Shown: piece by piece, positions 1 to 54,618 of the stretch
How positions within the stretch are numbered: position 1 is the first letter of the stretch
How the letters are laid out: every line of letters begins with the position of its first letter
Origin: Euryarchaeota archaeon UBA181
GTDB lineage: Archaea > Thermoplasmatota > Poseidoniia > Poseidoniales > Thalassarchaeaceae
Direction: 5' to 3'
Length of the DNA: 54,618 nucleotides
Assembly: GCA_002496725.1 (NCBI GenBank)
Contig: DALI01000068.1
Coordinates: 1 to 54,618 of the forward strand
Made by a program: the position numbers and the translations under genes
The notes under the pieces: generated by a model
The model's input: only the letters and a program-made list of their open reading frames with translations
What the model was told of the DNA's origin: nothing
The model's database searches: none

Positions 1-1
1 G

Positions 2-370
2 GGCAAGATCCACATGAAGAGGAAACCCTCCAAGGCAGGTATCAAGAAAATCACTATGGCTAAGTCCATTCAGAGGATAGCTGAGGAGAGGGTCAGCAGG
101 AGATACCCAAATCTCGAAGTCCTGAACTCGTACTGGGTCGGAGAGGATGGAAAGAACAAGTTCTACGAGGTTATTCTCCTAGATCCATCCCACCCAGTGA
201 TAATCGCCGATAAGGAACTTTCATGGGTATCAGAGGGAAACAGTCACTCTGGCCGTGCGTTCAGAGGTAAGACCAGCGCAGGTAAGAGAGGAAGGGGACT
301 TCTCAACAAGGGCAAGGGTGCTGAGAAGCTCCGTCCTAGCCTGAAGTCCAACAAGAACCGTGGCAAGTGA
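2..370 (+). CDS. rpl15e: Ribosomal protein L15e, C-terminal part (5' end lies outside the window)
   Basis: The frame is open from the window edge. [27 protein letters not shown] and [17 protein letters not shown] match the conserved C-terminal half of archaeal/eukaryotic L15e as I remember it, so the ATG at 14 is internal. Confidence 0.85.
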
Positions 371-390
371 TTCCCACGGCCGTCATATTG

Positions 391-672
391 ATGCGATATG
401 ATACGTTCCACCGTTCGATGGCAGACCTCCACGCTTCAGAAATCAGGGGTCTCCCAGTGATTCTCCCCAGTGGCCGTCTGCTTGGAACGGTGTACGACTC
501 CTTCGTCAATACCGATGACTGGTCCTGCACCCATATCTTCGTCTCAGACCCCCCAGCTGATCTCGTCGAGGGAAGGACTCACTTGGCCATACCTTGGAAG
601 TGGGTCAGGTCGGTGAGCGACGTAGTATTGCTAAGGTGGTTCCCGCCAACCCCGATTCCCAAGAACCTTTGA
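391..672 (+). CDS. Small PRC-barrel domain protein
   Basis: ASEIRGLPVILPSGRLLGTVYDSFVNTDDW..THIFV...HLAIPWKWVRSVSDVVLL fits the PRC-barrel pattern (G-x-V, G-x-LG-x-V-D, IP..V). The ORF-track start at 367 is a GTG overlapping the L15e stop. The first ATG is at 391 and another is at 418, so the start is uncertain. Confidence 0.55.
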   Translation: MRYDTFHRSMADLHASEIRGLPVILPSGRLLGTVYDSFVNTDDWSCTHIFVSDPPADLVEGRTHLAIPWKWVRSVSDVVLLRWFPPTPIPKNL

Positions 673-728
673 CTCCTCGATGAGCTAATCGCCGATATGA
701 TTCAAAAGGGGGACGATGACCCTAAACC

Positions 729-3128
729 GTGCGTGCTGCCACGATATTGACCCTAGCCGCCTTACTGATGGCCACCTTATCCCCAATAGCACATGCTGAC
801 ACAAGGGGCGTGATAATTTGTGCAGGCGCTGATATGGAGATGATGCCAGCAAATTGGGAACTCGAGGACCAGGCATGCGTCAGAGTCGATCTCGGAGTTC
901 TCCAACAGGGAGAAACACTCTCATTCGACATCACCACAGACTCGGAAATAGACATACTCCTATTTTCATCGAACGCTATTACAGTCTATCAGAACGAGCA
1001 GTCTTACAGAAGTGACTCAGTATGGGAGAGTGACTCCGTCTTCGAGGAATTCAACGGCTCAGGGGCTTGGCATTGGACAGTTCCATCCGACAGAGACGCT
1101 ACTCGTTGGTACATGGTCTTGGATAATCTGGCACACCCACAGGACTCAGGTTCTGGCGACCAAGGGGTAGAACCTGCATCCGTGACCCTCGATGCGACTA
1201 CCATCTCACCTCAGCCATTCACTCTGGTAGACACCATCGTTCGCCTGGAGTCAGGCGAGCACTCCATTCTCTACGGGCCTTTCTCTATGGACGAAGGAAC
1301 CCAAGTTAGCATTCAGGTCAGTACAATGGAAGGTGCCCCAGACGTATTCATGATGAACGAAGAACAAGTCGAGTTGTACACCTCAGGTGGAACGGCCGCA
1401 GCACGCATACAGGGAACTGACATGCTCCTGATAACATCCAGCAGGAGTATCGTCTGGACCGTACCGGGCTCTCTCGAGGGAACTGACCTCTACCTCGTCG
1501 TCGATAACAGACCAGGGCCTTCAGGAGGAGGTGCTGGAACCCTCCCAATCGCGTCTACTGTAGTCATGACATTGACTCCAATAATGGATCCAATAATCAG
1601 TGGTATTTCCCCCTCTGGGACTGTAGATGTAGGGGCTGAGATAACCTTGGACGCATCCAATACTCCGAACCTGTCCAATCAAATTTCTGATTCTGGATAC
1701 TCGTGGGATACAGATGGCGATGGGTTTGATGATAATTCTGGAGTGCTATTCAACATCAGTTGGCCCGAGCCCACTAACATTACGATCAGGCTTTCAATAA
1801 CCGGTACCGATGGCAGAAGTACTAGCGTGTATGAGGAAGTAAGGGTCGAGGACATGTCTCCGCCATCCGTCGAGATTTCTGTTGAAGGGGTTCTCGAGAG
1901 ATCATTCAATGAAGACATAGTTCTAGGCTCCACATTCACTGACAACTGGGGTGTTTCCAAAGTAGAGTGGCTGGTGGATGGAGAGCTCCACTCTGAGTTC
2001 GAAGATGACTTCGGGACAGCATCCACATTCTCACACACATTCCAATCTGGAGAAGAATCAGGAATCCACCTAGTGACTCTCAGGGTCACCGATCTCTCAG
2101 GAATGATCACCGAGGACACAGCTTCAATCCAGGTCTTCGACTCCACATCCCCTGTCGCAGGAGCATTCGACAACTCCCTGATTTCCACAGTGGGAGAGCT
2201 TCTCGAATTAGAAATACCATTCGAGGACCAGGAGTCAGAGAATCTGTACTTCTCTTGGGATTTCGACGCACAAACCGATACTGATGGCGATGGTGATGAG
2301 GATAATGACGAGGATGCAGTTGGACCAATGGTACAACATTCATTCGATGAATCAGGAGTATACAGAGTAATCTGTAGGGCTCAGAATGACGAGGGCTTGG
2401 TATCAGTGGTGGAAATCCTCGTCACTGTGACCACGGTTTCCAGCGATGACGAGTTAGGGTTCACTGAACTACTGATGGCCCTCGGTGGAGTAATTCTACT
2501 GATAGTGATAGTATCGATGGTTTATCTGAGGGTCGCCTCCAATCGAAGGATGGCCTCTATCATTGCAGAGTCCGAGGCCAAGAAGGACGAGCAAGAATCA
2601 CAACCCAAGGAGATCTCAGTGGATGAGCAGAAGGCGATGTGGGGCGGCACTAGCACCAGTTCCGCTGTCTCCCAGCCCCAAGCCCTAGGTGGTGGCATAG
2701 CAAGCGGGATGTCAGGTGCTATTTCCTCCGAATCAGAAGCGTCATCAATAGACATTAGCGATGAAGAGTTCGACGAATTACTCTCGGCCCCCAGTGTCCA
2801 GAGAGAAGACAGTCAGGCAAATGACCTTCTCAGCGCATTCCAAGATGACGATGATGAGGTCGATCATGAAGGGAGCGTAGTGGAGTATACCTTCCCAGAA
2901 GAAGAATCTTCCAATCATGAGATTGAAGATAGTTTTGACTCAGCAAAGGTATTCCAGGTTATCGAATCCGAAGAAGAAACCATTCCTGATGCTACCGAAG
3001 ATAGAACGGTGAGGAGTAATTGCTCGAAGTGCGAGAAGATGTTCGAAGTCGACCTTCCAGAAGGTGTCGATAAAGCACGAACAGCTTGTCCACACTGTGG
3101 CTCGATTGAAACAGTGGAACTCGCGTGA
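729..3128 (+). CDS. Secreted type-I membrane protein: duplicated beta-rich N-domain, three PKD/Ig-like modules, one TM helix, ~200-aa acidic cytoplasmic tail ending in a zinc ribbon
   Basis: GTG start with a Sec-type signal peptide MRAATILTLAALLMATLSPIAHA. Two ~100-aa modules both end in Y-[ML]-V-[LV]-D-N (RWYMVLDN / DLYLVVDN). PKD signatures are YSWDTDGDG and FSWDFDAQTDTDGDG. The TM helix LLMALGGVILLIVIVSMVYL (about nt 2460-2530) is followed by RVASNRR (positive-inside). The tail is Asp/Glu/Ser-rich. Confidence 0.8.
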   Translation: MRAATILTLAALLMATLSPIAHADTRGVIICAGADMEMMPANWELEDQACVRVDLGVLQQGETLSFDITTDSEIDILLFSSNAITVYQNEQSYRSDSVWESDSVFEEFNGSGAWHWTVPSDRDATRWYMVLDNLAHPQDSGSGDQGVEPASVTLDATTISPQPFTLVDTIVRLESGEHSILYGPFSMDEGTQVSIQVSTMEGAPDVFMMNEEQVELYTSGGTAAARIQGTDMLLITSSRSIVWTVPGSLEGTDLYLVVDNRPGPSGGGAGTLPIASTVVMTLTPIMDPIISGISPSGTVDVGAEITLDASNTPNLSNQISDSGYSWDTDGDGFDDNSGVLFNISWPEPTNITIRLSITGTDGRSTSVYEEVRVEDMSPPSVEISVEGVLERSFNEDIVLGSTFTDNWGVSKVEWLVDGELHSEFEDDFGTASTFSHTFQSGEESGIHLVTLRVTDLSGMITEDTASIQVFDSTSPVAGAFDNSLISTVGELLELEIPFEDQESENLYFSWDFDAQTDTDGDGDEDNDEDAVGPMVQHSFDESGVYRVICRAQNDEGLVSVVEILVTVTTVSSDDELGFTELLMALGGVILLIVIVSMVYLRVASNRRMASIIAESEAKKDEQESQPKEISVDEQKAMWGGTSTSSAVSQPQALGGGIASGMSGAISSESEASSIDISDEEFDELLSAPSVQREDSQANDLLSAFQDDDDEVDHEGSVVEYTFPEEESSNHEIEDSFDSAKVFQVIESEEETIPDATEDRTVRSNCSKCEKMFEVDLPEGVDKARTACPHCGSIETVELA
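3021..3098 (+). other. C-terminal CxxC-x18-CxxC zinc-ribbon motif on the predicted cytoplasmic tail of the PKD protein
   Basis: CSKCEKMFEVDLPEGVDKARTACPHC read directly from the translation. It lies ~190 aa downstream of the only TM helix. Confidence 0.6.
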
Positions 3129-3189
3129 GTCATCCCCAACTCGCTTCAATCGAATAATTATCCAAATCAGGAGGGGCAATACCCTTTAG

Positions 3190-3208
3190 CGCACCTCTTT
3201 GAGGTGCG
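3190..3208 (+). promoter_or_regulatory. Perfect 8-bp/3-nt-loop hairpin whose 3' arm is the Shine-Dalgarno sequence of the 1465-aa gene
   Basis: CGCACCTC-TTT-GAGGTGCG. The GAGGTG at 3201-3206 lies 5 nt upstream of the ATG at 3212. Confidence 0.35.
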
Positions 3209-3211
3209 AGC

Positions 3212-6200
3212 ATGACAAAGAGCGGTGTCCGCGTTGTTCACAGGGCCCCACGGCTCCAGAACAACAATGCGTTACTAGTGGTTCTTGTTATGCTAATCCC
3301 ACTTTTTGCACCTATTCAAGGCGCAGAGGCAGAGGCTAGAATCGAGTCACAGGACTTCGAAATCCTCGATCGTCTTTCTGATGTACTAGATAATCGTCAA
3401 CAGGTGCTAGACTCTAACTCTGTGGGGCAAATGGCCGGACCTGCCATTCAGGGCGTCAAGGATGGAATATCTCCTAGCGGGCAAGCCCAACCTCTTTCTT
3501 CAATAGGGGACTCCCTCGAAGGGTCTTCCTTTACCGAGACAATGCCTTCAGAGCCTGAACATTCTCTGCCATACAGGCTGATTCTTGGAATCGAGGATGA
3601 TGCGGTTAGCGTTGACAACGTCTGGCAGACTCTCGTGAATATCACTGACTATGTCATCCTAACAGAGTACACAGATTTGGATGGAAACGTAGTTACGGGG
3701 ACTGAAGTAGTAACATTCACTGCTAATTTCCTCTCTCTCATAAACCTACAGACTGATCCTCTGAGTCATGCAGTAGACATTGACAATGATGGCGATGACG
3801 ATATTCAAGTCGGGCTGAGCATCTCTCTTGGCAACATAGGCTTAGACAACATAGATCTCGATACTGGAACGTTATGGATACAGCCCTCAGTCTCTTATTC
3901 TGTGGATGTCCTTGATTCGAGTCAGACGGACAGTGTCTGGGATGAAATGGACTCCTTACAAGTGTCTTTAATCAAGTCTTTCGCCTACTCAAGTCCCGAT
4001 TCGGTACTGGCGCTTGGGGATGGAGAGAGCTATATTTGGGTAGTCGACTCCAGATTCTCAACAATGCCTCAGGATTTCTCCCTGAGTATTGGGATCGAGA
4101 GGATATTCTTCAATGCGAGCGCCGTACTGCAAGATCTCATACAATCACTAGTGAATATATTCGCGTCGGATTTCGATGGCTCGGGCCTGACCCTTATTGG
4201 CATATCAGCCCCTTACTCGATATCCATAGACTCCAGTGAGATGGATTCTTGCCCAGATAGGTATAGTCCCGAGCAGCTTCTCTTTCTGCCCCCCGAAGAG
4301 ATAGATTGTGGAGTTTCCGTAGGTCTTGGGTATGCTAGATTCTCTCCTCCCTCAGAGGGTGTAAGGCAACTCTGGGAACTCGCATACATCGATCTCGATG
4401 TCAAACCAAATGGTGTCTCCTCGATGATTCCCGGAGATGTGGAGCTAGTAATCAGAACGGATAGTACAATCCCCGCAGCTGGTGGGATAGAGGGAGATAG
4501 AAGCCTCACTACCGTTGAGTATTTCGCAGATAGGAGATCGGATATACACATTCACTTCTTTGAAGACAGGGCTGGTGTTCCTGCTGAGGATAACGGGGGC
4601 TCATTCGGTAACACCACGGAATCACTTGGGTGGTTGAGAGGAATGCCCGAGGGCTCAATGTCCCAAGGGGAGATAACTAGGATTTTCAGAATGCTAGGAT
4701 CCTCCGATGAGCCAGATTTGCCTGGGGGCAAGCCAAGTAGATTGGGGTTAATACTGGGAATAAAGAACTTCTCAAGAGACACAAGCCCGAACGAGGATGA
4801 CCCAACTCTGCCAGTGAATCCAGCATATCCCCCGATCAGTATGATTCTACTCAGATCAGCGCAACCTCTTGATTCGTTGGACTACACCTCGTGGTTCGAG
4901 AGAGGGGGGGAATCAGCAGATCACAGAAGGGTCGATATTTCTATTCAGTCGATACCCACAGCCCTGGTTCTCTTCGGGTCCTTTGATGTCAGTGGATCAG
5001 ATGATGCTCAAATCAGCCTCGATGACTCAAACAATCTTGATTTCGTATCTAGAATAATGGACTCACTGATTCTAAATCTGGTAGATCTATACCTAGATGT
5101 TGGGGGAATACTCAACAGTATCCCCACCACAGTTGTGGAAGCAATAACTGGTAGTGTCGGTCCTAGTGGCGATTTACAAGGTAGGGAATTCAACTTATTG
5201 ATGCATGATAACTGGGGCGCATTGAGAAACGAGATGGCGATTGGGAGAGTCGGATTGCAAATAGGCTCCAGCCCACATCCAATCATCCTAGGGGACCATC
5301 TGGTTCTCTCCAAAGACAAGGGCCTTACTCAGGTGGTAAGTAGGGAGGGGACACTAGTGGACCCACTCGTTCCTGTGGCTGCCAGCATAGGTTTCAGTGG
5401 CCTCTCCGCCTTCTCAATCGATGATGACGATATTCTCGATGAACTAACCGTCTCAGTGAATACATCATCCAGTGAACCATTCAATTTCGTCTATATCGAT
5501 CACGAGCCTAGAACAATTTCCAACTCTTCGTATCAGGCACTCGCCATTTCTGATATTCCAGATGACATCAGTATCATGATAGATTCTGAGACAGCGACTT
5601 ACACTGCATCCCAGGGAATGGGCAAGATAACCTACACGGGAAAGGATCTGGAACAAAGGCAAGCTGTTGAAATAACTGATTTTCCAAATGAGTTCACAGC
5701 GTTTTTCGGAGGATTCTCTAGCTGGTCAACGACTTCATCTATCGGTATGATAGAAGCCCAAATCACAGATTCCCAGGATCCCGAAACAATGTCTGGAGAT
5801 CACTTCATGTTCCACCATGATCCGAATGATGGAACATCAACAATATCCTCCAGAATTTCAGGAATATCTGAAGTCAGTTGGATCCCCCCAATCTCCGAAG
5901 GATCCCTAGGGCCCGATGGTAGGGGAAAGGCGTCTATCTCTGCATCAGGGGATAGATCAATGAGCCTTAGCGTAGACCATGCTCCGACTTTGGATGAAGA
6001 CCAACTAACCGCTGTCGCAATAATAGATCCATTACCGTCATCAGTTTCTATAGAAATTCCAACTAGCTCTGACTCAGGCCCCGCTCTCGACATACCTGAA
6101 CTTAACACAAGTCTAGGATTGTCTGGGCTAGCCTTCTTCCTTGGAGGATTCGCTGATCTTGGTAGGTCGGTTAACACCGTCCTTTCTGGAATAACCACTG

Positions 6201-7609
6201 ATATTTCAACAGGAGCAAACTCTGGGGAATCCAGTGAGGATTTCTCTTTTGGCATGCAGTTAGAGGCCAATGCGCCCTTTGACCTGGTAGTTGAGTCAAG
6301 TCACGGAAATGGGTCCCTAGAGGCCCCCCCGTGGGTCCATGGAGTCTCATTCAATGCCGCCCCCTCGGGAATCTCGGATGGCTTCCATCTTAGGACATGG
6401 ATTCCCGATCTACCTCCGGTAGTCGATATGTCTGTATCCAGATCCGTTGAAGGGGAATCCCAAGACTGGCATGTGATGTTGGCATTAGACGGCTGGATCC
6501 CTGCTCATAGTGAAATGATGATCCAGGCTAGGGGGATAAACGGTCAAGACCTGCTAATGACTCTCAATGGACTGGAAGTGGGAACTCCTACTGGTATGCT
6601 CATAGACTCAACGTTCGAGTTTGAGACGGTAGCAGGAATTACAGAAGTTTCCACCTCTGCACACTATTCAATGACCGAAAGATTAGACTGGGCTCATGTA
6701 CTACTGATCAACAGGGATGCAGGAAGTCGTACTGAGATAATGATTGACGAAATCCCAGAGGTGATTGATATCACTGCAAGTCTCGGTACCGCAGTTTCGA
6801 TAGACATGACAGTGCCGGATCAATACTTGAGAGAAGACGGAGTCGGAATAAATTCGATAATGATGCAACAGATGCAATGGCTGGACTCAGCATGGTGGCC
6901 AGCAACTATTTTCTTGACCGATGTTCCCGGATCTATCAACCTAACAACTGAGCCAGATACAAACTTCGACATAACCCAGAGTCTCGCATTCCAAGGAATC
7001 CCCATACTGGACTATCGGGCTTCAGGAGAAGGGATGTCACTTTACATCGAGGCTTTTGGAAGATCGATTAATACTAAGGGAGATATAATTTTACTCGCGG
7101 AAGGACTATCAGATAGCCTAGTCATCAAGCCAGCCGACGGATATGGTTTGAATATCCGATCAGGAGGGGATGGAGTTGATACAATATATATCAGATCTAG
7201 CAACATACCTACCACTCCACCTGTGACCATGGAGGAGATGGAGGCATTGGGCGAGAACCTCAAGAGCGCTACGATACATATCCATGAACTCGGCCGAGTA
7301 TCATCGACACTTCCCGGCTACCCAGTTATCGAACTGTCAGATGTCCAAGGTGGTAAGATAATCATCTCGGCAAGAGCATCAGCAGAATTCGCAGGACAGG
7401 AGTTTGACCTTAGGGGTGTTCTCCTAGATGCCCAAACAACGTCTGGAATACCCACTGCGACTACCATAGGTGTCAACGGCCTAGCTTCCGATCTCTCTAT
7501 TCTGAATATTATTCCTGGATTCGAAGGGGAGACACAGCATATCATGGTAGTAGAGCCAGTATCATCGGGTATAATGACCCTTATCGCAACTTTTCTGGGG
7601 GGTAGTTGA
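3212..7609 (+). CDS. Giant (1465 aa) secreted orphan protein, candidate cell-envelope/S-layer-like glycoprotein
   Basis: ATG with a GAGGTG SD. N-terminal signal/anchor is RLQNNNALLVVLVMLIPLFAPIQGAEA. There is one integrin/FG-GAP-like Ca loop (DIDNDGDDD). By eye there are at least nine N-x-S/T sequons. A short C-terminal hydrophobic segment (SSGIMTLIATFLGGS) has no basic stop-transfer. I recognise no other domain. Confidence 0.8.
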   Translation: MTKSGVRVVHRAPRLQNNNALLVVLVMLIPLFAPIQGAEAEARIESQDFEILDRLSDVLDNRQQVLDSNSVGQMAGPAIQGVKDGISPSGQAQPLSSIGDSLEGSSFTETMPSEPEHSLPYRLILGIEDDAVSVDNVWQTLVNITDYVILTEYTDLDGNVVTGTEVVTFTANFLSLINLQTDPLSHAVDIDNDGDDDIQVGLSISLGNIGLDNIDLDTGTLWIQPSVSYSVDVLDSSQTDSVWDEMDSLQVSLIKSFAYSSPDSVLALGDGESYIWVVDSRFSTMPQDFSLSIGIERIFFNASAVLQDLIQSLVNIFASDFDGSGLTLIGISAPYSISIDSSEMDSCPDRYSPEQLLFLPPEEIDCGVSVGLGYARFSPPSEGVRQLWELAYIDLDVKPNGVSSMIPGDVELVIRTDSTIPAAGGIEGDRSLTTVEYFADRRSDIHIHFFEDRAGVPAEDNGGSFGNTTESLGWLRGMPEGSMSQGEITRIFRMLGSSDEPDLPGGKPSRLGLILGIKNFSRDTSPNEDDPTLPVNPAYPPISMILLRSAQPLDSLDYTSWFERGGESADHRRVDISIQSIPTALVLFGSFDVSGSDDAQISLDDSNNLDFVSRIMDSLILNLVDLYLDVGGILNSIPTTVVEAITGSVGPSGDLQGREFNLLMHDNWGALRNEMAIGRVGLQIGSSPHPIILGDHLVLSKDKGLTQVVSREGTLVDPLVPVAASIGFSGLSAFSIDDDDILDELTVSVNTSSSEPFNFVYIDHEPRTISNSSYQALAISDIPDDISIMIDSETATYTASQGMGKITYTGKDLEQRQAVEITDFPNEFTAFFGGFSSWSTTSSIGMIEAQITDSQDPETMSGDHFMFHHDPNDGTSTISSRISGISEVSWIPPISEGSLGPDGRGKASISASGDRSMSLSVDHAPTLDEDQLTAVAIIDPLPSSVSIEIPTSSDSGPALDIPELNTSLGLSGLAFFLGGFADLGRSVNTVLSGITTDISTGANSGESSEDFSFGMQLEANAPFDLVVESSHGNGSLEAPPWVHGVSFNAAPSGISDGFHLRTWIPDLPPVVDMSVSRSVEGESQDWHVMLALDGWIPAHSEMMIQARGINGQDLLMTLNGLEVGTPTGMLIDSTFEFETVAGITEVSTSAHYSMTERLDWAHVLLINRDAGSRTEIMIDEIPEVIDITASLGTAVSIDMTVPDQYLREDGVGINSIMMQQMQWLDSAWWPATIFLTDVPGSINLTTEPDTNFDITQSLAFQGIPILDYRASGEGMSLYIEAFGRSINTKGDIILLAEGLSDSLVIKPADGYGLNIRSGGDGVDTIYIRSSNIPTTPPVTMEEMEALGENLKSATIHIHELGRVSSTLPGYPVIELSDVQGGKIIISARASAEFAGQEFDLRGVLLDAQTTSGIPTATTIGVNGLASDLSILNIIPGFEGETQHIMVVEPVSSGIMTLIATFLGGS

Positions 7610-8169
7610 TGGGCCTTCTTGAGAGAATTAGACAGGTCGAAGAACCTGATGAGACATTGGAAGAGAGAACTGCTCATGATGCGCTAGATCTACTCGAAGA
7701 AAAACTCAGCCATATTTCGCCCTACAGGGTCATTTTTGCCTCTCTGACCGCACTTCTGGTCCTATCAGCCTCCTTGGTTGCCGTAGTGTGGTTAGTTCCG
7801 TATGATAGGGTATCTGTCGATGTGGTCTACAAGCAGGGGGGGTCTAGTCACATAATCCTCGCTGAGATAAACAACCAGGGTAGCAGGTCTATTGAGTCTG
7901 TATCTCTAGATCTGATCTTCATAGATTCAGAAGGTATGGAAATTCAAAGGACTCATTTCGAATCAGACAGAATCTCTGCCCATAAGTCACTAGCTGGGGA
8001 TGAACTGGAAATGATAGTTAACGGTGAATCAGTATGGGAAAACTACACAATTGACATAATTCTCACTTATGACAACTATCGTAAGAGTGTCTATGAGAAG
8101 AATACAATGGATGTGGGAGACTGGACTCTGGAGCTTTTCACAGTGAGGCCACCCTTGCAGATTCTATGA
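7609..8169 (+). CDS. Small bitopic membrane protein with one CARDB-like ectodomain, translationally coupled to the 1465-aa gene
   Basis: The ATG at 7609 shares its A with the upstream TGA (TGATG); the ORF-track start at 7606 is TTG. The protein has an acidic N-terminus, a TM helix VIFASLTALLVLSASLVAVVWLV, and a ~120-aa beta-rich domain containing ILAEINNQGSRS, the [VI]-x-N-x-G motif also repeated in the two following genes. Confidence 0.65.
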   Translation: MGLLERIRQVEEPDETLEERTAHDALDLLEEKLSHISPYRVIFASLTALLVLSASLVAVVWLVPYDRVSVDVVYKQGGSSHIILAEINNQGSRSIESVSLDLIFIDSEGMEIQRTHFESDRISAHKSLAGDELEMIVNGESVWENYTIDIILTYDNYRKSVYEKNTMDVGDWTLELFTVRPPLQIL

Positions 8170-8224
8170 TTAACCAGGTTCAGATAACCCATACTCTCAA
8201 AATGGCCTTGATGGAGGACTCATA

Positions 8225-11200
8225 GTGACCAAGCGCGCCGTTGTCCTCGTACTCTCCGTCCTGCTCCTGTCATATCTGCCTATTCTGGGCGAAGACGATG
8301 ATCGAGTAAAGCCACAACAGGAAGGTCTGGAGTATTCATTGGAGCGTGTCGAGATATCCCCTGATCCAAATAGCATCAGGAGTCTGGGGAGTCCCTCAAT
8401 ATACGATGGCCCTGAAGATTCCAGGCAAGTTATCGCCCACTCATCGATAGGAACCTACTCTCTCAATGGATTAATTCCTAGTACTCACATGGACCATTCA
8501 CTTGAGATTCCTAGGTCCGATCTAGCCATTGCTCTAGTGGATGGACAGACCGGCCTGTGGGATGCTAGGATGGACATTCTCCAATTGGAGGGAATCTCAA
8601 TCAGATCCACTATCCCCCCTTCCGGATTCCTAATCCAAGGGAGCCATTCATCTCTCGTTAAGCTGAATTCCCTAGAGTCCGTTGTTTCGATTCATGATGT
8701 TCCAAGCGGATTATTAGTCCATCCCTCTTTGAGGCACACTAGCCAACAATTCGACTTGATGATTGAGGTAATAGGCTGGAAGGGCGATGATATGGTTCGT
8801 CTAGAGAATCCAGGGCTAGGTCTTGACGACTCTTTGCATTCTGTGGCTCCTCAAATGACCGATGCCTGGTCTCCCGAGCCAGGGGTGTTGTGGGGCAAGA
8901 TATCTTCGACAAACATATCTGAAATCATCTCTCATCCATCCGTCTCATACATATCCCCCCTCCCAATACTCGTTCTTCACAATGACCAAGCAAGGGTAAA
9001 TATGGGAATTAATAGTGTTGAGAATGCCTTCATTACTGGTCTGAATGGTAGTGGACAGATTGTTGCAGTAGGAGACTCAGGTTTAGATAACGATCACGGG
9101 GATTTTACAGGTAGAATTTCTGGCATCACTTCCGTAACACCAGGTGACTCCTCAACCGCTGACCCAAGTGATGGTCACGGGACACATGTTGCATGTACAG
9201 TGCTTGGCTCAGGCTTCAGGAGCAGTGGGGGATACAAAGGAATCGCTCCCGAGGCAGATCTCTATTTCCAAGCCATGGAAGATGACGATTCGGGGGCATT
9301 GTATAGCTATGGAATAAACTCGATGCTCAATTCAGCCTACAATGCAGGGGCGCGAATACACACAAATAGCTGGGGGTCCACAAGCGGATTTGGAGGCTAC
9401 TCTACTCAGTCGGAGGATGCCGATGATAGAACCTCTACATGGGATCAGTACTGGTCGTATGACGGAATGACAGTTCTTTTCGCTGCGGGCAATGAAAGAG
9501 ATGACGGCGTCTCCCCACCAGGAACTGCAAAGAACGTAATCACGGTTGGAGGGCACAAGAACAGATACAGTGGTGCTCCAGATGAAATGTATTACTGGAG
9601 CAGTAGGGGACCGACCGATGATGGTAGGATAAAACCAGATTTAGTCGCCCCAGGGGACTATGTTCGTTCCTGTAAAGCCCAGGAGGCTAGCTCCGCAGGC
9701 GGCACTTGGTCCAACACATGGTACATGGAGTACAGTGGTACATCCATGGCGACTCCTGCCGCAGCTGGCTCATCCGCACTAGTAAGGGAGTATCTGACCG
9801 AGGTGATAGGTAGGCAGGCACCACAGGGCTCTCTCATCAAGGCCCTCCTAATCTTAGGGGCCAAAGATATGGGAAGTAGAGACATACCAAACAATGATGA
9901 GGGCTGGGGAAGGGTCGATTTAGTTGAATCCCTGATTCCAGATGGAGAAATAGGAATATTTGTTGATGATAGATCTAGGATAAAGAGCGGTCAAGTAGTA
10001 GAATATACCTTCGACGTCAATTCACCTGGCAATGAGTTCAAGGCAGTACTTGCTTGGTCAGATTATCCCGGCTCTTCTAGCTCATCCATTCAACTCAGAA
10101 ACGATCTCGATCTGGAACTCATCTCCCCTGATGGCATTACGTACAAGGGCAATGTCTTCACCAATGGGAGATCCTCTCAAGGAGGGACTAAGGACTCAGT
10201 GAACAATGTCGAAGTCGTCGCTCTTGACAGTACAGCCCAAGGAATCTGGACAATCAGAGTTACGGACTCACAGCATGGCGGGTCTAGGACATGGCAACCG
10301 TTCTCCATAGCAGTAAGGGGCCATAACGTGAATGATCTGAGTGCTGATCCAACATTCGTCCCTGACTCCATGAATATCTCAACTCCTATCCCCCAAGTAG
10401 GGGAGGACGTAGAGGTTTCTGTCCTAGTGAAGAATCTAGGAGCAGGGTCCATAGTAGACGTACCAGTCATCGCCAGAGTCAACTCGGCCCCTCTGGGGGA
10501 GCAACTGGTATCCCTATCTCCGGGTGAGACCGTTGAGCTGATGTGGACATGGTCCCCCGAGAGTGAGGGAGATGCGGCCTTCGAATTCTTCATCGACCCA
10601 AACAATCAATTCGATGAGATGTCAGACTCCAATAATTATCTTGGAGATATTGTGATCGTCAGTGCCCCAGGAGTCAGAGTTTCGGCACAGCAGGACACGA
10701 TTATCTTAGTAGACACATCATCCACCACATCTACCTGGGACTTAACTCTGACAAATACCGCACTCTTCGAGACAAATGCTACGATATCCGCCACCTCTCC
10801 CGTTAGAATCCAAGACGGCACGCAATTCGGCTGGTTCCAGTCTTTCACCTCAAACACGTTCAACCTCATGCCCGCTGAGCAAGTTTCTGTTGGGATGACT
10901 ATGGTTCACCCAGCTCCCCCTCCCCCTGGAATCTACTCAATGACACTATCAGGATACGATTTGGAGAACGATATACAATCAGATATCACACTATATTTCG
11001 AAGTCCCCGTTCTAGCAGACGCAGACATACAACTACTGAATGAGCAGATTCTTGTCAATCCATTTGATTCAACCAGTACCCAAATTACGATCGTCAATGA
11101 TGGAAATGGTGCCCAATCATACGATGTCGAGCTCGTTTCTCCTGCGGGATGGCATCTGGGACTCGACTCAATAGGGACGTTCGAAGGATCCTCACATGGA

Positions 11201-12709
11201 TCCACTGGAACATTGCAGAAAGACTCCAGTAGGACTGTTGACATCACAATCAATCCACCTGGTGCAATGATACCCGCGGGAACAACCTTCGAAGCGGCAA
11301 TAATCCTACACTCAAGGGTAAGCTCGGTTTCTTGGACACAGGACATCTTCCTCATCGTAGGCTCAGTGGACGAGTTCTCACTATCTCCCCAATCTGGGGA
11401 AGTAAAGGAAGAAATCTCTCCAGATTCCCTTCTCTTAATCGATTTCTCAATCGAAAATATTGGCAATAGGGATTGGGAAATGACCCCTTATCTGATGACT
11501 GTTCCCGGAGGGTGGAATGTTGTAGGGCCTCTCAGTGCAGTGACAGTTCCCGCTGGCCAAACCGTACTTTGGTCAATGGAGCTACAGGGTAATGGAATTG
11601 CTACAAGTGGCCTCATTGAGATTAGACTAGCCACCTCTGATGGATTCAGAATTGACTGGAATACTACAATAGAGGTTCTCTCTGCGGCATCACCCCAACT
11701 AATGTTTAACCAGGTATTTCTTCCAGATGGCTCTTCCTCCGATGAAATCCTAGGTGTTGGCTCCCATCCAGTTGGAGAACCTGGATTCGACCTCCACTGG
11801 ATGGTTTGGAACGAAGGCTCGGGAGTATGGAGGCCAACCACGGTCCTAGATCTGCCAAATCAAGAGTGGTCATCATCATGTTCTTCTCCTTCTTCACTTG
11901 CTCCAGGCGAGTCGGATATAGTTGAGTGCCTAGTGGTAATTCCCGATGACGAGCCTGCTGGATCAGAACCGATAATCACTCTGATTATGGAGGGGGACGG
12001 AATCGAGATTAGAGATACAAAGTCACTTCTCGTAGAGGACTCTCCAAGGCTATCTTGGACACTGCAAACAGAGCCTATAGCCCATGAAGGATATACATCC
12101 TCATACAGAATATCTGTAACTAACACAGGGAATAGCGATGTCTCACATACATTCGACGTTGAGGCCCCGGAATCCTGGAATGCTAGGGCTATCGATGGCG
12201 TGAGAATTGTGTTAAGTCCCGGTGAATCACGAAGTGTAATATTGGAGTTCACGCCCAATAGTGGCTCAGATTCGACAATATCAATCAATCTGATCAATTC
12301 CCAAGATTTCGAGGGCTCAACATTTGAAATTCCTGTTGACGTTATGCCATCACTAGGTAGTAACTCAGACTTAGGGGATTACCTTCCCTTCATACTGGGA
12401 ACCCTCCTCATCGCCGTGTTCGCCGCTCTCGGTACCTATGCTTATGTCAGGACTAATGGAGATCCTCTGAGTATGCTGAACAATAAGACACAAGGGAGAA
12501 GAGCAAGGTTGAATGACGCTCCTGAGATGGATAGTACTGGTGTCCCATGTTGGATATGTAGTACTGATGTTTCTGTTGGAAATGCACTAGCCTGCTCCTC
12601 GTGCGGTGCTAGATATCACAAGCAGAACCAAGTCAATGGATGTGATATTATCTCCATGGGAAGATGCCTGCATTGTGATGCAGATGTCGATGAACTCGTA
12701 GAGGCCTGA
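8225..12709 (+). CDS. Membrane-anchored subtilisin-like serine protease (peptidase S8) with beta-barrel post-domain, multiple CARDB/NEW3-like modules, TM helix and cytoplasmic zinc-finger tail
   Basis: GTG start with GGAGG 7 nt upstream and signal peptide MTKRAVVLVLSVLLLSYLPILG. Catalytic triad motifs are VGDSGLD (Asp codon 9074-9076), DGHGTHVA (His 9176-9178) and SGTSMATPAAAG (Ser 9743-9745). LAWSDYPG...LRNDLDLELISPDGITYKGN resembles the jelly-roll domain that follows KP-43-type subtilases. Repeats carry VSVLVKNLGAGS, QITIVNDGNGAQ, DFSIENIGNRDW and YRISVTNTGNSD. The TM helix YLPFILGTLLIAVFAALGTYAYV is at nt 12380-12448. Confidence 0.9.
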   Translation: MTKRAVVLVLSVLLLSYLPILGEDDDRVKPQQEGLEYSLERVEISPDPNSIRSLGSPSIYDGPEDSRQVIAHSSIGTYSLNGLIPSTHMDHSLEIPRSDLAIALVDGQTGLWDARMDILQLEGISIRSTIPPSGFLIQGSHSSLVKLNSLESVVSIHDVPSGLLVHPSLRHTSQQFDLMIEVIGWKGDDMVRLENPGLGLDDSLHSVAPQMTDAWSPEPGVLWGKISSTNISEIISHPSVSYISPLPILVLHNDQARVNMGINSVENAFITGLNGSGQIVAVGDSGLDNDHGDFTGRISGITSVTPGDSSTADPSDGHGTHVACTVLGSGFRSSGGYKGIAPEADLYFQAMEDDDSGALYSYGINSMLNSAYNAGARIHTNSWGSTSGFGGYSTQSEDADDRTSTWDQYWSYDGMTVLFAAGNERDDGVSPPGTAKNVITVGGHKNRYSGAPDEMYYWSSRGPTDDGRIKPDLVAPGDYVRSCKAQEASSAGGTWSNTWYMEYSGTSMATPAAAGSSALVREYLTEVIGRQAPQGSLIKALLILGAKDMGSRDIPNNDEGWGRVDLVESLIPDGEIGIFVDDRSRIKSGQVVEYTFDVNSPGNEFKAVLAWSDYPGSSSSSIQLRNDLDLELISPDGITYKGNVFTNGRSSQGGTKDSVNNVEVVALDSTAQGIWTIRVTDSQHGGSRTWQPFSIAVRGHNVNDLSADPTFVPDSMNISTPIPQVGEDVEVSVLVKNLGAGSIVDVPVIARVNSAPLGEQLVSLSPGETVELMWTWSPESEGDAAFEFFIDPNNQFDEMSDSNNYLGDIVIVSAPGVRVSAQQDTIILVDTSSTTSTWDLTLTNTALFETNATISATSPVRIQDGTQFGWFQSFTSNTFNLMPAEQVSVGMTMVHPAPPPPGIYSMTLSGYDLENDIQSDITLYFEVPVLADADIQLLNEQILVNPFDSTSTQITIVNDGNGAQSYDVELVSPAGWHLGLDSIGTFEGSSHGSTGTLQKDSSRTVDITINPPGAMIPAGTTFEAAIILHSRVSSVSWTQDIFLIVGSVDEFSLSPQSGEVKEEISPDSLLLIDFSIENIGNRDWEMTPYLMTVPGGWNVVGPLSAVTVPAGQTVLWSMELQGNGIATSGLIEIRLATSDGFRIDWNTTIEVLSAASPQLMFNQVFLPDGSSSDEILGVGSHPVGEPGFDLHWMVWNEGSGVWRPTTVLDLPNQEWSSSCSSPSSLAPGESDIVECLVVIPDDEPAGSEPIITLIMEGDGIEIRDTKSLLVEDSPRLSWTLQTEPIAHEGYTSSYRISVTNTGNSDVSHTFDVEAPESWNARAIDGVRIVLSPGESRSVILEFTPNSGSDSTISINLINSQDFEGSTFEIPVDVMPSLGSNSDLGDYLPFILGTLLIAVFAALGTYAYVRTNGDPLSMLNNKTQGRRARLNDAPEMDSTGVPCWICSTDVSVGNALACSSCGARYHKQNQVNGCDIISMGRCLHCDADVDELVEA
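12548..12676 (+). other. C-x2-C-x11-C-x2-C-x4-H-x7-C-x7-C-x2-C (C4HC3 order) zinc-finger motif on the cytoplasmic tail of the S8 protease
   Basis: CWICSTDVSVGNALACSSCGARYHKQNQVNGCDIISMGRCLHC read directly from the translation, ~30 aa after the TM helix and basic stop-transfer (RTNG...RRAR). Confidence 0.55.
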
Positions 12710-12761
12710 CAATCGTATCTCTAGCGGTCATAGGGTGCGAAGGGCTTAGAGGGTCGGTATT

Positions 12762-15464
12762 GTGCGAAATGTGATGGTTAGCAGAAGACCCCTGACTTTT
12801 TTCATTGTAATCATGCTTCTAAGTATGTCTGCAACCGTTGTTTCCGCCGATGTAGACATTTCTCTTTCCGCGAACCCAAGCTCAGCTGAGGCAACACCAG
12901 ATGAGGCCGCTGAGTACAACATATTGATCCAGAACTCAGGGGATGATGATGCCGCTGTCTCCCTCAGTACCCAACAAGGAAATGATTGTAACGGGTTCTC
13001 CTCGACTTTGGAAACCACATTCGTTCAGGTCGGGTCTCAATCCTCAGAGTCAGTTACCCTCACTGTCACAGTCACCGACCAAGCCAGTGGTGAGTGTGAG
13101 ACTACTGTAAATGCACAGGGGCAGGTATCCGGTGGTGCACCAGGAACTCCTTCGAATGCTGATGTCACCGTTGTAACTACAGCAGGAGACGGAGGGGGGC
13201 TATATTCCGTAAGCCTCTCCACTGATGAGTCCACAACAAAAAACTATGATGGCGAGGATAATGATGTTACCTGGGATGTCGATGTAGAGAACAACGGGGA
13301 ACAGCAGGCGAACGTGCAACTGGAGATGATCTCTGACAGTGACTGCGAGTCAGATGAACTATCTGCTACAGTAGACCCCTCCGTTCTTCAGTTAGAGCCA
13401 GAAGCGCAGGAAGAAGTCACTGTTACTGTGGATATGCCAAATGGGGGTGAAACTGACGCAGGGTCCCATTGTTTCATATTGAAGGCCACTGTTACCAATG
13501 ATCCAAATGCGGCCGACCAAGCTGAAGATAATTTGACCCTGAGCCTCAATGTTCCGCAAATAAGGGAATGTGACGCATCTCTACAGTATAGCTCTCACAA
13601 CCTCGACCCCGGAGAGTCAGCACCAAATTCCATCGAAGTCGAGAACATTGGAAACACGGAGTGGACTGTGACGGCAAATGCACAGTCTGTAGATGGTGAG
13701 GATATTTCAGAGTGGATAGATTTCGACAGTCCTCGGAGTACGCTCTTGGAAGAGCCGGGTAGCTCAGAAGATACTCATACATTCACATTCGAAGTAACTC
13801 CAGACGACTCTCTTGAGGCAGGAACCCAAGTTGCAATTGGAATACAGGGTAGAGCTGGTTCTGAGATAGGATGTGAGAAAATTCTCACAGTCACTGTGGG
13901 GCAAGAGTTCGGTGCTTCTATGGCACTAAGTAAGTCAACTCTCTCGAACGTACAACCGGGGTCATCCGGGATCCTTTCATTACAGGTCACAAATCAAGGG
14001 AACGGCCAGGAAACTATGGCATTAGGTACATCGGGCATACCTGCTGGATGGCAAGTCTCATTCTCACAGTCATCAGTTACTCTCGGCAGTTCCCAATCAT
14101 CCACCAACAGGGAGACCGTAGATGTGGAAGTATTCGTCCCTGAGGACGCTAGCGCAGAGTCCGATGCTGTAATCACCTTCACAGTGGGCAGAGGAGGAGG
14201 CTCCACCCCATATGCGTCCGGGGATCTCACTGTATCTGTAGCCGCTAGGCACGAGGTCTCCACGTCAATGGTATCGGATCAACAGACTGGTAGATCTGAT
14301 CAGATTGTGCAGTTCCCAATTGTTGTTACTAACTCAGGTAATATTCAGGACACTTTCAGACTACAAGCTTGTGATCCTGGGGATCAGACAGGATGTAGTA
14401 ACCCAATGTGGCAATCTTCGTTTTCAGATTCAGCCGGTAATTCCATCTCACAGATAGTACTTGATCAGGGCGAGTCAGATCAGATTTATCTGGATGTACT
14501 GGTAGAGGGAGAAGAAGATGCAGACTCCGCAGACGTACTTGTGAGGATAGGTATCTTCGGAACTAGCGAGTCCTCAGAGCATACTGTTTCTGTAATAGTC
14601 TCGAATTATAATTATGGAATGGCGGTGTCCCCTCAATCACCCGGAGATGTCCCAGGACAAATGGATGTCATCCTGCCTCCTGGAGGCTTGTTATCGTCAT
14701 TCTTCTGGATAGATAATACGGGAGACTATCCGGCGGGGGATACTGCAGTTATTACAATAACAGGATTAGAATCATCAGTTACTAGGAACGTTTTCGTTGA
14801 TGGGGTTGAGATTGAGAACTCTATTCAGATCCCGAGAGAAGGAAGAGTTCTCGTAGAGGTCCAGATGGAAGTGATGGAAGGCGTCTCCAATGGAGTATCT
14901 GGCATACTAAAGGTATCAGCGGCTTCTGAGAGGAACGCCGCTCAGACCACATCCATTGACGTGATGATACAAGTCATGACGATACATGATCTAACATTCA
15001 CGCTTGAAGGCGAGGATGAGCAGACCTTAGAATATCCAGACAAGGCATTCTTCAGCATGTTTGTCACAAATAATGGAAATGTCGTTGAGGATGTCGAGGT
15101 GAAATCAGGAGAGTCCCTCAGAGGTTGGACGATTGACGTTATTGAAGACGAGTTCCAGCTTCAGCCCGGTGAAACCAGAGAGATTCAAGTCCGAGCAACA
15201 CCTCCCTCTGAACTCCTCGGCGATGATACGTACAGGTTCACAGTAATTGCTCAGCCTGAGGGGATTCCAGTCGCAGGTCAGCCAATCGAGCTCACTGTAA
15301 TTGCCATCTCTTCCAATTCCTTCCTAAATCTGTCAGAGGAGGTCCAAGACATACTGGTGTATGGGTTAACTGGCTTCGGCGCACTACTAGTAATCGCTCT
15401 TTTCTTACGCTCTAGAGCAGAAAATAAGAGGATAGTTCGGGCACTCGATCAAGATGACTCATAG
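12762..15464 (+). CDS. Secreted, C-terminally anchored protein of about seven tandem CARDB/NEW3 (COG1470-like) beta-sandwich modules
   Basis: GTG at 12762 with GAGGGT 7 nt upstream (alternative ATG at 12774) and a signal peptide ...FIVIMLLSMSATVVSA. There are seven [VI]-x-N-x-G motifs: LIQNSGD, DVENNGE, EVENIGN, QVTNQGN, VVTNSGN, WIDNTGD, FVTNNGN. The first three modules each hold a Cys pair. The C-terminal TM helix ILVYGLTGFGALLVIALFL is followed by RSRAENKR. Confidence 0.8.
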   Translation: MRNVMVSRRPLTFFIVIMLLSMSATVVSADVDISLSANPSSAEATPDEAAEYNILIQNSGDDDAAVSLSTQQGNDCNGFSSTLETTFVQVGSQSSESVTLTVTVTDQASGECETTVNAQGQVSGGAPGTPSNADVTVVTTAGDGGGLYSVSLSTDESTTKNYDGEDNDVTWDVDVENNGEQQANVQLEMISDSDCESDELSATVDPSVLQLEPEAQEEVTVTVDMPNGGETDAGSHCFILKATVTNDPNAADQAEDNLTLSLNVPQIRECDASLQYSSHNLDPGESAPNSIEVENIGNTEWTVTANAQSVDGEDISEWIDFDSPRSTLLEEPGSSEDTHTFTFEVTPDDSLEAGTQVAIGIQGRAGSEIGCEKILTVTVGQEFGASMALSKSTLSNVQPGSSGILSLQVTNQGNGQETMALGTSGIPAGWQVSFSQSSVTLGSSQSSTNRETVDVEVFVPEDASAESDAVITFTVGRGGGSTPYASGDLTVSVAARHEVSTSMVSDQQTGRSDQIVQFPIVVTNSGNIQDTFRLQACDPGDQTGCSNPMWQSSFSDSAGNSISQIVLDQGESDQIYLDVLVEGEEDADSADVLVRIGIFGTSESSEHTVSVIVSNYNYGMAVSPQSPGDVPGQMDVILPPGGLLSSFFWIDNTGDYPAGDTAVITITGLESSVTRNVFVDGVEIENSIQIPREGRVLVEVQMEVMEGVSNGVSGILKVSAASERNAAQTTSIDVMIQVMTIHDLTFTLEGEDEQTLEYPDKAFFSMFVTNNGNVVEDVEVKSGESLRGWTIDVIEDEFQLQPGETREIQVRATPPSELLGDDTYRFTVIAQPEGIPVAGQPIELTVIAISSNSFLNLSEEVQDILVYGLTGFGALLVIALFLRSRAENKRIVRALDQDDS

Positions 15465-15525
15465 TGGGTCATACTGACTCCACACCGGATAGGCTTATTT
15501 CCCAATTTCAGGTGGCTCACGTTAA

Positions 15526-15542
15526 CGGTCCCTACGGGACCG
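15526..15542 (+). promoter_or_regulatory. 7-bp/3-nt-loop hairpin 4 nt upstream of the nuoA GTG
   Basis: CGGTCCC-TAC-GGGACCG. The function is unknown; it could be a processing, terminator or translation element between the surface locus and the nuo operon. Confidence 0.25.
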
Positions 15543-15546
15543 GTGG

Positions 15547-15996
15547 GTGTTTGTCTTGACTACTGTTCCAGAGGCCTATCTCGCGGTCGCTGTGATGGCT
15601 CTCGTAGGAATCGGTTTCCCTGTCATGAGCTTCATTGGTTCAGGCTTTCTGAGACCTAGAAAAACAGGTAATGATCCGAACAAGCTAAGCTCTTGGCTAC
15701 TTCCAGGATACGAGTCTGACCAGTCACTGTATGTCAGGAGAGAATCTACCTACGAGTGTGGCTCTGATCCTGTAGGCGATGCACATATCAATTTCCATTT
15801 CCAGTATTACTGGTACGCGATAATCTTCTTAGTTTTTGATATCGCATTCATGTTTCTCGCGTTTGGAGGAATACTGGTCATTCAGGAGGGAGCTGTCTCC
15901 ATCTACAGCTCTCTAGCCACTCTGACAATTTTCATTTCACTCATGGGAGCAGGTGTTTGGCATGTTTTCAGGAAGAGAGGAAGAATATACATCTGA
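15547..15996 (+). CDS. nuoA: NADH-quinone oxidoreductase-like complex, subunit A
   Basis: A three-TM protein with the YECG motif (STYECGSDPVG) and FLVFDIAFMFL (the FD-hE region), in first position of the operon. GTG start; the exact start is uncertain. Confidence 0.8.
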   Translation: MFVLTTVPEAYLAVAVMALVGIGFPVMSFIGSGFLRPRKTGNDPNKLSSWLLPGYESDQSLYVRRESTYECGSDPVGDAHINFHFQYYWYAIIFLVFDIAFMFLAFGGILVIQEGAVSIYSSLATLTIFISLMGAGVWHVFRKRGRIYI

Positions 15997-16005
15997 GGTG
16001 ACAGC

Positions 16006-16602
16006 ATGGCAGATGAAGATCAGAATTACGCAGTTTTCAACAGTAGAATGCTAGTTGACACAGTCGGTGACATCACTGACGAAGCACTCAAGGCTAGCCG
16101 TATCAAGGACATAATTGGAGTTCTAGCTGGTAGGATTTTCAATTGGGGTCAGAGAAAGTCACTCTTTCCACTTCACCTGGGAATCAAGTGTTGCGCTCTT
16201 GAGATGGCAGCAGCCGGAGCAAGTCGTTTTGATGCAGAGAGATTCGGAGTATTCTTCCGGTCCAGCCCTAGACAGTGTGACGTCCTACTGGTCAACGGTC
16301 CGATAAGTAAGAAGTTCGCTGACCCCATTGTTCGACTCTGGGAGCAGATGCCTGAGCCCAAGTGGTGTATTGCCATGGGGGAATGTGCAATTTCTGGTGG
16401 CCCCTACTTCCAATCCTACAATATTCTAGAAGGAGTTGATACCATAATTCCAGTTGATGTCTATATCCCAGGATGTCCACCTAGGCCGGAAGCACTGATT
16501 GATGGCTTCGATAAGCTTAGACAAAAAATCATCCGCATAGGTGCGAAACCAAGTAGTAGTCGTCCGGCAACTAAGAGGCCATTGATAGCTGGAGATTTGT
16601 GA
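16006..16602 (+). CDS. nuoB: Complex I subunit B (20 kDa, N2 cluster)
   Basis: CCALEM, PKWCIAMGECAISGGPY and YIPGCPPRPEAL cysteine motifs. GAGGTGA SD upstream. Confidence 0.95.
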   Translation: MADEDQNYAVFNSRMLVDTVGDITDEALKASRIKDIIGVLAGRIFNWGQRKSLFPLHLGIKCCALEMAAAGASRFDAERFGVFFRSSPRQCDVLLVNGPISKKFADPIVRLWEQMPEPKWCIAMGECAISGGPYFQSYNILEGVDTIIPVDVYIPGCPPRPEALIDGFDKLRQKIIRIGAKPSSSRPATKRPLIAGDL

Positions 16603-16609
16603 GGCTATC

Positions 16610-17269
16610 ATGTCTAGAGTAGTACCTTCTTCCACTCAGAAGTCTGCGGCAGAGAAGATGGCAAATGCCATCAGTAGAATCAAGGGTTCTGAAGCAGAGG
16701 TAGTTGAAAGGGCGAGTGGAACCAGATCTAGATGGACGGTTTCGATAAAATGTGACCCTGAAAATTGGAGGGGTCTAGCTGAGAAGCTTTCAAGAACCCA
16801 TGAAGTTGACTATTGCTCTATGATCACTGGAATCCATTGGGCGGAAGGGCCGCCTGAAAAGAAGTGGGAGGTGGTATATCACTTCTTGAGAACGGGAGTT
16901 AAGAATCCACCCGAGATTGATGGTGTGCAACAGCCAATAATCGTCGATCCTACATCAGTCAAGGGTAAGCAGGTCCCTCTTGAGATTGAAGTCAGTATAG
17001 CATTACCAGATACAAGGACTCCCTCAGTTCCCAGTGTTCAAGATATTTGGGTGGGTGCTGATTGGAATGAGAAGGAAACATGGGATCTAGTGGGAATCGA
17101 CTTCGATGGTCATCAAGGAATGCGTCGAGTACTTCAACCACATGAGACTCCTACGGGATATCATCCTCTCCAGAAGCATCACAAAATTCGATACCATGGT
17201 TTCGAAGAGATGTATGACGACGCTCAAGGCTTCTCTCGAAAGCCAGATGATGTTGGAAAAATAAAGTAG
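16610..17269 (+). CDS. nuoC: Complex I subunit C (30 kDa)
   Basis: WVGADWNEKETWDLVGIDFDGHQGMRRVL matches the NuoC signature (W-x-ERE-x-D-x-G-I-x-F-x-GH). Position between B and D. Confidence 0.85.
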   Translation: MSRVVPSSTQKSAAEKMANAISRIKGSEAEVVERASGTRSRWTVSIKCDPENWRGLAEKLSRTHEVDYCSMITGIHWAEGPPEKKWEVVYHFLRTGVKNPPEIDGVQQPIIVDPTSVKGKQVPLEIEVSIALPDTRTPSVPSVQDIWVGADWNEKETWDLVGIDFDGHQGMRRVLQPHETPTGYHPLQKHHKIRYHGFEEMYDDAQGFSRKPDDVGKIK

Positions 17270-17277
17270 GTGAATGA

Positions 17278-18414
17278 ATGGCGGAAATGTGGATTTCTAT
17301 GGGGCCTCAGCATCCTATGACACACGGCCTCTGGACTCTAAAAATAAAGGTAGATGGAGAGACCGTCGTGGATACGGTACCAGATCTCGGATACATACAC
17401 AGGGGCGTAGAGAAGATATGCGAGTCACGTGATTTCACCCAGATTACCACTTATTGTGACAGACTGTGTTATGCGAGTGCGAACACCTGGTCCCATTCAT
17501 ACATCTATGCAGCCGAGGACCTACTTGGTGTCGAGGTTCCAGATAGAGCGGAATACATCAGACTGATTGCCGTAGAGCTACAGAGAATAGCCTCACATCT
17601 AATGTGGATGGGTGCTTATGGTCCAGATACTGGGAACCTGTCTGTACTGGTTTGGTGCCTCCGTGAGAGGGAGATGATGATGGATCTCCTCCAGGAGCTA
17701 GGAGGTTCTAGGATGCACTACAACTTTCCCAGGATTGGAGGTGTGAAGAGAGATTTACCATATGGATTCGCCCAGAGAGCCCGTTCTAAGTTGGAGTTGT
17801 TTCTCCAGAGGATACAAGAGTATGAGGCGCTATTCGATGAGAGTACAGTCTTCCTAGTTAGAACTCAGGGAGTTGGTTATGCCAAGGCTGAAGAGATGAT
17901 CAATCACGGTGTCTCAGGCCCCAATCTCAGGGCAGCTGGGGTCAACTACGATGTTAGATGGGCGCATCCGTATTCAGTTTACAGCGAACTCGATTGGGAA
18001 CCACCTGTTGAGAGGTCCTCGATAAAGGGAGCCGACTGCTATGACCGATACAGAGTCAGAGTAGAGGAAATGAGAATTAGCGCACTACTGACACTGCAGG
18101 CATTGGATAAGATGCCAGGTGGATCTGATACATACCATGAGCCTGGAGACCCGAAATTAATCTCAAAGGCCCCCAGTAGGGCACCAGAAGGCACCAGTGG
18201 GTACCATCACTTCGAGGACAGTCGGGGCGAATCCATGTTCTATATGGCCGGAGGGGGGGAAGGACGAGGAAAGTACCCCTACAGGGTATCGATAAGATCA
18301 CCTATGTTTGTCACCATTCCCTATGCTTCAAAATGTATGATTGGTTACAAGGTGGCAGATATCCCAGCAATAATGGGATCTTTCGATCCCTGTATCGGAG
18401 AAACGGATAGGTGA
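17278..18414 (+). CDS. nuoD: Complex I subunit D (49 kDa)
   Basis: MGPQHPMTHG, GYIHRGVEK and a C-terminal SFDPCIGETDR, as expected for NuoD/NiFe-hydrogenase large-subunit-like proteins. Confidence 0.95.
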   Translation: MAEMWISMGPQHPMTHGLWTLKIKVDGETVVDTVPDLGYIHRGVEKICESRDFTQITTYCDRLCYASANTWSHSYIYAAEDLLGVEVPDRAEYIRLIAVELQRIASHLMWMGAYGPDTGNLSVLVWCLREREMMMDLLQELGGSRMHYNFPRIGGVKRDLPYGFAQRARSKLELFLQRIQEYEALFDESTVFLVRTQGVGYAKAEEMINHGVSGPNLRAAGVNYDVRWAHPYSVYSELDWEPPVERSSIKGADCYDRYRVRVEEMRISALLTLQALDKMPGGSDTYHEPGDPKLISKAPSRAPEGTSGYHHFEDSRGESMFYMAGGGEGRGKYPYRVSIRSPMFVTIPYASKCMIGYKVADIPAIMGSFDPCIGETDR

Positions 18415-18418
18415 TTGA

Positions 18419-19954
18419 GTGGCAAGTAGTGATTGGCTAGACTTGAATGGTTGGCTCGGTTCTCTAGTTGGATGGTCAATGGATCAGACACATGATCTCC
18501 TCCCTGATGCTGAGTATGGACTAGGGCCAATAGGTTCAGTCAATCCCCAATCATCATTCTCTTCTATACAACCTGCATTGGAGGCCTTCTTCCACGCGTC
18601 AATAATGTGCACTGTAGTATTCACCACTCTAATGCTAACTATGCTGGCTATCCCCTACATTGAGAGGAAGTTCATTGGTCGTCTCATGGACAGGCTAGGA
18701 GCTACAACAGCCCTCAGGAGTCTTTGGGTAGGGGAGAGCGGGGTAACTGCAGGTGAATGGTGGGATCAACTTCCATTCGGAATAGGAACTCCTGTAGGAT
18801 GGGTCATCAATACTCTAAATTCGATATGGGGGAACGACCACGAACTTGAAACAATATCTAGGGTCAAAAACAGAAGCTATCATGGATACTGGTTCCTTTT
18901 GCCTGGCTTCTTCCAAGCCTTCGCCGACTTCTTCAAGTTCGCAACAAAGGAACACTTAGTCCCAAAGGACGCTGACAGGGTGGTGTTTGAGGTAGCCCCT
19001 GTGATCATTGTCTCAACGACGGTGATGGTATTTGCCTTCATTCCCTTCGGACCACATATTTATGCGGCCAACCCAGACCTTTCCCTACTTTTCATGATGG
19101 CAATTTTTGGAGTAGCCCCGCTCGGAGTCTTCTTCGCTGGGTGGTCATCCAATAACAAGTACACATTGATTGGTGGGATGAGGTCAGCCGCTCAACTCAC
19201 AGCCTATGAGATACCACTTCTAATCACCGTATTGGGAGTCGCAGTACTGAGTGGCTCGCTGAATATCATAGAGATAGTAGATTTCCAGATGGGCCAAGAG
19301 CAGGGAAATGTATGGAATCTTTTCCTAATGCCGCTAGGAGCCGCGCTTTTCCTAATCACTATGATTGCTGAGGTTGAAAGAATCCCCTTTGACATGCCTG
19401 AGGCTGAGGCTGAATTGGTAGAGGGATGGTGGACTGAGTATGGAGGAATACGCTGGGGGCTCATGTTCTCAGCTGAGTACATGAGATCATACGCCGCATG
19501 TATTCTGTTTGCACTATTCTTCCTTGGAGGATGGGAAGCACCCTTCCAACACACCCTTTCGGATATCGCATTTGTTGGAGGGGTTTTCACCACTCTCTTC
19601 AGTGTCATTCCAGGACTGGTCTGGGTACTTCTCAAGGCATGGATACTATTCGGTGTGTTCGTTTGGATCCGAGCATCATTGCATAGGGTCAGGACAGATC
19701 AAATTCTCGAATTCGGATGGAGGTATCTTCTCCCGCTATCCCTGGTAAACCTGGTGATAGCTACCTACCTAAGACTCGAGTTGTATAACGGTGGGAACTG
19801 GGACCTATGGGTTCCAGCTGTAGTTTCCACCGTTTCGCTTGTAATTTTCCTGATATACATCTTCGACGAGGATGAAGAGGCGGCTAGGTTGAAGAGTAGA
19901 CCATACAGTACTCAAGCTGTCGTCAAGGCTTCCCCTGGGAGCCATAGGGATTAG
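18419..19954 (+). CDS. nuoH: Complex I subunit H, enlarged (511 aa)
   Basis: IERKFIGRLMDR...FADFFKFATKEHLVPKDAD, YEIPLL and AEVERIPFDMPEAEAELVEGW motifs. GTG start 4 nt after an AGGTGA SD. Confidence 0.9.
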   Translation: MASSDWLDLNGWLGSLVGWSMDQTHDLLPDAEYGLGPIGSVNPQSSFSSIQPALEAFFHASIMCTVVFTTLMLTMLAIPYIERKFIGRLMDRLGATTALRSLWVGESGVTAGEWWDQLPFGIGTPVGWVINTLNSIWGNDHELETISRVKNRSYHGYWFLLPGFFQAFADFFKFATKEHLVPKDADRVVFEVAPVIIVSTTVMVFAFIPFGPHIYAANPDLSLLFMMAIFGVAPLGVFFAGWSSNNKYTLIGGMRSAAQLTAYEIPLLITVLGVAVLSGSLNIIEIVDFQMGQEQGNVWNLFLMPLGAALFLITMIAEVERIPFDMPEAEAELVEGWWTEYGGIRWGLMFSAEYMRSYAACILFALFFLGGWEAPFQHTLSDIAFVGGVFTTLFSVIPGLVWVLLKAWILFGVFVWIRASLHRVRTDQILEFGWRYLLPLSLVNLVIATYLRLELYNGGNWDLWVPAVVSTVSLVIFLIYIFDEDEEAARLKSRPYSTQAVVKASPGSHRD

Positions 19955-19963
19955 GGTGAAAAT

Positions 19964-20944
19964 ATGAAAACTGCTTATCCTGACGAATACAATACTGGCC
20001 ACCCCAGAGCAACTCCAAACTTCAGAAACCTCGTTTTGAGGCCAATGTGGATGACCATGAAAACAGCACTTCGAACCTTCCCCTTCGTTGGACGTCTCTG
20101 GTTCTTGAGGAATGACTATCACGGAAGATCAGCAATAATGATAGACAAAAATACTAGAAATAGACTAGGGGATGATCATCCAAGTACTGGACAGAAATTC
20201 GCAGCTGATAGGGAAACTAGTCAGATTATGCCTTTCCTAGAAAGGCCAGTTACCGTCATGTACCCATATGAGAGACTCGAAGATCTCGAGCCATGGCTAT
20301 TCGTTCCAGGGAACTATAACGGAAGAATCGGAGTCATCTGGGAAACGTGCACTGCATGCAAGGCATGCGTTCGCGCATGTCCCAATGACTGCTTGCACAT
20401 GACATCAGAAATCAGGGTGAACGTACTAGATACTACTGAGGAAGGAGATGAATGGCATGGCTATGGTAGTGAACTAGAGACAGGGGGTTTCGCGGCCAGG
20501 CCAAAAGAGGACCCCAGTACGGAAAACTTCGATTTGATGACCGCTCATGAAGTCGCTCCCGCAGAGTATGACTTTGCAGAGATAATTGATTTGAGCGGAG
20601 AAAAGGCGACAGTTAGGTGGATGGACGGATCAGGAATAGAGACCCTTGACTCCTCTGACCTGAAGCCAGCTGAGAAAGACATCGTCTCGGGGAGGATAGA
20701 TCTCGGAAGGTGCATGTTCTGTGGTCTTTGCATGGAGTCATGTCCTTTCGAGTCATTCTTCATGACGAACGAGTACGATGGCATGTCCGGTTTCACAAGG
20801 CAAGATCTTTGGATGGATGCTGATAGGACCAGGGTTCTACCTTCCGTACACAAAGAAAGGGTGGATATGGAACTAGCCAAGCGCGCTGAGAAAGAGAAGG
20901 CAAAGCTGGCACGGAAGGCTGCTAAGGCCGCCGCAGAGGGATAG
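19964..20944 (+). CDS. nuoI: Complex I subunit I (2x[4Fe-4S]), enlarged (326 aa)
   Basis: CTACKACVRACP and CMFCGLCMESCP cluster motifs, plus PVTVMYPYE. Confidence 0.9.
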   Translation: MKTAYPDEYNTGHPRATPNFRNLVLRPMWMTMKTALRTFPFVGRLWFLRNDYHGRSAIMIDKNTRNRLGDDHPSTGQKFAADRETSQIMPFLERPVTVMYPYERLEDLEPWLFVPGNYNGRIGVIWETCTACKACVRACPNDCLHMTSEIRVNVLDTTEEGDEWHGYGSELETGGFAARPKEDPSTENFDLMTAHEVAPAEYDFAEIIDLSGEKATVRWMDGSGIETLDSSDLKPAEKDIVSGRIDLGRCMFCGLCMESCPFESFFMTNEYDGMSGFTRQDLWMDADRTRVLPSVHKERVDMELAKRAEKEKAKLARKAAKAAAEG

Positions 20945-20946
20945 CT

Positions 20947-21216
20947 ATGAGTGTAGATTTCGAGGCCATTGTCTTTCTGATACTGGCAGTAGCTACCGTT
21001 GGGGGGGCCATTGGCTGTGTATATGGTCGCAGAGTCGCCCACTCCCTTCTCTTCCTGATGCTGACTTTCTTTGGAGTAGCGGGGATATTCGTCCTAGCCA
21101 GCGCTGAGATGCTAGCCGCTGTCCAGATTCTGGTCTATCTGGGCTCTGTCATGTTAGTGGTGCAATTCGGCGTCATGCTAACTAGAAGACAAATTCAAGA
21201 GGGTGATATCGAATGA
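20947..21216 (+). CDS. nuoJ: Complex I subunit J, N-terminal half (J1)
   Basis: AEMLAAVQILVYLGSVMLVVQFGVML matches the conserved TM3 of NuoJ. It ends in an ATGA overlap with the next ORF. Confidence 0.8.
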   Translation: MSVDFEAIVFLILAVATVGGAIGCVYGRRVAHSLLFLMLTFFGVAGIFVLASAEMLAAVQILVYLGSVMLVVQFGVMLTRRQIQEGDIE

Positions 21217-21494
21217 GGTTCCTCTCCATCCTAGCTAGAGCCGGTACTGTTGGATTCATGCTTGTTCTCCTGAGGGAGACCATGATCCACCCAATGTGGG
21301 GAAGTCCAGTATGGGGGGGGAACGCTGGACCCCCAACAAACTTCGAATTAGCGGATGCACTGTTCAATGAATGGGCTCTAGCCACCCTAGTTCTTGGGGC
21401 CTTGCTTTCTATGGCAATGATTGGGTCTTCCTACCTCGTACGTGATGAGAGGCTAGTGAACCTAGTATGGGACATGGGGGGTGATGACCAATGA
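21213..21494 (+). CDS. nuoJ: Complex I subunit J, C-terminal half (J2)
   Basis: ALFNEWALATLVLGALLSMAMIGSSYL resembles the C-terminal NuoJ helix (L-x-x-Y-x-x-P-F-E...LLL-x-A-x-IG). It is overlap-coupled on both sides (ATGA at 21213 and at 21491). Confidence 0.7.
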   Translation: MRFLSILARAGTVGFMLVLLRETMIHPMWGSPVWGGNAGPPTNFELADALFNEWALATLVLGALLSMAMIGSSYLVRDERLVNLVWDMGGDDQ

Positions 21495-21793
21495 TCGATC
21501 CTAGTTGGATAGCCGGACTCGGAGTAATCCTATTCGGCGTTGGTTTGATTGGAGTATTCACCAGAAACAATGCGATAGTGGTACTTATGTGCATAGAGGT
21601 AATGCTCAATGCGGCCAATCTCAATTTCGTAGCTGGAACCATGCACTACGGGGATGTCAATGGATGGGTATTCACGTCTATCGCTATCGCTATAGCCGCC
21701 GCTGAGGTGGCAATCGGTCTGGCAATTTTCCTCTCACTTTACAGCACACAAGAGACAATATCTCTGGATGATGCCACTACATTGAGGAACTGA
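21491..21793 (+). CDS. nuoK: Complex I subunit K
   Basis: 100 aa with three TM helices and LMCIEVMLNAANLNFVA with the conserved membrane Glu. Confidence 0.9.
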   Translation: MIDPSWIAGLGVILFGVGLIGVFTRNNAIVVLMCIEVMLNAANLNFVAGTMHYGDVNGWVFTSIAIAIAAAEVAIGLAIFLSLYSTQETISLDDATTLRN

Positions 21794-21802
21794 GGGAGAA
21801 AA

Positions 21803-24097
21803 ATGGGCGAGAATAAGAGTGAGATGGGCCTCCTAGCCTACATCATACCATTTCTCGCCGTAGTCCCGGCTCTGTACGTCATGGGGTGGGAATCTTACGA
21901 GGCATCAATCCTCATTGTTGCTGTCCCTTTCATGACTTTCCCTGTAATTCTCATAGTGGGTCAAATATACAATGGGACTGAGTATTGGAAGGATAGGCTC
22001 AAGGAGGGAGGGATACTTGCATTAGGAGCGCTAGGGGTCTCACTCTCAGCATCTCTTTGGTTGGTTTATGATTACGTAGACGCACTTCCTAACTTCGATG
22101 ATCAACAAAGCATCACTCAATGGCTCGAATGGGTCTCATTTGACCTTCTGCAGTCAGACTACACACTCACCTCGGGATCAAAAGTTCTCGGAATGGGGGT
22201 CTGGGTAGACTCGATAACTCTGATGATTCTCTTTGTAGCAACGTTCCTCTGCTTCCTAATCTGCTGGTTCAGTCTCGGATACATGAATACAGATCCCATA
22301 AACGAGAATAGAAACCATAGATTCTACGGGGAGTTTGTTCTTTTTGCCCTAGGTATGTTTGGCATGGTACTAGCTGATAACTTCCTGTGGTTGTTCATCT
22401 TCTGGGAGGTAATGGGGCTCTGCTCATATTTGTTAATAGGGTTCTACTACTGGAAAGATAGTGCTGCATACGCATCCAAGAAGGCATTCCTGACCACTAG
22501 GGTAGGGGATGTCTTCCTGATGATAGGACTCTTCATTCTCTATGACATATACGGGTCTTTAGAATTCTCAGTAATTTTCCATGACCCGTCCCTAGGTGGA
22601 ATGGTGGATTCCAACAAGCTCTTCTGGGCATTACTGATGATGTTCATTGGGGCAGTGGGCAAGTCTGCCCAGTTCCCTCTCCACGTATGGCTTCCTGATG
22701 CCATGGAGGGCCCTACTCCAGTTTCTGCTCTCATTCATGCGGCAACTATGGTTAACGCGGGCCTATATCTGGTGGCTAGGATGGTTCCTTTCGTTGATGT
22801 TGGACATCATGGAGTACCGGGCCTAGAAGATCTCGGCCTAATAGTGGCGTATGTTGGTGGAATTACTGCTTTCATGGCGGCTGCCATAGCCTTCGTTCAG
22901 AATGACATCAAGAAAGTACTAGCATACTCCACAATGAGCCAACTAGCATACATATTCACTGGTCTTGGTTCAGCACTGTGGTTTTACAATAATGACGAAC
23001 ACCACGCAGCTGTGGTGGTATTTGGGGCCTCGATGTTCCACTTGTTCAATCATGCAATGGCTAAGGGTATGCTTTTCATGGCCAGTGGATCAGTTATCCA
23101 TGAGATGCATCATGCGCACGATCATCTCCATCAAGGGGGACATGATCATGACTTTGATCCCCAAGACATGAGGAATATGGGGGGACTTGCCTCCAAGATG
23201 CCCGTTACAGCCACGGCCATGATGTTCGGCTCGATGTCAATCATAGGAATTCCACTAATCGGAGGCTTCTGGTCCAAAGAAGGAATAATTGCCGAGACCT
23301 GGCTCGCAGCCCTAGAGCACGAACCATTGATGTTCGGACCAGCTATTCTTGTCCTCCTGACAGCAGGAATGACTGGTTTCTACATGTCAAGAATGTGGTT
23401 CATGACATTTGCTGGCGAACCTAAGTCGGAAGTCGTCAATCACGTCCATGAGGAGACTCCATGGATCAAACAGCCACTTCTGATACTGACCATAGTAACT
23501 GCCTTCGGAGGATTTGGATTCGCATTACTTGGCGCCACTGGATACCTTTCATCGGCATATGACTACTCTGGCCATCTCGAGCTTCACGAGAGCACCCTCC
23601 TATCATCTATAATTGCAGAGCTGGAGCATGCATTCCTCCCAGAAAAGATGAATCTCAGAGTAGTCGGATGGATTACAATTTTCCTATCATTCATCGTAGG
23701 TCCTATCGTTGCCGCCAGGATACATGGGGGAAATCTTGCCGAAGGAGAATCATCAACACCCTTTGTCTCGTGGCTAGTCTCACTCTCTTCGAAGTTTGGA
23801 AAGCAAGATGTTAGTGACTTATCACAGTCCGAGCTCTCTGTAGCTTTACAGAACAGACTCTACTTCGATGACTTATATGAAGGCATATTGGCGAAAACCG
23901 TTGTCCCATTCTCAGAGTTCGCTGCATGGTTCGACAAGAATGTAATAGACGGTATAATCAAGCAAATAGAGTCAAAATCAGTCTTAGGATCGGTTCAGGT
24001 AAGGAGCATAACCACAGGTAGTGCCCGAGACTACATCTTGATGGCTACTATCGGTATGCTGAGTATCATAGCACTAATATGGGGGATTAACTCTTGA
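21803..24097 (+). CDS. nuoL: Complex I subunit L (antiporter-like, 764 aa)
   Basis: WEVMGLCSYLLIGFYY, KSAQFPLHVWLPDAMEGPTPVSALIHAATMV and a long C-terminal lateral-helix region. Confidence 0.95.
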   Translation: MGENKSEMGLLAYIIPFLAVVPALYVMGWESYEASILIVAVPFMTFPVILIVGQIYNGTEYWKDRLKEGGILALGALGVSLSASLWLVYDYVDALPNFDDQQSITQWLEWVSFDLLQSDYTLTSGSKVLGMGVWVDSITLMILFVATFLCFLICWFSLGYMNTDPINENRNHRFYGEFVLFALGMFGMVLADNFLWLFIFWEVMGLCSYLLIGFYYWKDSAAYASKKAFLTTRVGDVFLMIGLFILYDIYGSLEFSVIFHDPSLGGMVDSNKLFWALLMMFIGAVGKSAQFPLHVWLPDAMEGPTPVSALIHAATMVNAGLYLVARMVPFVDVGHHGVPGLEDLGLIVAYVGGITAFMAAAIAFVQNDIKKVLAYSTMSQLAYIFTGLGSALWFYNNDEHHAAVVVFGASMFHLFNHAMAKGMLFMASGSVIHEMHHAHDHLHQGGHDHDFDPQDMRNMGGLASKMPVTATAMMFGSMSIIGIPLIGGFWSKEGIIAETWLAALEHEPLMFGPAILVLLTAGMTGFYMSRMWFMTFAGEPKSEVVNHVHEETPWIKQPLLILTIVTAFGGFGFALLGATGYLSSAYDYSGHLELHESTLLSSIIAELEHAFLPEKMNLRVVGWITIFLSFIVGPIVAARIHGGNLAEGESSTPFVSWLVSLSSKFGKQDVSDLSQSELSVALQNRLYFDDLYEGILAKTVVPFSEFAAWFDKNVIDGIIKQIESKSVLGSVQVRSITTGSARDYILMATIGMLSIIALIWGINS

Positions 24098-25686
24098 TTT
24101 CTGATCCACTTACTGTAATCACCATAGTGCCTCTGGCAGTCAGCCTAGTTCTTCTGATACTCCCCAAGATTTCTGGGTCAGCTGAGGGTCTAGCTAGGGC
24201 ATCTCGGGCAATCAGTATGGGCGTCTCACTAGCTATGCTAGCAATTACGACAATGATTTTCTTTGGGGAGATAGGCAATGTGGACTGGACAGACTACAAC
24301 TCTGGTTATTCCCTAACAAATGATGCGTTTGCACTCATCCCCTCCATAGGCGTTCACTGGAAGGTGGGTGCAGATGCTCTCTCTTTCCCTATGATTTGGC
24401 TTACTACTCTATTGATACCAATATCGATGCTAGTTGAGTGGGATGCAAAGAGGGGACATCTATTCCACCCACTAATTTTGATGATGGAGGGTGCGCTGAT
24501 AGGTGTATTCGTTTCTCTTGATGTGTTCGTGTTCTACGCTTTCTGGGAACTCACCTTAGTTCCTATGTTCTTCTTGATAATGGTCTGGGGAGGGGATGAT
24601 AGAAAATATGCATCTATGAAGTTCTTCATCTATACTTTCACAGCTAGCGTGATAATGCTTATCGGTATTCTCGTGATGTATTTCTATACTCCAGATGTAG
24701 CTTCTTCAGGAACTATTACTGGACACTCTTTTGATATGGCAGTAATGATTTCCTCATCTGATTACATCCCTAGTGAGGGACTGAGGCATCTTGTTTGGAT
24801 TCTTCTTCTGATAGGATTCGCTACAAAGATGCCAAGCTTTCCGGTACATACATGGCTTCCTGATGCCCACGTTCAAGCTCCTACAGCTGGCTCTATGCTA
24901 TTGGCAGGGGTAATGCTCAAGATGGGCGCATACGGCTTCCTGAGAATTGCAGTTTCCGCATTCCCCGAGTCTACGGTTGCCTTCATCCCACTGCTAATTT
25001 TCTTAGGAATGGCAAGTCTAGTGTATGGTGCTTGGGTTTGTATGGGTCAGACCAATCTGAAGAGGATGGTAGCCTACTCTTCAGTATCTCACATGGGACT
25101 AATATTCCTAGGCATAGCTACCATGCAACCACTGGGAATCGCCGGTGCCCTATTCATGATGTTTGCTCATGGGATAATCAGTCCACTACTATTCGCAGTG
25201 GCGGGTGCCTTCAAACACCATTACCACACTCTGGAAATAGGATCTATGAGGGGAATCGCGCATCATAGTCCATGGCTCGCAGCACACATGATGCTCGGTT
25301 GGATGGCCAGTCTTGGACTACCCCTACTCGCCGGTTTCGTCGCAGAAGTTACAATCCTCATCGCTTTCTGGATGTCTTTCGGATGGTTAGTCCTGCTACC
25401 TGCGCTCACCCTAATAATTACTGCAGTCTACTATCTGACGTCAATGCAGAGAACTATTTTCGAGTCTAATGACCCTCATCAGGGAAAACTCCCTGACACT
25501 CTACACGGAGAGGAGCCTAGAGATATCACATGGCATGAAAATTCTGGAATGATTATACTAGGGGTATTTACAATTATATTCGGTATTTTCCCATTCATTT
25601 TCTGGGATATGATGTCTGAATGGAGCTCAGGATTCCTTATCGACACTCTAGTTGAAGCCATGCAATCAGAAGGGGTGAAGCCTTGA
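24094..25686 (+). CDS. nuoM: Complex I subunit M
   Basis: FYAFWELTLVPMFFLI, KMPSFPVHTWLPDAHVQAPTAGSMLLAGVMLKMG. TTG start overlapping the nuoL stop. Confidence 0.95.
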   Translation: MISDPLTVITIVPLAVSLVLLILPKISGSAEGLARASRAISMGVSLAMLAITTMIFFGEIGNVDWTDYNSGYSLTNDAFALIPSIGVHWKVGADALSFPMIWLTTLLIPISMLVEWDAKRGHLFHPLILMMEGALIGVFVSLDVFVFYAFWELTLVPMFFLIMVWGGDDRKYASMKFFIYTFTASVIMLIGILVMYFYTPDVASSGTITGHSFDMAVMISSSDYIPSEGLRHLVWILLLIGFATKMPSFPVHTWLPDAHVQAPTAGSMLLAGVMLKMGAYGFLRIAVSAFPESTVAFIPLLIFLGMASLVYGAWVCMGQTNLKRMVAYSSVSHMGLIFLGIATMQPLGIAGALFMMFAHGIISPLLFAVAGAFKHHYHTLEIGSMRGIAHHSPWLAAHMMLGWMASLGLPLLAGFVAEVTILIAFWMSFGWLVLLPALTLIITAVYYLTSMQRTIFESNDPHQGKLPDTLHGEEPRDITWHENSGMIILGVFTIIFGIFPFIFWDMMSEWSSGFLIDTLVEAMQSEGVKP

Positions 25687-27386
25687 CCTCAGTAGGAAAT
25701 CTTCAGCTTAGCTCAGATATGGCATCCTCACTTCTGCCCGAGATGATAATGCTCCTCGGACTCATTGCCATTGTGGTGATACCGAACCTCGGAGATGCAA
25801 AATTCAGAATCCCTCTGACGTCCGTTAGGGTTCCAGTTCTACTAGGTGGATCAAGATTCGACTTAACCAACGATCCAAGAATGCCAAATAGGATTTCAAA
25901 CATCACTTTCGCGATAGCCTTCATCTCTTCACTTATGTTAATTTCAGAGCCCTCAAAAGAATTAGGGGGAGTTCTGATGGCTGATGGATTCAGCAGATTA
26001 TTCTCCACTATGTTCCTTGGGGCCCTCTTGTTGGTGAGCATTGCAACTACTCACCGACTTCCTGCAAAGGTAAATGCACGTATTCCCGAGGAATCTGACT
26101 CTGAAGCTGTTTTTGACAGGAAAATTTCAGTTCTTATCAATAACAGGAGGCAAGTTGACTTCTACATACTCCTGATTATGGTTGGTCTCGGGATGAGTAT
26201 GATGGCCATGGCAACAAACTTGTTTATGCTAATTGTTTGTATCGAATTAGCCTCCCTCTCCACATATGTCCTCGTCGCTTTTCACAAGGAGGCTAGCTCA
26301 GGAGGGGAAGCAGGTGCCAAATACTTCATCGTAGGATCAGTCGCTTCAGCTATCGGAATTTATGGAATGTCCCTTCTTTACCTATGGGCCGGTAGCCTAG
26401 ATCTGGATATCTTGAGAGAAAAATGGCAATTGATGGATGGTGTGGATCCATTTGCCGCATTCGGAATTGGAATGATGCTTGTCGCGTTTGGATTCAAAGT
26501 AAGTGCTGCACCTTTCCATCTAGCTGCTCCTGATGCTTACTCAGGAGCGGCATCACAGGTCTCAGGACTACTCGCTACAGCATCTAAAGCAATGGGATTC
26601 CTGGCCTTGTTCAGGGTACTTGTGATGATCACAGTTCCCGATGGCTCCGAGGCTCTTTGGATGGTAACACTTGGAATATTTGCCATTCTGACAATGACTT
26701 GGGGAAACCTCGCGGCTTTGACAAGTGAGAATCCCAAGAGAATGTTAGCGTACTCAAGTGTCGCTCACGCTGGTTACATGCTTGCCGGCATAGCAGTAGT
26801 GGGAAGCGGAATCACTGGGACCAATGAAAGCTCGATAATCCTAACAGCTGTAACTTTCCACCTCGTGGTACTAGTCCTTTTCAAACTCGGGGCATTCCTA
26901 GTGCTTACCCTTCTTGAAACCGAGGGATCGGGGCACAAAATGGAGCATCTTCATGGTTTAGGACGTAGAGATCCACTAATTGCAGGTTCAATGTTCCTCT
27001 TCGTCCTGTCCTTGGCTGGAGTACCGCCTCTTTCCGGATTCCTCTCCAAACTTTTGATGATAAATGGAATCGTCTCTTCATCCGCTGGAACTGGTATTTC
27101 TAGCAGTGAGGATATTCTTTCATGGGCTGAATCAGTTGATCCAATGTTCTGGCTTGCCGGGGCCATAGTTCTGAACAGTGCCCTTTCTCTATTCTATTAC
27201 CTGAGAGTGGGACTTGTCATGTTCTTCGAAGAACCTGTGGTAGATAGGCCCCTCAAGACTGCCCCCTCCTTGAGGATGGCAATCTTCGTGTGTGCAATTC
27301 TAACGGTCCTATGCGGAATAGGGCCGGTAAGTGAGTGGATACTGGATCTAGTCAATGGTGCAATCGACTCACTAATGTACGAGTAA
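25683..27386 (+). CDS. nuoN: Complex I subunit N
   Basis: IELASLSTYVLVAF, KYFIVGSVASA, KVSAAPFHLAAPDAYSGA. TTG start overlapping the nuoM stop (alternative ATG at 25719). Confidence 0.9.
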   Translation: MTSVGNLQLSSDMASSLLPEMIMLLGLIAIVVIPNLGDAKFRIPLTSVRVPVLLGGSRFDLTNDPRMPNRISNITFAIAFISSLMLISEPSKELGGVLMADGFSRLFSTMFLGALLLVSIATTHRLPAKVNARIPEESDSEAVFDRKISVLINNRRQVDFYILLIMVGLGMSMMAMATNLFMLIVCIELASLSTYVLVAFHKEASSGGEAGAKYFIVGSVASAIGIYGMSLLYLWAGSLDLDILREKWQLMDGVDPFAAFGIGMMLVAFGFKVSAAPFHLAAPDAYSGAASQVSGLLATASKAMGFLALFRVLVMITVPDGSEALWMVTLGIFAILTMTWGNLAALTSENPKRMLAYSSVAHAGYMLAGIAVVGSGITGTNESSIILTAVTFHLVVLVLFKLGAFLVLTLLETEGSGHKMEHLHGLGRRDPLIAGSMFLFVLSLAGVPPLSGFLSKLLMINGIVSSSAGTGISSSEDILSWAESVDPMFWLAGAIVLNSALSLFYYLRVGLVMFFEEPVVDRPLKTAPSLRMAIFVCAILTVLCGIGPVSEWILDLVNGAIDSLMYE

Positions 27387-27426
27387 TAATGCTCAACTTC
27401 ACATAGGTGATTCTAGACGGGGCCTT

Positions 27427-27945
27427 GTGGCACGTAGAGAAGAGAAGGTCGACTTCGAGCGACTAGCTCAACTAGAGTCTGGAAGCGGTGACCGAATTAG
27501 AGTCCCCCTCCCAAACAGAAAGGTGAACGAGATGTTCGCAATTGCCGATGAGATACTTGGCGGTAGGAGAATCAGGGCAGTCTGTGAAGATGGACTCAGT
27601 AGAATTTCTAGAATACCTGGTAAAATGAGAAGGAGACAATGGGTCAGAGAGGGAGACCTAATCGTCATCCAACCTTGGGACTTCCAAGACGAGAAGGCCA
27701 ATGTCTGCATGAGATACACCAAGACACAGTCTCTCTACCTCTCAAGAAAGGGAGCTCTCCCTGAGATAGTGGATCTCTTTGGCCTGTCCACAGATAGATC
27801 AATTGAGGAAGACAAAGATATTCCAGAGTCACCAGTAGAAGAAGTAGTGCAACCAAGAGCTATCTCTTCCAAACAGACCGAGCAAGCTCCTAAGAGTCCC
27901 TCGTCCAATAATGATGAAGACGACATAGACTCATTCTTTGGGTGA
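27427..27945 (+). CDS. eif1a: Translation initiation factor aIF-1A with ~60-aa acidic C-terminal extension
   Basis: The OB-fold core is RIRVPLPNRKVNEMFAIADEILGGRRIRAVCEDGLSRISRIPGKMRRRQWVREGDLIVIQPWDFQDEKANVCMRY. GTG start. The tail ends NNDEDDIDSFFG. Confidence 0.9.
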   Translation: MARREEKVDFERLAQLESGSGDRIRVPLPNRKVNEMFAIADEILGGRRIRAVCEDGLSRISRIPGKMRRRQWVREGDLIVIQPWDFQDEKANVCMRYTKTQSLYLSRKGALPEIVDLFGLSTDRSIEEDKDIPESPVEEVVQPRAISSKQTEQAPKSPSSNNDEDDIDSFFG

Positions 27946-27949
27946 GTAA

Positions 27950-28828
27950 ATGGATTTTGATGAGCACTGGGAAGAAGACTCAGATGCCATAATGAGGTCC
28001 CAGACAAAGCATGACTGGATGTCAGAACCAAGATTCAAGAAGATATTCAATGAAATTGAAGATGGACTACAGGGAGTAATGGGCAAAGGCCCCTTTGAAT
28101 GGGTAGATAGGAGAGTTTTCGATGCTGTCTTCGATAAATCTACACTACTGGCAGTGCACAAGCTGATGCAGAAGGGAAATATTGAGACAATAGACTACCC
28201 CATTGCAAGGGGGAAGGAGGCGCACGTGTTTCATGCTACCTCACTCAAGGGGCCCGTTGCTGTCAAGATATTCCATACCACAAATGCCGTGTTTAAGGGC
28301 TTGGCCAAGTATATCGATGGAGATCCAAGATTCAGCGGCCTCTCAGGACGCCATAGGGAACTAGTCAATATATGGGTAAAGAAGGAATTCAGGAACCTTC
28401 GTAGGTTGAGGAAACATGGAATCAGAGTCCCAATTCCTATTTCTTATCACAAGAACGTCTTGGTTATGGAACTCATTGGTACAGATGCCGCGGCCCCTAG
28501 ACTCCGTGATATTGAGGTCCAAGAAAAATTTGAGACCTTCTCAGAAATGCTAGATATGGTAGCAATCGCATGGCAAAATGCCAATCTAGTCCATGCCGAT
28601 CTTAGTGAGTACAACATTCTGTGGCATGATGACGAACCATGGTTCATCGATGTCGGTCAAGGAGTTACTGATCAGCATCCTCATTCTGAGGAGTTCTTAG
28701 TCAGGGACGTCACTAGGCTAGTTCATTGGATAAATAAACAAGGATATAATGTCGATTTAGCCGAATGTATGCTCAGAGTCCTGGAAGAACCTGTGCCCAA
28801 GTTAGAACCCCTCCCGGGCGGGGATTAA
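27950..28828 (+). CDS. rio1: RIO-type serine protein kinase (Rio1-like)
   Basis: PIARGKEAHVFHA, VAVKIFHT (ATP Lys), LVHADLSEYNILW (catalytic loop) and FIDVGQGV (metal-binding loop). Confidence 0.85.
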   Translation: MDFDEHWEEDSDAIMRSQTKHDWMSEPRFKKIFNEIEDGLQGVMGKGPFEWVDRRVFDAVFDKSTLLAVHKLMQKGNIETIDYPIARGKEAHVFHATSLKGPVAVKIFHTTNAVFKGLAKYIDGDPRFSGLSGRHRELVNIWVKKEFRNLRRLRKHGIRVPIPISYHKNVLVMELIGTDAAAPRLRDIEVQEKFETFSEMLDMVAIAWQNANLVHADLSEYNILWHDDEPWFIDVGQGVTDQHPHSEEFLVRDVTRLVHWINKQGYNVDLAECMLRVLEEPVPKLEPLPGGD

Positions 28829-28841
28829 AGAGAGGGGCCCA

Positions 28842-29582
28842 GTGGAACGGCTCATGGAGCCTATAGCCCGTATCCCAAAAGATCGCATAGCGGTCATAAT
28901 CGGAAAGGGTGGTTCAACCAGGAAGATGATTGAGGAAGCCTGCGGGGGAAAACTGGATATCGACTCACAATCAGGCGAGATTTCAGTTGATTGGTCAGAT
29001 TCGGAAGTAGACCCCATAGTCAAAATGAAAACCCCTGATGTCATACTTGCAATAGGCAGGGGCCTCTCCCCTGCCAGAGCAATCCAACTTCTTGAAGATG
29101 AAATACATCTCCAGATGTATGATATCAGAGAGTGGGTAGGCAGACAACCCAATCAAATCAGAAGAATGAGGAGTAGGCTGATTGGCAGGAATGGACTTAT
29201 CAGGAGTAGAATTGAGGAGCTCTCTGGGACTGAGATAGCCATATATGGGTCCTCAGTAATCATAATTGGAGATGGAATGGGACTAGAAATAGCCAATCCA
29301 GCTATTGAGTCAATCCTCAGAGGCGCAGAGCATGGCAGTGTTCTCAACGGCCTTGAGAAGGATAGAAAAAGACAGCGTATACGTTCTCGGAGCCTAGAGA
29401 GCTTTGAAGAGAGGAGTCAAAACTCTTCGCCATTCGACACCCTAGTTCCAGGCCTCTCGGCCGCACGTAAAAGAAGAGAGAGGAGGCTAAAGGACTCTCA
29501 GGTTGATCCTGATGATGAAGGCTCCATAGAGGAGATGCTGGAACTAGCCGAAGATGAGAAAATCACGTATGAGGAAGAGTGA
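28842..29582 (+). CDS. Two-KH-domain RNA-binding protein (Pno1/Dim2-like) with charged C-terminal tail
   Basis: GxxG KH loops IIGKGGSTRKMIEE and LIGRNGLIRSRIEE. The position after aIF-1A and Rio1 matches a conserved archaeal neighbourhood as I recall it. GTG at 28842 or ATG at 28854. Confidence 0.7.
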   Translation: MERLMEPIARIPKDRIAVIIGKGGSTRKMIEEACGGKLDIDSQSGEISVDWSDSEVDPIVKMKTPDVILAIGRGLSPARAIQLLEDEIHLQMYDIREWVGRQPNQIRRMRSRLIGRNGLIRSRIEELSGTEIAIYGSSVIIIGDGMGLEIANPAIESILRGAEHGSVLNGLEKDRKRQRIRSRSLESFEERSQNSSPFDTLVPGLSAARKRRERRLKDSQVDPDDEGSIEEMLELAEDEKITYEEE

Positions 29583-29594
29583 ATTCTTCCGCCA

Positions 29595-30905
29595 TTGCTA
29601 AGTCATGAACCCCTTCGTAGGTATGTGAACGACACCAATCAAAGACTATACGACTATGAGAAATGGTCGATATACGCACTCACTGCCATCATGGCCCTGC
29701 TCTTTTCAGCACTATTCCTGAATATTCTGGATATTTCGAATCCACTTACCGACTTTGTGTCAAAGTACTACGTTAGTCCAATCATAAACGAATCTGGAGG
29801 GGATGCAGGATATAACTTCACCAATACGGTAACCTATGCTGTAGTTCTAGCATTATTCGTCGCCGCACTTAGTGCTTGGCTAAGGGCCCTTGAGATCGAT
29901 GCAAGTGATGTATCTATCCTAGCTCTGCTACCCTATGTTTTCTGGGCCGCTATGGGGGAGGTTGTCGAGGATGCTAATATGTTCGACTCGTCCCTGGCTC
30001 CTCTTTTCGTTAGTCCTAGTATACACTTCCAAACTGCTCTTTGGGTGATTTTAGCTGGATCGATAGGATATCATGTGAGAAATTATGATTCCAAGATAAG
30101 CGAACTCGAGAAGAACAGGATCTTAGAATTTCTTTGTATGATGGCTATATTTTCACAATTCCTAATTTTCGGGCATTCGATTTCTGTCAGCGATATTGGA
30201 AGCGACATAGATCTGAGGCCATTTGCTATAATCGGACTCTCGGCCATACTTCTACCAATCTTCTTCAGGGAATCTACATCTGAGTTTTCATACATCCAAA
30301 AGTCAGTTTACCTCGTCGGTTCAGGCGGGGTGATAGTATTCTTTGGAGCCTTGGTATCTTTCGCATCCTCTCTCCCATCCGAGGACTTAACATTCTGGCC
30401 ATTAATTATCGTTATCGGGGTCCCTCTGATGATTTGCTATATTATGTTCAATTTAGGCATAGAATCATCAAACAAACTGTCTGAAAGAGGGTTTGTTGCT
30501 GGAATCCTGCCTCAAGGTATGTCAGAAACAGATTATGAAAATTTAGTCTCGGCTGACAAGGACTTCATGGAGAGTAATAGAAAGAAGGCAGTCCTAGCAT
30601 ATCCAGTTGTTTTTCTAGCAGTATCGGGCCAAGTCATGGATGGGCTAGCCACATGGATAGGAATAGACTTCTTCGGATATGACGAAAAACACATTCTGTC
30701 AGCAAGAATAATCGAGGAGTTTGGAAATACATTCGGATTCACTATGGTGAAAGCGGGATTAGGTATGATAATCTGGTGGTTTTTCTCCGTAGCCAATTTC
30801 GAGCATAGACAACAACACCTCAGATTGCTGGTTGGTTTGATGATCTTAGTAGTCGGTATGGCGCCTGGTTTGAGGGGCGTTGGCAGACTCGTTATAGGCC
30901 AGTGA
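29595..30905 (+). CDS. Polytopic membrane protein, probably DUF63 family, enlarged
   Basis: About 10 hydrophobic segments. [14 protein letters not shown] and [22 protein letters not shown] resemble the two conserved DUF63 motifs from memory. TTG start; uncertain. Confidence 0.45.
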
Positions 30906-30964
30906 AAACCACGATTACAAGAAAGCGGCTCCATTCAATTGAAGGCTCGCACATCATCTCGCAC

Positions 30965-32533
30965 ATGATAGTCATGGATAGGCTGCCAACAAGTGTAGTT
31001 CAATCGAGCGACGATTTCTCTTCAAGGAAGCAACACAATATTGCCCTCATCACAGAATTAAGGGAGAGGATGGAAACCGCCCAAGGAGGAGGCGGTGGGA
31101 AATATGTCGAGAGACACCAAGGAAGAGGCAAGGGCATGCCAAGAGATAGAATATCAGAGATCTGCGATCCAGGATCTCCATTCTTGGAGCTTTCCACATT
31201 AGCCGCTTACGAGATGTATGATGGTAAAGCCCATTCAGCTGGAATCATAACTGGAATCGGCGTAGTTCACGGAAAAGAATGTGTTTTTGTCGCTAATGAC
31301 GCTACAGTCAAGGGCGGCTCGTATTATCCAATGACCGTTAAGAAACATGTTAGGGCCCAAGAGATTGCCGAATGCAACAGTCTACCTTGCATATATCTCG
31401 TTGATTCAGGAGGCGCATTCCTCCCCCTACAAGATCAGGTTTTCCCTGACAAAGGACATTTTGGAAGAATATTCAGGAATCAAGCGATTCTATCGAGCAA
31501 AGGAATTCCTCAGGTCGCCGCTGTGCTCGGGTCCTGTACTGCAGGAGGTGCCTATATCCCTGCAATGAGTGACGAGTCAATAATCGTCAAAGGAAACGGA
31601 ACAATCTTCCTCGCGGGACCTCCTTTGGTGAAGGCCGCTACAGGCGAGGAAGTCAGCTCTGAGGATCTAGGGGGAGCCGATTTGCATACCAGGGAATCTG
31701 GAGTCGCTGATCATTATGCAGAGGACGAAAATGAGGCTCTACAGACCGTTAGAGACATTGTAGAGAACCTCAACGTCAATCAGAAAATAAGGCTCGACAC
31801 CAAAGAGTCAGAGGAACCACATCATGACCCGGAGGAACTTATGGGAATCATTCCGATTGACAACAGAACTCCATATGATGTGAGAGAGGTAATCTCAAGA
31901 ATTGTAGATGGAAGCAGGTTCCACGAGTTCAAGAAGAGATATGGAACTACTTTGGTTTGTGGATTCGCTAGGATTCATGGATATCCAGTTGGCATTGTCG
32001 CCAATAATGGAATACTTTTCTCTGAGTCCTCTTTGAAAGGAGCTCACTTTGTCGAACTTTGCGGCCAGAGAGGAATACCCCTGATTTTCCTTCAGAATAT
32101 CATGGGTTTCATGGTTGGAAGAGACGCAGAAGCTGGTGGAATCGCCAAAGACGGAGCTAAGCTTGTCACCGCTGTATCATGTGTACCTGTGCCCAAGTTC
32201 ACTGTGATTATCGGTGGATCTCATGGTGCAGGAAACTATGGCATGTGTGGAAGGGCCTATGATCCTCGTTTCCTATTCATGTGGCCCAATGCAAGAATTT
32301 CTGTGATGGGTGGAGAGCAGGCAGCCAGCGTACTTTCGACCGTGGGTAATGCCGATCCAGAAGCTATTAGGGAGAAGTACGAAAGAGAGAGTAACCCATA
32401 CTACTCTACTGCAAGACTGTGGGACGATGGAGTCATAGATCCTAGGGATACCAGAAATATTCTGGGGCTCTGTATTTCCTCCTCCCTGAACTCCGAACTT
32501 CCAGAGAACAGCTATGGAGTATTCAGGATGTGA
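30965..32533 (+). CDS. Acyl-CoA carboxylase carboxyltransferase (beta) subunit, methylcrotonyl-CoA carboxylase-like
   Basis: [49 protein letters not shown] and [24 protein letters not shown]. The ORF-track GTG at 30902 overlaps the upstream gene; the first ATG at 30965 fits the family N-terminus. Confidence 0.85.
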
Positions 32534-32537
32534 AAAT

Positions 32538-33401
32538 ATGCAAATTTCAATGAATGATCAAGCCCCTATCTCGGAACTCTGTCACCTGAAAATCCAAGAT
32601 AGTATAGCCCGAATCACACTTTCACGCAGTGATGTGTTCAACGCTCTCAACGTACAGCTTATCAGTGAACTTGTAGATATTCTCAAATGGACTTCTGAAA
32701 GATCAGTTGGAATGAACAACACACTCAATGATAAGAATGGGTCGCCCTTTCTCAGATTGTTAGTCATCGAATCAGAAGGAAAGCACTTCTGTGCCGGAGC
32801 AGATGTCAATATGATGAGAGATGCTGGAGCGGCGAGCCCAGAAGAAAATAGACGCGACTCCTTGAGGCTAGATGCTCTATTCCACTCACTATGGTCACAT
32901 CCTTGCTTCACCATAGGTTGTGTGCAAGGGGTTGCTCTGGGAGGGGGGGCTGGAATCTTATCGTGTATCGATCACGTGATTGCAGAACCAAGGACCAGAA
33001 TAGCTCTCTCGGAAGGTAAGCTTGGGATTCTTCCTGCTGTAATCGGGCCCTATGTATATCGTAAGATCGGAAGCGCTCAGTTCAGAAGACTCTCAATGCT
33101 CGCTAGTAGAGTAGATGCCGAAGAGGCGCTGAGGATAGGATGGATTAATGACATCGTCGATAAAGAGGAAGATTTCGGAGAAGCCATCTCTAAAGTGATC
33201 CAGAGCGTTCTTACAACCGGTCCAATGGCCGTTTACGAATCAAAGAAACTGACTCTAGAATTCGATAGATGGACGGGCACAGATGAGGAACTCAGAATCT
33301 GGACAATGGAAAAGACCAGTGAGATGAGGGGCTCTGATGAGGGTCAAGAGGGATTGTCGGCATTCCTAGACAGAAGGGCTCCTGAGTGGTCCCCCGAATA
33401 A
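32538..33401 (+). CDS. Enoyl-CoA hydratase/crotonase family (methylglutaconyl-CoA hydratase-like by context)
   Basis: SEGKHFCAGADVNMM and GVALGGGAGILSCIDHVIA crotonase motifs. The ATG at 32538 lies 4 nt after the upstream stop, whereas the track start at 32514 overlaps it. Confidence 0.8.
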   Translation: MQISMNDQAPISELCHLKIQDSIARITLSRSDVFNALNVQLISELVDILKWTSERSVGMNNTLNDKNGSPFLRLLVIESEGKHFCAGADVNMMRDAGAASPEENRRDSLRLDALFHSLWSHPCFTIGCVQGVALGGGAGILSCIDHVIAEPRTRIALSEGKLGILPAVIGPYVYRKIGSAQFRRLSMLASRVDAEEALRIGWINDIVDKEEDFGEAISKVIQSVLTTGPMAVYESKKLTLEFDRWTGTDEELRIWTMEKTSEMRGSDEGQEGLSAFLDRRAPEWSPE

Positions 33402-33419
33402 ATTTAGAGAGGCATTACA

Positions 33420-34973
33420 ATGATACCTGAATGGATGAAAGGTGCATCCACCCCCTTCTCTTCTGTATTAGTTGCAAATAGGGGAGAGATAGCTGTCAGG
33501 ATAATCAAGGCTGTCCAAGAAGCAGGACTTCGAGCAATCGCAGTATATTCTAATCCTGACAAGGGTGCACTTCACACTGAACTTGCCGATCATACTATTC
33601 ATCTCCCTGGAGATAGTCTTTCTGAGAACTACCTTAACTCAGATGCCATTATTCAGGCTGCGAAACTCTCCGGTGCTCAGGCAATCCATCCAGGATATGG
33701 ATTTCTTTCTGAGAGGGCAGATTTTGCTCGTGCTGTAGAGAGAGCGGGGATAATCTGGATAGGCCCTTCCCCAGAAGCCATAGAAACAATGGGGGACAAG
33801 ATTTCCGCACGTTCGCGAATGATTGAATCCGGAGTTCCTGTAATACCTGGGGACGAGATAGCAATTCCTGATGATAGCGATCATCTCGGAATATTGGCTT
33901 CAGTAGCCGCTAGAGTGGGGTACCCTCTCCTCTTGAAAGCCAGTGCTGGCGGAGGGGGGAAAGGAATGAGGATTGTCAGAGAGCCAAAGATGCTCAGAAC
34001 AGAGTATGAGGCCGCGGCCCGCGAAGCTTCAGCTGCATTCGGAGACGGAACGGTCTATGTCGAGAGGCTACTCACAGGTGCAAGGCATATCGAGATACAG
34101 ATATTGGCTGATAAGCTGGGTAATTGCATCCATCTAAACGAAAGGGATTGCTCTCTTCAGAGAAGGCATCAGAAGGTCATTGAGGAGGCTCCCTCTTCTG
34201 TGGTCTCAGAAGATCTCAGAAGATCAATGGGCGAATCAGCGGTATTGGCGGCCAAGTCCGTGAACTATGTAGGAGCCGGTACCGTAGAACTACTTCTTTC
34301 CGCCAACGGGGAGTTTTATTTCCTAGAGATGAATACAAGATTGCAGGTAGAACATCCGATTACGGAGATGATTACTGGAATAGACCTAGTCCAGAAACAA
34401 TTAGAGATAGCATCAGGCCTCCCTATAGGAATTCGACAAGAATCAATCGGAATCTCTGGTCATTCAATCGAAGCTAGAATTTATGCTGAAGATGCAAAAA
34501 GAGGTTTTCTTCCCTCTATTGGAAAGCTAGCTGTGTGGAGACCTCCTTCTGGACCGGGCATAAGATTTGACTCTGGTGTAAAGGAGGGTGATGAGGTAAC
34601 GGTGAACTTTGATCCAATGCTGGCTAAGTTGATAGTTCACGCACCTAGTAGAATGGCCGCTATTAGAAGGATGGACCTAGCACTCTCTTCCTTCATCGCC
34701 CTAGGGGTAACGACGAATATTGGATTTCTAAGAAACGCGCTCACTCATCCAGCATTTACTTCTGGAAGCATTACAACTGATTTTCTTGATAATACTCCGA
34801 TATCAGAGTTTCACAGTGAAGGATCCGAGCCATCAGTCCTAGTAGCAATTGCTGCCGCATCTAAGAGGCTAGGGGTAGACAGGTCAGGAGGGGGGTTGTC
34901 ACAGGGTTTCACAGATGATCACACAGGGCATGCAGGAGATCCCTTCCAAACACTGTCTAGGAGTTTCCCATAG
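33420..34973 (+). CDS. Biotin carboxylase subunit (BC domain plus C-terminal extension, no BCCP domain)
   Basis: VLVANRGEIAVRII, GYPLLLKASAGGGGKGMRIV and YFLEMNTRLQVEHPITE. Confidence 0.95.
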   Translation: MIPEWMKGASTPFSSVLVANRGEIAVRIIKAVQEAGLRAIAVYSNPDKGALHTELADHTIHLPGDSLSENYLNSDAIIQAAKLSGAQAIHPGYGFLSERADFARAVERAGIIWIGPSPEAIETMGDKISARSRMIESGVPVIPGDEIAIPDDSDHLGILASVAARVGYPLLLKASAGGGGKGMRIVREPKMLRTEYEAAAREASAAFGDGTVYVERLLTGARHIEIQILADKLGNCIHLNERDCSLQRRHQKVIEEAPSSVVSEDLRRSMGESAVLAAKSVNYVGAGTVELLLSANGEFYFLEMNTRLQVEHPITEMITGIDLVQKQLEIASGLPIGIRQESIGISGHSIEARIYAEDAKRGFLPSIGKLAVWRPPSGPGIRFDSGVKEGDEVTVNFDPMLAKLIVHAPSRMAAIRRMDLALSSFIALGVTTNIGFLRNALTHPAFTSGSITTDFLDNTPISEFHSEGSEPSVLVAIAAASKRLGVDRSGGGLSQGFTDDHTGHAGDPFQTLSRSFP

Positions 34974-34981
34974 GTGATTTC

Positions 34982-35482
34982 ATGGAGTGGAAAATTTCTG
35001 ATTCAGGAGAAATATTCTCCGTTGATCTCAATGAAAGAGAAGGAGTGGTAACGATTTCTTCCATGTCTATTGATGGTCAAGAAGGAGAAGTGCCAGAAAT
35101 TAGAATTTCGAAGGCAGAAGAGAAATCAAGAATTTCAGTAGAGATCAATGGAAACCCTAAGTTTGCTCACGTTACCAAGGTCGGAGATAGGTGGTGGATG
35201 CACATCGATGGAGAAATTTACACCGTAGATGAGTTGGAGAAGGGCGGTAAATCCTCTGATAAGGCACAAGGCGGACTGTCAGCACCCATGCCAGGTACAA
35301 TTCTAGAGGTAATGGTCAGAGAGGGCCAGAGGGTCCGTGAAGGACAACCTCTCATGACCATGGAAGCGATGAAGATGGAACATAGGATACTCGCACCAAA
35401 ACCAGGAGAGGTCGTTTGTATAAATTTCAATCAAGGTGATAGGGTGGATATGGGAGCCGTTCTTGTAGAATTAGGCGATTAA
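34982..35482 (+). CDS. Biotin carboxyl carrier protein (separate lipoyl/biotinyl-domain polypeptide)
   Basis: APMPGTILEVMVREGQRVREGQPLMTMEAMKMEHRILAP contains the AMKM biotinylation motif. AGGTGA SD upstream. Confidence 0.85.
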   Translation: MEWKISDSGEIFSVDLNEREGVVTISSMSIDGQEGEVPEIRISKAEEKSRISVEINGNPKFAHVTKVGDRWWMHIDGEIYTVDELEKGGKSSDKAQGGLSAPMPGTILEVMVREGQRVREGQPLMTMEAMKMEHRILAPKPGEVVCINFNQGDRVDMGAVLVELGD

Positions 35483-35521
35483 TTAGGCCGGGTTAATATC
35501 CAACCAATAAGTCCGATTAGC

Positions 35522-36115
35522 ATGGAAGGGTTCGCTCTAGCTATTGCGGCTTTCATGGGAATCAGTCTTGCCGCCGCCTCTGGTTTTCGTGTTTTCCTCC
35601 CTCCCTTCCTTATGTCACTAGCTGTAAGGTCCGGAGTGGTCGATATCGAACTAATAGGGACCCAGTTTGAATTTTTCACGTCTACTCCTGCAATAATCAT
35701 ACTAGGAATAGCAATGTTAGCAGAGTTTGCCGCATACTATGCTCCATTTATTGACAATATTCTGGACACTATAGCTACCCCTGCCGCAGTCTTCGCTGGA
35801 GTGGGGATGACAGCAATTTCTCTTGAAGGCACTGAGCCTATTATCCAATGGTCAATAGCTGTAATAGCAGGAGGCGGGATGTCAGCTACTATCCAGACTG
35901 CAACAGTAGCAGCGAGAGGAATTAGCTCAACGTTGACACTAGGTGTAGCTAATCCAGTTGTTGCAACCGGCGAGAATATTGCCAGTATCGCACTAGCCAT
36001 AATCGCTCTATTATTCCCCATCCTTGCAATTTCTTTCGCCACTCTGGTCGCATTATTGCTAGTGAGGCGCAATCTGAGAAACAAGCCAGAACCTAGCACC
36101 CCTCATCTTGGTTGA
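35522..36115 (+). CDS. DUF4126-like integral membrane protein
   Basis: AASGFRVFLPPFLMSLAV..., AEFAAYYAPFIDNILDTIATPAA and Gly/Ala-rich helices, as I recall for DUF4126. Confidence 0.6.
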   Translation: MEGFALAIAAFMGISLAAASGFRVFLPPFLMSLAVRSGVVDIELIGTQFEFFTSTPAIIILGIAMLAEFAAYYAPFIDNILDTIATPAAVFAGVGMTAISLEGTEPIIQWSIAVIAGGGMSATIQTATVAARGISSTLTLGVANPVVATGENIASIALAIIALLFPILAISFATLVALLLVRRNLRNKPEPSTPHLG

Positions 36116-38411
36116 TGCCAATGGATTTGAACTACTACGTGCACGTCCCTCCGTGCCTCGTGACTCAAGAGCCCAACCTCCTATCCTCAAGGAGGGCCTT
36201 AGAATTGGTAGGCCAAAGAAGACTGCCGCTGGACTCGTGGGAGTACAGAAGTCATTCTCAATCGGTCTTAAGGAAGCAGGACTCAAAAGAACTCTTCAGA
36301 CAATGACGACAGTAAACAGATTCGATGGGTACGACTGTCCAGGTTGTGCTTGGCCTGATCCTGATGATCATAGAAGTACATTTGAGTTCTGTGAGAATGG
36401 AGCGAAAGCATTCGCTACGGAGGCCACGAAAAAGAGAGTAACCCCTAGTTCCCTCGGAAAAATATCAGTCACTGAGTTATCAAATCTCAGTGACATGGAC
36501 CTCGATAAGATGGGCCGGATAACGCATCCCATGTTCTTGAGGGAAGGCTCTGACTATTACGAAGAAATAGAGTGGAATGAGGCCTTTAGAATCATCTCAA
36601 CAAGCATTAATCAGACTGAGAGTCCTGAAAATGTGGTTCTGTACACCAGTGGTAGGGCCTCCAATGAGGCCGCCTTCCTCTGGGGTACACTTGCCAGACA
36701 AATAGGGACAAACAATCTCCCTGATTGCAGTAATATGTGTCATGAGTCAAGTGGTGTTGCGCTATCCAAATCAATAGGAATCGGAAAGGGTACGGTAAAA
36801 CTCTCGTGCTTCGATGAAGCAGACTTAATTCTGGTCATCGGGCAGAATCCCGGGACTAATCATCCTAGGATGCTAACCGCGTTGGCTGGATGTAAGGAGA
36901 ATGGAGGATCAGTTGTGAGTATCAATCCTCTTGAAGAGACAGCAATGAAGAGATTCAAACATCCTCAGAAACCATTACACCTCATCGGAAGGGGTACTCA
37001 GATTGCGGATGAGCATCTTCCTGTTAGGATTGGAGGGGATGCAGCCCTACTACAAGGGTTTGCCAAAGTCGTCCTCTCTCATGGAGCAGTGAACACAGAT
37101 TTTGTATCTCGCAACACCTCTGGTTTTGAGAAGTGGAAGGAACATATCAACTCCGCTAGTTGGGAAGAAATAGAGCTCCAATCAGGAATCTCTCGTGAGA
37201 GCATAGAGAGGGTTGGGGAAGCTATAGCTAAATCAGAGCGGATGATAGTGTGTTGGGCAATGGGCCTAACTCAGCATGAGAACAGCGTAGCAGTAATTCA
37301 GGAGGTCGCAAATCTACTACTCGTAGGGGGGCATTTTGGCAAACCAGGTGCGGGCGCCTGTCCAGTTAGGGGGCACTCTAACGTACAGGGAGACAGGACA
37401 GTTGGAATTAATCACCACCCAAGTGAGGAATTTCTTTCTTCATGTGAAGAAGGAACAGGAATCTCCATGCCTAGAGATAGGGGATATGATGTCGTTGAGT
37501 TCATTCAAGCGGCATTAGAGGGTAATGTTGGGATATATATGGCACTAGGGGGGAACCTAATTTCAGCGATGTCAGATACCGAGAGGGTCGCTGAGGCAAT
37601 TAGGAAAATAGACTTAACAGTACAAATCTCAACGAAGCTAAATCGCTCACACCTAGTGACAGGGAGGGAAGCCCTAATTCTTCCTTGCTTGGGCAGAACA
37701 GAGAAAGATCCTGGAGGGTTCGTTACTGTAGAGAATTCCATGGGACGAGTCCACTCAAGCAAGGGCTCTTTGGAACCAGCCTCAGAGTTTCTTCTCTCAG
37801 AACCAGAGATAGTCTCTAGGATTGGTGAGGCCCTTTTCCCAGAGGGTCCTCTCGACTGGAAGATATATCACGATCATGAGAACACTAGGTACCTCATCTC
37901 AAGATGTGTTTCAGGATTTGAGGATTTCAATTCACGAGTTCGTTCGAGGGGCGGGTTCTATCTTCCTAATGGCCCTAGGGATGGTCCTACTTGGAGCACA
38001 CCATCTGGAAAGGCGCAATTCTTCTGTCACGATCTTCCAGATAGGAAAATCGATGATACGAGATTCATCATGATGACAGTCCGAAGTCACGATCAGTATA
38101 ACACTACGATATATGGTATGGATGACAGATACAGGGGAATATACAATGCCAGGAGAGTGGTAATGATGAATGAAAAAGACATGCTCGAAATCGGGGCATC
38201 TCCCGGCCAAGAGGTAGATCTGACCAGCCACTGGGGAGAGAGAATGACTCACTCGGAGAGGTGGAAGGTGGTTCCCTACGACATACCCAGGGGGAACCTG
38301 TGCTCATACTTTCCAGAGGCTAATGTTCTAGTCCCACTCGAGAGTACTGCAGAGGGTAGCAATACTCCTACCTCCAAGTGGATCGAGGTCTCTATATCAC
38401 TCAGGACTTAG
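36108..38411 (+). CDS. Molybdopterin oxidoreductase, FdhF/YdeP family
   Basis: FDGYDCPGCAWPDPDDHRSTFEFCENGAKA is the YdeP-type N-terminal motif. The MGD-binding region is SNMCHESSG and the size is ~760 aa. The TTG start overlaps the upstream stop; an alternative GTG is at 36153. Confidence 0.85.
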   Translation: MVDANGFELLRARPSVPRDSRAQPPILKEGLRIGRPKKTAAGLVGVQKSFSIGLKEAGLKRTLQTMTTVNRFDGYDCPGCAWPDPDDHRSTFEFCENGAKAFATEATKKRVTPSSLGKISVTELSNLSDMDLDKMGRITHPMFLREGSDYYEEIEWNEAFRIISTSINQTESPENVVLYTSGRASNEAAFLWGTLARQIGTNNLPDCSNMCHESSGVALSKSIGIGKGTVKLSCFDEADLILVIGQNPGTNHPRMLTALAGCKENGGSVVSINPLEETAMKRFKHPQKPLHLIGRGTQIADEHLPVRIGGDAALLQGFAKVVLSHGAVNTDFVSRNTSGFEKWKEHINSASWEEIELQSGISRESIERVGEAIAKSERMIVCWAMGLTQHENSVAVIQEVANLLLVGGHFGKPGAGACPVRGHSNVQGDRTVGINHHPSEEFLSSCEEGTGISMPRDRGYDVVEFIQAALEGNVGIYMALGGNLISAMSDTERVAEAIRKIDLTVQISTKLNRSHLVTGREALILPCLGRTEKDPGGFVTVENSMGRVHSSKGSLEPASEFLLSEPEIVSRIGEALFPEGPLDWKIYHDHENTRYLISRCVSGFEDFNSRVRSRGGFYLPNGPRDGPTWSTPSGKAQFFCHDLPDRKIDDTRFIMMTVRSHDQYNTTIYGMDDRYRGIYNARRVVMMNEKDMLEIGASPGQEVDLTSHWGERMTHSERWKVVPYDIPRGNLCSYFPEANVLVPLESTAEGSNTPTSKWIEVSISLRT

Positions 38412-38459
38412 TCGACTTCAGTCCAACTTTCCAGAGGCTACATTTAGATCATTCTGATA

Positions 38460-38645
38460 TCATATTTCGGTTACTTTTGCATCCGGAGTAACAACCAAGA
38501 TTGTAGCAACGTTTGACATCATCCAAGAAGATGCGGCCATCAGCTGTAACCAATCACCGAGTCCTTTCGGACCTCCATAGGCAAACACACTGATGATCCA
38601 AAAAAGGCTGGCCAGTGTCTGGCCAACCCACTCAAAGCTCATCAT
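38460..38645 (-). CDS. Possible small two-TM membrane protein (61 aa)
   Basis: MMSFEWVGQTLASLFWIISVFAYGG...LMAASSWMMSNVATILVV. The only support is an ORF with hydrophobic helices downstream of the flavoprotein gene. Confidence 0.3.
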   Translation of the reverse strand: MMSFEWVGQTLASLFWIISVFAYGGPKGLGDWLQLMAASSWMMSNVATILVVTPDAKVTEI

Positions 38646-38713
38646 CTTCTCAAGGCGTGTCTGGGTTGTGTTCGTTCTCAATTGCCCGATTTCTGGAACC
38701 TCTATTTCATTTG

Positions 38714-39886
38714 TCAACATGTAAGACACTCCTGTCCACAGCAAGACAGGTCATCCAGATACATCCCCCAACCCCTGTAAGCCTCAACGAATTCATCTGT
38801 TCCAATTTCAAGTGAAGAAGCAATAGCTTGAGCTACTATGGCAAAGCGTTGTCTAAACTTGAAGATAAAGCAAAAATCATGATTATCGTGTCTAACCGAG
38901 GGCCCACATAGAAACATGCCCGGTTCAATAGTAGACTCGTCTTGCTCATTTAGGAGAGGAAAACCATCTTCTCTCTTATCGAATAAATGGGAGACAAATT
39001 TATGACTTCCTTCGAAACCACTGGCTAACAACGGTTGTACATTAGATTTGAAAATCTGACCATCCTCTGTTTTGATCTCATATACCTGCTCCATTAATGA
39101 TACCGAACTAACCGGAGTCCGAGGAAACAACTCAACATTTTTCTGAAATTCTGCCCGTCTCATCCGCTCAAATGAATATGTAGAGAGAGAAACACTGGGG
39201 TCCGAGCTGTCTTCATCCCAAGGGCTGTCAATATCGAACAAACGCACTCTCTTGTCATTACTAGCTAGATGATAAGCAGCATCAACTCCACTCTCATAAC
39301 CGCCGATGATAAGGAAATCATCACCCTCCAAACTACCGTAGTTAGCAATAGTTGCTGTATGGCGACATAGCTCACTACCATCAAAACCCCTTAGACAGGG
39401 ATATTGGAACTCGCCAGCAGCCCAAATGACATTCTTGGCGTAAAGAACTCTGTCATTAGTTTCCACATGAAAAAAATCATCATTTTTACTTATACCTATG
39501 ACATCCATATTTTCCCGTACAGGCAATTCGAAAAAGCTCGCTATATCCTGCAAATGTTCTGCGTAATCAGAACCCGTGGGATGCTCAATCTTCATACTGA
39601 ATGCCGGAGAAATACCAACTGCTATTGAATTCAGATCAAGCATCCCTATTGAGTTACTGGGAAATGAAGGAGTAATGAAACGAGTTTCATCTGGCCATGA
39701 AGAAAATGAAGACCCGATAGTATCCCGATCGATTATGAGAAACCTCTCTATGCCCACGTGAGCGAGAGCGATGCCTATTCCAATTCCTGCCGCACCAGCA
39801 CCCACAACAATAACGTCATATCCACCAGAATCATCTTCCAAAGCTGTATCTACTGCTTCATCCACATCTTCGTAGTCACTACTCAT
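38714..39886 (-). CDS. FAD/NAD(P)-binding oxidoreductase (flavin monooxygenase/Pyr_redox-like) with C-terminal Cys cluster
   Basis: YDVIVVGAGAAGIGIGIAL (GxGxxG) and a second Rossmann motif FLIIGGYESGVDAAYHL. The C-terminus is LSCCGQECLTC. The true ATG is at 39886; the ORF-track TTG at 39898 adds 4 codons. Confidence 0.7.
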   Translation of the reverse strand: MSSDYEDVDEAVDTALEDDSGGYDVIVVGAGAAGIGIGIALAHVGIERFLIIDRDTIGSSFSSWPDETRFITPSFPSNSIGMLDLNSIAVGISPAFSMKIEHPTGSDYAEHLQDIASFFELPVRENMDVIGISKNDDFFHVETNDRVLYAKNVIWAAGEFQYPCLRGFDGSELCRHTATIANYGSLEGDDFLIIGGYESGVDAAYHLASNDKRVRLFDIDSPWDEDSSDPSVSLSTYSFERMRRAEFQKNVELFPRTPVSSVSLMEQVYEIKTEDGQIFKSNVQPLLASGFEGSHKFVSHLFDKREDGFPLLNEQDESTIEPGMFLCGPSVRHDNHDFCFIFKFRQRFAIVAQAIASSLEIGTDEFVEAYRGWGMYLDDLSCCGQECLTC

Positions 39887-39903
39887 GCAACGTCGCAAAT
39901 TAA

Positions 39904-39923
39904 TAGCATTTTAAAATATGCTA
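39904..39923 (-). promoter_or_regulatory. TATA-box candidate (TTTTAAAA, 39909-39916) bracketed by the inverted repeat TAGCAT/ATGCTA; probable leaderless promoter of the flavoprotein gene
   Basis: The TATA box ends 22 nt upstream of the ATG at 39886, which is the spacing expected for a transcript starting at or near the start codon. It sits in a conspicuously AT-rich 100-nt spacer. Confidence 0.45.
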
Positions 39924-39965
39924 ATAATTAGGAAAAGTAAAATTATTATTATCCTATATCATAAT

Positions 39966-39991
39966 ACGACAAAATAGATACATTTTCTCGT
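39966..39991 (-). terminator. Imperfect hairpin (9 of 10 bp, 6-nt loop) 7 nt after the serS stop
   Basis: Minus-strand ACGAGAAAAT-GTATCT-ATTTTGTCGT, with a T4 tract in the 3' arm. Confidence 0.35.
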
Positions 39992-39998
39992 ATTGTTC

Positions 39999-41285
39999 TC
40001 AGAACATATTGAGTTTCTTGAGTATCTCCTGGCCGCCCATATAAGGCCTCAGCACTTCAGGAACTGAGACTCCTCCGTCCTCCAATTGATTCTGCTCCAT
40101 TATCGCTACGAGTGCCCTGCTGGTCGCTACTGCTGTGGAATTGAGAGTGTGAACAGCTTCATTGCCCTCCTTCGTCCTATATCTCATTCTCAGCCTATTT
40201 GCCTGGTAATCAGTACAATTAGAGCAAGAAACCACCTCCTTGTAGGAACCAGCACCAGGTAACCAAGCCTCCAGATCATACTTTCTCGCAGCCACGGTAC
40301 CCATGTCTCCAGTACATATGTTAACTACTCTATAGTGTAGATTTAGACTGTCCCAGAGATCGACGGCATTCTGCAGAAGATCCTCATGATGTGCCCATGA
40401 ATCATCGGGATGACATATCACTATCTGTTCAATCTTCGTGAATTGATGGACTCTCCAGATTCCTCTGTCAGATAGGCCATGAGCGCCCACCTCCCTTCGA
40501 AAGCAGGGGGAGATTCCAACGAGCTTCACTGGGAGTTCTGATGGTTCAATAATCTCATCCATTCTCATGGCAGTCAGGGGGTGTTCGCTGGTAGCAATTA
40601 GGTAATAGTTGTCAGGCTCGATCCCATACATGACAGTCTCGAAGTCTGAAAGATCAGTTACTCCCTCGTACGCATCCCTGTTCATCATAAGGGGGGGTTG
40701 AACCAACGTGTATCCCCTGTTTATGAGGAAGTCTGCAGAGTACTGCTGAAGTGCCATTTCCATCCTAGCCAAGTCACCTTGCATGAAATAGAATCTGCTT
40801 CCAGCCACCTTGGCTCCTCTTGCCTGATCAACCCATCCGTTCATTTCAATGAGCTCATTGTGGTTCCTAGCCTCAAATTGTAGCTCTCTTATAGATCCAT
40901 GTAAACTGTGAAGCGTGTTCTTCTGGTCATCTTCCCCCACTGGAACATCCGGATGCAGGATATTTGGAATCCTCATTCTGAGTTCGTCCCTCTTTCGTAG
41001 GCACTCATCAGCCAGGGTACCCAGATCAGCTATTCTCTTACCTAGATCTGCAACCTCTGACATAATCGACTCAGTACGTGAGCTGTCTCCCTCTTTTTTT
41101 GCCTCAGCAATACCCCTCGCAGCAGAGTTCCGCTGCTTCCTTATCTGATCGGTATCATACTGAGCCTTCCTCCACTCCTCATCCAATCTGATGATCTCAT
41201 CTATTGAATCATGAGGGATACCTCTCCTATCGTGATCCGCTCTAATAGTGTCCGCATTCTCACGAAACATCGCAATGTCCAGCAC
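39999..41285 (-). CDS. serS: Seryl-tRNA synthetase
   Basis: With the GTG at 41285 the N-terminus reads (M)LDIAMFRENADTIRADHDRRG, the canonical SerRS start, followed by the coiled-coil arm. Class II motifs are FRRE(VGAHG), GDMG and TSRAL. The ORF-track TTG at 41363 adds 26 unsupported residues. Confidence 0.95.
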   Translation of the reverse strand: MLDIAMFRENADTIRADHDRRGIPHDSIDEIIRLDEEWRKAQYDTDQIRKQRNSAARGIAEAKKEGDSSRTESIMSEVADLGKRIADLGTLADECLRKRDELRMRIPNILHPDVPVGEDDQKNTLHSLHGSIRELQFEARNHNELIEMNGWVDQARGAKVAGSRFYFMQGDLARMEMALQQYSADFLINRGYTLVQPPLMMNRDAYEGVTDLSDFETVMYGIEPDNYYLIATSEHPLTAMRMDEIIEPSELPVKLVGISPCFRREVGAHGLSDRGIWRVHQFTKIEQIVICHPDDSWAHHEDLLQNAVDLWDSLNLHYRVVNICTGDMGTVAARKYDLEAWLPGAGSYKEVVSCSNCTDYQANRLRMRYRTKEGNEAVHTLNSTAVATSRALVAIMEQNQLEDGGVSVPEVLRPYMGGQEILKKLNMF

Positions 41286-41338
41286 TGTAATCGAGTCTAG
41301 GACAGGCCTAGTGACTTTCAAGGAATCGGGAGAAAACA

Positions 41339-42433
41339 TCAGAAGAATGAGATGTCCTGCCAAAGATTGTCTAATCCGAGAGCGAAGTATCCAGATATCA
41401 GATAGCCCAAAATCGAGCCCCCATTTAACATCGGAAGTCCGGCCTGAGGTCTTCCCATAGCGACTTGAGTCATCAGGCCGAAGTACCCAAGGAGTCCTCC
41501 AAGAAGCGTTCCCATAGCTACAATCAGTGAATCAGCATACATTACTCCGAATGCACTAAAGTAAGTCACCTCACCTCCTGTCTGTGGAAGGAATGAAACG
41601 GATGAAATAACCAACATACCTGGGAAAATTACATCTCCCAAGCCCATGAAAAGAGCATCCCTTCCCTTCTTTCCATCGCCTCCTTCATTTGTCATGGGAA
41701 CTGGATTTTCCCAGTCCATATCTTCCTTCTTCATTACAATATCAATATCCCTATTATCGGACATCACACTATCTTTCTCATCTAAGAACGAGTAATTGGC
41801 GCTCTTGGGTGCTACAAGTAAGACAGGTAGCTTCAGGCCAATCATAGTATCTGCCAGCTCTAGCATGTGCTTACTCCCATTCACTGCCCAGTAGTCGTAG
41901 ATGGCGGCCGCAATCATGAATCCAATGATGAGGACGGGGACGAATGAAACTCCTATGAGTGTAATGACACCTGCTCCGACTAGTATCCCGACACCATTGA
42001 CAACATACCACTCGGGATATCTGTGCAAGAGGTATATTGAGCCAATACTGAGAAATAACGAGAACACAAGTACCGTAGTCAAAGTATCTAGCCCCATGAA
42101 GTAAAGAATCAAGGCAACATAAGGTTGTAAGGCATAGAATAGGCTCATCCATAGGGCGAATAGTACAATTGCTTTGATGAAGAATTCAAGACCCCTCCTA
42201 GCAAGCCATATTATCACTATCGTGAAAACACCAATCATTGCTAACTCAAGAGCTACGAAAGCCCCCTTGGAAGCTCCCTCTTCACCAAATGCCCTAGCTT
42301 CAGGAATGTTGTAGATAGGTTGAATGCTAAGGCCAATGAGAATAGTGGATACAAACATGAACGCCATACCTGTCATCGAGGTCCATTGATCCTTCATCGC
42401 AGACAATACTCCAGCCCCGCTCCCCTCTGCCAT
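41339..42433 (-). CDS. Presenilin/signal-peptide-peptidase-like intramembrane aspartyl protease (peptidase A22)
   Basis: Polytopic protein with catalytic motifs AAAIYDYWAV (YD) and FMGLGDVIFPG (GxGD), plus a PAL-like QAGLP near the C-terminus. The ATG at 42433 is preferred over the track GTG at 42475. Confidence 0.8.
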   Translation of the reverse strand: MAEGSGAGVLSAMKDQWTSMTGMAFMFVSTILIGLSIQPIYNIPEARAFGEEGASKGAFVALELAMIGVFTIVIIWLARRGLEFFIKAIVLFALWMSLFYALQPYVALILYFMGLDTLTTVLVFSLFLSIGSIYLLHRYPEWYVVNGVGILVGAGVITLIGVSFVPVLIIGFMIAAAIYDYWAVNGSKHMLELADTMIGLKLPVLLVAPKSANYSFLDEKDSVMSDNRDIDIVMKKEDMDWENPVPMTNEGGDGKKGRDALFMGLGDVIFPGMLVISSVSFLPQTGGEVTYFSAFGVMYADSLIVAMGTLLGGLLGYFGLMTQVAMGRPQAGLPMLNGGSILGYLISGYFALGLDNLWQDISFF

Positions 42434-42508
42434 GGCATGCACGAACTTCAAGGGCCATATCACCTTGACCCGCACGCGCCCACCCCTCTATGGTGCAGGA
42501 ATGACCCC

Positions 42509-43726
42509 ATGACAAGTCGTATTTGGTTTGATGAGAGAGTCAATCTGGGTGTCAAACTAGGACTTGAGAATTGTAGGAAAATACTCTCAAGACTTAGTAA
42601 TCCCCATCTTTCGTTCCCTTCAATTCATGTTGCCGGGACGAATGGAAAAGGGTCTCTCTGCGCTCAGATTTCATCTATTTGTTCTGCTAATGGGATTAAG
42701 ACAGGACTTTTCACCTCCCCTCATCTTGTCATGGTCGAAGAGAGAATCAGAATTGATGGTAAACCGATTGATAGCAAAAAATTTGATGATGCCATAAGAA
42801 AGGTAAGAGAAGCCTCGGAGCAGGCTCCCATTTGCTTCCCCACGTACTTCGAAACAACTTTTCTAGCTGCAATGGTTGCTTTCAGGGATTCTGGGGTACA
42901 GAGAGCAGTAATAGAAACCGGCATGGGAGGTAGGATGGATGCGACCATACTAGTTGATGCAGACTTAGCAATATTGACTACAATATCAATGGATCACTCT
43001 GAATACCTAGGCCATACCCTAAGTGAAATAGCCTTCGAGAAAGCCGCAATTCACCGTCCAGGCATGCCATTAATCGCAATTAAGCCCGAAAATAGTGATA
43101 TTCAAGACATCATTAGTGACAAAGCGGGAAAAGATCTGAAATGGGTAGTGCTAGATAACGATCTAAGAAAATGGGATGCTTATTCGAAGATTACCTCTAT
43201 GGTGGCAGAGAATTTTGGATGGGACGAAGATACTGCAAGATGCGTCTGGCCAGGAAGATCTCCTGACTTCGGGTCTTCATGGTTTGAGGGAGTAAATCTG
43301 AAATTCAGCGCGGCTCATAATTCTGAGAGTATAAAAAACGATATCGGGGAAACATCGGAGATTGATGTAATACTATTGGCCATGACCGAGAAGAAGGAGA
43401 TTCAAGAAGTTCTCCAGTCTCTGGCAGATGCCTTAAGAGAGAGAGAAATTAATCCAAGGATTATCTTTACAGAGGTAAGAACAGGTAGAAAGCCCTCAAT
43501 CTCATCAGACTTTCTCAGAGTAACACTACAGTCTAAGTACCCCGAATTAACCCTCACTAAGTCCATAGAAGACTCTTACTCTGCGTTCGAGCATAGTATT
43601 GACCTAGCAATTTCTGGTAATGGTGGACTACTTGTGATGGGAAGCATATACCTGATTGGAGAAATAATCTCGAAAATCATTCTGAATAGGGATCTCGATA
43701 CCAGTGAAGTGATGACAATCCACTAA
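42509..43726 (+). CDS. folC: Folylpolyglutamate synthase / dihydrofolate synthase
   Basis: IHVAGTNGKGS P-loop, FTSPHLVMVEERIRIDG and ETGMGGRMDAT. The first 63 codons of the ORF-track entry overlap the divergent presenilin gene and look non-coding. Confidence 0.85.
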   Translation: MTSRIWFDERVNLGVKLGLENCRKILSRLSNPHLSFPSIHVAGTNGKGSLCAQISSICSANGIKTGLFTSPHLVMVEERIRIDGKPIDSKKFDDAIRKVREASEQAPICFPTYFETTFLAAMVAFRDSGVQRAVIETGMGGRMDATILVDADLAILTTISMDHSEYLGHTLSEIAFEKAAIHRPGMPLIAIKPENSDIQDIISDKAGKDLKWVVLDNDLRKWDAYSKITSMVAENFGWDEDTARCVWPGRSPDFGSSWFEGVNLKFSAAHNSESIKNDIGETSEIDVILLAMTEKKEIQEVLQSLADALREREINPRIIFTEVRTGRKPSISSDFLRVTLQSKYPELTLTKSIEDSYSAFEHSIDLAISGNGGLLVMGSIYLIGEIISKIILNRDLDTSEVMTIH

Positions 43727-43752
43727 GAAGCCAAGTACGATGACCTCTCGTC

Positions 43753-44085
43753 ATGACCTGTCAAATGTCCGAGAAGAGTGAGAACAAACCCGAGCTGAAG
43801 GTAGTCATAGAGTCTAGAGACACTGCTTCCAAAGTAATACTGATCGCCTTGGTAATCGTCCTATCTGGGGTACTAGTCGCCCTTCTTACCACTGAGGCCG
43901 GAGAGAATATTCTTGGATTATCAGAGGAAGGCTCTGGCAATTGCGGTGATGGAGTGGACAATGACAATGGCGGTCAGGCAGATGAAGATGATCCAGACTG
44001 CTACAACAATCCCGAACTTTGGGAGGGTTATGACGAGAACCGAAAAGAGGTAAACCGAGATAACGACCCACCCGGTGCGACATAG
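43753..44085 (+). CDS. Small bitopic protein with acidic Cys-flanked Asp-rich (TSP3/metal-binding-like) ectodomain
   Basis: TM helix VILIALVIVLSGVLVALL, then CGDGVDNDNGGQADEDDPDC. Alternative ATG at 43765. Confidence 0.5.
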   Translation: MTCQMSEKSENKPELKVVIESRDTASKVILIALVIVLSGVLVALLTTEAGENILGLSEEGSGNCGDGVDNDNGGQADEDDPDCYNNPELWEGYDENRKEVNRDNDPPGAT

Positions 44086-44095
44086 AGGTGTTGAC

Positions 44096-44533
44096 ATGAG
44101 CGACAGGTGGGATGTAAGATTCATAGAACTCGCAAAACACATTTCTCAATGGAGTAAAGACCCATCTACAAAGGTAGGATGCGTAGTAGTTGGAGAGGAC
44201 AGGGAGATCCGATCAACCGGTTTCAATGGATTCCCTAGGGGGATCAAGGATGATGAGGATAGACTATCTGACAGATCAAAGAAGTACCCATTAATTTGTC
44301 ACGCTGAAGAGAATGCGATAATGCATGCGGCCAGGGTCGGAGTTTCCCTCAAAGGAAATACTGCCTATGTTACATGGCCACCATGCTCGAGATGCACGAG
44401 ATCCCTGATTCAGGCAGGGATAAATGAAGTTGTTTTTCCAAAGAGCTTGGATATTCCCGATAGATGGCAGGAAGACTTCAGGATTGCAATGTCTATGATG
44501 GATGAGGCCGAGATAATCGTCAGACAGGTTTAG
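44096..44533 (+). CDS. dCMP (deoxycytidylate) deaminase
   Basis: CHAEENAI and PCSRCTRSLIQAGI zinc-binding motifs. GAGGTG SD 5 nt upstream of the ATG at 44096. Confidence 0.9.
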   Translation: MSDRWDVRFIELAKHISQWSKDPSTKVGCVVVGEDREIRSTGFNGFPRGIKDDEDRLSDRSKKYPLICHAEENAIMHAARVGVSLKGNTAYVTWPPCSRCTRSLIQAGINEVVFPKSLDIPDRWQEDFRIAMSMMDEAEIIVRQV

Positions 44534-45071
44534 TAAGTGTCAACCAGAGCTCATTCAAATCGTCGTGAAGGTCTTCAATAGCTCCTTCATTCACAATGAC
44601 CATATCGGCCAATGCGGCTGTGGCATTGAGTGCCTGTCCAGCCTCATCCTTGGCAACTTCTTCAGATTTTTCTTGAGCTATGAAAACCTCTTTCTCTAAT
44701 GGATCGCCTATCCTCGCACGACTCTGGGATCTACCCCACCTTGAATCGATACCTGCTCTTATCTCAATCAGTGTGAAATCACTTCTTTTTCTCAATGCCT
44801 CTACCTCTCCCGGTGTTCTTATGGAGTCTATGACGGCATCTTCCCCATCAAGCGAATCAAGAAGCATTTCTGCAAGTACACCCGCCCCGCCCCTTCGACG
44901 GAGCTCCCTGCCACCTTCAATCAGAGAATCCCTAGTCTCTTCTATCTCCTGCTCTGACAGCCACCGCCTTATCGAATCAGAGCATGAAGTTGTTCTCAGA
45001 CCCTTGGAAGAGAACCAGCTAACGACAGTTGTTTTCCCGGAAGCATTCCGGCCAGTCAGTCCCACGAGCAC
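44520..45071 (-). CDS. P-loop nucleotide/nucleoside-monophosphate kinase-like protein (CoaE/UPF0200-like)
   Basis: GLTGRNASGKTTV Walker A, VIDSIRTPGEVEAL and a 183-aa size. The substrate is not assignable from sequence. Confidence 0.6.
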   Translation of the reverse strand: MLVGLTGRNASGKTTVVSWFSSKGLRTTSCSDSIRRWLSEQEIEETRDSLIEGGRELRRRGGAGVLAEMLLDSLDGEDAVIDSIRTPGEVEALRKRSDFTLIEIRAGIDSRWGRSQSRARIGDPLEKEVFIAQEKSEEVAKDEAGQALNATAALADMVIVNEGAIEDLHDDLNELWLTLTKPV

Positions 45072-45104
45072 GTATTCGCGAAGGCATACTAGAGATAGTG
45101 GTTT

Positions 45105-48059
45105 CTAGCGCCAGAAAGGCCTGGTTCTAGCATATTGCAACTCGGCATTGTGAATGGCACGAAGTAATCTCACTCGATCACCAGGGGGTCCTCTGAGGAT
45201 TCTAGTAGCGGTTTCCTCTCCAACTCCCCTGCCCATGAGGCAGAGTAGTGCATCTTGTCCGTGTGTCCTAACTAGCTCTGCATTCTTCTGAACTTTTCCA
45301 GCAATCTTTTGATCACTACTCATTATCCTCTCAACTAATGAATCTTCCATTCTTTCAGGGGCACACGCCTGCATAGTCCCGCCACAAGTAGAGCAGGGCT
45401 CTACTGATACAATCCTCTCAATCCGCTTCCTTCTCTTTCCCTTACAGTTCAGGCACACCAGAACTGCCCGCTCATTCAGTAGACGAGTCTCCAATCTTTC
45501 TCTTATCTCCACGTCACTCCATGCGGGCAGGAGTAAGTCCATCTCCGCTCTTGGGGACCTTCCCAGTCTTCCTGGGGCAGTATGATGAACCGAAACCTTC
45601 CCACTTGAAATATCACTTAATAGATCCTGGGTACCTTCGATATCCATCCTCTCATGAAACAGCTTCTCCAGTGACTCTTCTATAACCGGAGTTCCTCGAT
45701 ATCTCTCCATCAATCCCTCAAGATTCACCTTTCTAGGATCTGTGCCTTTCTCAAGAACTCCCATTTTCCTAGCAACCTGAACTACTCTCCATCTTATCGC
45801 CCTTCCGTTTGGTATTGTCATCCACATGATTGATGGAATGGATGAAGCCGGAGTTCCTGTCAGGAGTTCTACAACATCACTGGGGGTCAACGAAGGCACC
45901 TGTAGTGAGACTCTGTAGGGGTCTATGGTGGATCTTCCCATTCTACCATCCTTCAGTGATCCCATCGCCTGTAGGAAATGACCAAGGGTTTCGTTTACTC
46001 TCGAACCTCTACATGTATTAACAATCACTGCGCCATCGCTTTCTGACACAGTTACAGTTCTATCATCTGGAATCAGTCCAGATGATTCATAGTGCTCTGT
46101 GACCGTACTGATTAGGTGATTCCTAGAATCATCAGAGAGGGGATATTCTTCGAAATTCCTGACATCGTCATCTATGGCGCCTATGGCAACCGCAATCGAT
46201 CTCCTGAGCATTCCTACTTCCATGGCAACTTCCAAAGGAACTGGGGGTAACTCTCCTGACCACACAGGAACCTCTCCAGAGTCCTTTATTGGAATCACCA
46301 GAATTTCCTCTTGGTCAGGGTCTGCATCTACAATCTGCCATGTTCTTCCGGCCATGACGAAGGTTCTATTCTTCTTTCTCCCACCTTCCTCCTCTCCTCC
46401 CAGTGAGAGGACGAAAGCCTCGTCTACTGATCCAAGAATACTCCTCCCGACCGCATCTCTAACCCGGTATGATAATTCATCTGGTATCATGGATATGTGT
46501 TGAATTCTATTTCTTCCAAGTCTCCCAGAGGGGGAGAACCATCCCTTGGAAAGAACTTCTGGAAGACCCTTAGATAATTGCCTCTTCCATTTATTCTTAT
46601 CAGAATCAGAGTGCTCCTCTTCCCAAGAAGGTCGTTCTTCAGGCGCATCGCCCTCGGTTCTTTTAGATAATTCAGACCAAAGCTTGCGAGGCCATGCAGT
46701 TACATCAGAGTCAGCGGGATCCTCTACTAGATTGATCATCCACCTATCGCTTAGCACCTTCAGTAGAGAAATACTATCTTCTCTTTTCCAATCTCTGAAA
46801 ATGGAGCATCTGCCAATCATATCTGTCGCTAAATCAATCGGCACCACTCCACGTTCTATGGACATCTGCATGAATTGATTCGCGGCAACTATTCCTGGAT
46901 TATTCCTCCATTCTACTCCTTCAAGCTCACCTGACATAGCTCTTCTAGCAATGACAGCTCCTTCAGCAACCTCATCAGTTTCCCAAGCCAAGAGTTCACC
47001 TCTTCCGGTTCCTCCGATTATGTGCTCTGCTCTACCCATTCTTTGAAGCAGTCTGTCAACTGCTCTGGGGCTCTGAATCTGATGAACCCTCTTTATGGAT
47101 CCGATATCAATTCCAAGCTCAAGACTACTTGTGCAAACAATCGCATGCAACTCGCCATTTCTCAGACCTTCTTCCATATTCACTCTAGTCTCTGCAGCTA
47201 GGCTTCCATGGTGAACACCAAGCTTTAGCTTACCATTCAAACCAAGCAATCGTTGAGAGACAGATTCTGCGGCATTTCGCGAGTTGACGAAGACCAAAGC
47301 AGGAAAATCCTCCAATAACGAGCGTGCGAGTCTTCTATGTGCCGCTACCGAATGAGGGGAACTCGACCAGATAATGGAATCCGCCTCATCAGAAGAGTCT
47401 GGAACTTCTCTGTGAACCAAAACCTCTGTTGTTCTTGGCGAAGGTCCAATGATAGCCAAAGCATCACTAGAAAGCCATTTAGCAGTCTCATCAGGATTCC
47501 CAACCGTTGCAGAAAGTCCCACTCTCTGAAATTTCTTGGGACAGTATTCGGCGATCCTCTCAAGCCCCACAAGTAATTGAGCGCCTCTTTCGGAGGATGC
47601 CAGATCATGAACCTCATCAAGAATCACGGCCTTCAATCCAGAAAGATGCATTCTCAATCTGCTCCCTAGAAGCATTATCTGAGCTGTCTCAGGTGTGGTT
47701 ACTAGGAGATTAGGTGGATTTTTTGATTGCTTGGTCCTTTCCCTCTGGGTGGTATCCCCATGTCTAAGTCCTACAGTAATTCCCAATGGCTGAAGCATTT
47801 CTGCGAGCCTTCTGTCAATGTCTCTGTTTAAGGCCCTGAGGGGGGTAATATACAGTATGGACAAGCCATCCCATTCTTCAGTGATAAATCTCGATGCCAG
47901 GGGAAGTATGGCGGCCTCCGTCTTCCCACTTCCGGTAGGTGAAATCAATACCCGGTCAAATCCTGAAACTAAGTCGCCCATGGATGACTCCTGAATAGGC
48001 GAAAGACTCCATCCCCTAGTGTCAATTAGTTCTTGTACATCAGGATGAAGAATACCCAT
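45105..48059 (-). CDS. lhr: Lhr-type large superfamily-2 helicase with C-terminal zinc ribbon
   Basis: SPTGSGKTEAA (motif I), LDEVHDL (II), SAT (III), QRMGRAEH (VI), and CLNCKGKRRK...CSTCGG near the C-terminus. AGGTGTGA SD upstream. Confidence 0.85.
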   Translation of the reverse strand: MGILHPDVQELIDTRGWSLSPIQESSMGDLVSGFDRVLISPTGSGKTEAAILPLASRFITEEWDGLSILYITPLRALNRDIDRRLAEMLQPLGITVGLRHGDTTQRERTKQSKNPPNLLVTTPETAQIMLLGSRLRMHLSGLKAVILDEVHDLASSERGAQLLVGLERIAEYCPKKFQRVGLSATVGNPDETAKWLSSDALAIIGPSPRTTEVLVHREVPDSSDEADSIIWSSSPHSVAAHRRLARSLLEDFPALVFVNSRNAAESVSQRLLGLNGKLKLGVHHGSLAAETRVNMEEGLRNGELHAIVCTSSLELGIDIGSIKRVHQIQSPRAVDRLLQRMGRAEHIIGGTGRGELLAWETDEVAEGAVIARRAMSGELEGVEWRNNPGIVAANQFMQMSIERGVVPIDLATDMIGRCSIFRDWKREDSISLLKVLSDRWMINLVEDPADSDVTAWPRKLWSELSKRTEGDAPEERPSWEEEHSDSDKNKWKRQLSKGLPEVLSKGWFSPSGRLGRNRIQHISMIPDELSYRVRDAVGRSILGSVDEAFVLSLGGEEEGGRKKNRTFVMAGRTWQIVDADPDQEEILVIPIKDSGEVPVWSGELPPVPLEVAMEVGMLRRSIAVAIGAIDDDVRNFEEYPLSDDSRNHLISTVTEHYESSGLIPDDRTVTVSESDGAVIVNTCRGSRVNETLGHFLQAMGSLKDGRMGRSTIDPYRVSLQVPSLTPSDVVELLTGTPASSIPSIMWMTIPNGRAIRWRVVQVARKMGVLEKGTDPRKVNLEGLMERYRGTPVIEESLEKLFHERMDIEGTQDLLSDISSGKVSVHHTAPGRLGRSPRAEMDLLLPAWSDVEIRERLETRLLNERAVLVCLNCKGKRRKRIERIVSVEPCSTCGGTMQACAPERMEDSLVERIMSSDQKIAGKVQKNAELVRTHGQDALLCLMGRGVGEETATRILRGPPGDRVRLLRAIHNAELQYARTRPFWR

Positions 48060-48088
48060 TTCTCACACCTAAATTAAATCTGAAAATT

Positions 48089-49369
48089 TCATGGATGTGG
48101 AGGAATATCATCAGACCAGTGAGACATTTTATTCAATGTAATTGTCACATTCGTCAATTCTCCCTCTTCCCAGTAATCGACAGCAATAAATGTCGGTCTG
48201 TTCACGTTTTGCTCCCAACAATCTAGTGTTCTATTCAGTAAGGTGTCATAGTCGTTAACCTCACTTGCCCCAGATGGATCAGCTAATCCAAATGTGCTTG
48301 ATAGCCAGTTACTAAGATGCCAAACCGGTTGATTGTAATCCCCTCTTCCCAATTCACAAGTCATATCACCTGCATCTCGCTGGCCGTATGGTGTATCCCA
48401 GCTATGCTTCCAAGCGGCATTGAAAAATGGATATGAATCATTATGCTCAAGCTGCACAAAGATTACTACATCCTTACCCATCAATGACATATCTCCTATT
48501 GATGGCCACGGATCGCCAAGACTGTGAATGTAAGCCCTATCTAAAATTCCAGTCTCATTGAAGAGGAACTCCAGATGTTCGGCTGGAGTGTAGTAGTTCT
48601 CAATCAATAAACTGACCACATCGCCACTACTATTGTTGAGCAAAGACCCCAATTCTCTTAGCCAAGCGAAGGCATCTACCTCGCCAAATTGACAGGCATG
48701 GAAGAATTGCCCGGTACCATGACAGAACCTGACATCTGTGGCACTAGTGTCATCTTCGGATTTATGATGTGGGTCTAGCATAAATGCCCTAATGCCACCA
48801 TCCCATTGGGCATGAAGTCCAGTATAGTGATTAGTTCCAACGATTATTTGATCTTCTACGGAAGAGTAGGAATTATGAGTCTCAGGAAATGTGAAATCAT
48901 CGTATGACCTCATGCAGTAAATACTCATTCCATGACAGGACATATAGTCCTCAGAGTTCAGATAATCGAAGCCCCGTTCTTGCTCCCAATCATTGGGAAG
49001 GCCATCTCCATCTGCGTCATTGTCCAATAAATCACATATCCTATCTCCATCATTGTCTTCCGGAGTTGATGAATTATCCATCGGATCTGCACTACAATCC
49101 ATCTCTGTAGAATCACTCCATCCATCATTATCATCATCATTATCGAGGATATCACATTCTCCATCATTGTCTAGATCAGATGGCCAGCTACTTGAAAGAA
49201 GCCAGTCAGTACTACAATTCATCTCAGTTTCATCATCCCACCCGTCACCATCAACATCCATGTCTTCGTCGTCACTTATTCCATCTCCATCTAGATCAGG
49301 AGGGCCTGAAATACATCCAGATAATAGCAACGCGAGGGCCATCAATACCGACTCGCACTTCCTTTCCAT
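48089..49369 (-). CDS. Secreted lipoprotein: thrombospondin type-3-like Ca-binding repeats plus PLC-like (PI-PLC X-domain-like) phosphodiesterase domain
   Basis: Lipobox LLLSGC. There are four to five DxDxDGxxDxxD-type repeats (DLDGDGISDDEDMDVDGDGWDDE, DLDNDGECDILDNDDDNDGWSD, DNDGDRICDLLDNDADGDGLPND). It then carries PETHNSYSS, GGIRAFMLDPHH and RFCHGTG, which resemble the small PI-PLC X-domain family. The domain call is tentative. Confidence 0.6.
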   Translation of the reverse strand: MERKCESVLMALALLLSGCISGPPDLDGDGISDDEDMDVDGDGWDDETEMNCSTDWLLSSSWPSDLDNDGECDILDNDDDNDGWSDSTEMDCSADPMDNSSTPEDNDGDRICDLLDNDADGDGLPNDWEQERGFDYLNSEDYMSCHGMSIYCMRSYDDFTFPETHNSYSSVEDQIIVGTNHYTGLHAQWDGGIRAFMLDPHHKSEDDTSATDVRFCHGTGQFFHACQFGEVDAFAWLRELGSLLNNSSGDVVSLLIENYYTPAEHLEFLFNETGILDRAYIHSLGDPWPSIGDMSLMGKDVVIFVQLEHNDSYPFFNAAWKHSWDTPYGQRDAGDMTCELGRGDYNQPVWHLSNWLSSTFGLADPSGASEVNDYDTLLNRTLDCWEQNVNRPTFIAVDYWEEGELTNVTITLNKMSHWSDDIPPHP

Positions 49370-49479
49370 TGGATATCCATGATATCACCTTCTCATGAAC
49401 CAATCGGATAAAAAACTCTGAGATAAGATGAACGAAAATAGGAAGTGACTAATCATATGTGCCGGGCCCAATAATTGCT

Positions 49480-50313
49480 ATGGCCCGCGGGAAGACGAGC
49501 AAGAAGGGGTTTTTCGCCAGATGGTGGAAATCTCAAAAAGATAGGCAATTCATGATTATCACCTATGTCACGATACTGTCCTGTGCCTCTGTATTATGGG
49601 GATTCATGTTCCTTTTCATGCTTGGAGGAGCCACAGACCCATCACAGGAAGAATTCATGATCCCGTTCGGCTGGTTCTGTCTGATTGGCGGCTCTCTTAT
49701 TTCCTTCTACGTTATTCCAGAGTTTAGCTACTACTGGTCAGAGAGAAGTGCGCTCGAAGATATTCTTTCCTTAGATGCCAGAACAGAGGTCATAAAGAGG
49801 AGAAAGGAGGCAGAAGATGCTGCAGAAATACTAGGGCGTAAATACCAATCTAGATTGATGGGCCTGTATGATCATCTTCAGATAAGAGGAGGTAAGAGAT
49901 TCAAAGTAGAATCATTGAATCCACTCGGAAAGGAACAAGGAGCAATCGGATTATTTCCAGATTTAGTAGGTTCTGACTGGTGGAATACTGAAAAATCCCT
50001 ACTTTCTGAGAGATTACCCGGTTTAATCTCACTAAGGAAAAAAGAGACCAATAGACTGGTAATCATATCCTCGATATCTGCAGTCACATTACTTCTGTTA
50101 AACTCGCTATTTGGATTTTCAATCGGCACAGGAGGATTTAACAATCAAACAATAGACCTATCTGCATATCTTTCTTCCGTGGAAGATATGAGTTTTTCCT
50201 CCCCTCATCTCGATCTTGTCAGTATTCTATTAATTATATTCTTTAGCATACTAACCATCTCCACTATGCCGGCCAGGAAAACCAGTAACCAAGAGGAAGA
50301 GGTAGATGTCTAG
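49480..50313 (+). CDS. Four-TM membrane protein of unknown function with central charged cytoplasmic domain
   Basis: Basic N-terminus MARGKTSKKGFFARWWK, two TM pairs and a coiled charged middle. Its stop overlaps the signal peptidase ATG by 8 nt. Confidence 0.55.
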   Translation: MARGKTSKKGFFARWWKSQKDRQFMIITYVTILSCASVLWGFMFLFMLGGATDPSQEEFMIPFGWFCLIGGSLISFYVIPEFSYYWSERSALEDILSLDARTEVIKRRKEAEDAAEILGRKYQSRLMGLYDHLQIRGGKRFKVESLNPLGKEQGAIGLFPDLVGSDWWNTEKSLLSERLPGLISLRKKETNRLVIISSISAVTLLLLNSLFGFSIGTGGFNNQTIDLSAYLSSVEDMSFSSPHLDLVSILLIIFFSILTISTMPARKTSNQEEEVDV

Positions 50314-51118
50314 GGCTTTGGCTAGGGAAGTTTTCCTCGCCTTTGGCCTGGTTTCTTTATTGCTTGGCTCGATGTATCTCTCGACCGGGACATTCCCCCC
50401 AATGGTCGTCGTCGAATCTGGTTCCATGATGCACGATGAAGATGGGCAGGTCGGAGTAATAGATCCCGGCGACTTGGTTCTGGTGATTAACCCAGATAGA
50501 AAGAACATAGTGACATTCGTGGAGGCAACTGATTCTCAGAATGAAAATTTTGGCTATAAATCACACGGCATGGAAGGGGATGTAATCGTCTTCAGCAAGA
50601 ATGGAGGTTCCGATACCCCTGTAATTCACAGGGCATTACTCAAGGCAGTTGAGAATGAATCAGGAGGATGGGACGTCCCCGGGACCACACTAAGGGGAGT
50701 GGATAGTATCAATTTGACCTTGGACTATAGTTGCCAGTCTTATCATGGAAATACCCATGATCTAAGAATCGACAATTGGGTACCTTCACATGAGGGCTAT
50801 CTTACTACTGGGGATAACCAAGATAGTAATGGGTGTAGGATAGATCAACTTTCTGCTACTGGGCAAGATGGAAGAAATGGCCTATTGGATGAAAATAATA
50901 ATCCAGTCACTGCAGTCAAGGATGAATGGGTAATTGGAATAGCCTCTACTGAGATCCCATGGATAGGGGCGGCCAAGCTATTATTCTCCCCTCCTCCATC
51001 TGCATCTTATGTTACTGATAAGACTTGGACTATGCTTGGACTAGTCATAGCTACAATTTTGGTAGCTCCTAGTATTCTAGATGTGATTTCTCGAAATCCT
51101 TCTTCCGAAGAAGAATGA
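50306..51118 (+). CDS. Signal peptidase I, archaeal/eukaryotic Sec11 (S26B) type, with large insertions
   Basis: N-terminal TM helix, VVESGSMMH (catalytic Ser), PVIHRAL (catalytic His), YLTTGDNQDSN (GDN box) and a C-terminal TM helix. Confidence 0.8.
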   Translation: MSRALAREVFLAFGLVSLLLGSMYLSTGTFPPMVVVESGSMMHDEDGQVGVIDPGDLVLVINPDRKNIVTFVEATDSQNENFGYKSHGMEGDVIVFSKNGGSDTPVIHRALLKAVENESGGWDVPGTTLRGVDSINLTLDYSCQSYHGNTHDLRIDNWVPSHEGYLTTGDNQDSNGCRIDQLSATGQDGRNGLLDENNNPVTAVKDEWVIGIASTEIPWIGAAKLLFSPPPSASYVTDKTWTMLGLVIATILVAPSILDVISRNPSSEEE

Positions 51119-52630
51119 CTAGATAATTAACATCAATATCGGGATTATCACGACCATCAGCATCGCAATAGTTGTGAACCCACTAATTGATCCAGCGAGC
51201 CTCTCTACCCTCAGAGGATTACTGCCCTTCATCAATCTGGATAGAATTGAGTGCGTCCCATCTCTAACCATATGCCCCCCATCAAATGGAACTATTGGAA
51301 GTAGATTTAGGAATCCAAGCAGGAAGTTGACCCAAATTAGCCAAAAGAGGAAGTCAAACAGTGATAGGAGACTTTCTGTTCCAAGGGAAGAGAGAATAAA
51401 ATCATCATCAACCTCTAGCATGAATCTCTCATTAAGCTCCATGGTCTGACCATCATATGCCATTGGTGTTCCAATCATAGACAGAGGAGTGAATGTAACC
51501 ATAATCAGTTTCTGCGCCAAAGAAAGCTCATCATCGAACATAAAAGAGAACTGATCTGTCTGAAATGTTCCTGCCCTAGGATAACTTACTCCCAAGAAAG
51601 CCTCACCTTCTTCTATTCCATAATTATCCAAAACATCCCTGGTATCGGATAGACATGCCTCATCTCCATTACACAGATCCAAGTAATACTGTCTTTTATC
51701 CCCGAGGGTAACTGGAACTTCGGAACTATCTCCCCACTCGCCAGAATCGGAGGAGTAAGGAATAACAGTGAATATCGCGACATCTCCAGACTCCAATGAG
51801 TCCATCTGCTCAGAGAAGGAATTGTAGTCAGGAACCTCAATTCCATCTACATGAGTGATTATGTCATATGGCATTATTCCAGCTTCATCTGCTCCACCAT
51901 CATCTATTATCGCGATCGCATGGATTCCTGGATTTGATGCTACGAACCCAGTTGAGACAAATCCCAAAATCAACAGGAAAATGAATGTAGCTACTAGATT
52001 TATCGAAGGTCCAGCGGCGAAAAGTCGTAAACGCTCCCTCCTAGGGGCCATGATCATATCCATTTGCTCCGGTTCTGCGAATGCACCAACTGGGATTGGT
52101 CCGGCCATCAGCAAACCAAAGCTCTTGACTTCCATGCCATGTGCTCTCGCCTGTATTCCATGGCTGTACTCGTGGATTAGCAATGTAATGACTAGGGCCA
52201 GTGCTGGCCACCAGAATGGAATAAAGCTAGTTACACCTGGAATGAAGAGGATATCAGTAGCTGGTAAAGATCCCTGAGGAGGTGAATTCATAGAAGTGAT
52301 GAATGCGAAAACCATCAATATAACCACTCCGAACATCACTAAGAAGCATAGCCAGATGGAGAACTCACCAAAAAACCTCCAGAATCTTCTATTCTTGGAA
52401 ATATACTCAAGAAAGCCCCTCCCTCTAGTAGTTCTAATCATCAATACAATCCCAAGAATCCTTTCAAGATTCCACTTCTCTAGGAACCCAGACTCTTCAA
52501 GGTACAAAGCAAGAATATACCATCCCCCCAATGCCACTACGGCCCAGAAAGGCAATATTCCGAAAATAAGGAGCATTGTGAAGATCAGTATTGGGTAGAT
52601 GGGAATTTTGACCCCCCCTTCTCCCTCCAT
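51119..52630 (-). CDS. Site-2 protease family (M50) membrane metalloprotease with PDZ domain
   Basis: LLIHEYSHGIQARAHG (HExxH), FLNLLPIVPFDGGHM (NxxPxxxLDG-like) and a central PDZ-like IIDDGGADEAGIMPYDIITHVDG. Confidence 0.9.
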   Translation of the reverse strand: MEGEGGVKIPIYPILIFTMLLIFGILPFWAVVALGGWYILALYLEESGFLEKWNLERILGIVLMIRTTRGRGFLEYISKNRRFWRFFGEFSIWLCFLVMFGVVILMVFAFITSMNSPPQGSLPATDILFIPGVTSFIPFWWPALALVITLLIHEYSHGIQARAHGMEVKSFGLLMAGPIPVGAFAEPEQMDMIMAPRRERLRLFAAGPSINLVATFIFLLILGFVSTGFVASNPGIHAIAIIDDGGADEAGIMPYDIITHVDGIEVPDYNSFSEQMDSLESGDVAIFTVIPYSSDSGEWGDSSEVPVTLGDKRQYYLDLCNGDEACLSDTRDVLDNYGIEEGEAFLGVSYPRAGTFQTDQFSFMFDDELSLAQKLIMVTFTPLSMIGTPMAYDGQTMELNERFMLEVDDDFILSSLGTESLLSLFDFLFWLIWVNFLLGFLNLLPIVPFDGGHMVRDGTHSILSRLMKGSNPLRVERLAGSISGFTTIAMLMVVIIPILMLII

Positions 52631-52707
52631 AGACTTGACAATACTCCCCTCCTATTCAACTTGCGTCCCATAAAAACGCACATTACTCCAAACCTCTTCG
52701 GATATTC

Positions 52708-52893
52708 GTGTCCGATAGTCCAGTAGGCGATCTGTCTCCTCGAAAAAATGCCAGAGAGATAGACTCTCTCAGAAGGGAAAGAGATAGCATCAAGAGAATT
52801 TTATCCCAATCTAATCTAGATGAAATGAGATCAGAATTGGAAAAATTGTACATTTCATTCGATACATTGGAAAGAGAATTCGGGGGAATCTAA
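52708..52893 (+). CDS. Possible 61-aa coiled-coil protein
   Basis: The only support is a GTG-started ORF with heptad-like charged sequence. Its end overlaps the hjc stop by 4 nt on the opposite strand. Confidence 0.2.
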   Translation: MSDSPVGDLSPRKNAREIDSLRRERDSIKRILSQSNLDEMRSELEKLYISFDTLEREFGGI

Positions 52894-53486
52894 TTCAGAA
52901 CCTTGGACTCTATCTCCATTCTCACTACATCCTTGGAAAAACTCTCGCCGATTGACCTAGAGCCATCAGATTTGCATACCAGAGCCAAAAATCTATGCAA
53001 TGGCATTCCCTGATTCCAATCTAGGAATTCCCTGCCATTCCTCGTTAGGGGGAGAGAGGGGATACTTCTAGATAGATGCCGTAATTTACCTTTCAGGCCT
53101 TCTACTTCCACCTTCATGATTCTCCAACTATCCCCTCTCACTCCCTTGAGTCTGAAAGCATAAAGAGGGAGTAATCCACACCTTTCTCCAGTTTCCTTCA
53201 GGGATTTGAATTGATCAGAGGTTCGTCCAGAAAGATAAAGACGCGAGGTCTTCGATGATTTCACCTCTATCGGGAAACATATGTCGCCTCTCAAAGCTAG
53301 TAAATCTCCTGTGCCCTCGGAGCCACTACCCGGCGCTCTAACGACTAGAAATGGCCTATTGGTAACTTTCATAGCCTGAGACCTCTCTATCTCTGAACAG
53401 GATCTGGTAACGGCCCTTACTCCCTTCAACTCTCCAGCTAGCACGGAGCGAAGCTCTCTTTCATACTGGCTCCCTATGCTGCCCAT
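52890..53486 (-). CDS. hjc: Holliday junction resolvase Hjc (PD-(D/E)xK), with N-proximal insertion and C-terminal extension
   Basis: GSQYERELRSVL, FLVVRAPGSGS, GDLLAL and FPIEVKSSK....LYLS line up with the Sulfolobus/Pyrococcus Hjc motifs (ER-E, VVRAPxSGS, PDIIA, IExKS). 198 aa versus ~125-145 aa typical. Confidence 0.75.
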   Translation of the reverse strand: MGSIGSQYERELRSVLAGELKGVRAVTRSCSEIERSQAMKVTNRPFLVVRAPGSGSEGTGDLLALRGDICFPIEVKSSKTSRLYLSGRTSDQFKSLKETGERCGLLPLYAFRLKGVRGDSWRIMKVEVEGLKGKLRHLSRSIPSLPLTRNGREFLDWNQGMPLHRFLALVCKSDGSRSIGESFSKDVVRMEIESKVLN

Positions 53487-53530
53487 GCAACTATCGTATT
53501 CTCAGGGTTAATGAGAACATTGGTTCGATA

Positions 53531-54172
53531 CTACTGTATTTTCCCTTTTCGGAAATCCCTAGTTCTATCCACGCCTGGAAATTGATCTTCACTCTCACGA
53601 TAAACAGTCTTCATATTATTCAGGAAATTAACCTCATCCGTCACTATTAGCACCATCCTGACCCCGGGATCTTCTTCTCGATCCATCCAGTCCAGAATTA
53701 TCTCCATGGTCATCCTCGCCCCTTCTCTGTGGGGGTAAGCAAAAACATCCATTCCAAGTGGTGGAGTTACCAGTGTTTCCCGAGGTTTTATGTTGGAAAT
53801 TTCATCAAACATTGCCTTGTATGAATTGACCAGAAGCTCCCTTCTGAAATTATCTTGATTGGGCCTTCTGCAGTCTGGCCCCACAACGTGTACCAAATTC
53901 TCTGCTGGGAGGTTGTAAGCCGGAGTAGTAACTGCCTCTCCAACTCCACAGGGCTGTTTCCCCTCCTTCCTTCTTTCAACAGCAATCTCGGTACATCTGG
54001 CTCGTAGCTCTTCCCCAGCCGCTAATTGCATCTTTTCATCAAGGCCCTCTCTCCCAGCCAGCCTATTATTGGCAGGAATGACCATCACATCACCCTCGAC
54101 TCTAATGATATTTCCAAACTGAACTCTAACCTGTCCATGACGGCACTCCCTCACAATTATTGTCTCCGCCAT
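53531..54172 (-). CDS. Macro-domain protein (ADP-ribose binding/hydrolase family)
   Basis: VQFGNIIRVEGDVMVIPANNRLAGREGLDEKMQLAAGEEL, HVVGP and a size that fit the macro domain. The ATG at 54172 is preferred because the track start at 54244 would leave only 28 nt to the divergent gene. Confidence 0.8.
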   Translation of the reverse strand: MAETIIVRECRHGQVRVQFGNIIRVEGDVMVIPANNRLAGREGLDEKMQLAAGEELRARCTEIAVERRKEGKQPCGVGEAVTTPAYNLPAENLVHVVGPDCRRPNQDNFRRELLVNSYKAMFDEISNIKPRETLVTPPLGMDVFAYPHREGARMTMEIILDWMDREEDPGVRMVLIVTDEVNFLNNMKTVYRESEDQFPGVDRTRDFRKGKIQ

Positions 54173-54272
54173 AATTAGACAAGGAGGGTCATATGATAAG
54201 TAACCATCGACAACTGCAATATTGTTCCACGGCAATCGATGCATTCATTCGGGAATACCTACTACGAACTCT

Positions 54273-54518
54273 ATGTCCGCCGGATACGTACTAGTCAATG
54301 TCGACCCAGGGAGTGAGTCAGATGTCCACAAAGTTGCACTATCACTGGATTGTGTCACCGATGCGAATATGCTTTTTGGGGACTATGATCTAATAGTCAA
54401 AATCGAAGCAAGTAGCATGGGTGAAATAGCACGTCATGTGGTTGAATCAATCAGAGCTATCCCCGGTGTAGCCAATACCAAGACTCTTGCTTGTGCTGAA
54501 ATGGAACTCTCGAAATAG
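54273..54518 (+). CDS. Stand-alone Lrp/AsnC ligand-binding (RAM) domain protein
   Basis: 81 aa. AGYVLVNVDPGSESDVHKVALSLDCVTDANMLFGDYDLIVKIEASSMGEIARHVVESIRAIPGVANTKT has the beta-alpha-beta-beta-alpha-beta RAM pattern and no HTH. The ORF-track TTG at 54222 is unsupported. Confidence 0.65.
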   Translation: MSAGYVLVNVDPGSESDVHKVALSLDCVTDANMLFGDYDLIVKIEASSMGEIARHVVESIRAIPGVANTKTLACAEMELSK

Positions 54519-54559
54519 GTAAAAACCCTAGAATGAGGCTCAGTGAGTCATTTTTTACC
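54518..54559 (+). terminator. Possible terminator: GGTAAAAA...TTTTTACC inverted repeat ending in a T6 run
   Basis: An 8-bp perfect stem with a long 26-nt loop. The T6 tract at 54551-56 is the usual archaeal termination signal and lies directly after the RAM gene stop. Confidence 0.3.
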
Positions 54560-54618
54560 CAATAACTTCATTATCTCGATAAATCACCAACGATATGGAG
54601 GTATGCTGAAAATGTCAG

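Follow-up and report, generated by a model that had tools for sequence, protein, structure and literature searches.

A gene cluster conserved across the archaeal order Poseidoniales encodes predicted surface proteins, including a tethered subtilase and a giant protein without recognised fold

In a Thalassarchaeaceae (MGIIb) archaeon of the order Poseidoniales, planktonic Marine Group II, five consecutive genes (g1 to g5) encode proteins that are all predicted from sequence to be exported, acidic, membrane-associated ectoproteins. Comparison with related genomes indicates (i) that the cluster is vertically inherited and order-wide in Poseidoniales; (ii) that g2 and g3 are an older core pair, translationally coupled and also present alone in other Thermoplasmata; and (iii) that g4, judged by its conserved residues, is a catalytically intact subtilase of the KP-43 type. 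We infer, with about even confidence, that g1–g5 constitute an envelope module of Poseidoniales, composed of a g2–g3 complex and a tethered exoprotease.

Results

Organization of the locus

The stretch of DNA analyzed (the window) comprises 54,618 nt of contig DALI01000068.1 from Euryarchaeota archaeon UBA181 (GCA_002496725.1). Re-examination of its plus strand reproduced the five open reading frames of the first-pass annotation, with their sizes and with gaps of 83, -1, 55, and 52 nt between them (Table 1), as well as the SD motifs noted for g2, g4, and g5, which are purine-rich, of the GAGG type, and lie 8–10 nt upstream of each gene. The co-direction of the five genes is likewise real, but nothing special, since all called genes from position 14 to 38411 lie on the plus strand. 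That g1–g5 are real genes is evident from full-length homologues at 31–90% identity.

Table 1. Positions of the cluster genes, their flanks, and the g2 C-terminal motif in the window
Feature	Position	Strand	Product or description
Upstream flank	14..672	+	rpl15e (cut off by window start) and PRC-barrel gene
g1	729..3128	+	799 aa
g2	3212..7609	+	1465 aa
g2 C-terminal motif	7538..7606	+	H-x-[IVM]-x-x-[PE]-[EDA]-P-h-[ST]-[ST]-h-h-h-T-h-h then stop
g3	7606/7609..8169	+	186/187 aa
g4	8225..12709	+	1494 aa
g5	12762..15464	+	900 aa
Downstream flank	15547..17269	+	nuoA, nuoB, nuoC (beginning of the complex I operon)

When g1–g5 were compared with their neighbours, base composition gave no sign of a foreign island, and codon usage, taken as a proxy for expression, was flat (Nc 48–56 for nearly all genes), with g1–g5 resembling the genes around them. 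Bacterial promoter and terminator models, which are ill-suited to archaea, yielded counts in the window no higher than expected from shuffled sequence, and scanning it for tRNA genes and Rfam families gave no match. The cluster itself contains no peptide transporter gene. The 52–83 nt intergenic gaps leave room for separate promoters.

Each of the five products begins with a signal peptide or an N-terminal anchor, as had been noted, while the single C-terminal anchor ascribed to four of them was confirmed as a transmembrane (TM) helix in g1, g4, and g5 but not in g2. In g1 and g4 this helix is near rather than at the C-terminus, cytoplasmic tails of 200 and 90 aa, respectively, extending beyond it. 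The motif [VI]xNxG is indeed common to g3, g4, and g5, occurring 1, 5, and 7 times, respectively, where less than one copy is expected. Conversely, the 'many' N-glycosylation sequons attributed to g2 are no more than chance would provide (9 observed, 9.4 expected), and g4 and g5 have fewer than expected (2 versus 8.9 in g5).

Conservation of gene order

All 80 species-level loci examined have their genes arranged as L15e-PRC-g1-g2-g3-g4-g5-nuoA, each locus being judged as far as its contig reaches. The same gene order was found in three divergent Poseidoniales loci (L084, L090, and L091), whose g2 proteins are only 31–33% identical to that of the window by tblastn. The check proposed by the first-pass annotation, whether relatives keep the five-gene order, thus had a strongly positive outcome. 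In L090, four genes are inserted between g1 and g2; g2-g3-g4-g5 nevertheless remain contiguous down to this level of g2 identity, despite insertions around them. A g2 gene is present in no fewer than 216 GTDB species genomes. However, the flanking genes rpl15e, the PRC-barrel gene, and nuoA–C, which are unrelated in function, are equally syntenic; synteny alone is therefore no proof of a functional link among g1–g5 and may reflect a low rate of rearrangement.

The giant protein g2

The g2 product is a secreted acidic protein, predicted to be almost entirely beta-structured, and belongs to a family conserved over its full length, with an invariant cysteine pair (C347/C366). The first-pass annotation could name no domain in it, and we found none either: it matches no Pfam or NCBIfam family, its profile retrieved only chance matches to PCNA from the PDB (E about 0.02), and it has no internal repeats. 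An AF2 model of residues 266–1465 (pLDDT 78.8, pTM 0.69) is almost all beta apart from two helices of about 35 residues (611–646 and 966–1000), and contains no long coiled coil. Foldseek searches of this model against the PDB and BFVD gave a best TM-score of at most about 0.1 and a probability of at most 0.28 (at most 0.14 against the PDB). Matches to ApoB100, LptD, and TonB-dependent barrels, which would have suggested lipid transport or an outer-membrane barrel, were rejected at probabilities of 0.14 or less.

The supposed C-terminal anchor of g2 consists of about 14 hydrophobic residues that follow a conserved P-E-P and are not succeeded by a basic tail, making a membrane span unlikely. The motif that encompasses this segment (Table 1) is shared by the g2 of the window and Thermoplasmata homologues that are only 19–25% identical (C-termini of about 90 members), and forms a short helix in the AF2 model. 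It may be a docking peptide or a signal for sorting. We also considered a PEP-CTERM/PGF-CTERM signal and rejected it: although P-E-P is present, only 10–14 hydrophobic residues follow, with no basic cluster, and the NCBIfam PEP-CTERM/PGF-CTERM models matched neither g2 nor its last 69 residues.

g3 and the g2–g3 pair

The g3 product is a predicted bitopic, N-in membrane protein, having a cytoplasmic head of about 40 aa, a TM helix at residues ~42–64, and an extracellular beta-sandwich of about 120 aa that carries the xNxG motif. P64, directly after the TM helix, as well as N89 and G91, are invariant even when remote partners are included in the alignment. No Pfam or NCBIfam family was assigned to g3; a match to FxLYD_dom is weak (E 0.017) and below the cutoff.

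The start codon of g3 overlaps the stop codon of g2 (TGATG), and the median gap between the two genes is -1 nt in 81 loci. When remote g2 homologues were used as the profile, only six proteins were retrieved. Homologues of g2 at 19–25% identity occur in Thermoplasmata MAGs, and by searching beside them with a g3 HMM we found the g2+g3 pair in four of five contexts (L085, L086/87, L088, and L089), where the adjoining genes were recognised by shared motifs and the HMM match. In the remote lineage L092, no g3 was found within 10 kb of the g2 homologue. The genes g1, g4, and g5 do not accompany the pair in the remote Thermoplasmata loci. Since only g2 and g3 travel together outside Poseidoniales, the five-gene set appears to have been built up around an older pair within the Poseidoniales lineage.

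The subtilase g4

The S8 enzyme with complete D/H/S triad reported for g4 is borne out by its match to PF00082 (Peptidase_S8), which covers the full-length model (1–288) at E 6.3e-47 and 160.7 bits against a cutoff of 21.8, and by the invariance in 71 orthologues of D284 (GDSG), H318 (HGTH), and S507 (GTSM), together with the oxyanion residue N423 (AAGN). A signal peptide and a pro-region of about 250 aa precede the catalytic domain (residues 275–562), which is directly followed by a beta-barrel or P-type domain (residues ~620–686; P_proprotein match at 622–686, E 8.5e-6). No PA-domain insertion was detected. The C-terminal half comprises about six Ig domains of the CARDB/NEW3 type (residues ~700–1380), a TM helix (1386–1404), and a cytoplasmic tail of 90 aa with a Cys/His zinc finger (1442–1484), for which the Prok-RING_1 and DZR matches are sub-threshold. 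In some genera this tail is swapped for unrelated motifs, and a fixed cytoplasmic partner of g4 is doubtful because of this variation.

In its catalytic and beta-barrel domains, g4 resembles KP-43 and SubHal (1wmd, 5fax) and Tk-SP (3afg) over about 410 residues with a complete triad; residues 256/271–680 align with chain positions 17–417 of 434 in 1wmd and 5fax at E 1e-74. However, these relatives are soluble, secreted enzymes of about 430–540 aa, to which g4 adds some six Ig domains, a TM helix, and a cytoplasmic zinc finger. In architecture it is comparable to giant S8 proteases such as the PrtP-type cell-envelope proteinases (CEPs) and C5a peptidase of lactic acid bacteria and Pyrococcus pyrolysin, although the S8-domain matches to these are weak and the homology distant. 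These enzymes present a catalytic head, away from the cell, on a multi-domain stalk, are anchored to the envelope, and supply the cell with oligopeptides. Their anchor is of the LPXTG or wall-binding type and their stalk domains are different, whereas g4 has a TM helix and a cytoplasmic tail. These roles of cell-envelope proteinases and pyrolysin have also been described elsewhere (PMC10535647). For MGII in general, both the possession of extracellular S8 proteases and the degradation of protein are well established (PMC6864105; PMC9723583). We did not equate g4 with the 'highly transcribed subtilase' of the latter study; the one subtilase given a gene number there, gene 558 in its table of dark incubations, is another paralogue.

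The membrane proteins g1 and g5

The g1 product is a predicted type-I membrane protein with a signal peptide and a TM helix at residues 581–599. Its residues ~28–290 contain a duplicated N-terminal domain of about 120 aa and of unknown family (hhalign probability 96%), which is followed by three PKD/Ig-like domains (residues ~306–575). The PKD modules described earlier are well founded (PKD_4, 42.9 bits versus a cutoff of 27; PKD, 32.8 versus 23.5), and the g1 profile matches only the PKD domains of ColH and similar proteins (ColH PKD, E 2.6e-11). The acidic cytoplasmic tail of about 200 aa has a conserved EEQKAMWG motif and ends in a CxxC...CPxC zinc ribbon (residues 765–790), whose cysteines are invariant in 17 orthologues; zinc-ribbon Pfam matches of the tail are sub-threshold only.

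Similarly, g5 is a predicted type-I membrane protein, with a signal peptide, a TM helix at residues 864–882, and a short conserved basic tail (RSRAENRRI). Its seven tandem Ig-like domains (CARDB/NEW3/ASH type) appear in the AF2 model as seven beta-sandwiches and a C-terminal helix. With 23% identity over 330 aa, g5 and the g4 stalk are homologous arrays of the same domain type. NCBIfam NF041740 (choice-of-anchor T) matches g5 in five stretches (89 bits versus a cutoff of 70, E 2.8e-25), as do CARDB-like Pfam families; NF041740 and CARDB/NEW3 surface proteins share the Ig repeats, their function as a family is untested, and g5 differs from NF041740 in its plain TM helix and conserved basic tail. 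Neither the protein nor its profile matched any PDB sequence, and Foldseek retrieved tandem Ig arrays only, the best 50 matches being Hydin/ASH arrays, alpha2-macroglobulins, and titin, with no archaeal S-layer protein among them.

Ig repeats with a C-terminal anchor are the layout of euryarchaeal S-layer glycoproteins. Although g5 has this layout, other features do not point to a csg-type S-layer glycoprotein: it shows no specific sequence or structural relationship to a solved archaeal S-layer protein, the PGF-CTERM model does not match it, and its sequons are fewer than expected.

Transcript levels

In a metatranscriptome mapped to a MAG of genus O1 (PMC9723583, supplementary file 4), transcripts of all five genes are present in situ, at levels that resemble one another and those of nuo genes, with coverage about 10–50 times below that of ribosomal protein genes. 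In the two samples with appreciable coverage, on which this comparison rests, the values are 0.13/0.10 for g2, 0.17/0.20 for g5, 1.24/0.33 for L15e, and 6.8/2.1 for L44e.

Discussion

In the envelope module that we propose, g2, lacking a true TM helix, would be held at the membrane by g3, probably via its C-terminal P-x-P hydrophobic peptide, so that the two would form a two-component surface complex of new fold. The tethered exoprotease g4 would cut environmental proteins at the cell surface of a protein-scavenging host, and may also trim neighbouring cluster proteins. The remaining proteins, g1 and g5, would act as spacers or binding partners of similar height, and g1, g4, and g5 would link the module to the cell interior through their conserved cytoplasmic tails.

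The alternative that survives best, doubtful as we consider it, is that there is no joint function, g1–g5 being five independent exported proteins that are neighbours by chance, in a housekeeping region of streamlined genomes that is co-directional and seldom rearranged. The synteny of the unrelated flanks is just as complete and the whole 38 kb is on the plus strand, but g2-g3-g4-g5 are unbroken even where g2 identity has fallen to 31–33%, while insertions occur around them. Although g1, g4, and g5 do not go with g2–g3 outside Poseidoniales, and the L090 insertion separates g1 from g2, the coupling of g2 and g3 is too tight and too old for chance. Base composition and codon usage, which are the same as in the neighbours, also suit independent genes; however, g4 and g5 have the same stalk domain type and similar ectodomain lengths, and topology and similar transcript levels are common to all five. 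The dedicated surface assembly envisaged by the first-pass annotation thus gains from the order kept throughout Poseidoniales, and loses from the equal synteny of unrelated flanks and from the finding that only g2 and g3 stay together outside the order.

The second alternative, which we judge unlikely, is a two-component S-layer, in which g2 would form the lattice canopy, g3 the membrane stalk, as in SlaA/SlaB, and g4 an S-layer-bound protease resembling STABLE; g5 may in this case form a second layer, made of Ig repeats. As a rule, the mRNAs of S-layer proteins rank with the most abundant. In the O1 MAG, g2 and g5 have the same coverage as nuo genes, roughly a tenth of that of L15e and a fiftieth of that of L44e, which argues against a classic S-layer and disfavours the earlier 'S-layer-like' reading; housekeeping-level expression makes a sparse functional surface machine more likely than a cell-coating lattice. 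Top-expressed MGII genes elsewhere encode disordered 'collagen-like cell surface' proteins (PMC5069720).

An argument for such a layer is the likeness of g2 and g3 to SlaA and SlaB of the Sulfolobales, which also combine a large exported beta-rich protein with a smaller, membrane-anchored, co-expressed partner built of beta-sandwich domains, and whose genes are likewise adjacent and bicistronic; moreover, STABLE is a subtilase located on an S-layer (PMC5744192). In addition, g2 is acidic, g3 is co-translated with it, the pair is widespread in Thermoplasmata, g5 combines Ig repeats with a C-terminal anchor, and the literature searched describes no other S-layer gene of MGII. However, the pairs share no sequence or fold similarity (g2 versus SlaA 7zcx by Foldseek, E 0.3, TM 0.05), the TM segment of SlaB is C-terminal whereas that of g3 is N-terminal, and g3 has one small domain and no coiled coil. 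The transcript level of g2 and g3 is ordinary, sequons are not enriched, and the conservation of g2 (45–90% within the family) exceeds that usual for fast-evolving S-layer proteins. Membership of g2 and g5 in characterised S-layer or adhesin families, which the first-pass annotation had named as a possible refutation, did not emerge from our PDB and Foldseek comparisons, the best 50 matches of g5 included.

In tetrabrachion, the surface layer of Staphylothermus marinus, the stalk-bound subtilase STABLE has been proposed both to provide food for a cell that ferments peptides and to process surface protein (PMC5744192), and this archaeal surface assembly resembles g1–g5 in including a subtilisin-family protease. 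STABLE binds a coiled-coil stalk, whereas g4 brings an Ig stalk, a TM helix, and a cytoplasmic tail of its own, and the g2 model offers just two 35-residue helices in place of the coiled coil of tetrabrachion. S. marinus, furthermore, belongs to the Desulfurococcales, while the host of the cluster is a mesophilic member of the Thermoplasmatota.

Least probable by far, in our view, is that g4 serves mainly in maturation rather than nutrition, processing g2 (e.g., by removing or exposing its C-terminal peptide), g5, or g1: an active protease is encoded directly after g2–g3 in every Poseidoniales locus, STABLE has been proposed to cleave the tetrabrachion precursor (PMC5744192), other MGII S8 paralogues could serve nutrition (PMC6864105), and it was the paralogue gene 558, not g4, that was significantly depleted in dark incubations (PMC9723583), but remote g2–g3 pairs keep the C-terminal motif without an adjacent S8 gene, and the catalytic head of g4 on its long stalk points away from the membrane, the site of the g2 tail.

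Implications

We found no paper describing the five-gene cluster, and none on MGII cell-envelope proteins, in the literature searched. The first-pass statement that no named system has this composition accordingly holds for the cluster itself, while tetrabrachion/STABLE (PMC5744192) is a named relative of the concept.

MGII, which are uncultured, rank with the most abundant archaea in the surface ocean. For these organisms, the envelope module provides concrete, order-wide candidates: a tethered protease relevant to marine protein degradation, and a giant protein without recognised fold together with its partner, a pair that reaches into other Thermoplasmata. The proteins g1–g5 are possible targets for metaproteomics, antibodies, cryo-ET labelling, and virus-receptor studies. 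A broader reading, which we advance tentatively and hold to be less than probable, is that g2+g3 represent an unrecognised two-component envelope system across Thermoplasmatota, with a new all-beta fold of about 1,300–1,700 residues, a dedicated partner anchored at its N-terminus, and a C-terminal signal of a new kind (H-x-I-I-P-x-P and, after it, a short hydrophobic tail). In Poseidoniales, this system would have acquired a tethered protease, a zinc-ribbon PKD protein, and an Ig pillar, giving a transmembrane-connected surface machine that might serve the most abundant planktonic archaea as their structural outer layer or as the principal surface for virus reception. Should g2–g3 turn out to make up a structural layer, or to represent a new sorting system, they would add a new type to the few known archaeal envelope architectures.

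Layout and predicted topology of the five genes

The five plus-strand surface-protein genes g1–g5 (coordinates are tabulated below) are separated by 83, −1, 55 and 52 nt, as the first-pass annotation had it; the g2 stop and the g3 start overlap in TGATG, and GAGG-type purine-rich motifs lie 8–10 nt upstream of the g2, g4 and g5 starts. In a hydropathy scan, g1, g2, g4 and g5 have N-terminal signal peptides and g3 a signal anchor, while g1 (residues 581–599), g4 (1386–1404) and g5 (864–882) each have a single strong transmembrane helix. All five proteins are strongly acidic (pI 4.05–4.5).

Several features that had been read from the sequence required revision. The hydrophobic C-terminus of g2, initially taken for an anchor, comprises only about 14 residues, too few to make a membrane-spanning helix. 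The supposed richness of g2 in N-glycosylation sequons is what its composition predicts (9 N-x-S/T observed versus 9.4 expected), and sequons are depleted in g4 (6 versus 13 expected) and g5 (2 versus 8.9 expected). Nor is co-direction special to the locus, since all called genes in 14–38411 are on the plus strand. The shared [VI]xNxG motif did hold up, with 1, 5 and 7 copies in g3, g4 and g5 versus fewer than one expected.

Besides rpl15e (L15e) and g1–g5, this unbroken plus-strand run of about 38 kb includes a complex I operon in the order nuoA, B, C, D, H, I and, after these, L, M and N (no nuoE/F/G-like genes were seen), together with genes for eIF1A, a RIO kinase, a KH protein, a molybdopterin oxidoreductase and acyl-CoA metabolism. 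Further along, three ORFs without a Pfam match at E 1e-5 are flanked by genes for an Lhr-type helicase and an M50 site-2 protease.

Table. Window coordinates (genes from the ORF list), amino acid identity to the window across 80 homologous loci, and transcript coverage in samples FN66 and FN71 (PMC9723583; two of the seven samples covered, out of 24)
Feature	Position (nt)	Strand	Product	Identity (%)	FN66	FN71
g1	729–3128	+	799 aa	34–75	0.17	0.11
g1 duplicated domain	~810–1598
g2	3212–7609	+	1465 aa	45–90	0.13	0.10
g2 C-terminal motif	7538–7606		kept in C-termini of g2-family proteins P0121–P0242, down to 19% identity
g3	7606–8169	+	187 aa from TTG; 186 aa from ATG at 7609	40–80	0	0.08
g4	8225–12709	+	1494 aa	46–84	0.13	0.04
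g4 cytoplasmic tail	12437–12706
g5	12762–15464	+	900 aa	44–88	0.17	0.20
L15e				81–97	1.24	0.33
L44e					6.8	2.1
nuoA–C					0.15–0.26	0.06–0.20
nuoB				84–98
Biotin-dependent acyl-CoA carboxylase set, enoyl-CoA hydratase	30902–35482	+
Presenilin-type signal-peptide peptidase	41339–42475
Three ORFs	48089–51118	−, +, +	426, 284, 270 aa

Distribution and synteny

Judged by the organism names attached to g2 homologues, the window belongs to Thalassarchaeaceae, the family of Poseidoniales (Marine Group II, MGII) known as MGIIb. Scanning GTDB with each species represented by one genome turned up at least 216 that encode a g2 relative. The first-pass annotation had set synteny in related genomes as a test of its reading, and the five genes pass it: by tblastn, the order L15e, PRC-barrel gene, g1–g5, nuoA, nuoB, nuoC is found in 80 of 80 loci, wherever the contig reaches. 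Exhaustive HMMER searching also recovered distant full-length g2 homologues (33–40% identity) with Poseidoniales names, and three distant Poseidoniales loci keep the same order. One of these (L084) has all five genes plus an additional Lactamase_B gene upstream of g1; in another (L090) four inserted genes separate g1 from an intact g2-g3-g4-g5-nuoA; and in the third (L091) all five are present and tightly packed. With L15e at 65–71% identity, L084 and L090 fall beyond the range spanned by the 80 loci.

In L084 (2900–4027) and L090 (3481–4605), g1 is separated from the PRC-barrel gene by a metallo-beta-lactamase-fold gene, and one of the four further genes between g1 and g2 in L090 (7353–9861) is HAD-like. 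A 9-kb contig with archaeal rpl15e-PRC-g1-g2-g3 (NZGC01000064.1), from a MAG labelled 'Gammaproteobacteria bacterium MED698', is very probably mis-binned.

The eggNOG seed tags in a published table are MG2_0423 for L15e, MG2_0429 for the subtilase and MG2_0433/0434 for nuoB/nuoC (PMC9723583). Their spacing is what the same order plus one additional gene would give in the original MG-II reference genome, an MGIIa genome.

The cluster is native and order-wide, encoding five membrane-anchored ectoproteins: one intact tethered subtilase, two Ig/PKD-repeat proteins and an ancient orphan-family pair. Unrelated flanking genes share the synteny to just the same degree as g1–g5, which limits the functional weight of the order: it could owe as much to slow rearrangement as to function, and g1, g4 and g5 are possibly mere neighbours without a joint function.

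The g2-g3 pair

Neither g2 nor g3 belongs to a Pfam or NCBIfam family, and a g2 profile matched no PDB sequence. An AlphaFold2 model of g2 residues 266–1465, from an alignment of 35 homologues with identity down to 17%, is nearly all beta, with two helices of about 35 residues and a short C-terminal helix (mean pLDDT 78.8, pTM 0.69). Foldseek searches of PDB and viral models gave no TM-score above about 0.1 (SlaA was among the matches at E 0.3), and no internal repeats were detectable. On these grounds, the modelled fold is an orphan relative to the structure libraries searched.

Remote g2 homologues (19–25% identity, 1250–1836 aa; the few that are named are 'Thermoplasmata archaeon'), found by the exhaustive HMMER search, are homologous over their full length and have the termini common to the family. 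In four of five distinct remote contexts (L085, L086/L087, L088 and L089), an ORF of only 111+ to 161 aa begins 4–40 nt after the g2-like gene and shares with g3 an N-terminal transmembrane helix, an invariant proline right behind it and an xNxG motif; the L088 partner, absent from the alignment behind the g3 HMM, is picked up by that HMM at E 3e-10. No S8 protease, g5 or g1 adjoins the pair in these four contexts. One locus (L092) has a g2 homologue without a g3 neighbour. Poseidoniales g2 and g3 have a median spacing of −1 nt. The g2-g3 pair is thus old and translationally coupled, and the full set of five genes is an accretion around it that is specific to Poseidoniales.

Adjoining the remote pair of L089 is a divergent ABC-2 transporter operon (5354–9802), with one permease gene encoding a NEW3 (NPCBM_assoc) Ig-like ectodomain, a further case of Ig-like surface domains near a g2-g3 pair; a gene for a NosD/beta-helix protein occurs there as well.

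All g2-family members end in H-x-[IV]-[IV]-P-[EDA]-P followed by 10–14 Ser/Thr/hydrophobic residues and the stop. This tail is reminiscent of a C-terminal sorting signal, but whereas PEP-CTERM and PGF-CTERM have a transmembrane helix and a basic cluster, the g2 tail has neither, and the PEP-CTERM and PGF-CTERM models did not match it. It may be the peptide by which g2 docks on g3 or on the membrane, or else a sorting signal not described before.

The tethered subtilase and the repeat proteins

Peptidase_S8 is matched by g4 across the entire model (E 6e-47), followed by a P-domain and then CARDB and NEW3 domains. The catalytic domain and next barrel align with KP-43 (1wmd) and SubHal (5fax) over about 410 residues (E 1e-74), and Tk-SP (3afg) aligns over a shorter stretch. 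As all 71 orthologues keep D284, H318 and S507 as well as the oxyanion Asn, N423, g4 is predicted to be an active protease rather than a pseudo-enzyme. About six Ig-like domains occupy residues ~700–1380.

The g4 transmembrane helix is followed by a cytoplasmic tail of 90 residues, whose eight Cys/His form a RING/double-zinc-ribbon-like pattern with sub-threshold Pfam zinc-finger matches. Read from orthologue C-termini (L001, L003, L027, L030, L076, L081 and others), this tail takes three mutually exclusive forms among Thalassarchaeaceae genera, each strongly conserved within its own group: the Cys/His zinc finger of the window (CWIC...CGARYH...GCD...CLHCDA), a Trp-rich motif EYPGWLWDxxxEEWVPDP, and an unrelated sequence in L076 and L081. 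Such exclusivity argues for putative modular partners over one fixed partner.

No g5 Pfam match falls outside Ig-like families (CARDB/NEW3/FixG_C/HYDIN type), and g5 scores 89 bits against NCBIfam NF041740 'choice-of-anchor T' (curated cutoff 70). Its AlphaFold2 model (mean pLDDT 73.9) is a string of seven beta-sandwiches with a C-terminal helix, and its Foldseek matches are tandem Ig arrays (Hydin-type ciliary proteins, alpha2-macroglobulin MG domains, titin), with no archaeal S-layer protein among the best 50. Three consecutive domains of g5 align with the g4 stalk at 23% identity (E 6e-5); the two are arrays of one domain type and similar length.

Three PKD-type domains in g1 (residues ~306–575) are preceded by an internal duplication (residues 28–290; hhalign probability 96%) of a domain of about 120 residues, which has a W-Y-L-V-x-D-N motif, a Gly-rich loop and a conserved N-terminal Cys pair (C31/C50) and matches no Pfam, NCBIfam or PDB sequence. 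In the acidic 200-residue cytoplasmic tail behind the g1 transmembrane helix, an EEQKAMWG motif is conserved, and the terminal part is a CxxC...CPxC zinc ribbon with cysteines invariant in every orthologue, the most distant included.

Transcription in situ

Damashek et al. 2021 (PMC9723583) list the locus, in a supplementary table, for a genus O1 MAG, where genes 394–398 are g5, g4, g3, g2 and g1, between nuoA (393) and PRC/L15e (399/400). Among the seven samples covered, of 24, coverage is appreciable only in FN66 and FN71; there, all five genes are transcribed at levels alike and close to those of respiratory genes, and 10–50 times lower than those of ribosomal protein genes. Codon usage in this genome is uninformative about expression. 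The same MGIIb MAG, SIMO Bin 19-2, has at least three S8 subtilase genes (59, 395 and 558; PMC9723583, supplementary file 4), of which 395 is the cluster's tethered protease; gene 558, the sole subtilase given by gene number and significantly depleted in dark incubations (PMC9723583), is a different paralogue. The paper also counts a subtilase, given there without a gene number, among the highly transcribed genes. Dominant MGII transcripts in another study encode disordered 'collagen-like cell surface' proteins (PMC5069720).

It is possible that the cluster forms an S-layer, for which the closest precedents are SlaA/SlaB and tetrabrachion/STABLE (PMC5744192), but we disfavour this reading, as transcript levels are ordinary, there is no fold relationship whatever and glycosylation sites are not enriched. 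That g2 and g3, kept together in remote loci, are mere neighbours without joint function is unlikely.

Working model and novelty

In the most likely arrangement, g3 would hold the otherwise unanchored g2 at the membrane, and g4, its catalytic head some six Ig domains out, would cut external protein, in keeping with protein scavenging as an established way of life of MGII (PMC6864105, PMC9723583). A pillar of equal height would be provided by g5, and the motifs conserved on the cytoplasmic side of g1, g4 and g5 may link to an intracellular partner.

A literature search returned no description of the cluster or of any MGII envelope protein. Extracellular S8 proteases of MGII are known as a class (PMC6864105), and neither tethered envelope subtilases nor Ig-repeat surface proteins are new in kind; what appears to be undescribed is the particular make-up of the cluster, the two orphan families g2 and g3 together with their C-terminal motif, and the cytoplasmic tails predicted to bind zinc. 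The part of the cluster most worth pursuing is the g2-g3 pair.

Follow-up and report, generated by a model that had tools for sequence, protein, structure and literature searches.

A conserved C4HC3 finger, predicted to bind two zinc ions, on the putatively cytoplasmic tail of a membrane-anchored subtilase of Poseidoniales

The Poseidoniales (Marine Group II), an uncultured order, rank with the most abundant archaea of ocean surface waters and are believed to live on the breakdown of proteins and other polymers. Here, we report that a membrane-anchored S8 subtilase of this order carries a 57-residue, eight-ligand C-terminal tail that, judged by its sequence conservation, is a real domain kept across the whole order. 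On the evidence of predicted models, it is an uncatalogued RING-like double-zinc domain, with no curated Pfam or NCBIfam model. An order-wide finger on the inner end of such an enzyme suggests that a protease working outside the cell is held or organised by something within it. We give about an even chance to the reading that the finger is a folded, cytoplasmic, two-zinc docking module of cross-brace type that positions the subtilase, and is not a ligase.

Layout and topology of the subtilase

The subtilase gene (8225..12709, + strand; GTG start, stop codon at 12707-12709; from the open reading frame list and Pfam) lies in a 54.6-kb stretch of DNA, called the window here. Its type-I membrane-anchored product of 1494 amino acids matches Peptidase_S8 (PF00082) with an E value of 6e-47 (160.7 bits against a cut-off of 21.8), and the triad motifs stand in the order D-H-S (DSG 284, HGTH 318, GTSMA 505, with AAGN at 420). 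By these motifs, the product is a genuine S8 subtilase with its Asp/His/Ser triad intact. All features given below are on the + strand.

A putative signal sequence occupies residues 1-25 (8225..8299, end approximate; KD maximum 2.17, basic n-region TKR, followed by EDDD), and the catalytic domain was placed at residues 275-562 (9047..9910) from Pfam and the motif positions. An extracellular stalk of Ig-like and beta-sandwich domains follows (10088..12268), in which a P-domain (10088-10282), a CARDB domain (10373-10642) and a NEW3 domain (12086-12268) score above the Pfam gathering threshold, the stretches between them having no domain match. The protein then passes through a single C-terminal transmembrane (TM) helix (residues 1386-1408, YLPFILGTLLIAVFAALGTYAYV; 12380..12448; KD maximum 2.01 in the hydropathy scan) into a linker with a basic stop-transfer cluster, recognised by its K/R content (residues 1409-1437; 12449..12535; R1409, K1421 and RRAR at 1425-1428). 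It ends in the putative C4HC3 double-zinc finger (residues 1438-1494; 12536..12706), which was delimited from sequence, alignments, AlphaFold and Foldseek. No open reading frame of at least 60 amino acids was listed on the opposite strand over 12380-12709, and neither Rfam nor the promoter/terminator scans gave a match in 11800-13300 and 12300-12900.

By codon position, the eight putative ligands are C1442 (12548-50), C1445 (12557-59), C1457 (12593-95), C1460 (12602-04), H1465 (12617-19), C1473 (12641-43), C1481 (12665-67) and C1484 (12674-76), with the spacing C-x2-C-x11-C-x2-C-x4-H-x7-C-x7-C-x2-C. Of the 11 cysteines in the protein, 7 fall within the last 53 residues and 4 in the 1360-residue ectodomain. 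The hydropathy scan found two hydrophobic segments only, namely the signal sequence and the TM helix. There is no K or R in the 15 residues ahead of the helix, where the segment is acidic, and there are 5 in the 30 residues behind it. With just these two segments and a charge distribution that obeys the positive-inside rule, the tail is cytoplasmic by simple topology logic. A preceding reading, made from the DNA sequence only (the sequence-only reading), had given the same helix and ligand spacing, with which the codon positions agree; the extracellular S8 subtilase with a type-I anchor and a cytoplasmic C4HC3 module that it had claimed is borne out by Pfam, hydropathy, charges and conservation.

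Conservation, replacement and genomic setting of the finger

The subtilase is a core, syntenic gene across all Poseidoniales, with hundreds of full-length orthologues in the order. Among 71 MGIIb orthologues, the catalytic domain is the best-conserved region (87% mean identity), followed by the finger (68%), the TM helix (30%) and the linker (23%), which is the least conserved region and has no invariant column; in MGIIa, the linker is longer and Pro/Ala-rich. Conservation in the finger was assessed on 160 Poseidoniales loci (MGIIa and MGIIb), each from a different species and anchored only on CGAR[YF]H. All eight ligands, the W that follows C1 and the GAR[YF] ahead of the His were present in 159 of the 160, and the C-terminus lay exactly 10 residues past the last Cys in 159 of them, the sole exception being a sequence with ambiguous bases.

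The order-wide pattern is C-W-x-C-x10/11-C-x2-C-G-A-R-[YF]-H-x6/7-C-x7-C-x2-C-x10-end, with the invariant signature C-W-x-C ... C-x2-C-G-A-R-[YF]-H. Ligands 5 and 6 are spaced H-x6-C in MGIIa and H-x7-C in MGIIb, followed in both by C-x7-C, and a hydrophobic F or L is kept at position -4 of the short C-terminal tail. The finger alignment (A1) is free of gaps, and in the order-wide alignment (A2) the ligands and the W, G, A and R do not vary from MGIIa to MGIIb, although orthologues of the two groups are only 35-40% identical overall. Since 7 of the 11 cysteines cluster at the very end and the pattern recurs in all but one of the loci, a chance origin is excluded. The sequence-only reading had made its proposal depend on conservation of the Cys/His pattern in orthologues, and these loci uphold it.

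That reading had also called for a search with the tail alone for other carriers. In an exhaustive search of 1.84 billion representative proteins, the finger occurred only on this one orthologous subtilase, and no other secreted protein carried it. Weaker matches were rejected as further finger proteins: every match longer than 140 amino acids was colinear with the C-terminal part of the subtilase, and the multi-stretch matches were C2H2 proteins, repeat proteins and topoisomerase ribbons. A word-indexed protein search with a profile not biased towards the subtilase (A3) returned 5 short fragments only, the query being too short to inform, and scans of species-representative genomes were used in its place. 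Two loci with bacterial labels (L053, Verrucomicrobiales; L233, Gammaproteobacteria) probably do not place the finger in bacteria; the subtilase orthologue at L053 is full-length and colinear, so that this locus looks like a misbinned Poseidoniales contig. Within the window, there was no second copy of the finger or of the alternative tail described below, and the other CxxC pairs (in a PKD protein, a helicase and one spurious frame) are unrelated. We found no description of the tail domain in the literature; the sequence-only reading had supposed that it was not a described feature of archaeal subtilases.

One monophyletic MGIIb clade of subtilase orthologues (50-54% identity) lacks the finger and has a conserved PGWLWD tail in its place, a strongly conserved 25-residue motif without cysteines and without a Pfam match. 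The sequence-only reading had held that its idea would fail if otherwise identical orthologues lacked the tail; the finger is indeed missing from this clade, where another tail replaces it. The same PGWLWD motif is common to two unrelated surface protein families of the same genomes, beta-helix proteins and thrombospondin-repeat proteins, in both of which the order is TM helix, acidic linker, motif and C-terminus, as on the subtilase. No assembly had both tail types on the subtilase, and in 23 assemblies a subtilase with the finger coexists with a beta-helix protein that carries PGWLWD. The swap implies that the finger is replaceable, not meaningless, and its loss or replacement in one clade means that its role is not indispensable for the protease. 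The replacement supports the cytoplasmic tail as a functional module. A neighbouring gene (729..3128) encodes a type-I PKD protein that has a separate zinc ribbon on its cytoplasmic side, conserved in 115 of 120 homologues; no such module is present in two other large proteins of the cluster (3212..7609 and 12762..15464).

The neighbours of the subtilase are surface proteins and nuoB, nuoC and nuoD of the nuo operon, which are also found in 63-76 of 80 related loci. Neither the window nor the conserved neighbourhood contains genes for Ub, E1, E2 or JAB, or a regulator gene linked to the subtilase. A presenilin-type SPP and an S2P/M50 protease are encoded in the window, 29-39 kb away, as housekeeping genes. 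The adjacent 187-amino-acid membrane protein was considered as a partner and is unsupported: in a comparison for co-variation with the tail type, MGIIb genomes with the finger and those with PGWLWD encode a similar cytoplasmic N-terminus for it (MGLLER...AH..LE), which does not change with the tail.

Predicted fold and competing explanations

Two AlphaFold models of the tail (pLDDT 88.2 and 92.3) contain two beta-hairpins (DSSP), a pattern that is also compatible with ribbons. In both Foldseek runs the best matches were RING domains (TM 0.59-0.65, rmsd 1.9-3.0 Å over the whole domain), including RING1B (4s3o_B; TMq 0.65, rmsd 1.9 Å over 62 columns, prob 0.99), TRIM37 (prob 0.99) and Rad18 (TMq 0.62); rubredoxins ranked below them (TMq about 0.5), and every E value was above 0.02, those of the RING matches being at least 0.03. 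A profile search of the PDB gave its best match to the C1 domain of GEF-H1 (E=0.003), in which C1, C2, C3, C4 and the His are aligned, and separately placed C3, C4, C7 and C8 on the single-zinc ribbon 2nb9 (E=0.004), all of these sequence matches being borderline (E of at least 0.003). The pairing of C3/C4 with C7/C8 in 2nb9 is that expected of the second cross-brace site. Because RING domains are the best matches of the models, the prediction favours a RING-like cross-brace over two sequential ribbons, between which the sequence-only reading had left the choice even. The metal would be zinc, going by the ligand pattern and the predicted fold.

Under the docking reading, the last 57 residues would fold independently, most likely binding two zinc ions in a cross-brace of the RING/PHD/C1 type, with C1442, C1445, H1465 and C1473 as site 1 and C1457, C1460, C1481 and C1484 as site 2. 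The finger would hang on a flexible, poorly conserved linker beneath the single TM helix and may serve as a protein-protein docking module. It could self-associate, as dimeric RINGs do via their C-terminal tails, or it could bind a putative cytoplasmic or membrane-associated partner; either arrangement would hold the protease in place at the cell surface, gather it into clusters or set its position there.

Two other accounts concern the fold itself. That the tail is instead a pair of sequential four-ligand ribbons (C1-C4, then H, C6, C7 and C8), acting as a generic structural cap unrelated to RING/PHD, is unlikely. C-x2-C-x10/11-C-x2-C is the classical spacing of a two-knuckle ribbon, 18 of 28 tails give a weak DZR match, rubredoxins appear among the Foldseek matches (TMq about 0.5), and the hairpins would fit; however, RINGs outrank rubredoxins in both runs with higher TM and lower rmsd, the 2nb9 alignment pairs C3/C4 with C7/C8 and not with C1/C2, H-x6/7-C is not a knuckle, and DZR reaches 18 bits, under its cut-off of 27. 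We give hardly any credence to the idea that the tail works at the membrane as a RING-type E3 ligase, recruiting an E2-like enzyme that carries a ubiquitin-like protein. In its favour, catalytic RING domains are the closest structural matches, Prok-RING_1 is the family that most often matches, though weakly, and some prokaryotic RINGs are reportedly membrane-associated (Burroughs, Iyer and Aravind 2011). Against this stand the E2-contact positions, which are not conserved (no Pro after C7, no Arg/Lys after C8), the lack of Ub, E1, E2 and JAB genes at the locus, a ligand order of C4HC3 rather than C3HC4, and the exchange of the finger, in one clade, for a cysteine-free motif of 25 residues.

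The remaining accounts concern function. Zinc-binding anti-sigma factors have a comparable architecture of ectodomain, TM helix and inner zinc module, and by analogy the large, sensor-like ectodomain, one TM helix and inner zinc module of the subtilase might form a transmembrane signalling or sequestration device, in which an anti-sigma-like finger holds a cytoplasmic regulator at the membrane until an intramembrane protease, acting once the ectodomain has been shed, cuts the TM stub and frees the regulator or the finger. The window does encode a presenilin-type SPP and an S2P/M50 protease, but these distant housekeeping genes, the failure to find a linked regulator gene, the constitutive core synteny beside nuo and a C-terminus-inside orientation opposite to that of anti-sigma factors make this distinctly improbable, and the presence of PGWLWD on several non-homologous surface proteins better fits general anchoring than a dedicated pathway. 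Improbable, too, is a partnerless, fast-folding, metal-stabilised plug that locks the C-terminus inside and keeps the ectodomain, which is very long and highly acidic and hangs on one modest TM helix, from being pulled out or over-translocated (or, in a variant, an iron- or redox-sensitive Cys cluster). The domain is tiny and strictly C-terminal on a non-conserved linker, the neighbouring PKD surface protein has a zinc ribbon at the same place, and the C3-C4 knuckle (aC.eCGAR) resembles that of rubredoxin. Nevertheless, the order-wide invariance of surface-exposed non-ligand residues (the W after C1 and G-A-R-[YF]) exceeds what a plug needs, the PGWLWD tail is too short for a folded plug yet strongly conserved, which points to recognition, and the large proteins at 3212..7609 and 12762..15464 manage without any such module.

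A broader version of the docking reading is entertained only as a tentative possibility: that Poseidoniales have an undescribed system in which interchangeable cytoplasmic tails are address tags on surface enzymes. The tags would be the subtilase finger, the PGWLWD motif and the zinc ribbon of the PKD protein, and cytoplasmic or membrane-associated adaptors might read them so as to place, cluster or recycle the proteins. Such tails would be likened to those of eukaryotic type-I receptors, which are read by adaptor proteins.

Significance and comparison with known zinc-binding families

As a core gene with fixed synteny, the subtilase is probably one of the main extracellular proteases of the order. 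Its conserved inner domain would mean that the enzyme is more than passively anchored, and that an inside factor or self-association of the tail likely controls its placement. For domain databases, the finger is a new and sharply defined zinc-finger family, and its replacement by PGWLWD is a natural experiment that can be used for partner hunting by phylogenetic profiling. It would also add a further archaeal case of the RING/PHD fold outside a ubiquitin context, which bears on the pre-eukaryotic use of the fold. If the tails are indeed address tags, the surface organisation of an uncultured, globally important group would become accessible via recombinant domains, and in the finger a prokaryote would have put the RING/PHD fold to work in organising membrane proteins, outside any ligase role.

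No Pfam or NCBIfam model matched the tail above threshold, NCBIfam giving no match at all, and the H-x6/7-C and C-x7-C spacings are those of no canonical cross-brace family. The commonest weak Pfam match was Prok-RING_1 (PF14446), in 25 of 28 tails (best E=1.5e-4), which on the subtilase tail scored 16.9 bits against a cut-off of 29.1 over profile positions 2-33 of 54. The likeness is to a prokaryotic binuclear treble-clef finger, and the match covers C1 ... C-x2-C-G-x-x-[YH]-H. Prok-RING_1 genes associate with Ub/E1/E2/JAB genes, a neighbourhood that is missing at the subtilase locus.

With RING domains (RING1B/BMI1, Rad18, TRIM37 and cIAP), the finger shares eight Cys/His ligands in about 50 residues and a predicted fold that superposes. 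Some RINGs dimerise via their C-termini, having a short tail with a conserved hydrophobic residue past the last Cys, and the finger likewise has a short tail with its conserved F or L. All RING Pfam models were below threshold on the tail, and the canonical ligand order is C3HC4 or C3H2C3 in contrast to C4HC3. Canonical RINGs also conserve their E2-contact residues, which we take from established RING-E2 structures to be a hydrophobic residue before C2, Pro after C7 and a basic linchpin after C8, whereas the finger has I/S/T/V/L/A/N, L/V/M and D/Q/N/G/S at these positions. In its context, too, the finger differs, being the inner end of a protease that an archaeon displays outside the cell, with no ubiquitin-system genes nearby.

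PHD (PF00628) has the same C4HC3 ligand order, which is invariant in the 159 loci, and both PHD and C1 (PF00130) have the same first half, C-x2-C-x(9-21)-C-x2-C-x4-H; the beta-hairpin of the finger models likewise carries the C3/C4 knuckle and comes to its end at the His. The canonical PHD has H-x2-C and at least 12 residues between ligands 6 and 7, whereas the finger has H-x6/7-C and then 7, and the PHD model scored 13-15.5 bits against a cut-off of 24. C1 follows H-x12-C-x2-C-x13/14-C-x2-C-x4-H-x2-C-x7-C, whereas the finger lacks the N-terminal His, has H-x6/7-C and closes with an extra C-x2-C; C1 matches were weak (22 of 28 tails, about 12 bits against 26.5). The settings of PHD and C1, histone tails and diacylglycerol signalling, do not apply in archaea, where the finger occurs.

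The DZR model (PF12773) gave its matches at a best E of 0.0015 and 16.9-18.4 bits (cut-off 27.3). Cytoplasmic zinc ribbons of single-pass membrane proteins in bacteria and archaea (DZR, zinc_ribbon_2, Zn_ribbon_8 and the like), to which the product of the neighbouring gene 729..3128 belongs, resemble the finger in joining a small Cys-rich module to a large external part. Those ribbons are usually N-terminal, four-ligand and broadly and promiscuously distributed, whereas the finger is C-terminal, has eight ligands and is limited to one orthologous protease family.

Subtilase architecture and topology

The finger lies at the 3' end of an open reading frame of 1494 aa (8225..12709, forward strand), whose product is, judged by its sequence, a genuine subtilase. 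Pfam Peptidase_S8 matched residues 275-562 (E=6e-47), the motifs DSG (284), HGTH (318), and GTSMA (505) were in place, and the S8 domain was followed by a proprotein-convertase P-domain, then a CARDB domain and a NEW3 domain. Translation, with a hydropathy scan, confirmed what the sequence-only reading had placed at the end of this protein on the forward strand: a TM helix (YLPFILGTLLIAVFAALGTYAYV, nt 12380-12448), a basic stop-transfer stretch (R1409, K1421, and RRAR at 1425-1428), and the ligand series C1442-x2-C1445-x11-C1457-x2-C1460-x4-H1465-x7-C1473-x7-C1481-x2-C1484, with the stop at 12707, 10 residues past the last ligand Cys. Only two hydrophobic segments were detected, an N-terminal signal sequence and the C-terminal helix; K/R residues numbered 0 in the 15 residues before this helix and 5 in the 30 after it, and 7 of the 11 Cys were in the tail. 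From these features, topology logic places the ectodomain on the outer face of the membrane and the tail on the inner, irrespective of signal-sequence cleavage, in agreement with the cytoplasmic tail proposed earlier. The finger-coding region contained no opposite-strand open reading frame, Rfam match, or terminator.

Conservation, distribution, and replacement of the finger

Full-length orthologues retrieved with the whole protein as query numbered in the hundreds and came from Candidatus Thalassarchaeaceae (MGIIb, order Poseidoniales). Those at 54-82% identity all had a gap-free 57-residue tail in which the eight ligands, W6, S9, D11, G24-A25-R26-Y27, Q32, G35, and L54 (tail numbering) were invariant; the His within C-L-H-C was variable (N or Q possible), so the ligand set is C4HC3. 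Across the Poseidoniales alignment, C5, C8, C20, C23, G24, A25, R26, H28, C36, C44, and C47 were invariant, the eight ligands thus being kept in both MGIIb and the sister family Poseidoniaceae (MGIIa). Among 160 loci anchored on CGAR[YF]H alone, 159 retained the full pattern, with the stop exactly 10 residues past the last Cys, which upholds the eight-ligand module first recognized. By spacing, these loci fell into two halves, one with x10 and H-x6-C, in line with the MGIIa set, the other with x11 and H-x7-C; position -4 of the finger was always F or L. Identity to the window sequence in 71 MGIIb orthologues was 68% for the finger, 30% for the TM helix, 23% for the linker, and 54-66% for the rest of the ectodomain. 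The tail is a conserved domain.

Tail profiles scanned against one genome per species (GTDB representatives) gave 271 and 98 confirmed finger stretches, counts that may partly overlap. All but two of the kept loci were in records named Poseidoniales or unclassified euryarchaeal (Methanobacteriota/Thermoplasmatota) MAGs, and MGIIa was among the carriers; its 80/80 carrier proteins were orthologous to the window protein along their full length, with an identity of just 35-40%. One contig from a bin labelled Verrucomicrobiales (NZEQ01000031.1) had the finger on a full-length colinear subtilase orthologue, which makes it most likely a misbinned Poseidoniales contig; another with the finger came from a bin labelled Gammaproteobacteria (PAJW01000011.1). 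A HMMER tail-profile search over all 1.84 billion representative proteins returned 40 matches (E <=0.001); in about 28 the finger formed the very end of the protein, and all of these longer than 140 aa aligned colinearly with the C-terminal region of this one subtilase family. The finger is thus exclusive to one orthologous family, and the other secreted carriers envisaged by the sequence-only reading did not emerge. The remaining matches were C2H2 proteins, repeat proteins, and topoisomerase ribbons. All Pfam matches (Prok-RING_1, C1, DZR, zf-RING_11, and PHD) were sub-threshold, and NCBIfam gave none; 25 of the 28 tails matched Prok-RING_1 (best E=1.5e-4; 16.9 bits versus a cut-off of 29.1).

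Retention of the tail, kept at 54-82% identity, failed in orthologues at 50-54% identity, which had an acidic linker and then a Cys-free terminal L-x2-[FY]-x-[DE]-[YH]-PGWLWD-x4-E-x-W-[VI]-x-DP. These formed one clade, sister to the MGIIb finger clade holding the window, in a neighbour-joining tree of the ectodomain rooted on MGIIa. Since MGIIa also carries the finger, a single replacement of finger by PGWLWD is the simplest history. The motif, which has no Pfam model and is absent from the window, was confirmed in 160 stretches from species-representative genomes; records named to family or genus were all Thalassarchaeaceae, and 0 of 80 kept were Poseidoniaceae. Three proteins with unrelated ectodomains carried it at the same place, the C-terminal end, after a TM helix and an acidic linker: the subtilase of the one clade, a beta-helix-like protein of ~1410-1480 aa, and a ~1135-aa protein with thrombospondin-type calcium-binding repeats, the last two labelled from reading their sequences (loci L081-L160, e.g., L103, 2280-6590; L097, 3162-6575; L083, 2157-6605). 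No assembly had both tail types on the subtilase, 23 combined a finger subtilase with a PGWLWD beta-helix protein, and 13 had PGWLWD on both proteins.

Gene neighbourhood

The subtilase gene is within a block of surface-protein genes, after which the nuo operon comes next. A 1465-aa protein (3212..7609) without any Pfam or NCBIfam match, a 187-aa bitopic protein (7606..8169, forward strand; its start overlaps the upstream stop by 4 nt), the subtilase, a downstream 900-aa protein of the choice-of-anchor T family (12762..15464), and nuoB, nuoC, and nuoD were kept in this order in 63-76 of 80 MGIIa loci, and the neighbourhood is core, vertically inherited synteny. Gene order conserved between MGIIa and MGIIb spans 3212-15464 and 16006-27386, and the last ~300 residues of the 1465-aa protein are 42-43% identical across Poseidoniales. 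In the 187-aa protein, the cytoplasmic N-terminus is short and acidic (MGLLER...AH..LE); the protein also has a single TM helix and, outside the cell, a domain that weakly matches FxLYD. Its N-terminus differed between MGIIa and MGIIb but did not differ between finger-type and PGWLWD-type MGIIb genomes; co-variation with tail type was therefore negative for this neighbour as the finger's partner.

The same block of surface-protein genes begins, upstream of the 1465-aa gene, with that of a PKD protein (729..3128, forward strand). This type I surface protein of 799 aa has a TM helix (2469-2528, forward strand), a ~160-residue acidic low-complexity cytoplasmic linker, and, at its C-terminal end, a cytoplasmic zinc ribbon, C-x2-C-x19-C-x2-C (3021-3098, forward strand), with weak Zn_ribbon_8/FmdB-type matches. 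The ribbon consensus R.VR..CS.C..[MLK]FE[VLI].[LM]P.G[VIL]..[AS][RK]T.CPHCGS[IVM]E was kept in 115/120 homologues, down to 42% identity. Together with the finger and the PGWLWD carriers, this ribbon shows that conserved cytoplasmic end-modules recur on large type I surface proteins of these archaea.

Elsewhere in the window, an Lhr-like DEAD/DEAH helicase with a DEAD_assoc domain (45105-48059, reverse strand) has an internal C-x2-C-x16-C-x2-C near its C-terminus (residues ~868-891), which was rejected as a related finger, being an ordinary helicase zinc ribbon. Open reading frames at 48089..49369 (reverse), 49459..50313 (forward), 50306..51118 (forward), and 44520..45071 (reverse), of 182-425 aa, had no Pfam match at E <=1e-5.

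Predicted fold, possible role, and known systems

AlphaFold2 modelled the finger with pLDDT 88.2 from the MGIIb alignment and 92.3 from the order-wide alignment (five models, all >=88.9). A first hairpin is predicted at the knuckle of the first two ligands and a second, which terminates at the His, bears the knuckle of ligands three and four; a short helix follows the sixth ligand, and the last residues form the final strand. No Foldseek match in the PDB reached an E-value <0.02, as expected for a 57-residue query. RING domains topped the list in both runs (TRIM37, prob 0.94 and 0.99; RING1B, TMq 0.65, rmsd 1.9 Å across 62 columns; also Rad18, Bre1, cIAP1, and TRAF6), with rubredoxins lower (TMq ~0.5). 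The order-wide profile had two borderline PDB sequence matches, to the GEF-H1 C1 domain (E=0.003), aligning the first four Cys and the His, and to the single-zinc ribbon 2nb9 (E=0.004), aligning the third and fourth ligands with the seventh and eighth, the pairing of a second cross-brace site. The sequence-only reading had held cross-brace and ribbon ligation equally open; the RING-like models favour a cross-brace, which we consider reasonably likely, and two sequential ribbons, a matter of fold only, seem unlikely.

The module is folded, conserved, cytoplasmic by topology logic, specific to a single protease, and, in one clade, swapped for a different conserved tail. Its invariant non-ligand W and G-A-R-[YF], fixed C-terminus, and floppy linker are what would be expected of a recognition module, and its replacement by a motif common to several surface proteins suggests that it either docks onto something intracellular or associates with itself. 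Many of its best structural matches are RINGs that dimerize via C-terminal tails. The reading that we prefer, at about even odds, is a module for docking or clustering rather than a ligase. A partner-less plug or redox cluster is improbable. Slightly more so is a signalling or sequestration device worked by intramembrane cleavage: a presenilin-type signal-peptide peptidase (PF06550; 41339-42475, reverse strand) and a site-2 protease (Peptidase_M50; 51119-52630, reverse strand), have genes elsewhere in the window, and as intramembrane proteases they might be able to trim the TM stubs left when surface proteins are shed, but both are unlinked to the subtilase. An E3 ligase is very improbable. 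The finger does not conserve the positions that contact E2 in established RING-E2 structures: it has I/S/T/V/L/A/N before the second ligand, L/V/M after the seventh, where RING ligases have Pro, and D/Q/N/G/S after the eighth, where they have a basic residue; moreover, the 54.6-kb window has no ubiquitin-like, E1, E2, or JAB genes.

The earlier interpretation is supported overall, amended in that there is no other finger carrier and that one clade replaced the finger; like that reading, we found no description of the tail in the literature searched, Pfam, or NCBIfam. Neither its fold class nor, in general, a cytoplasmic zinc module on a bitopic prokaryotic protein is novel. PHD and C1 domains share the finger's ligand order and first half (C-x2-C-x10/11-C-x2-C-x4-H), but its H-x6/7-C and C-x7-C spacings match neither, C1 domains have an N-terminal His that it lacks, and RINGs differ in ligand order. 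What is new is the finger family itself, the spacing of its ligands, its occurrence strictly on one archaeal surface subtilase found throughout the order, and the tail exchange.
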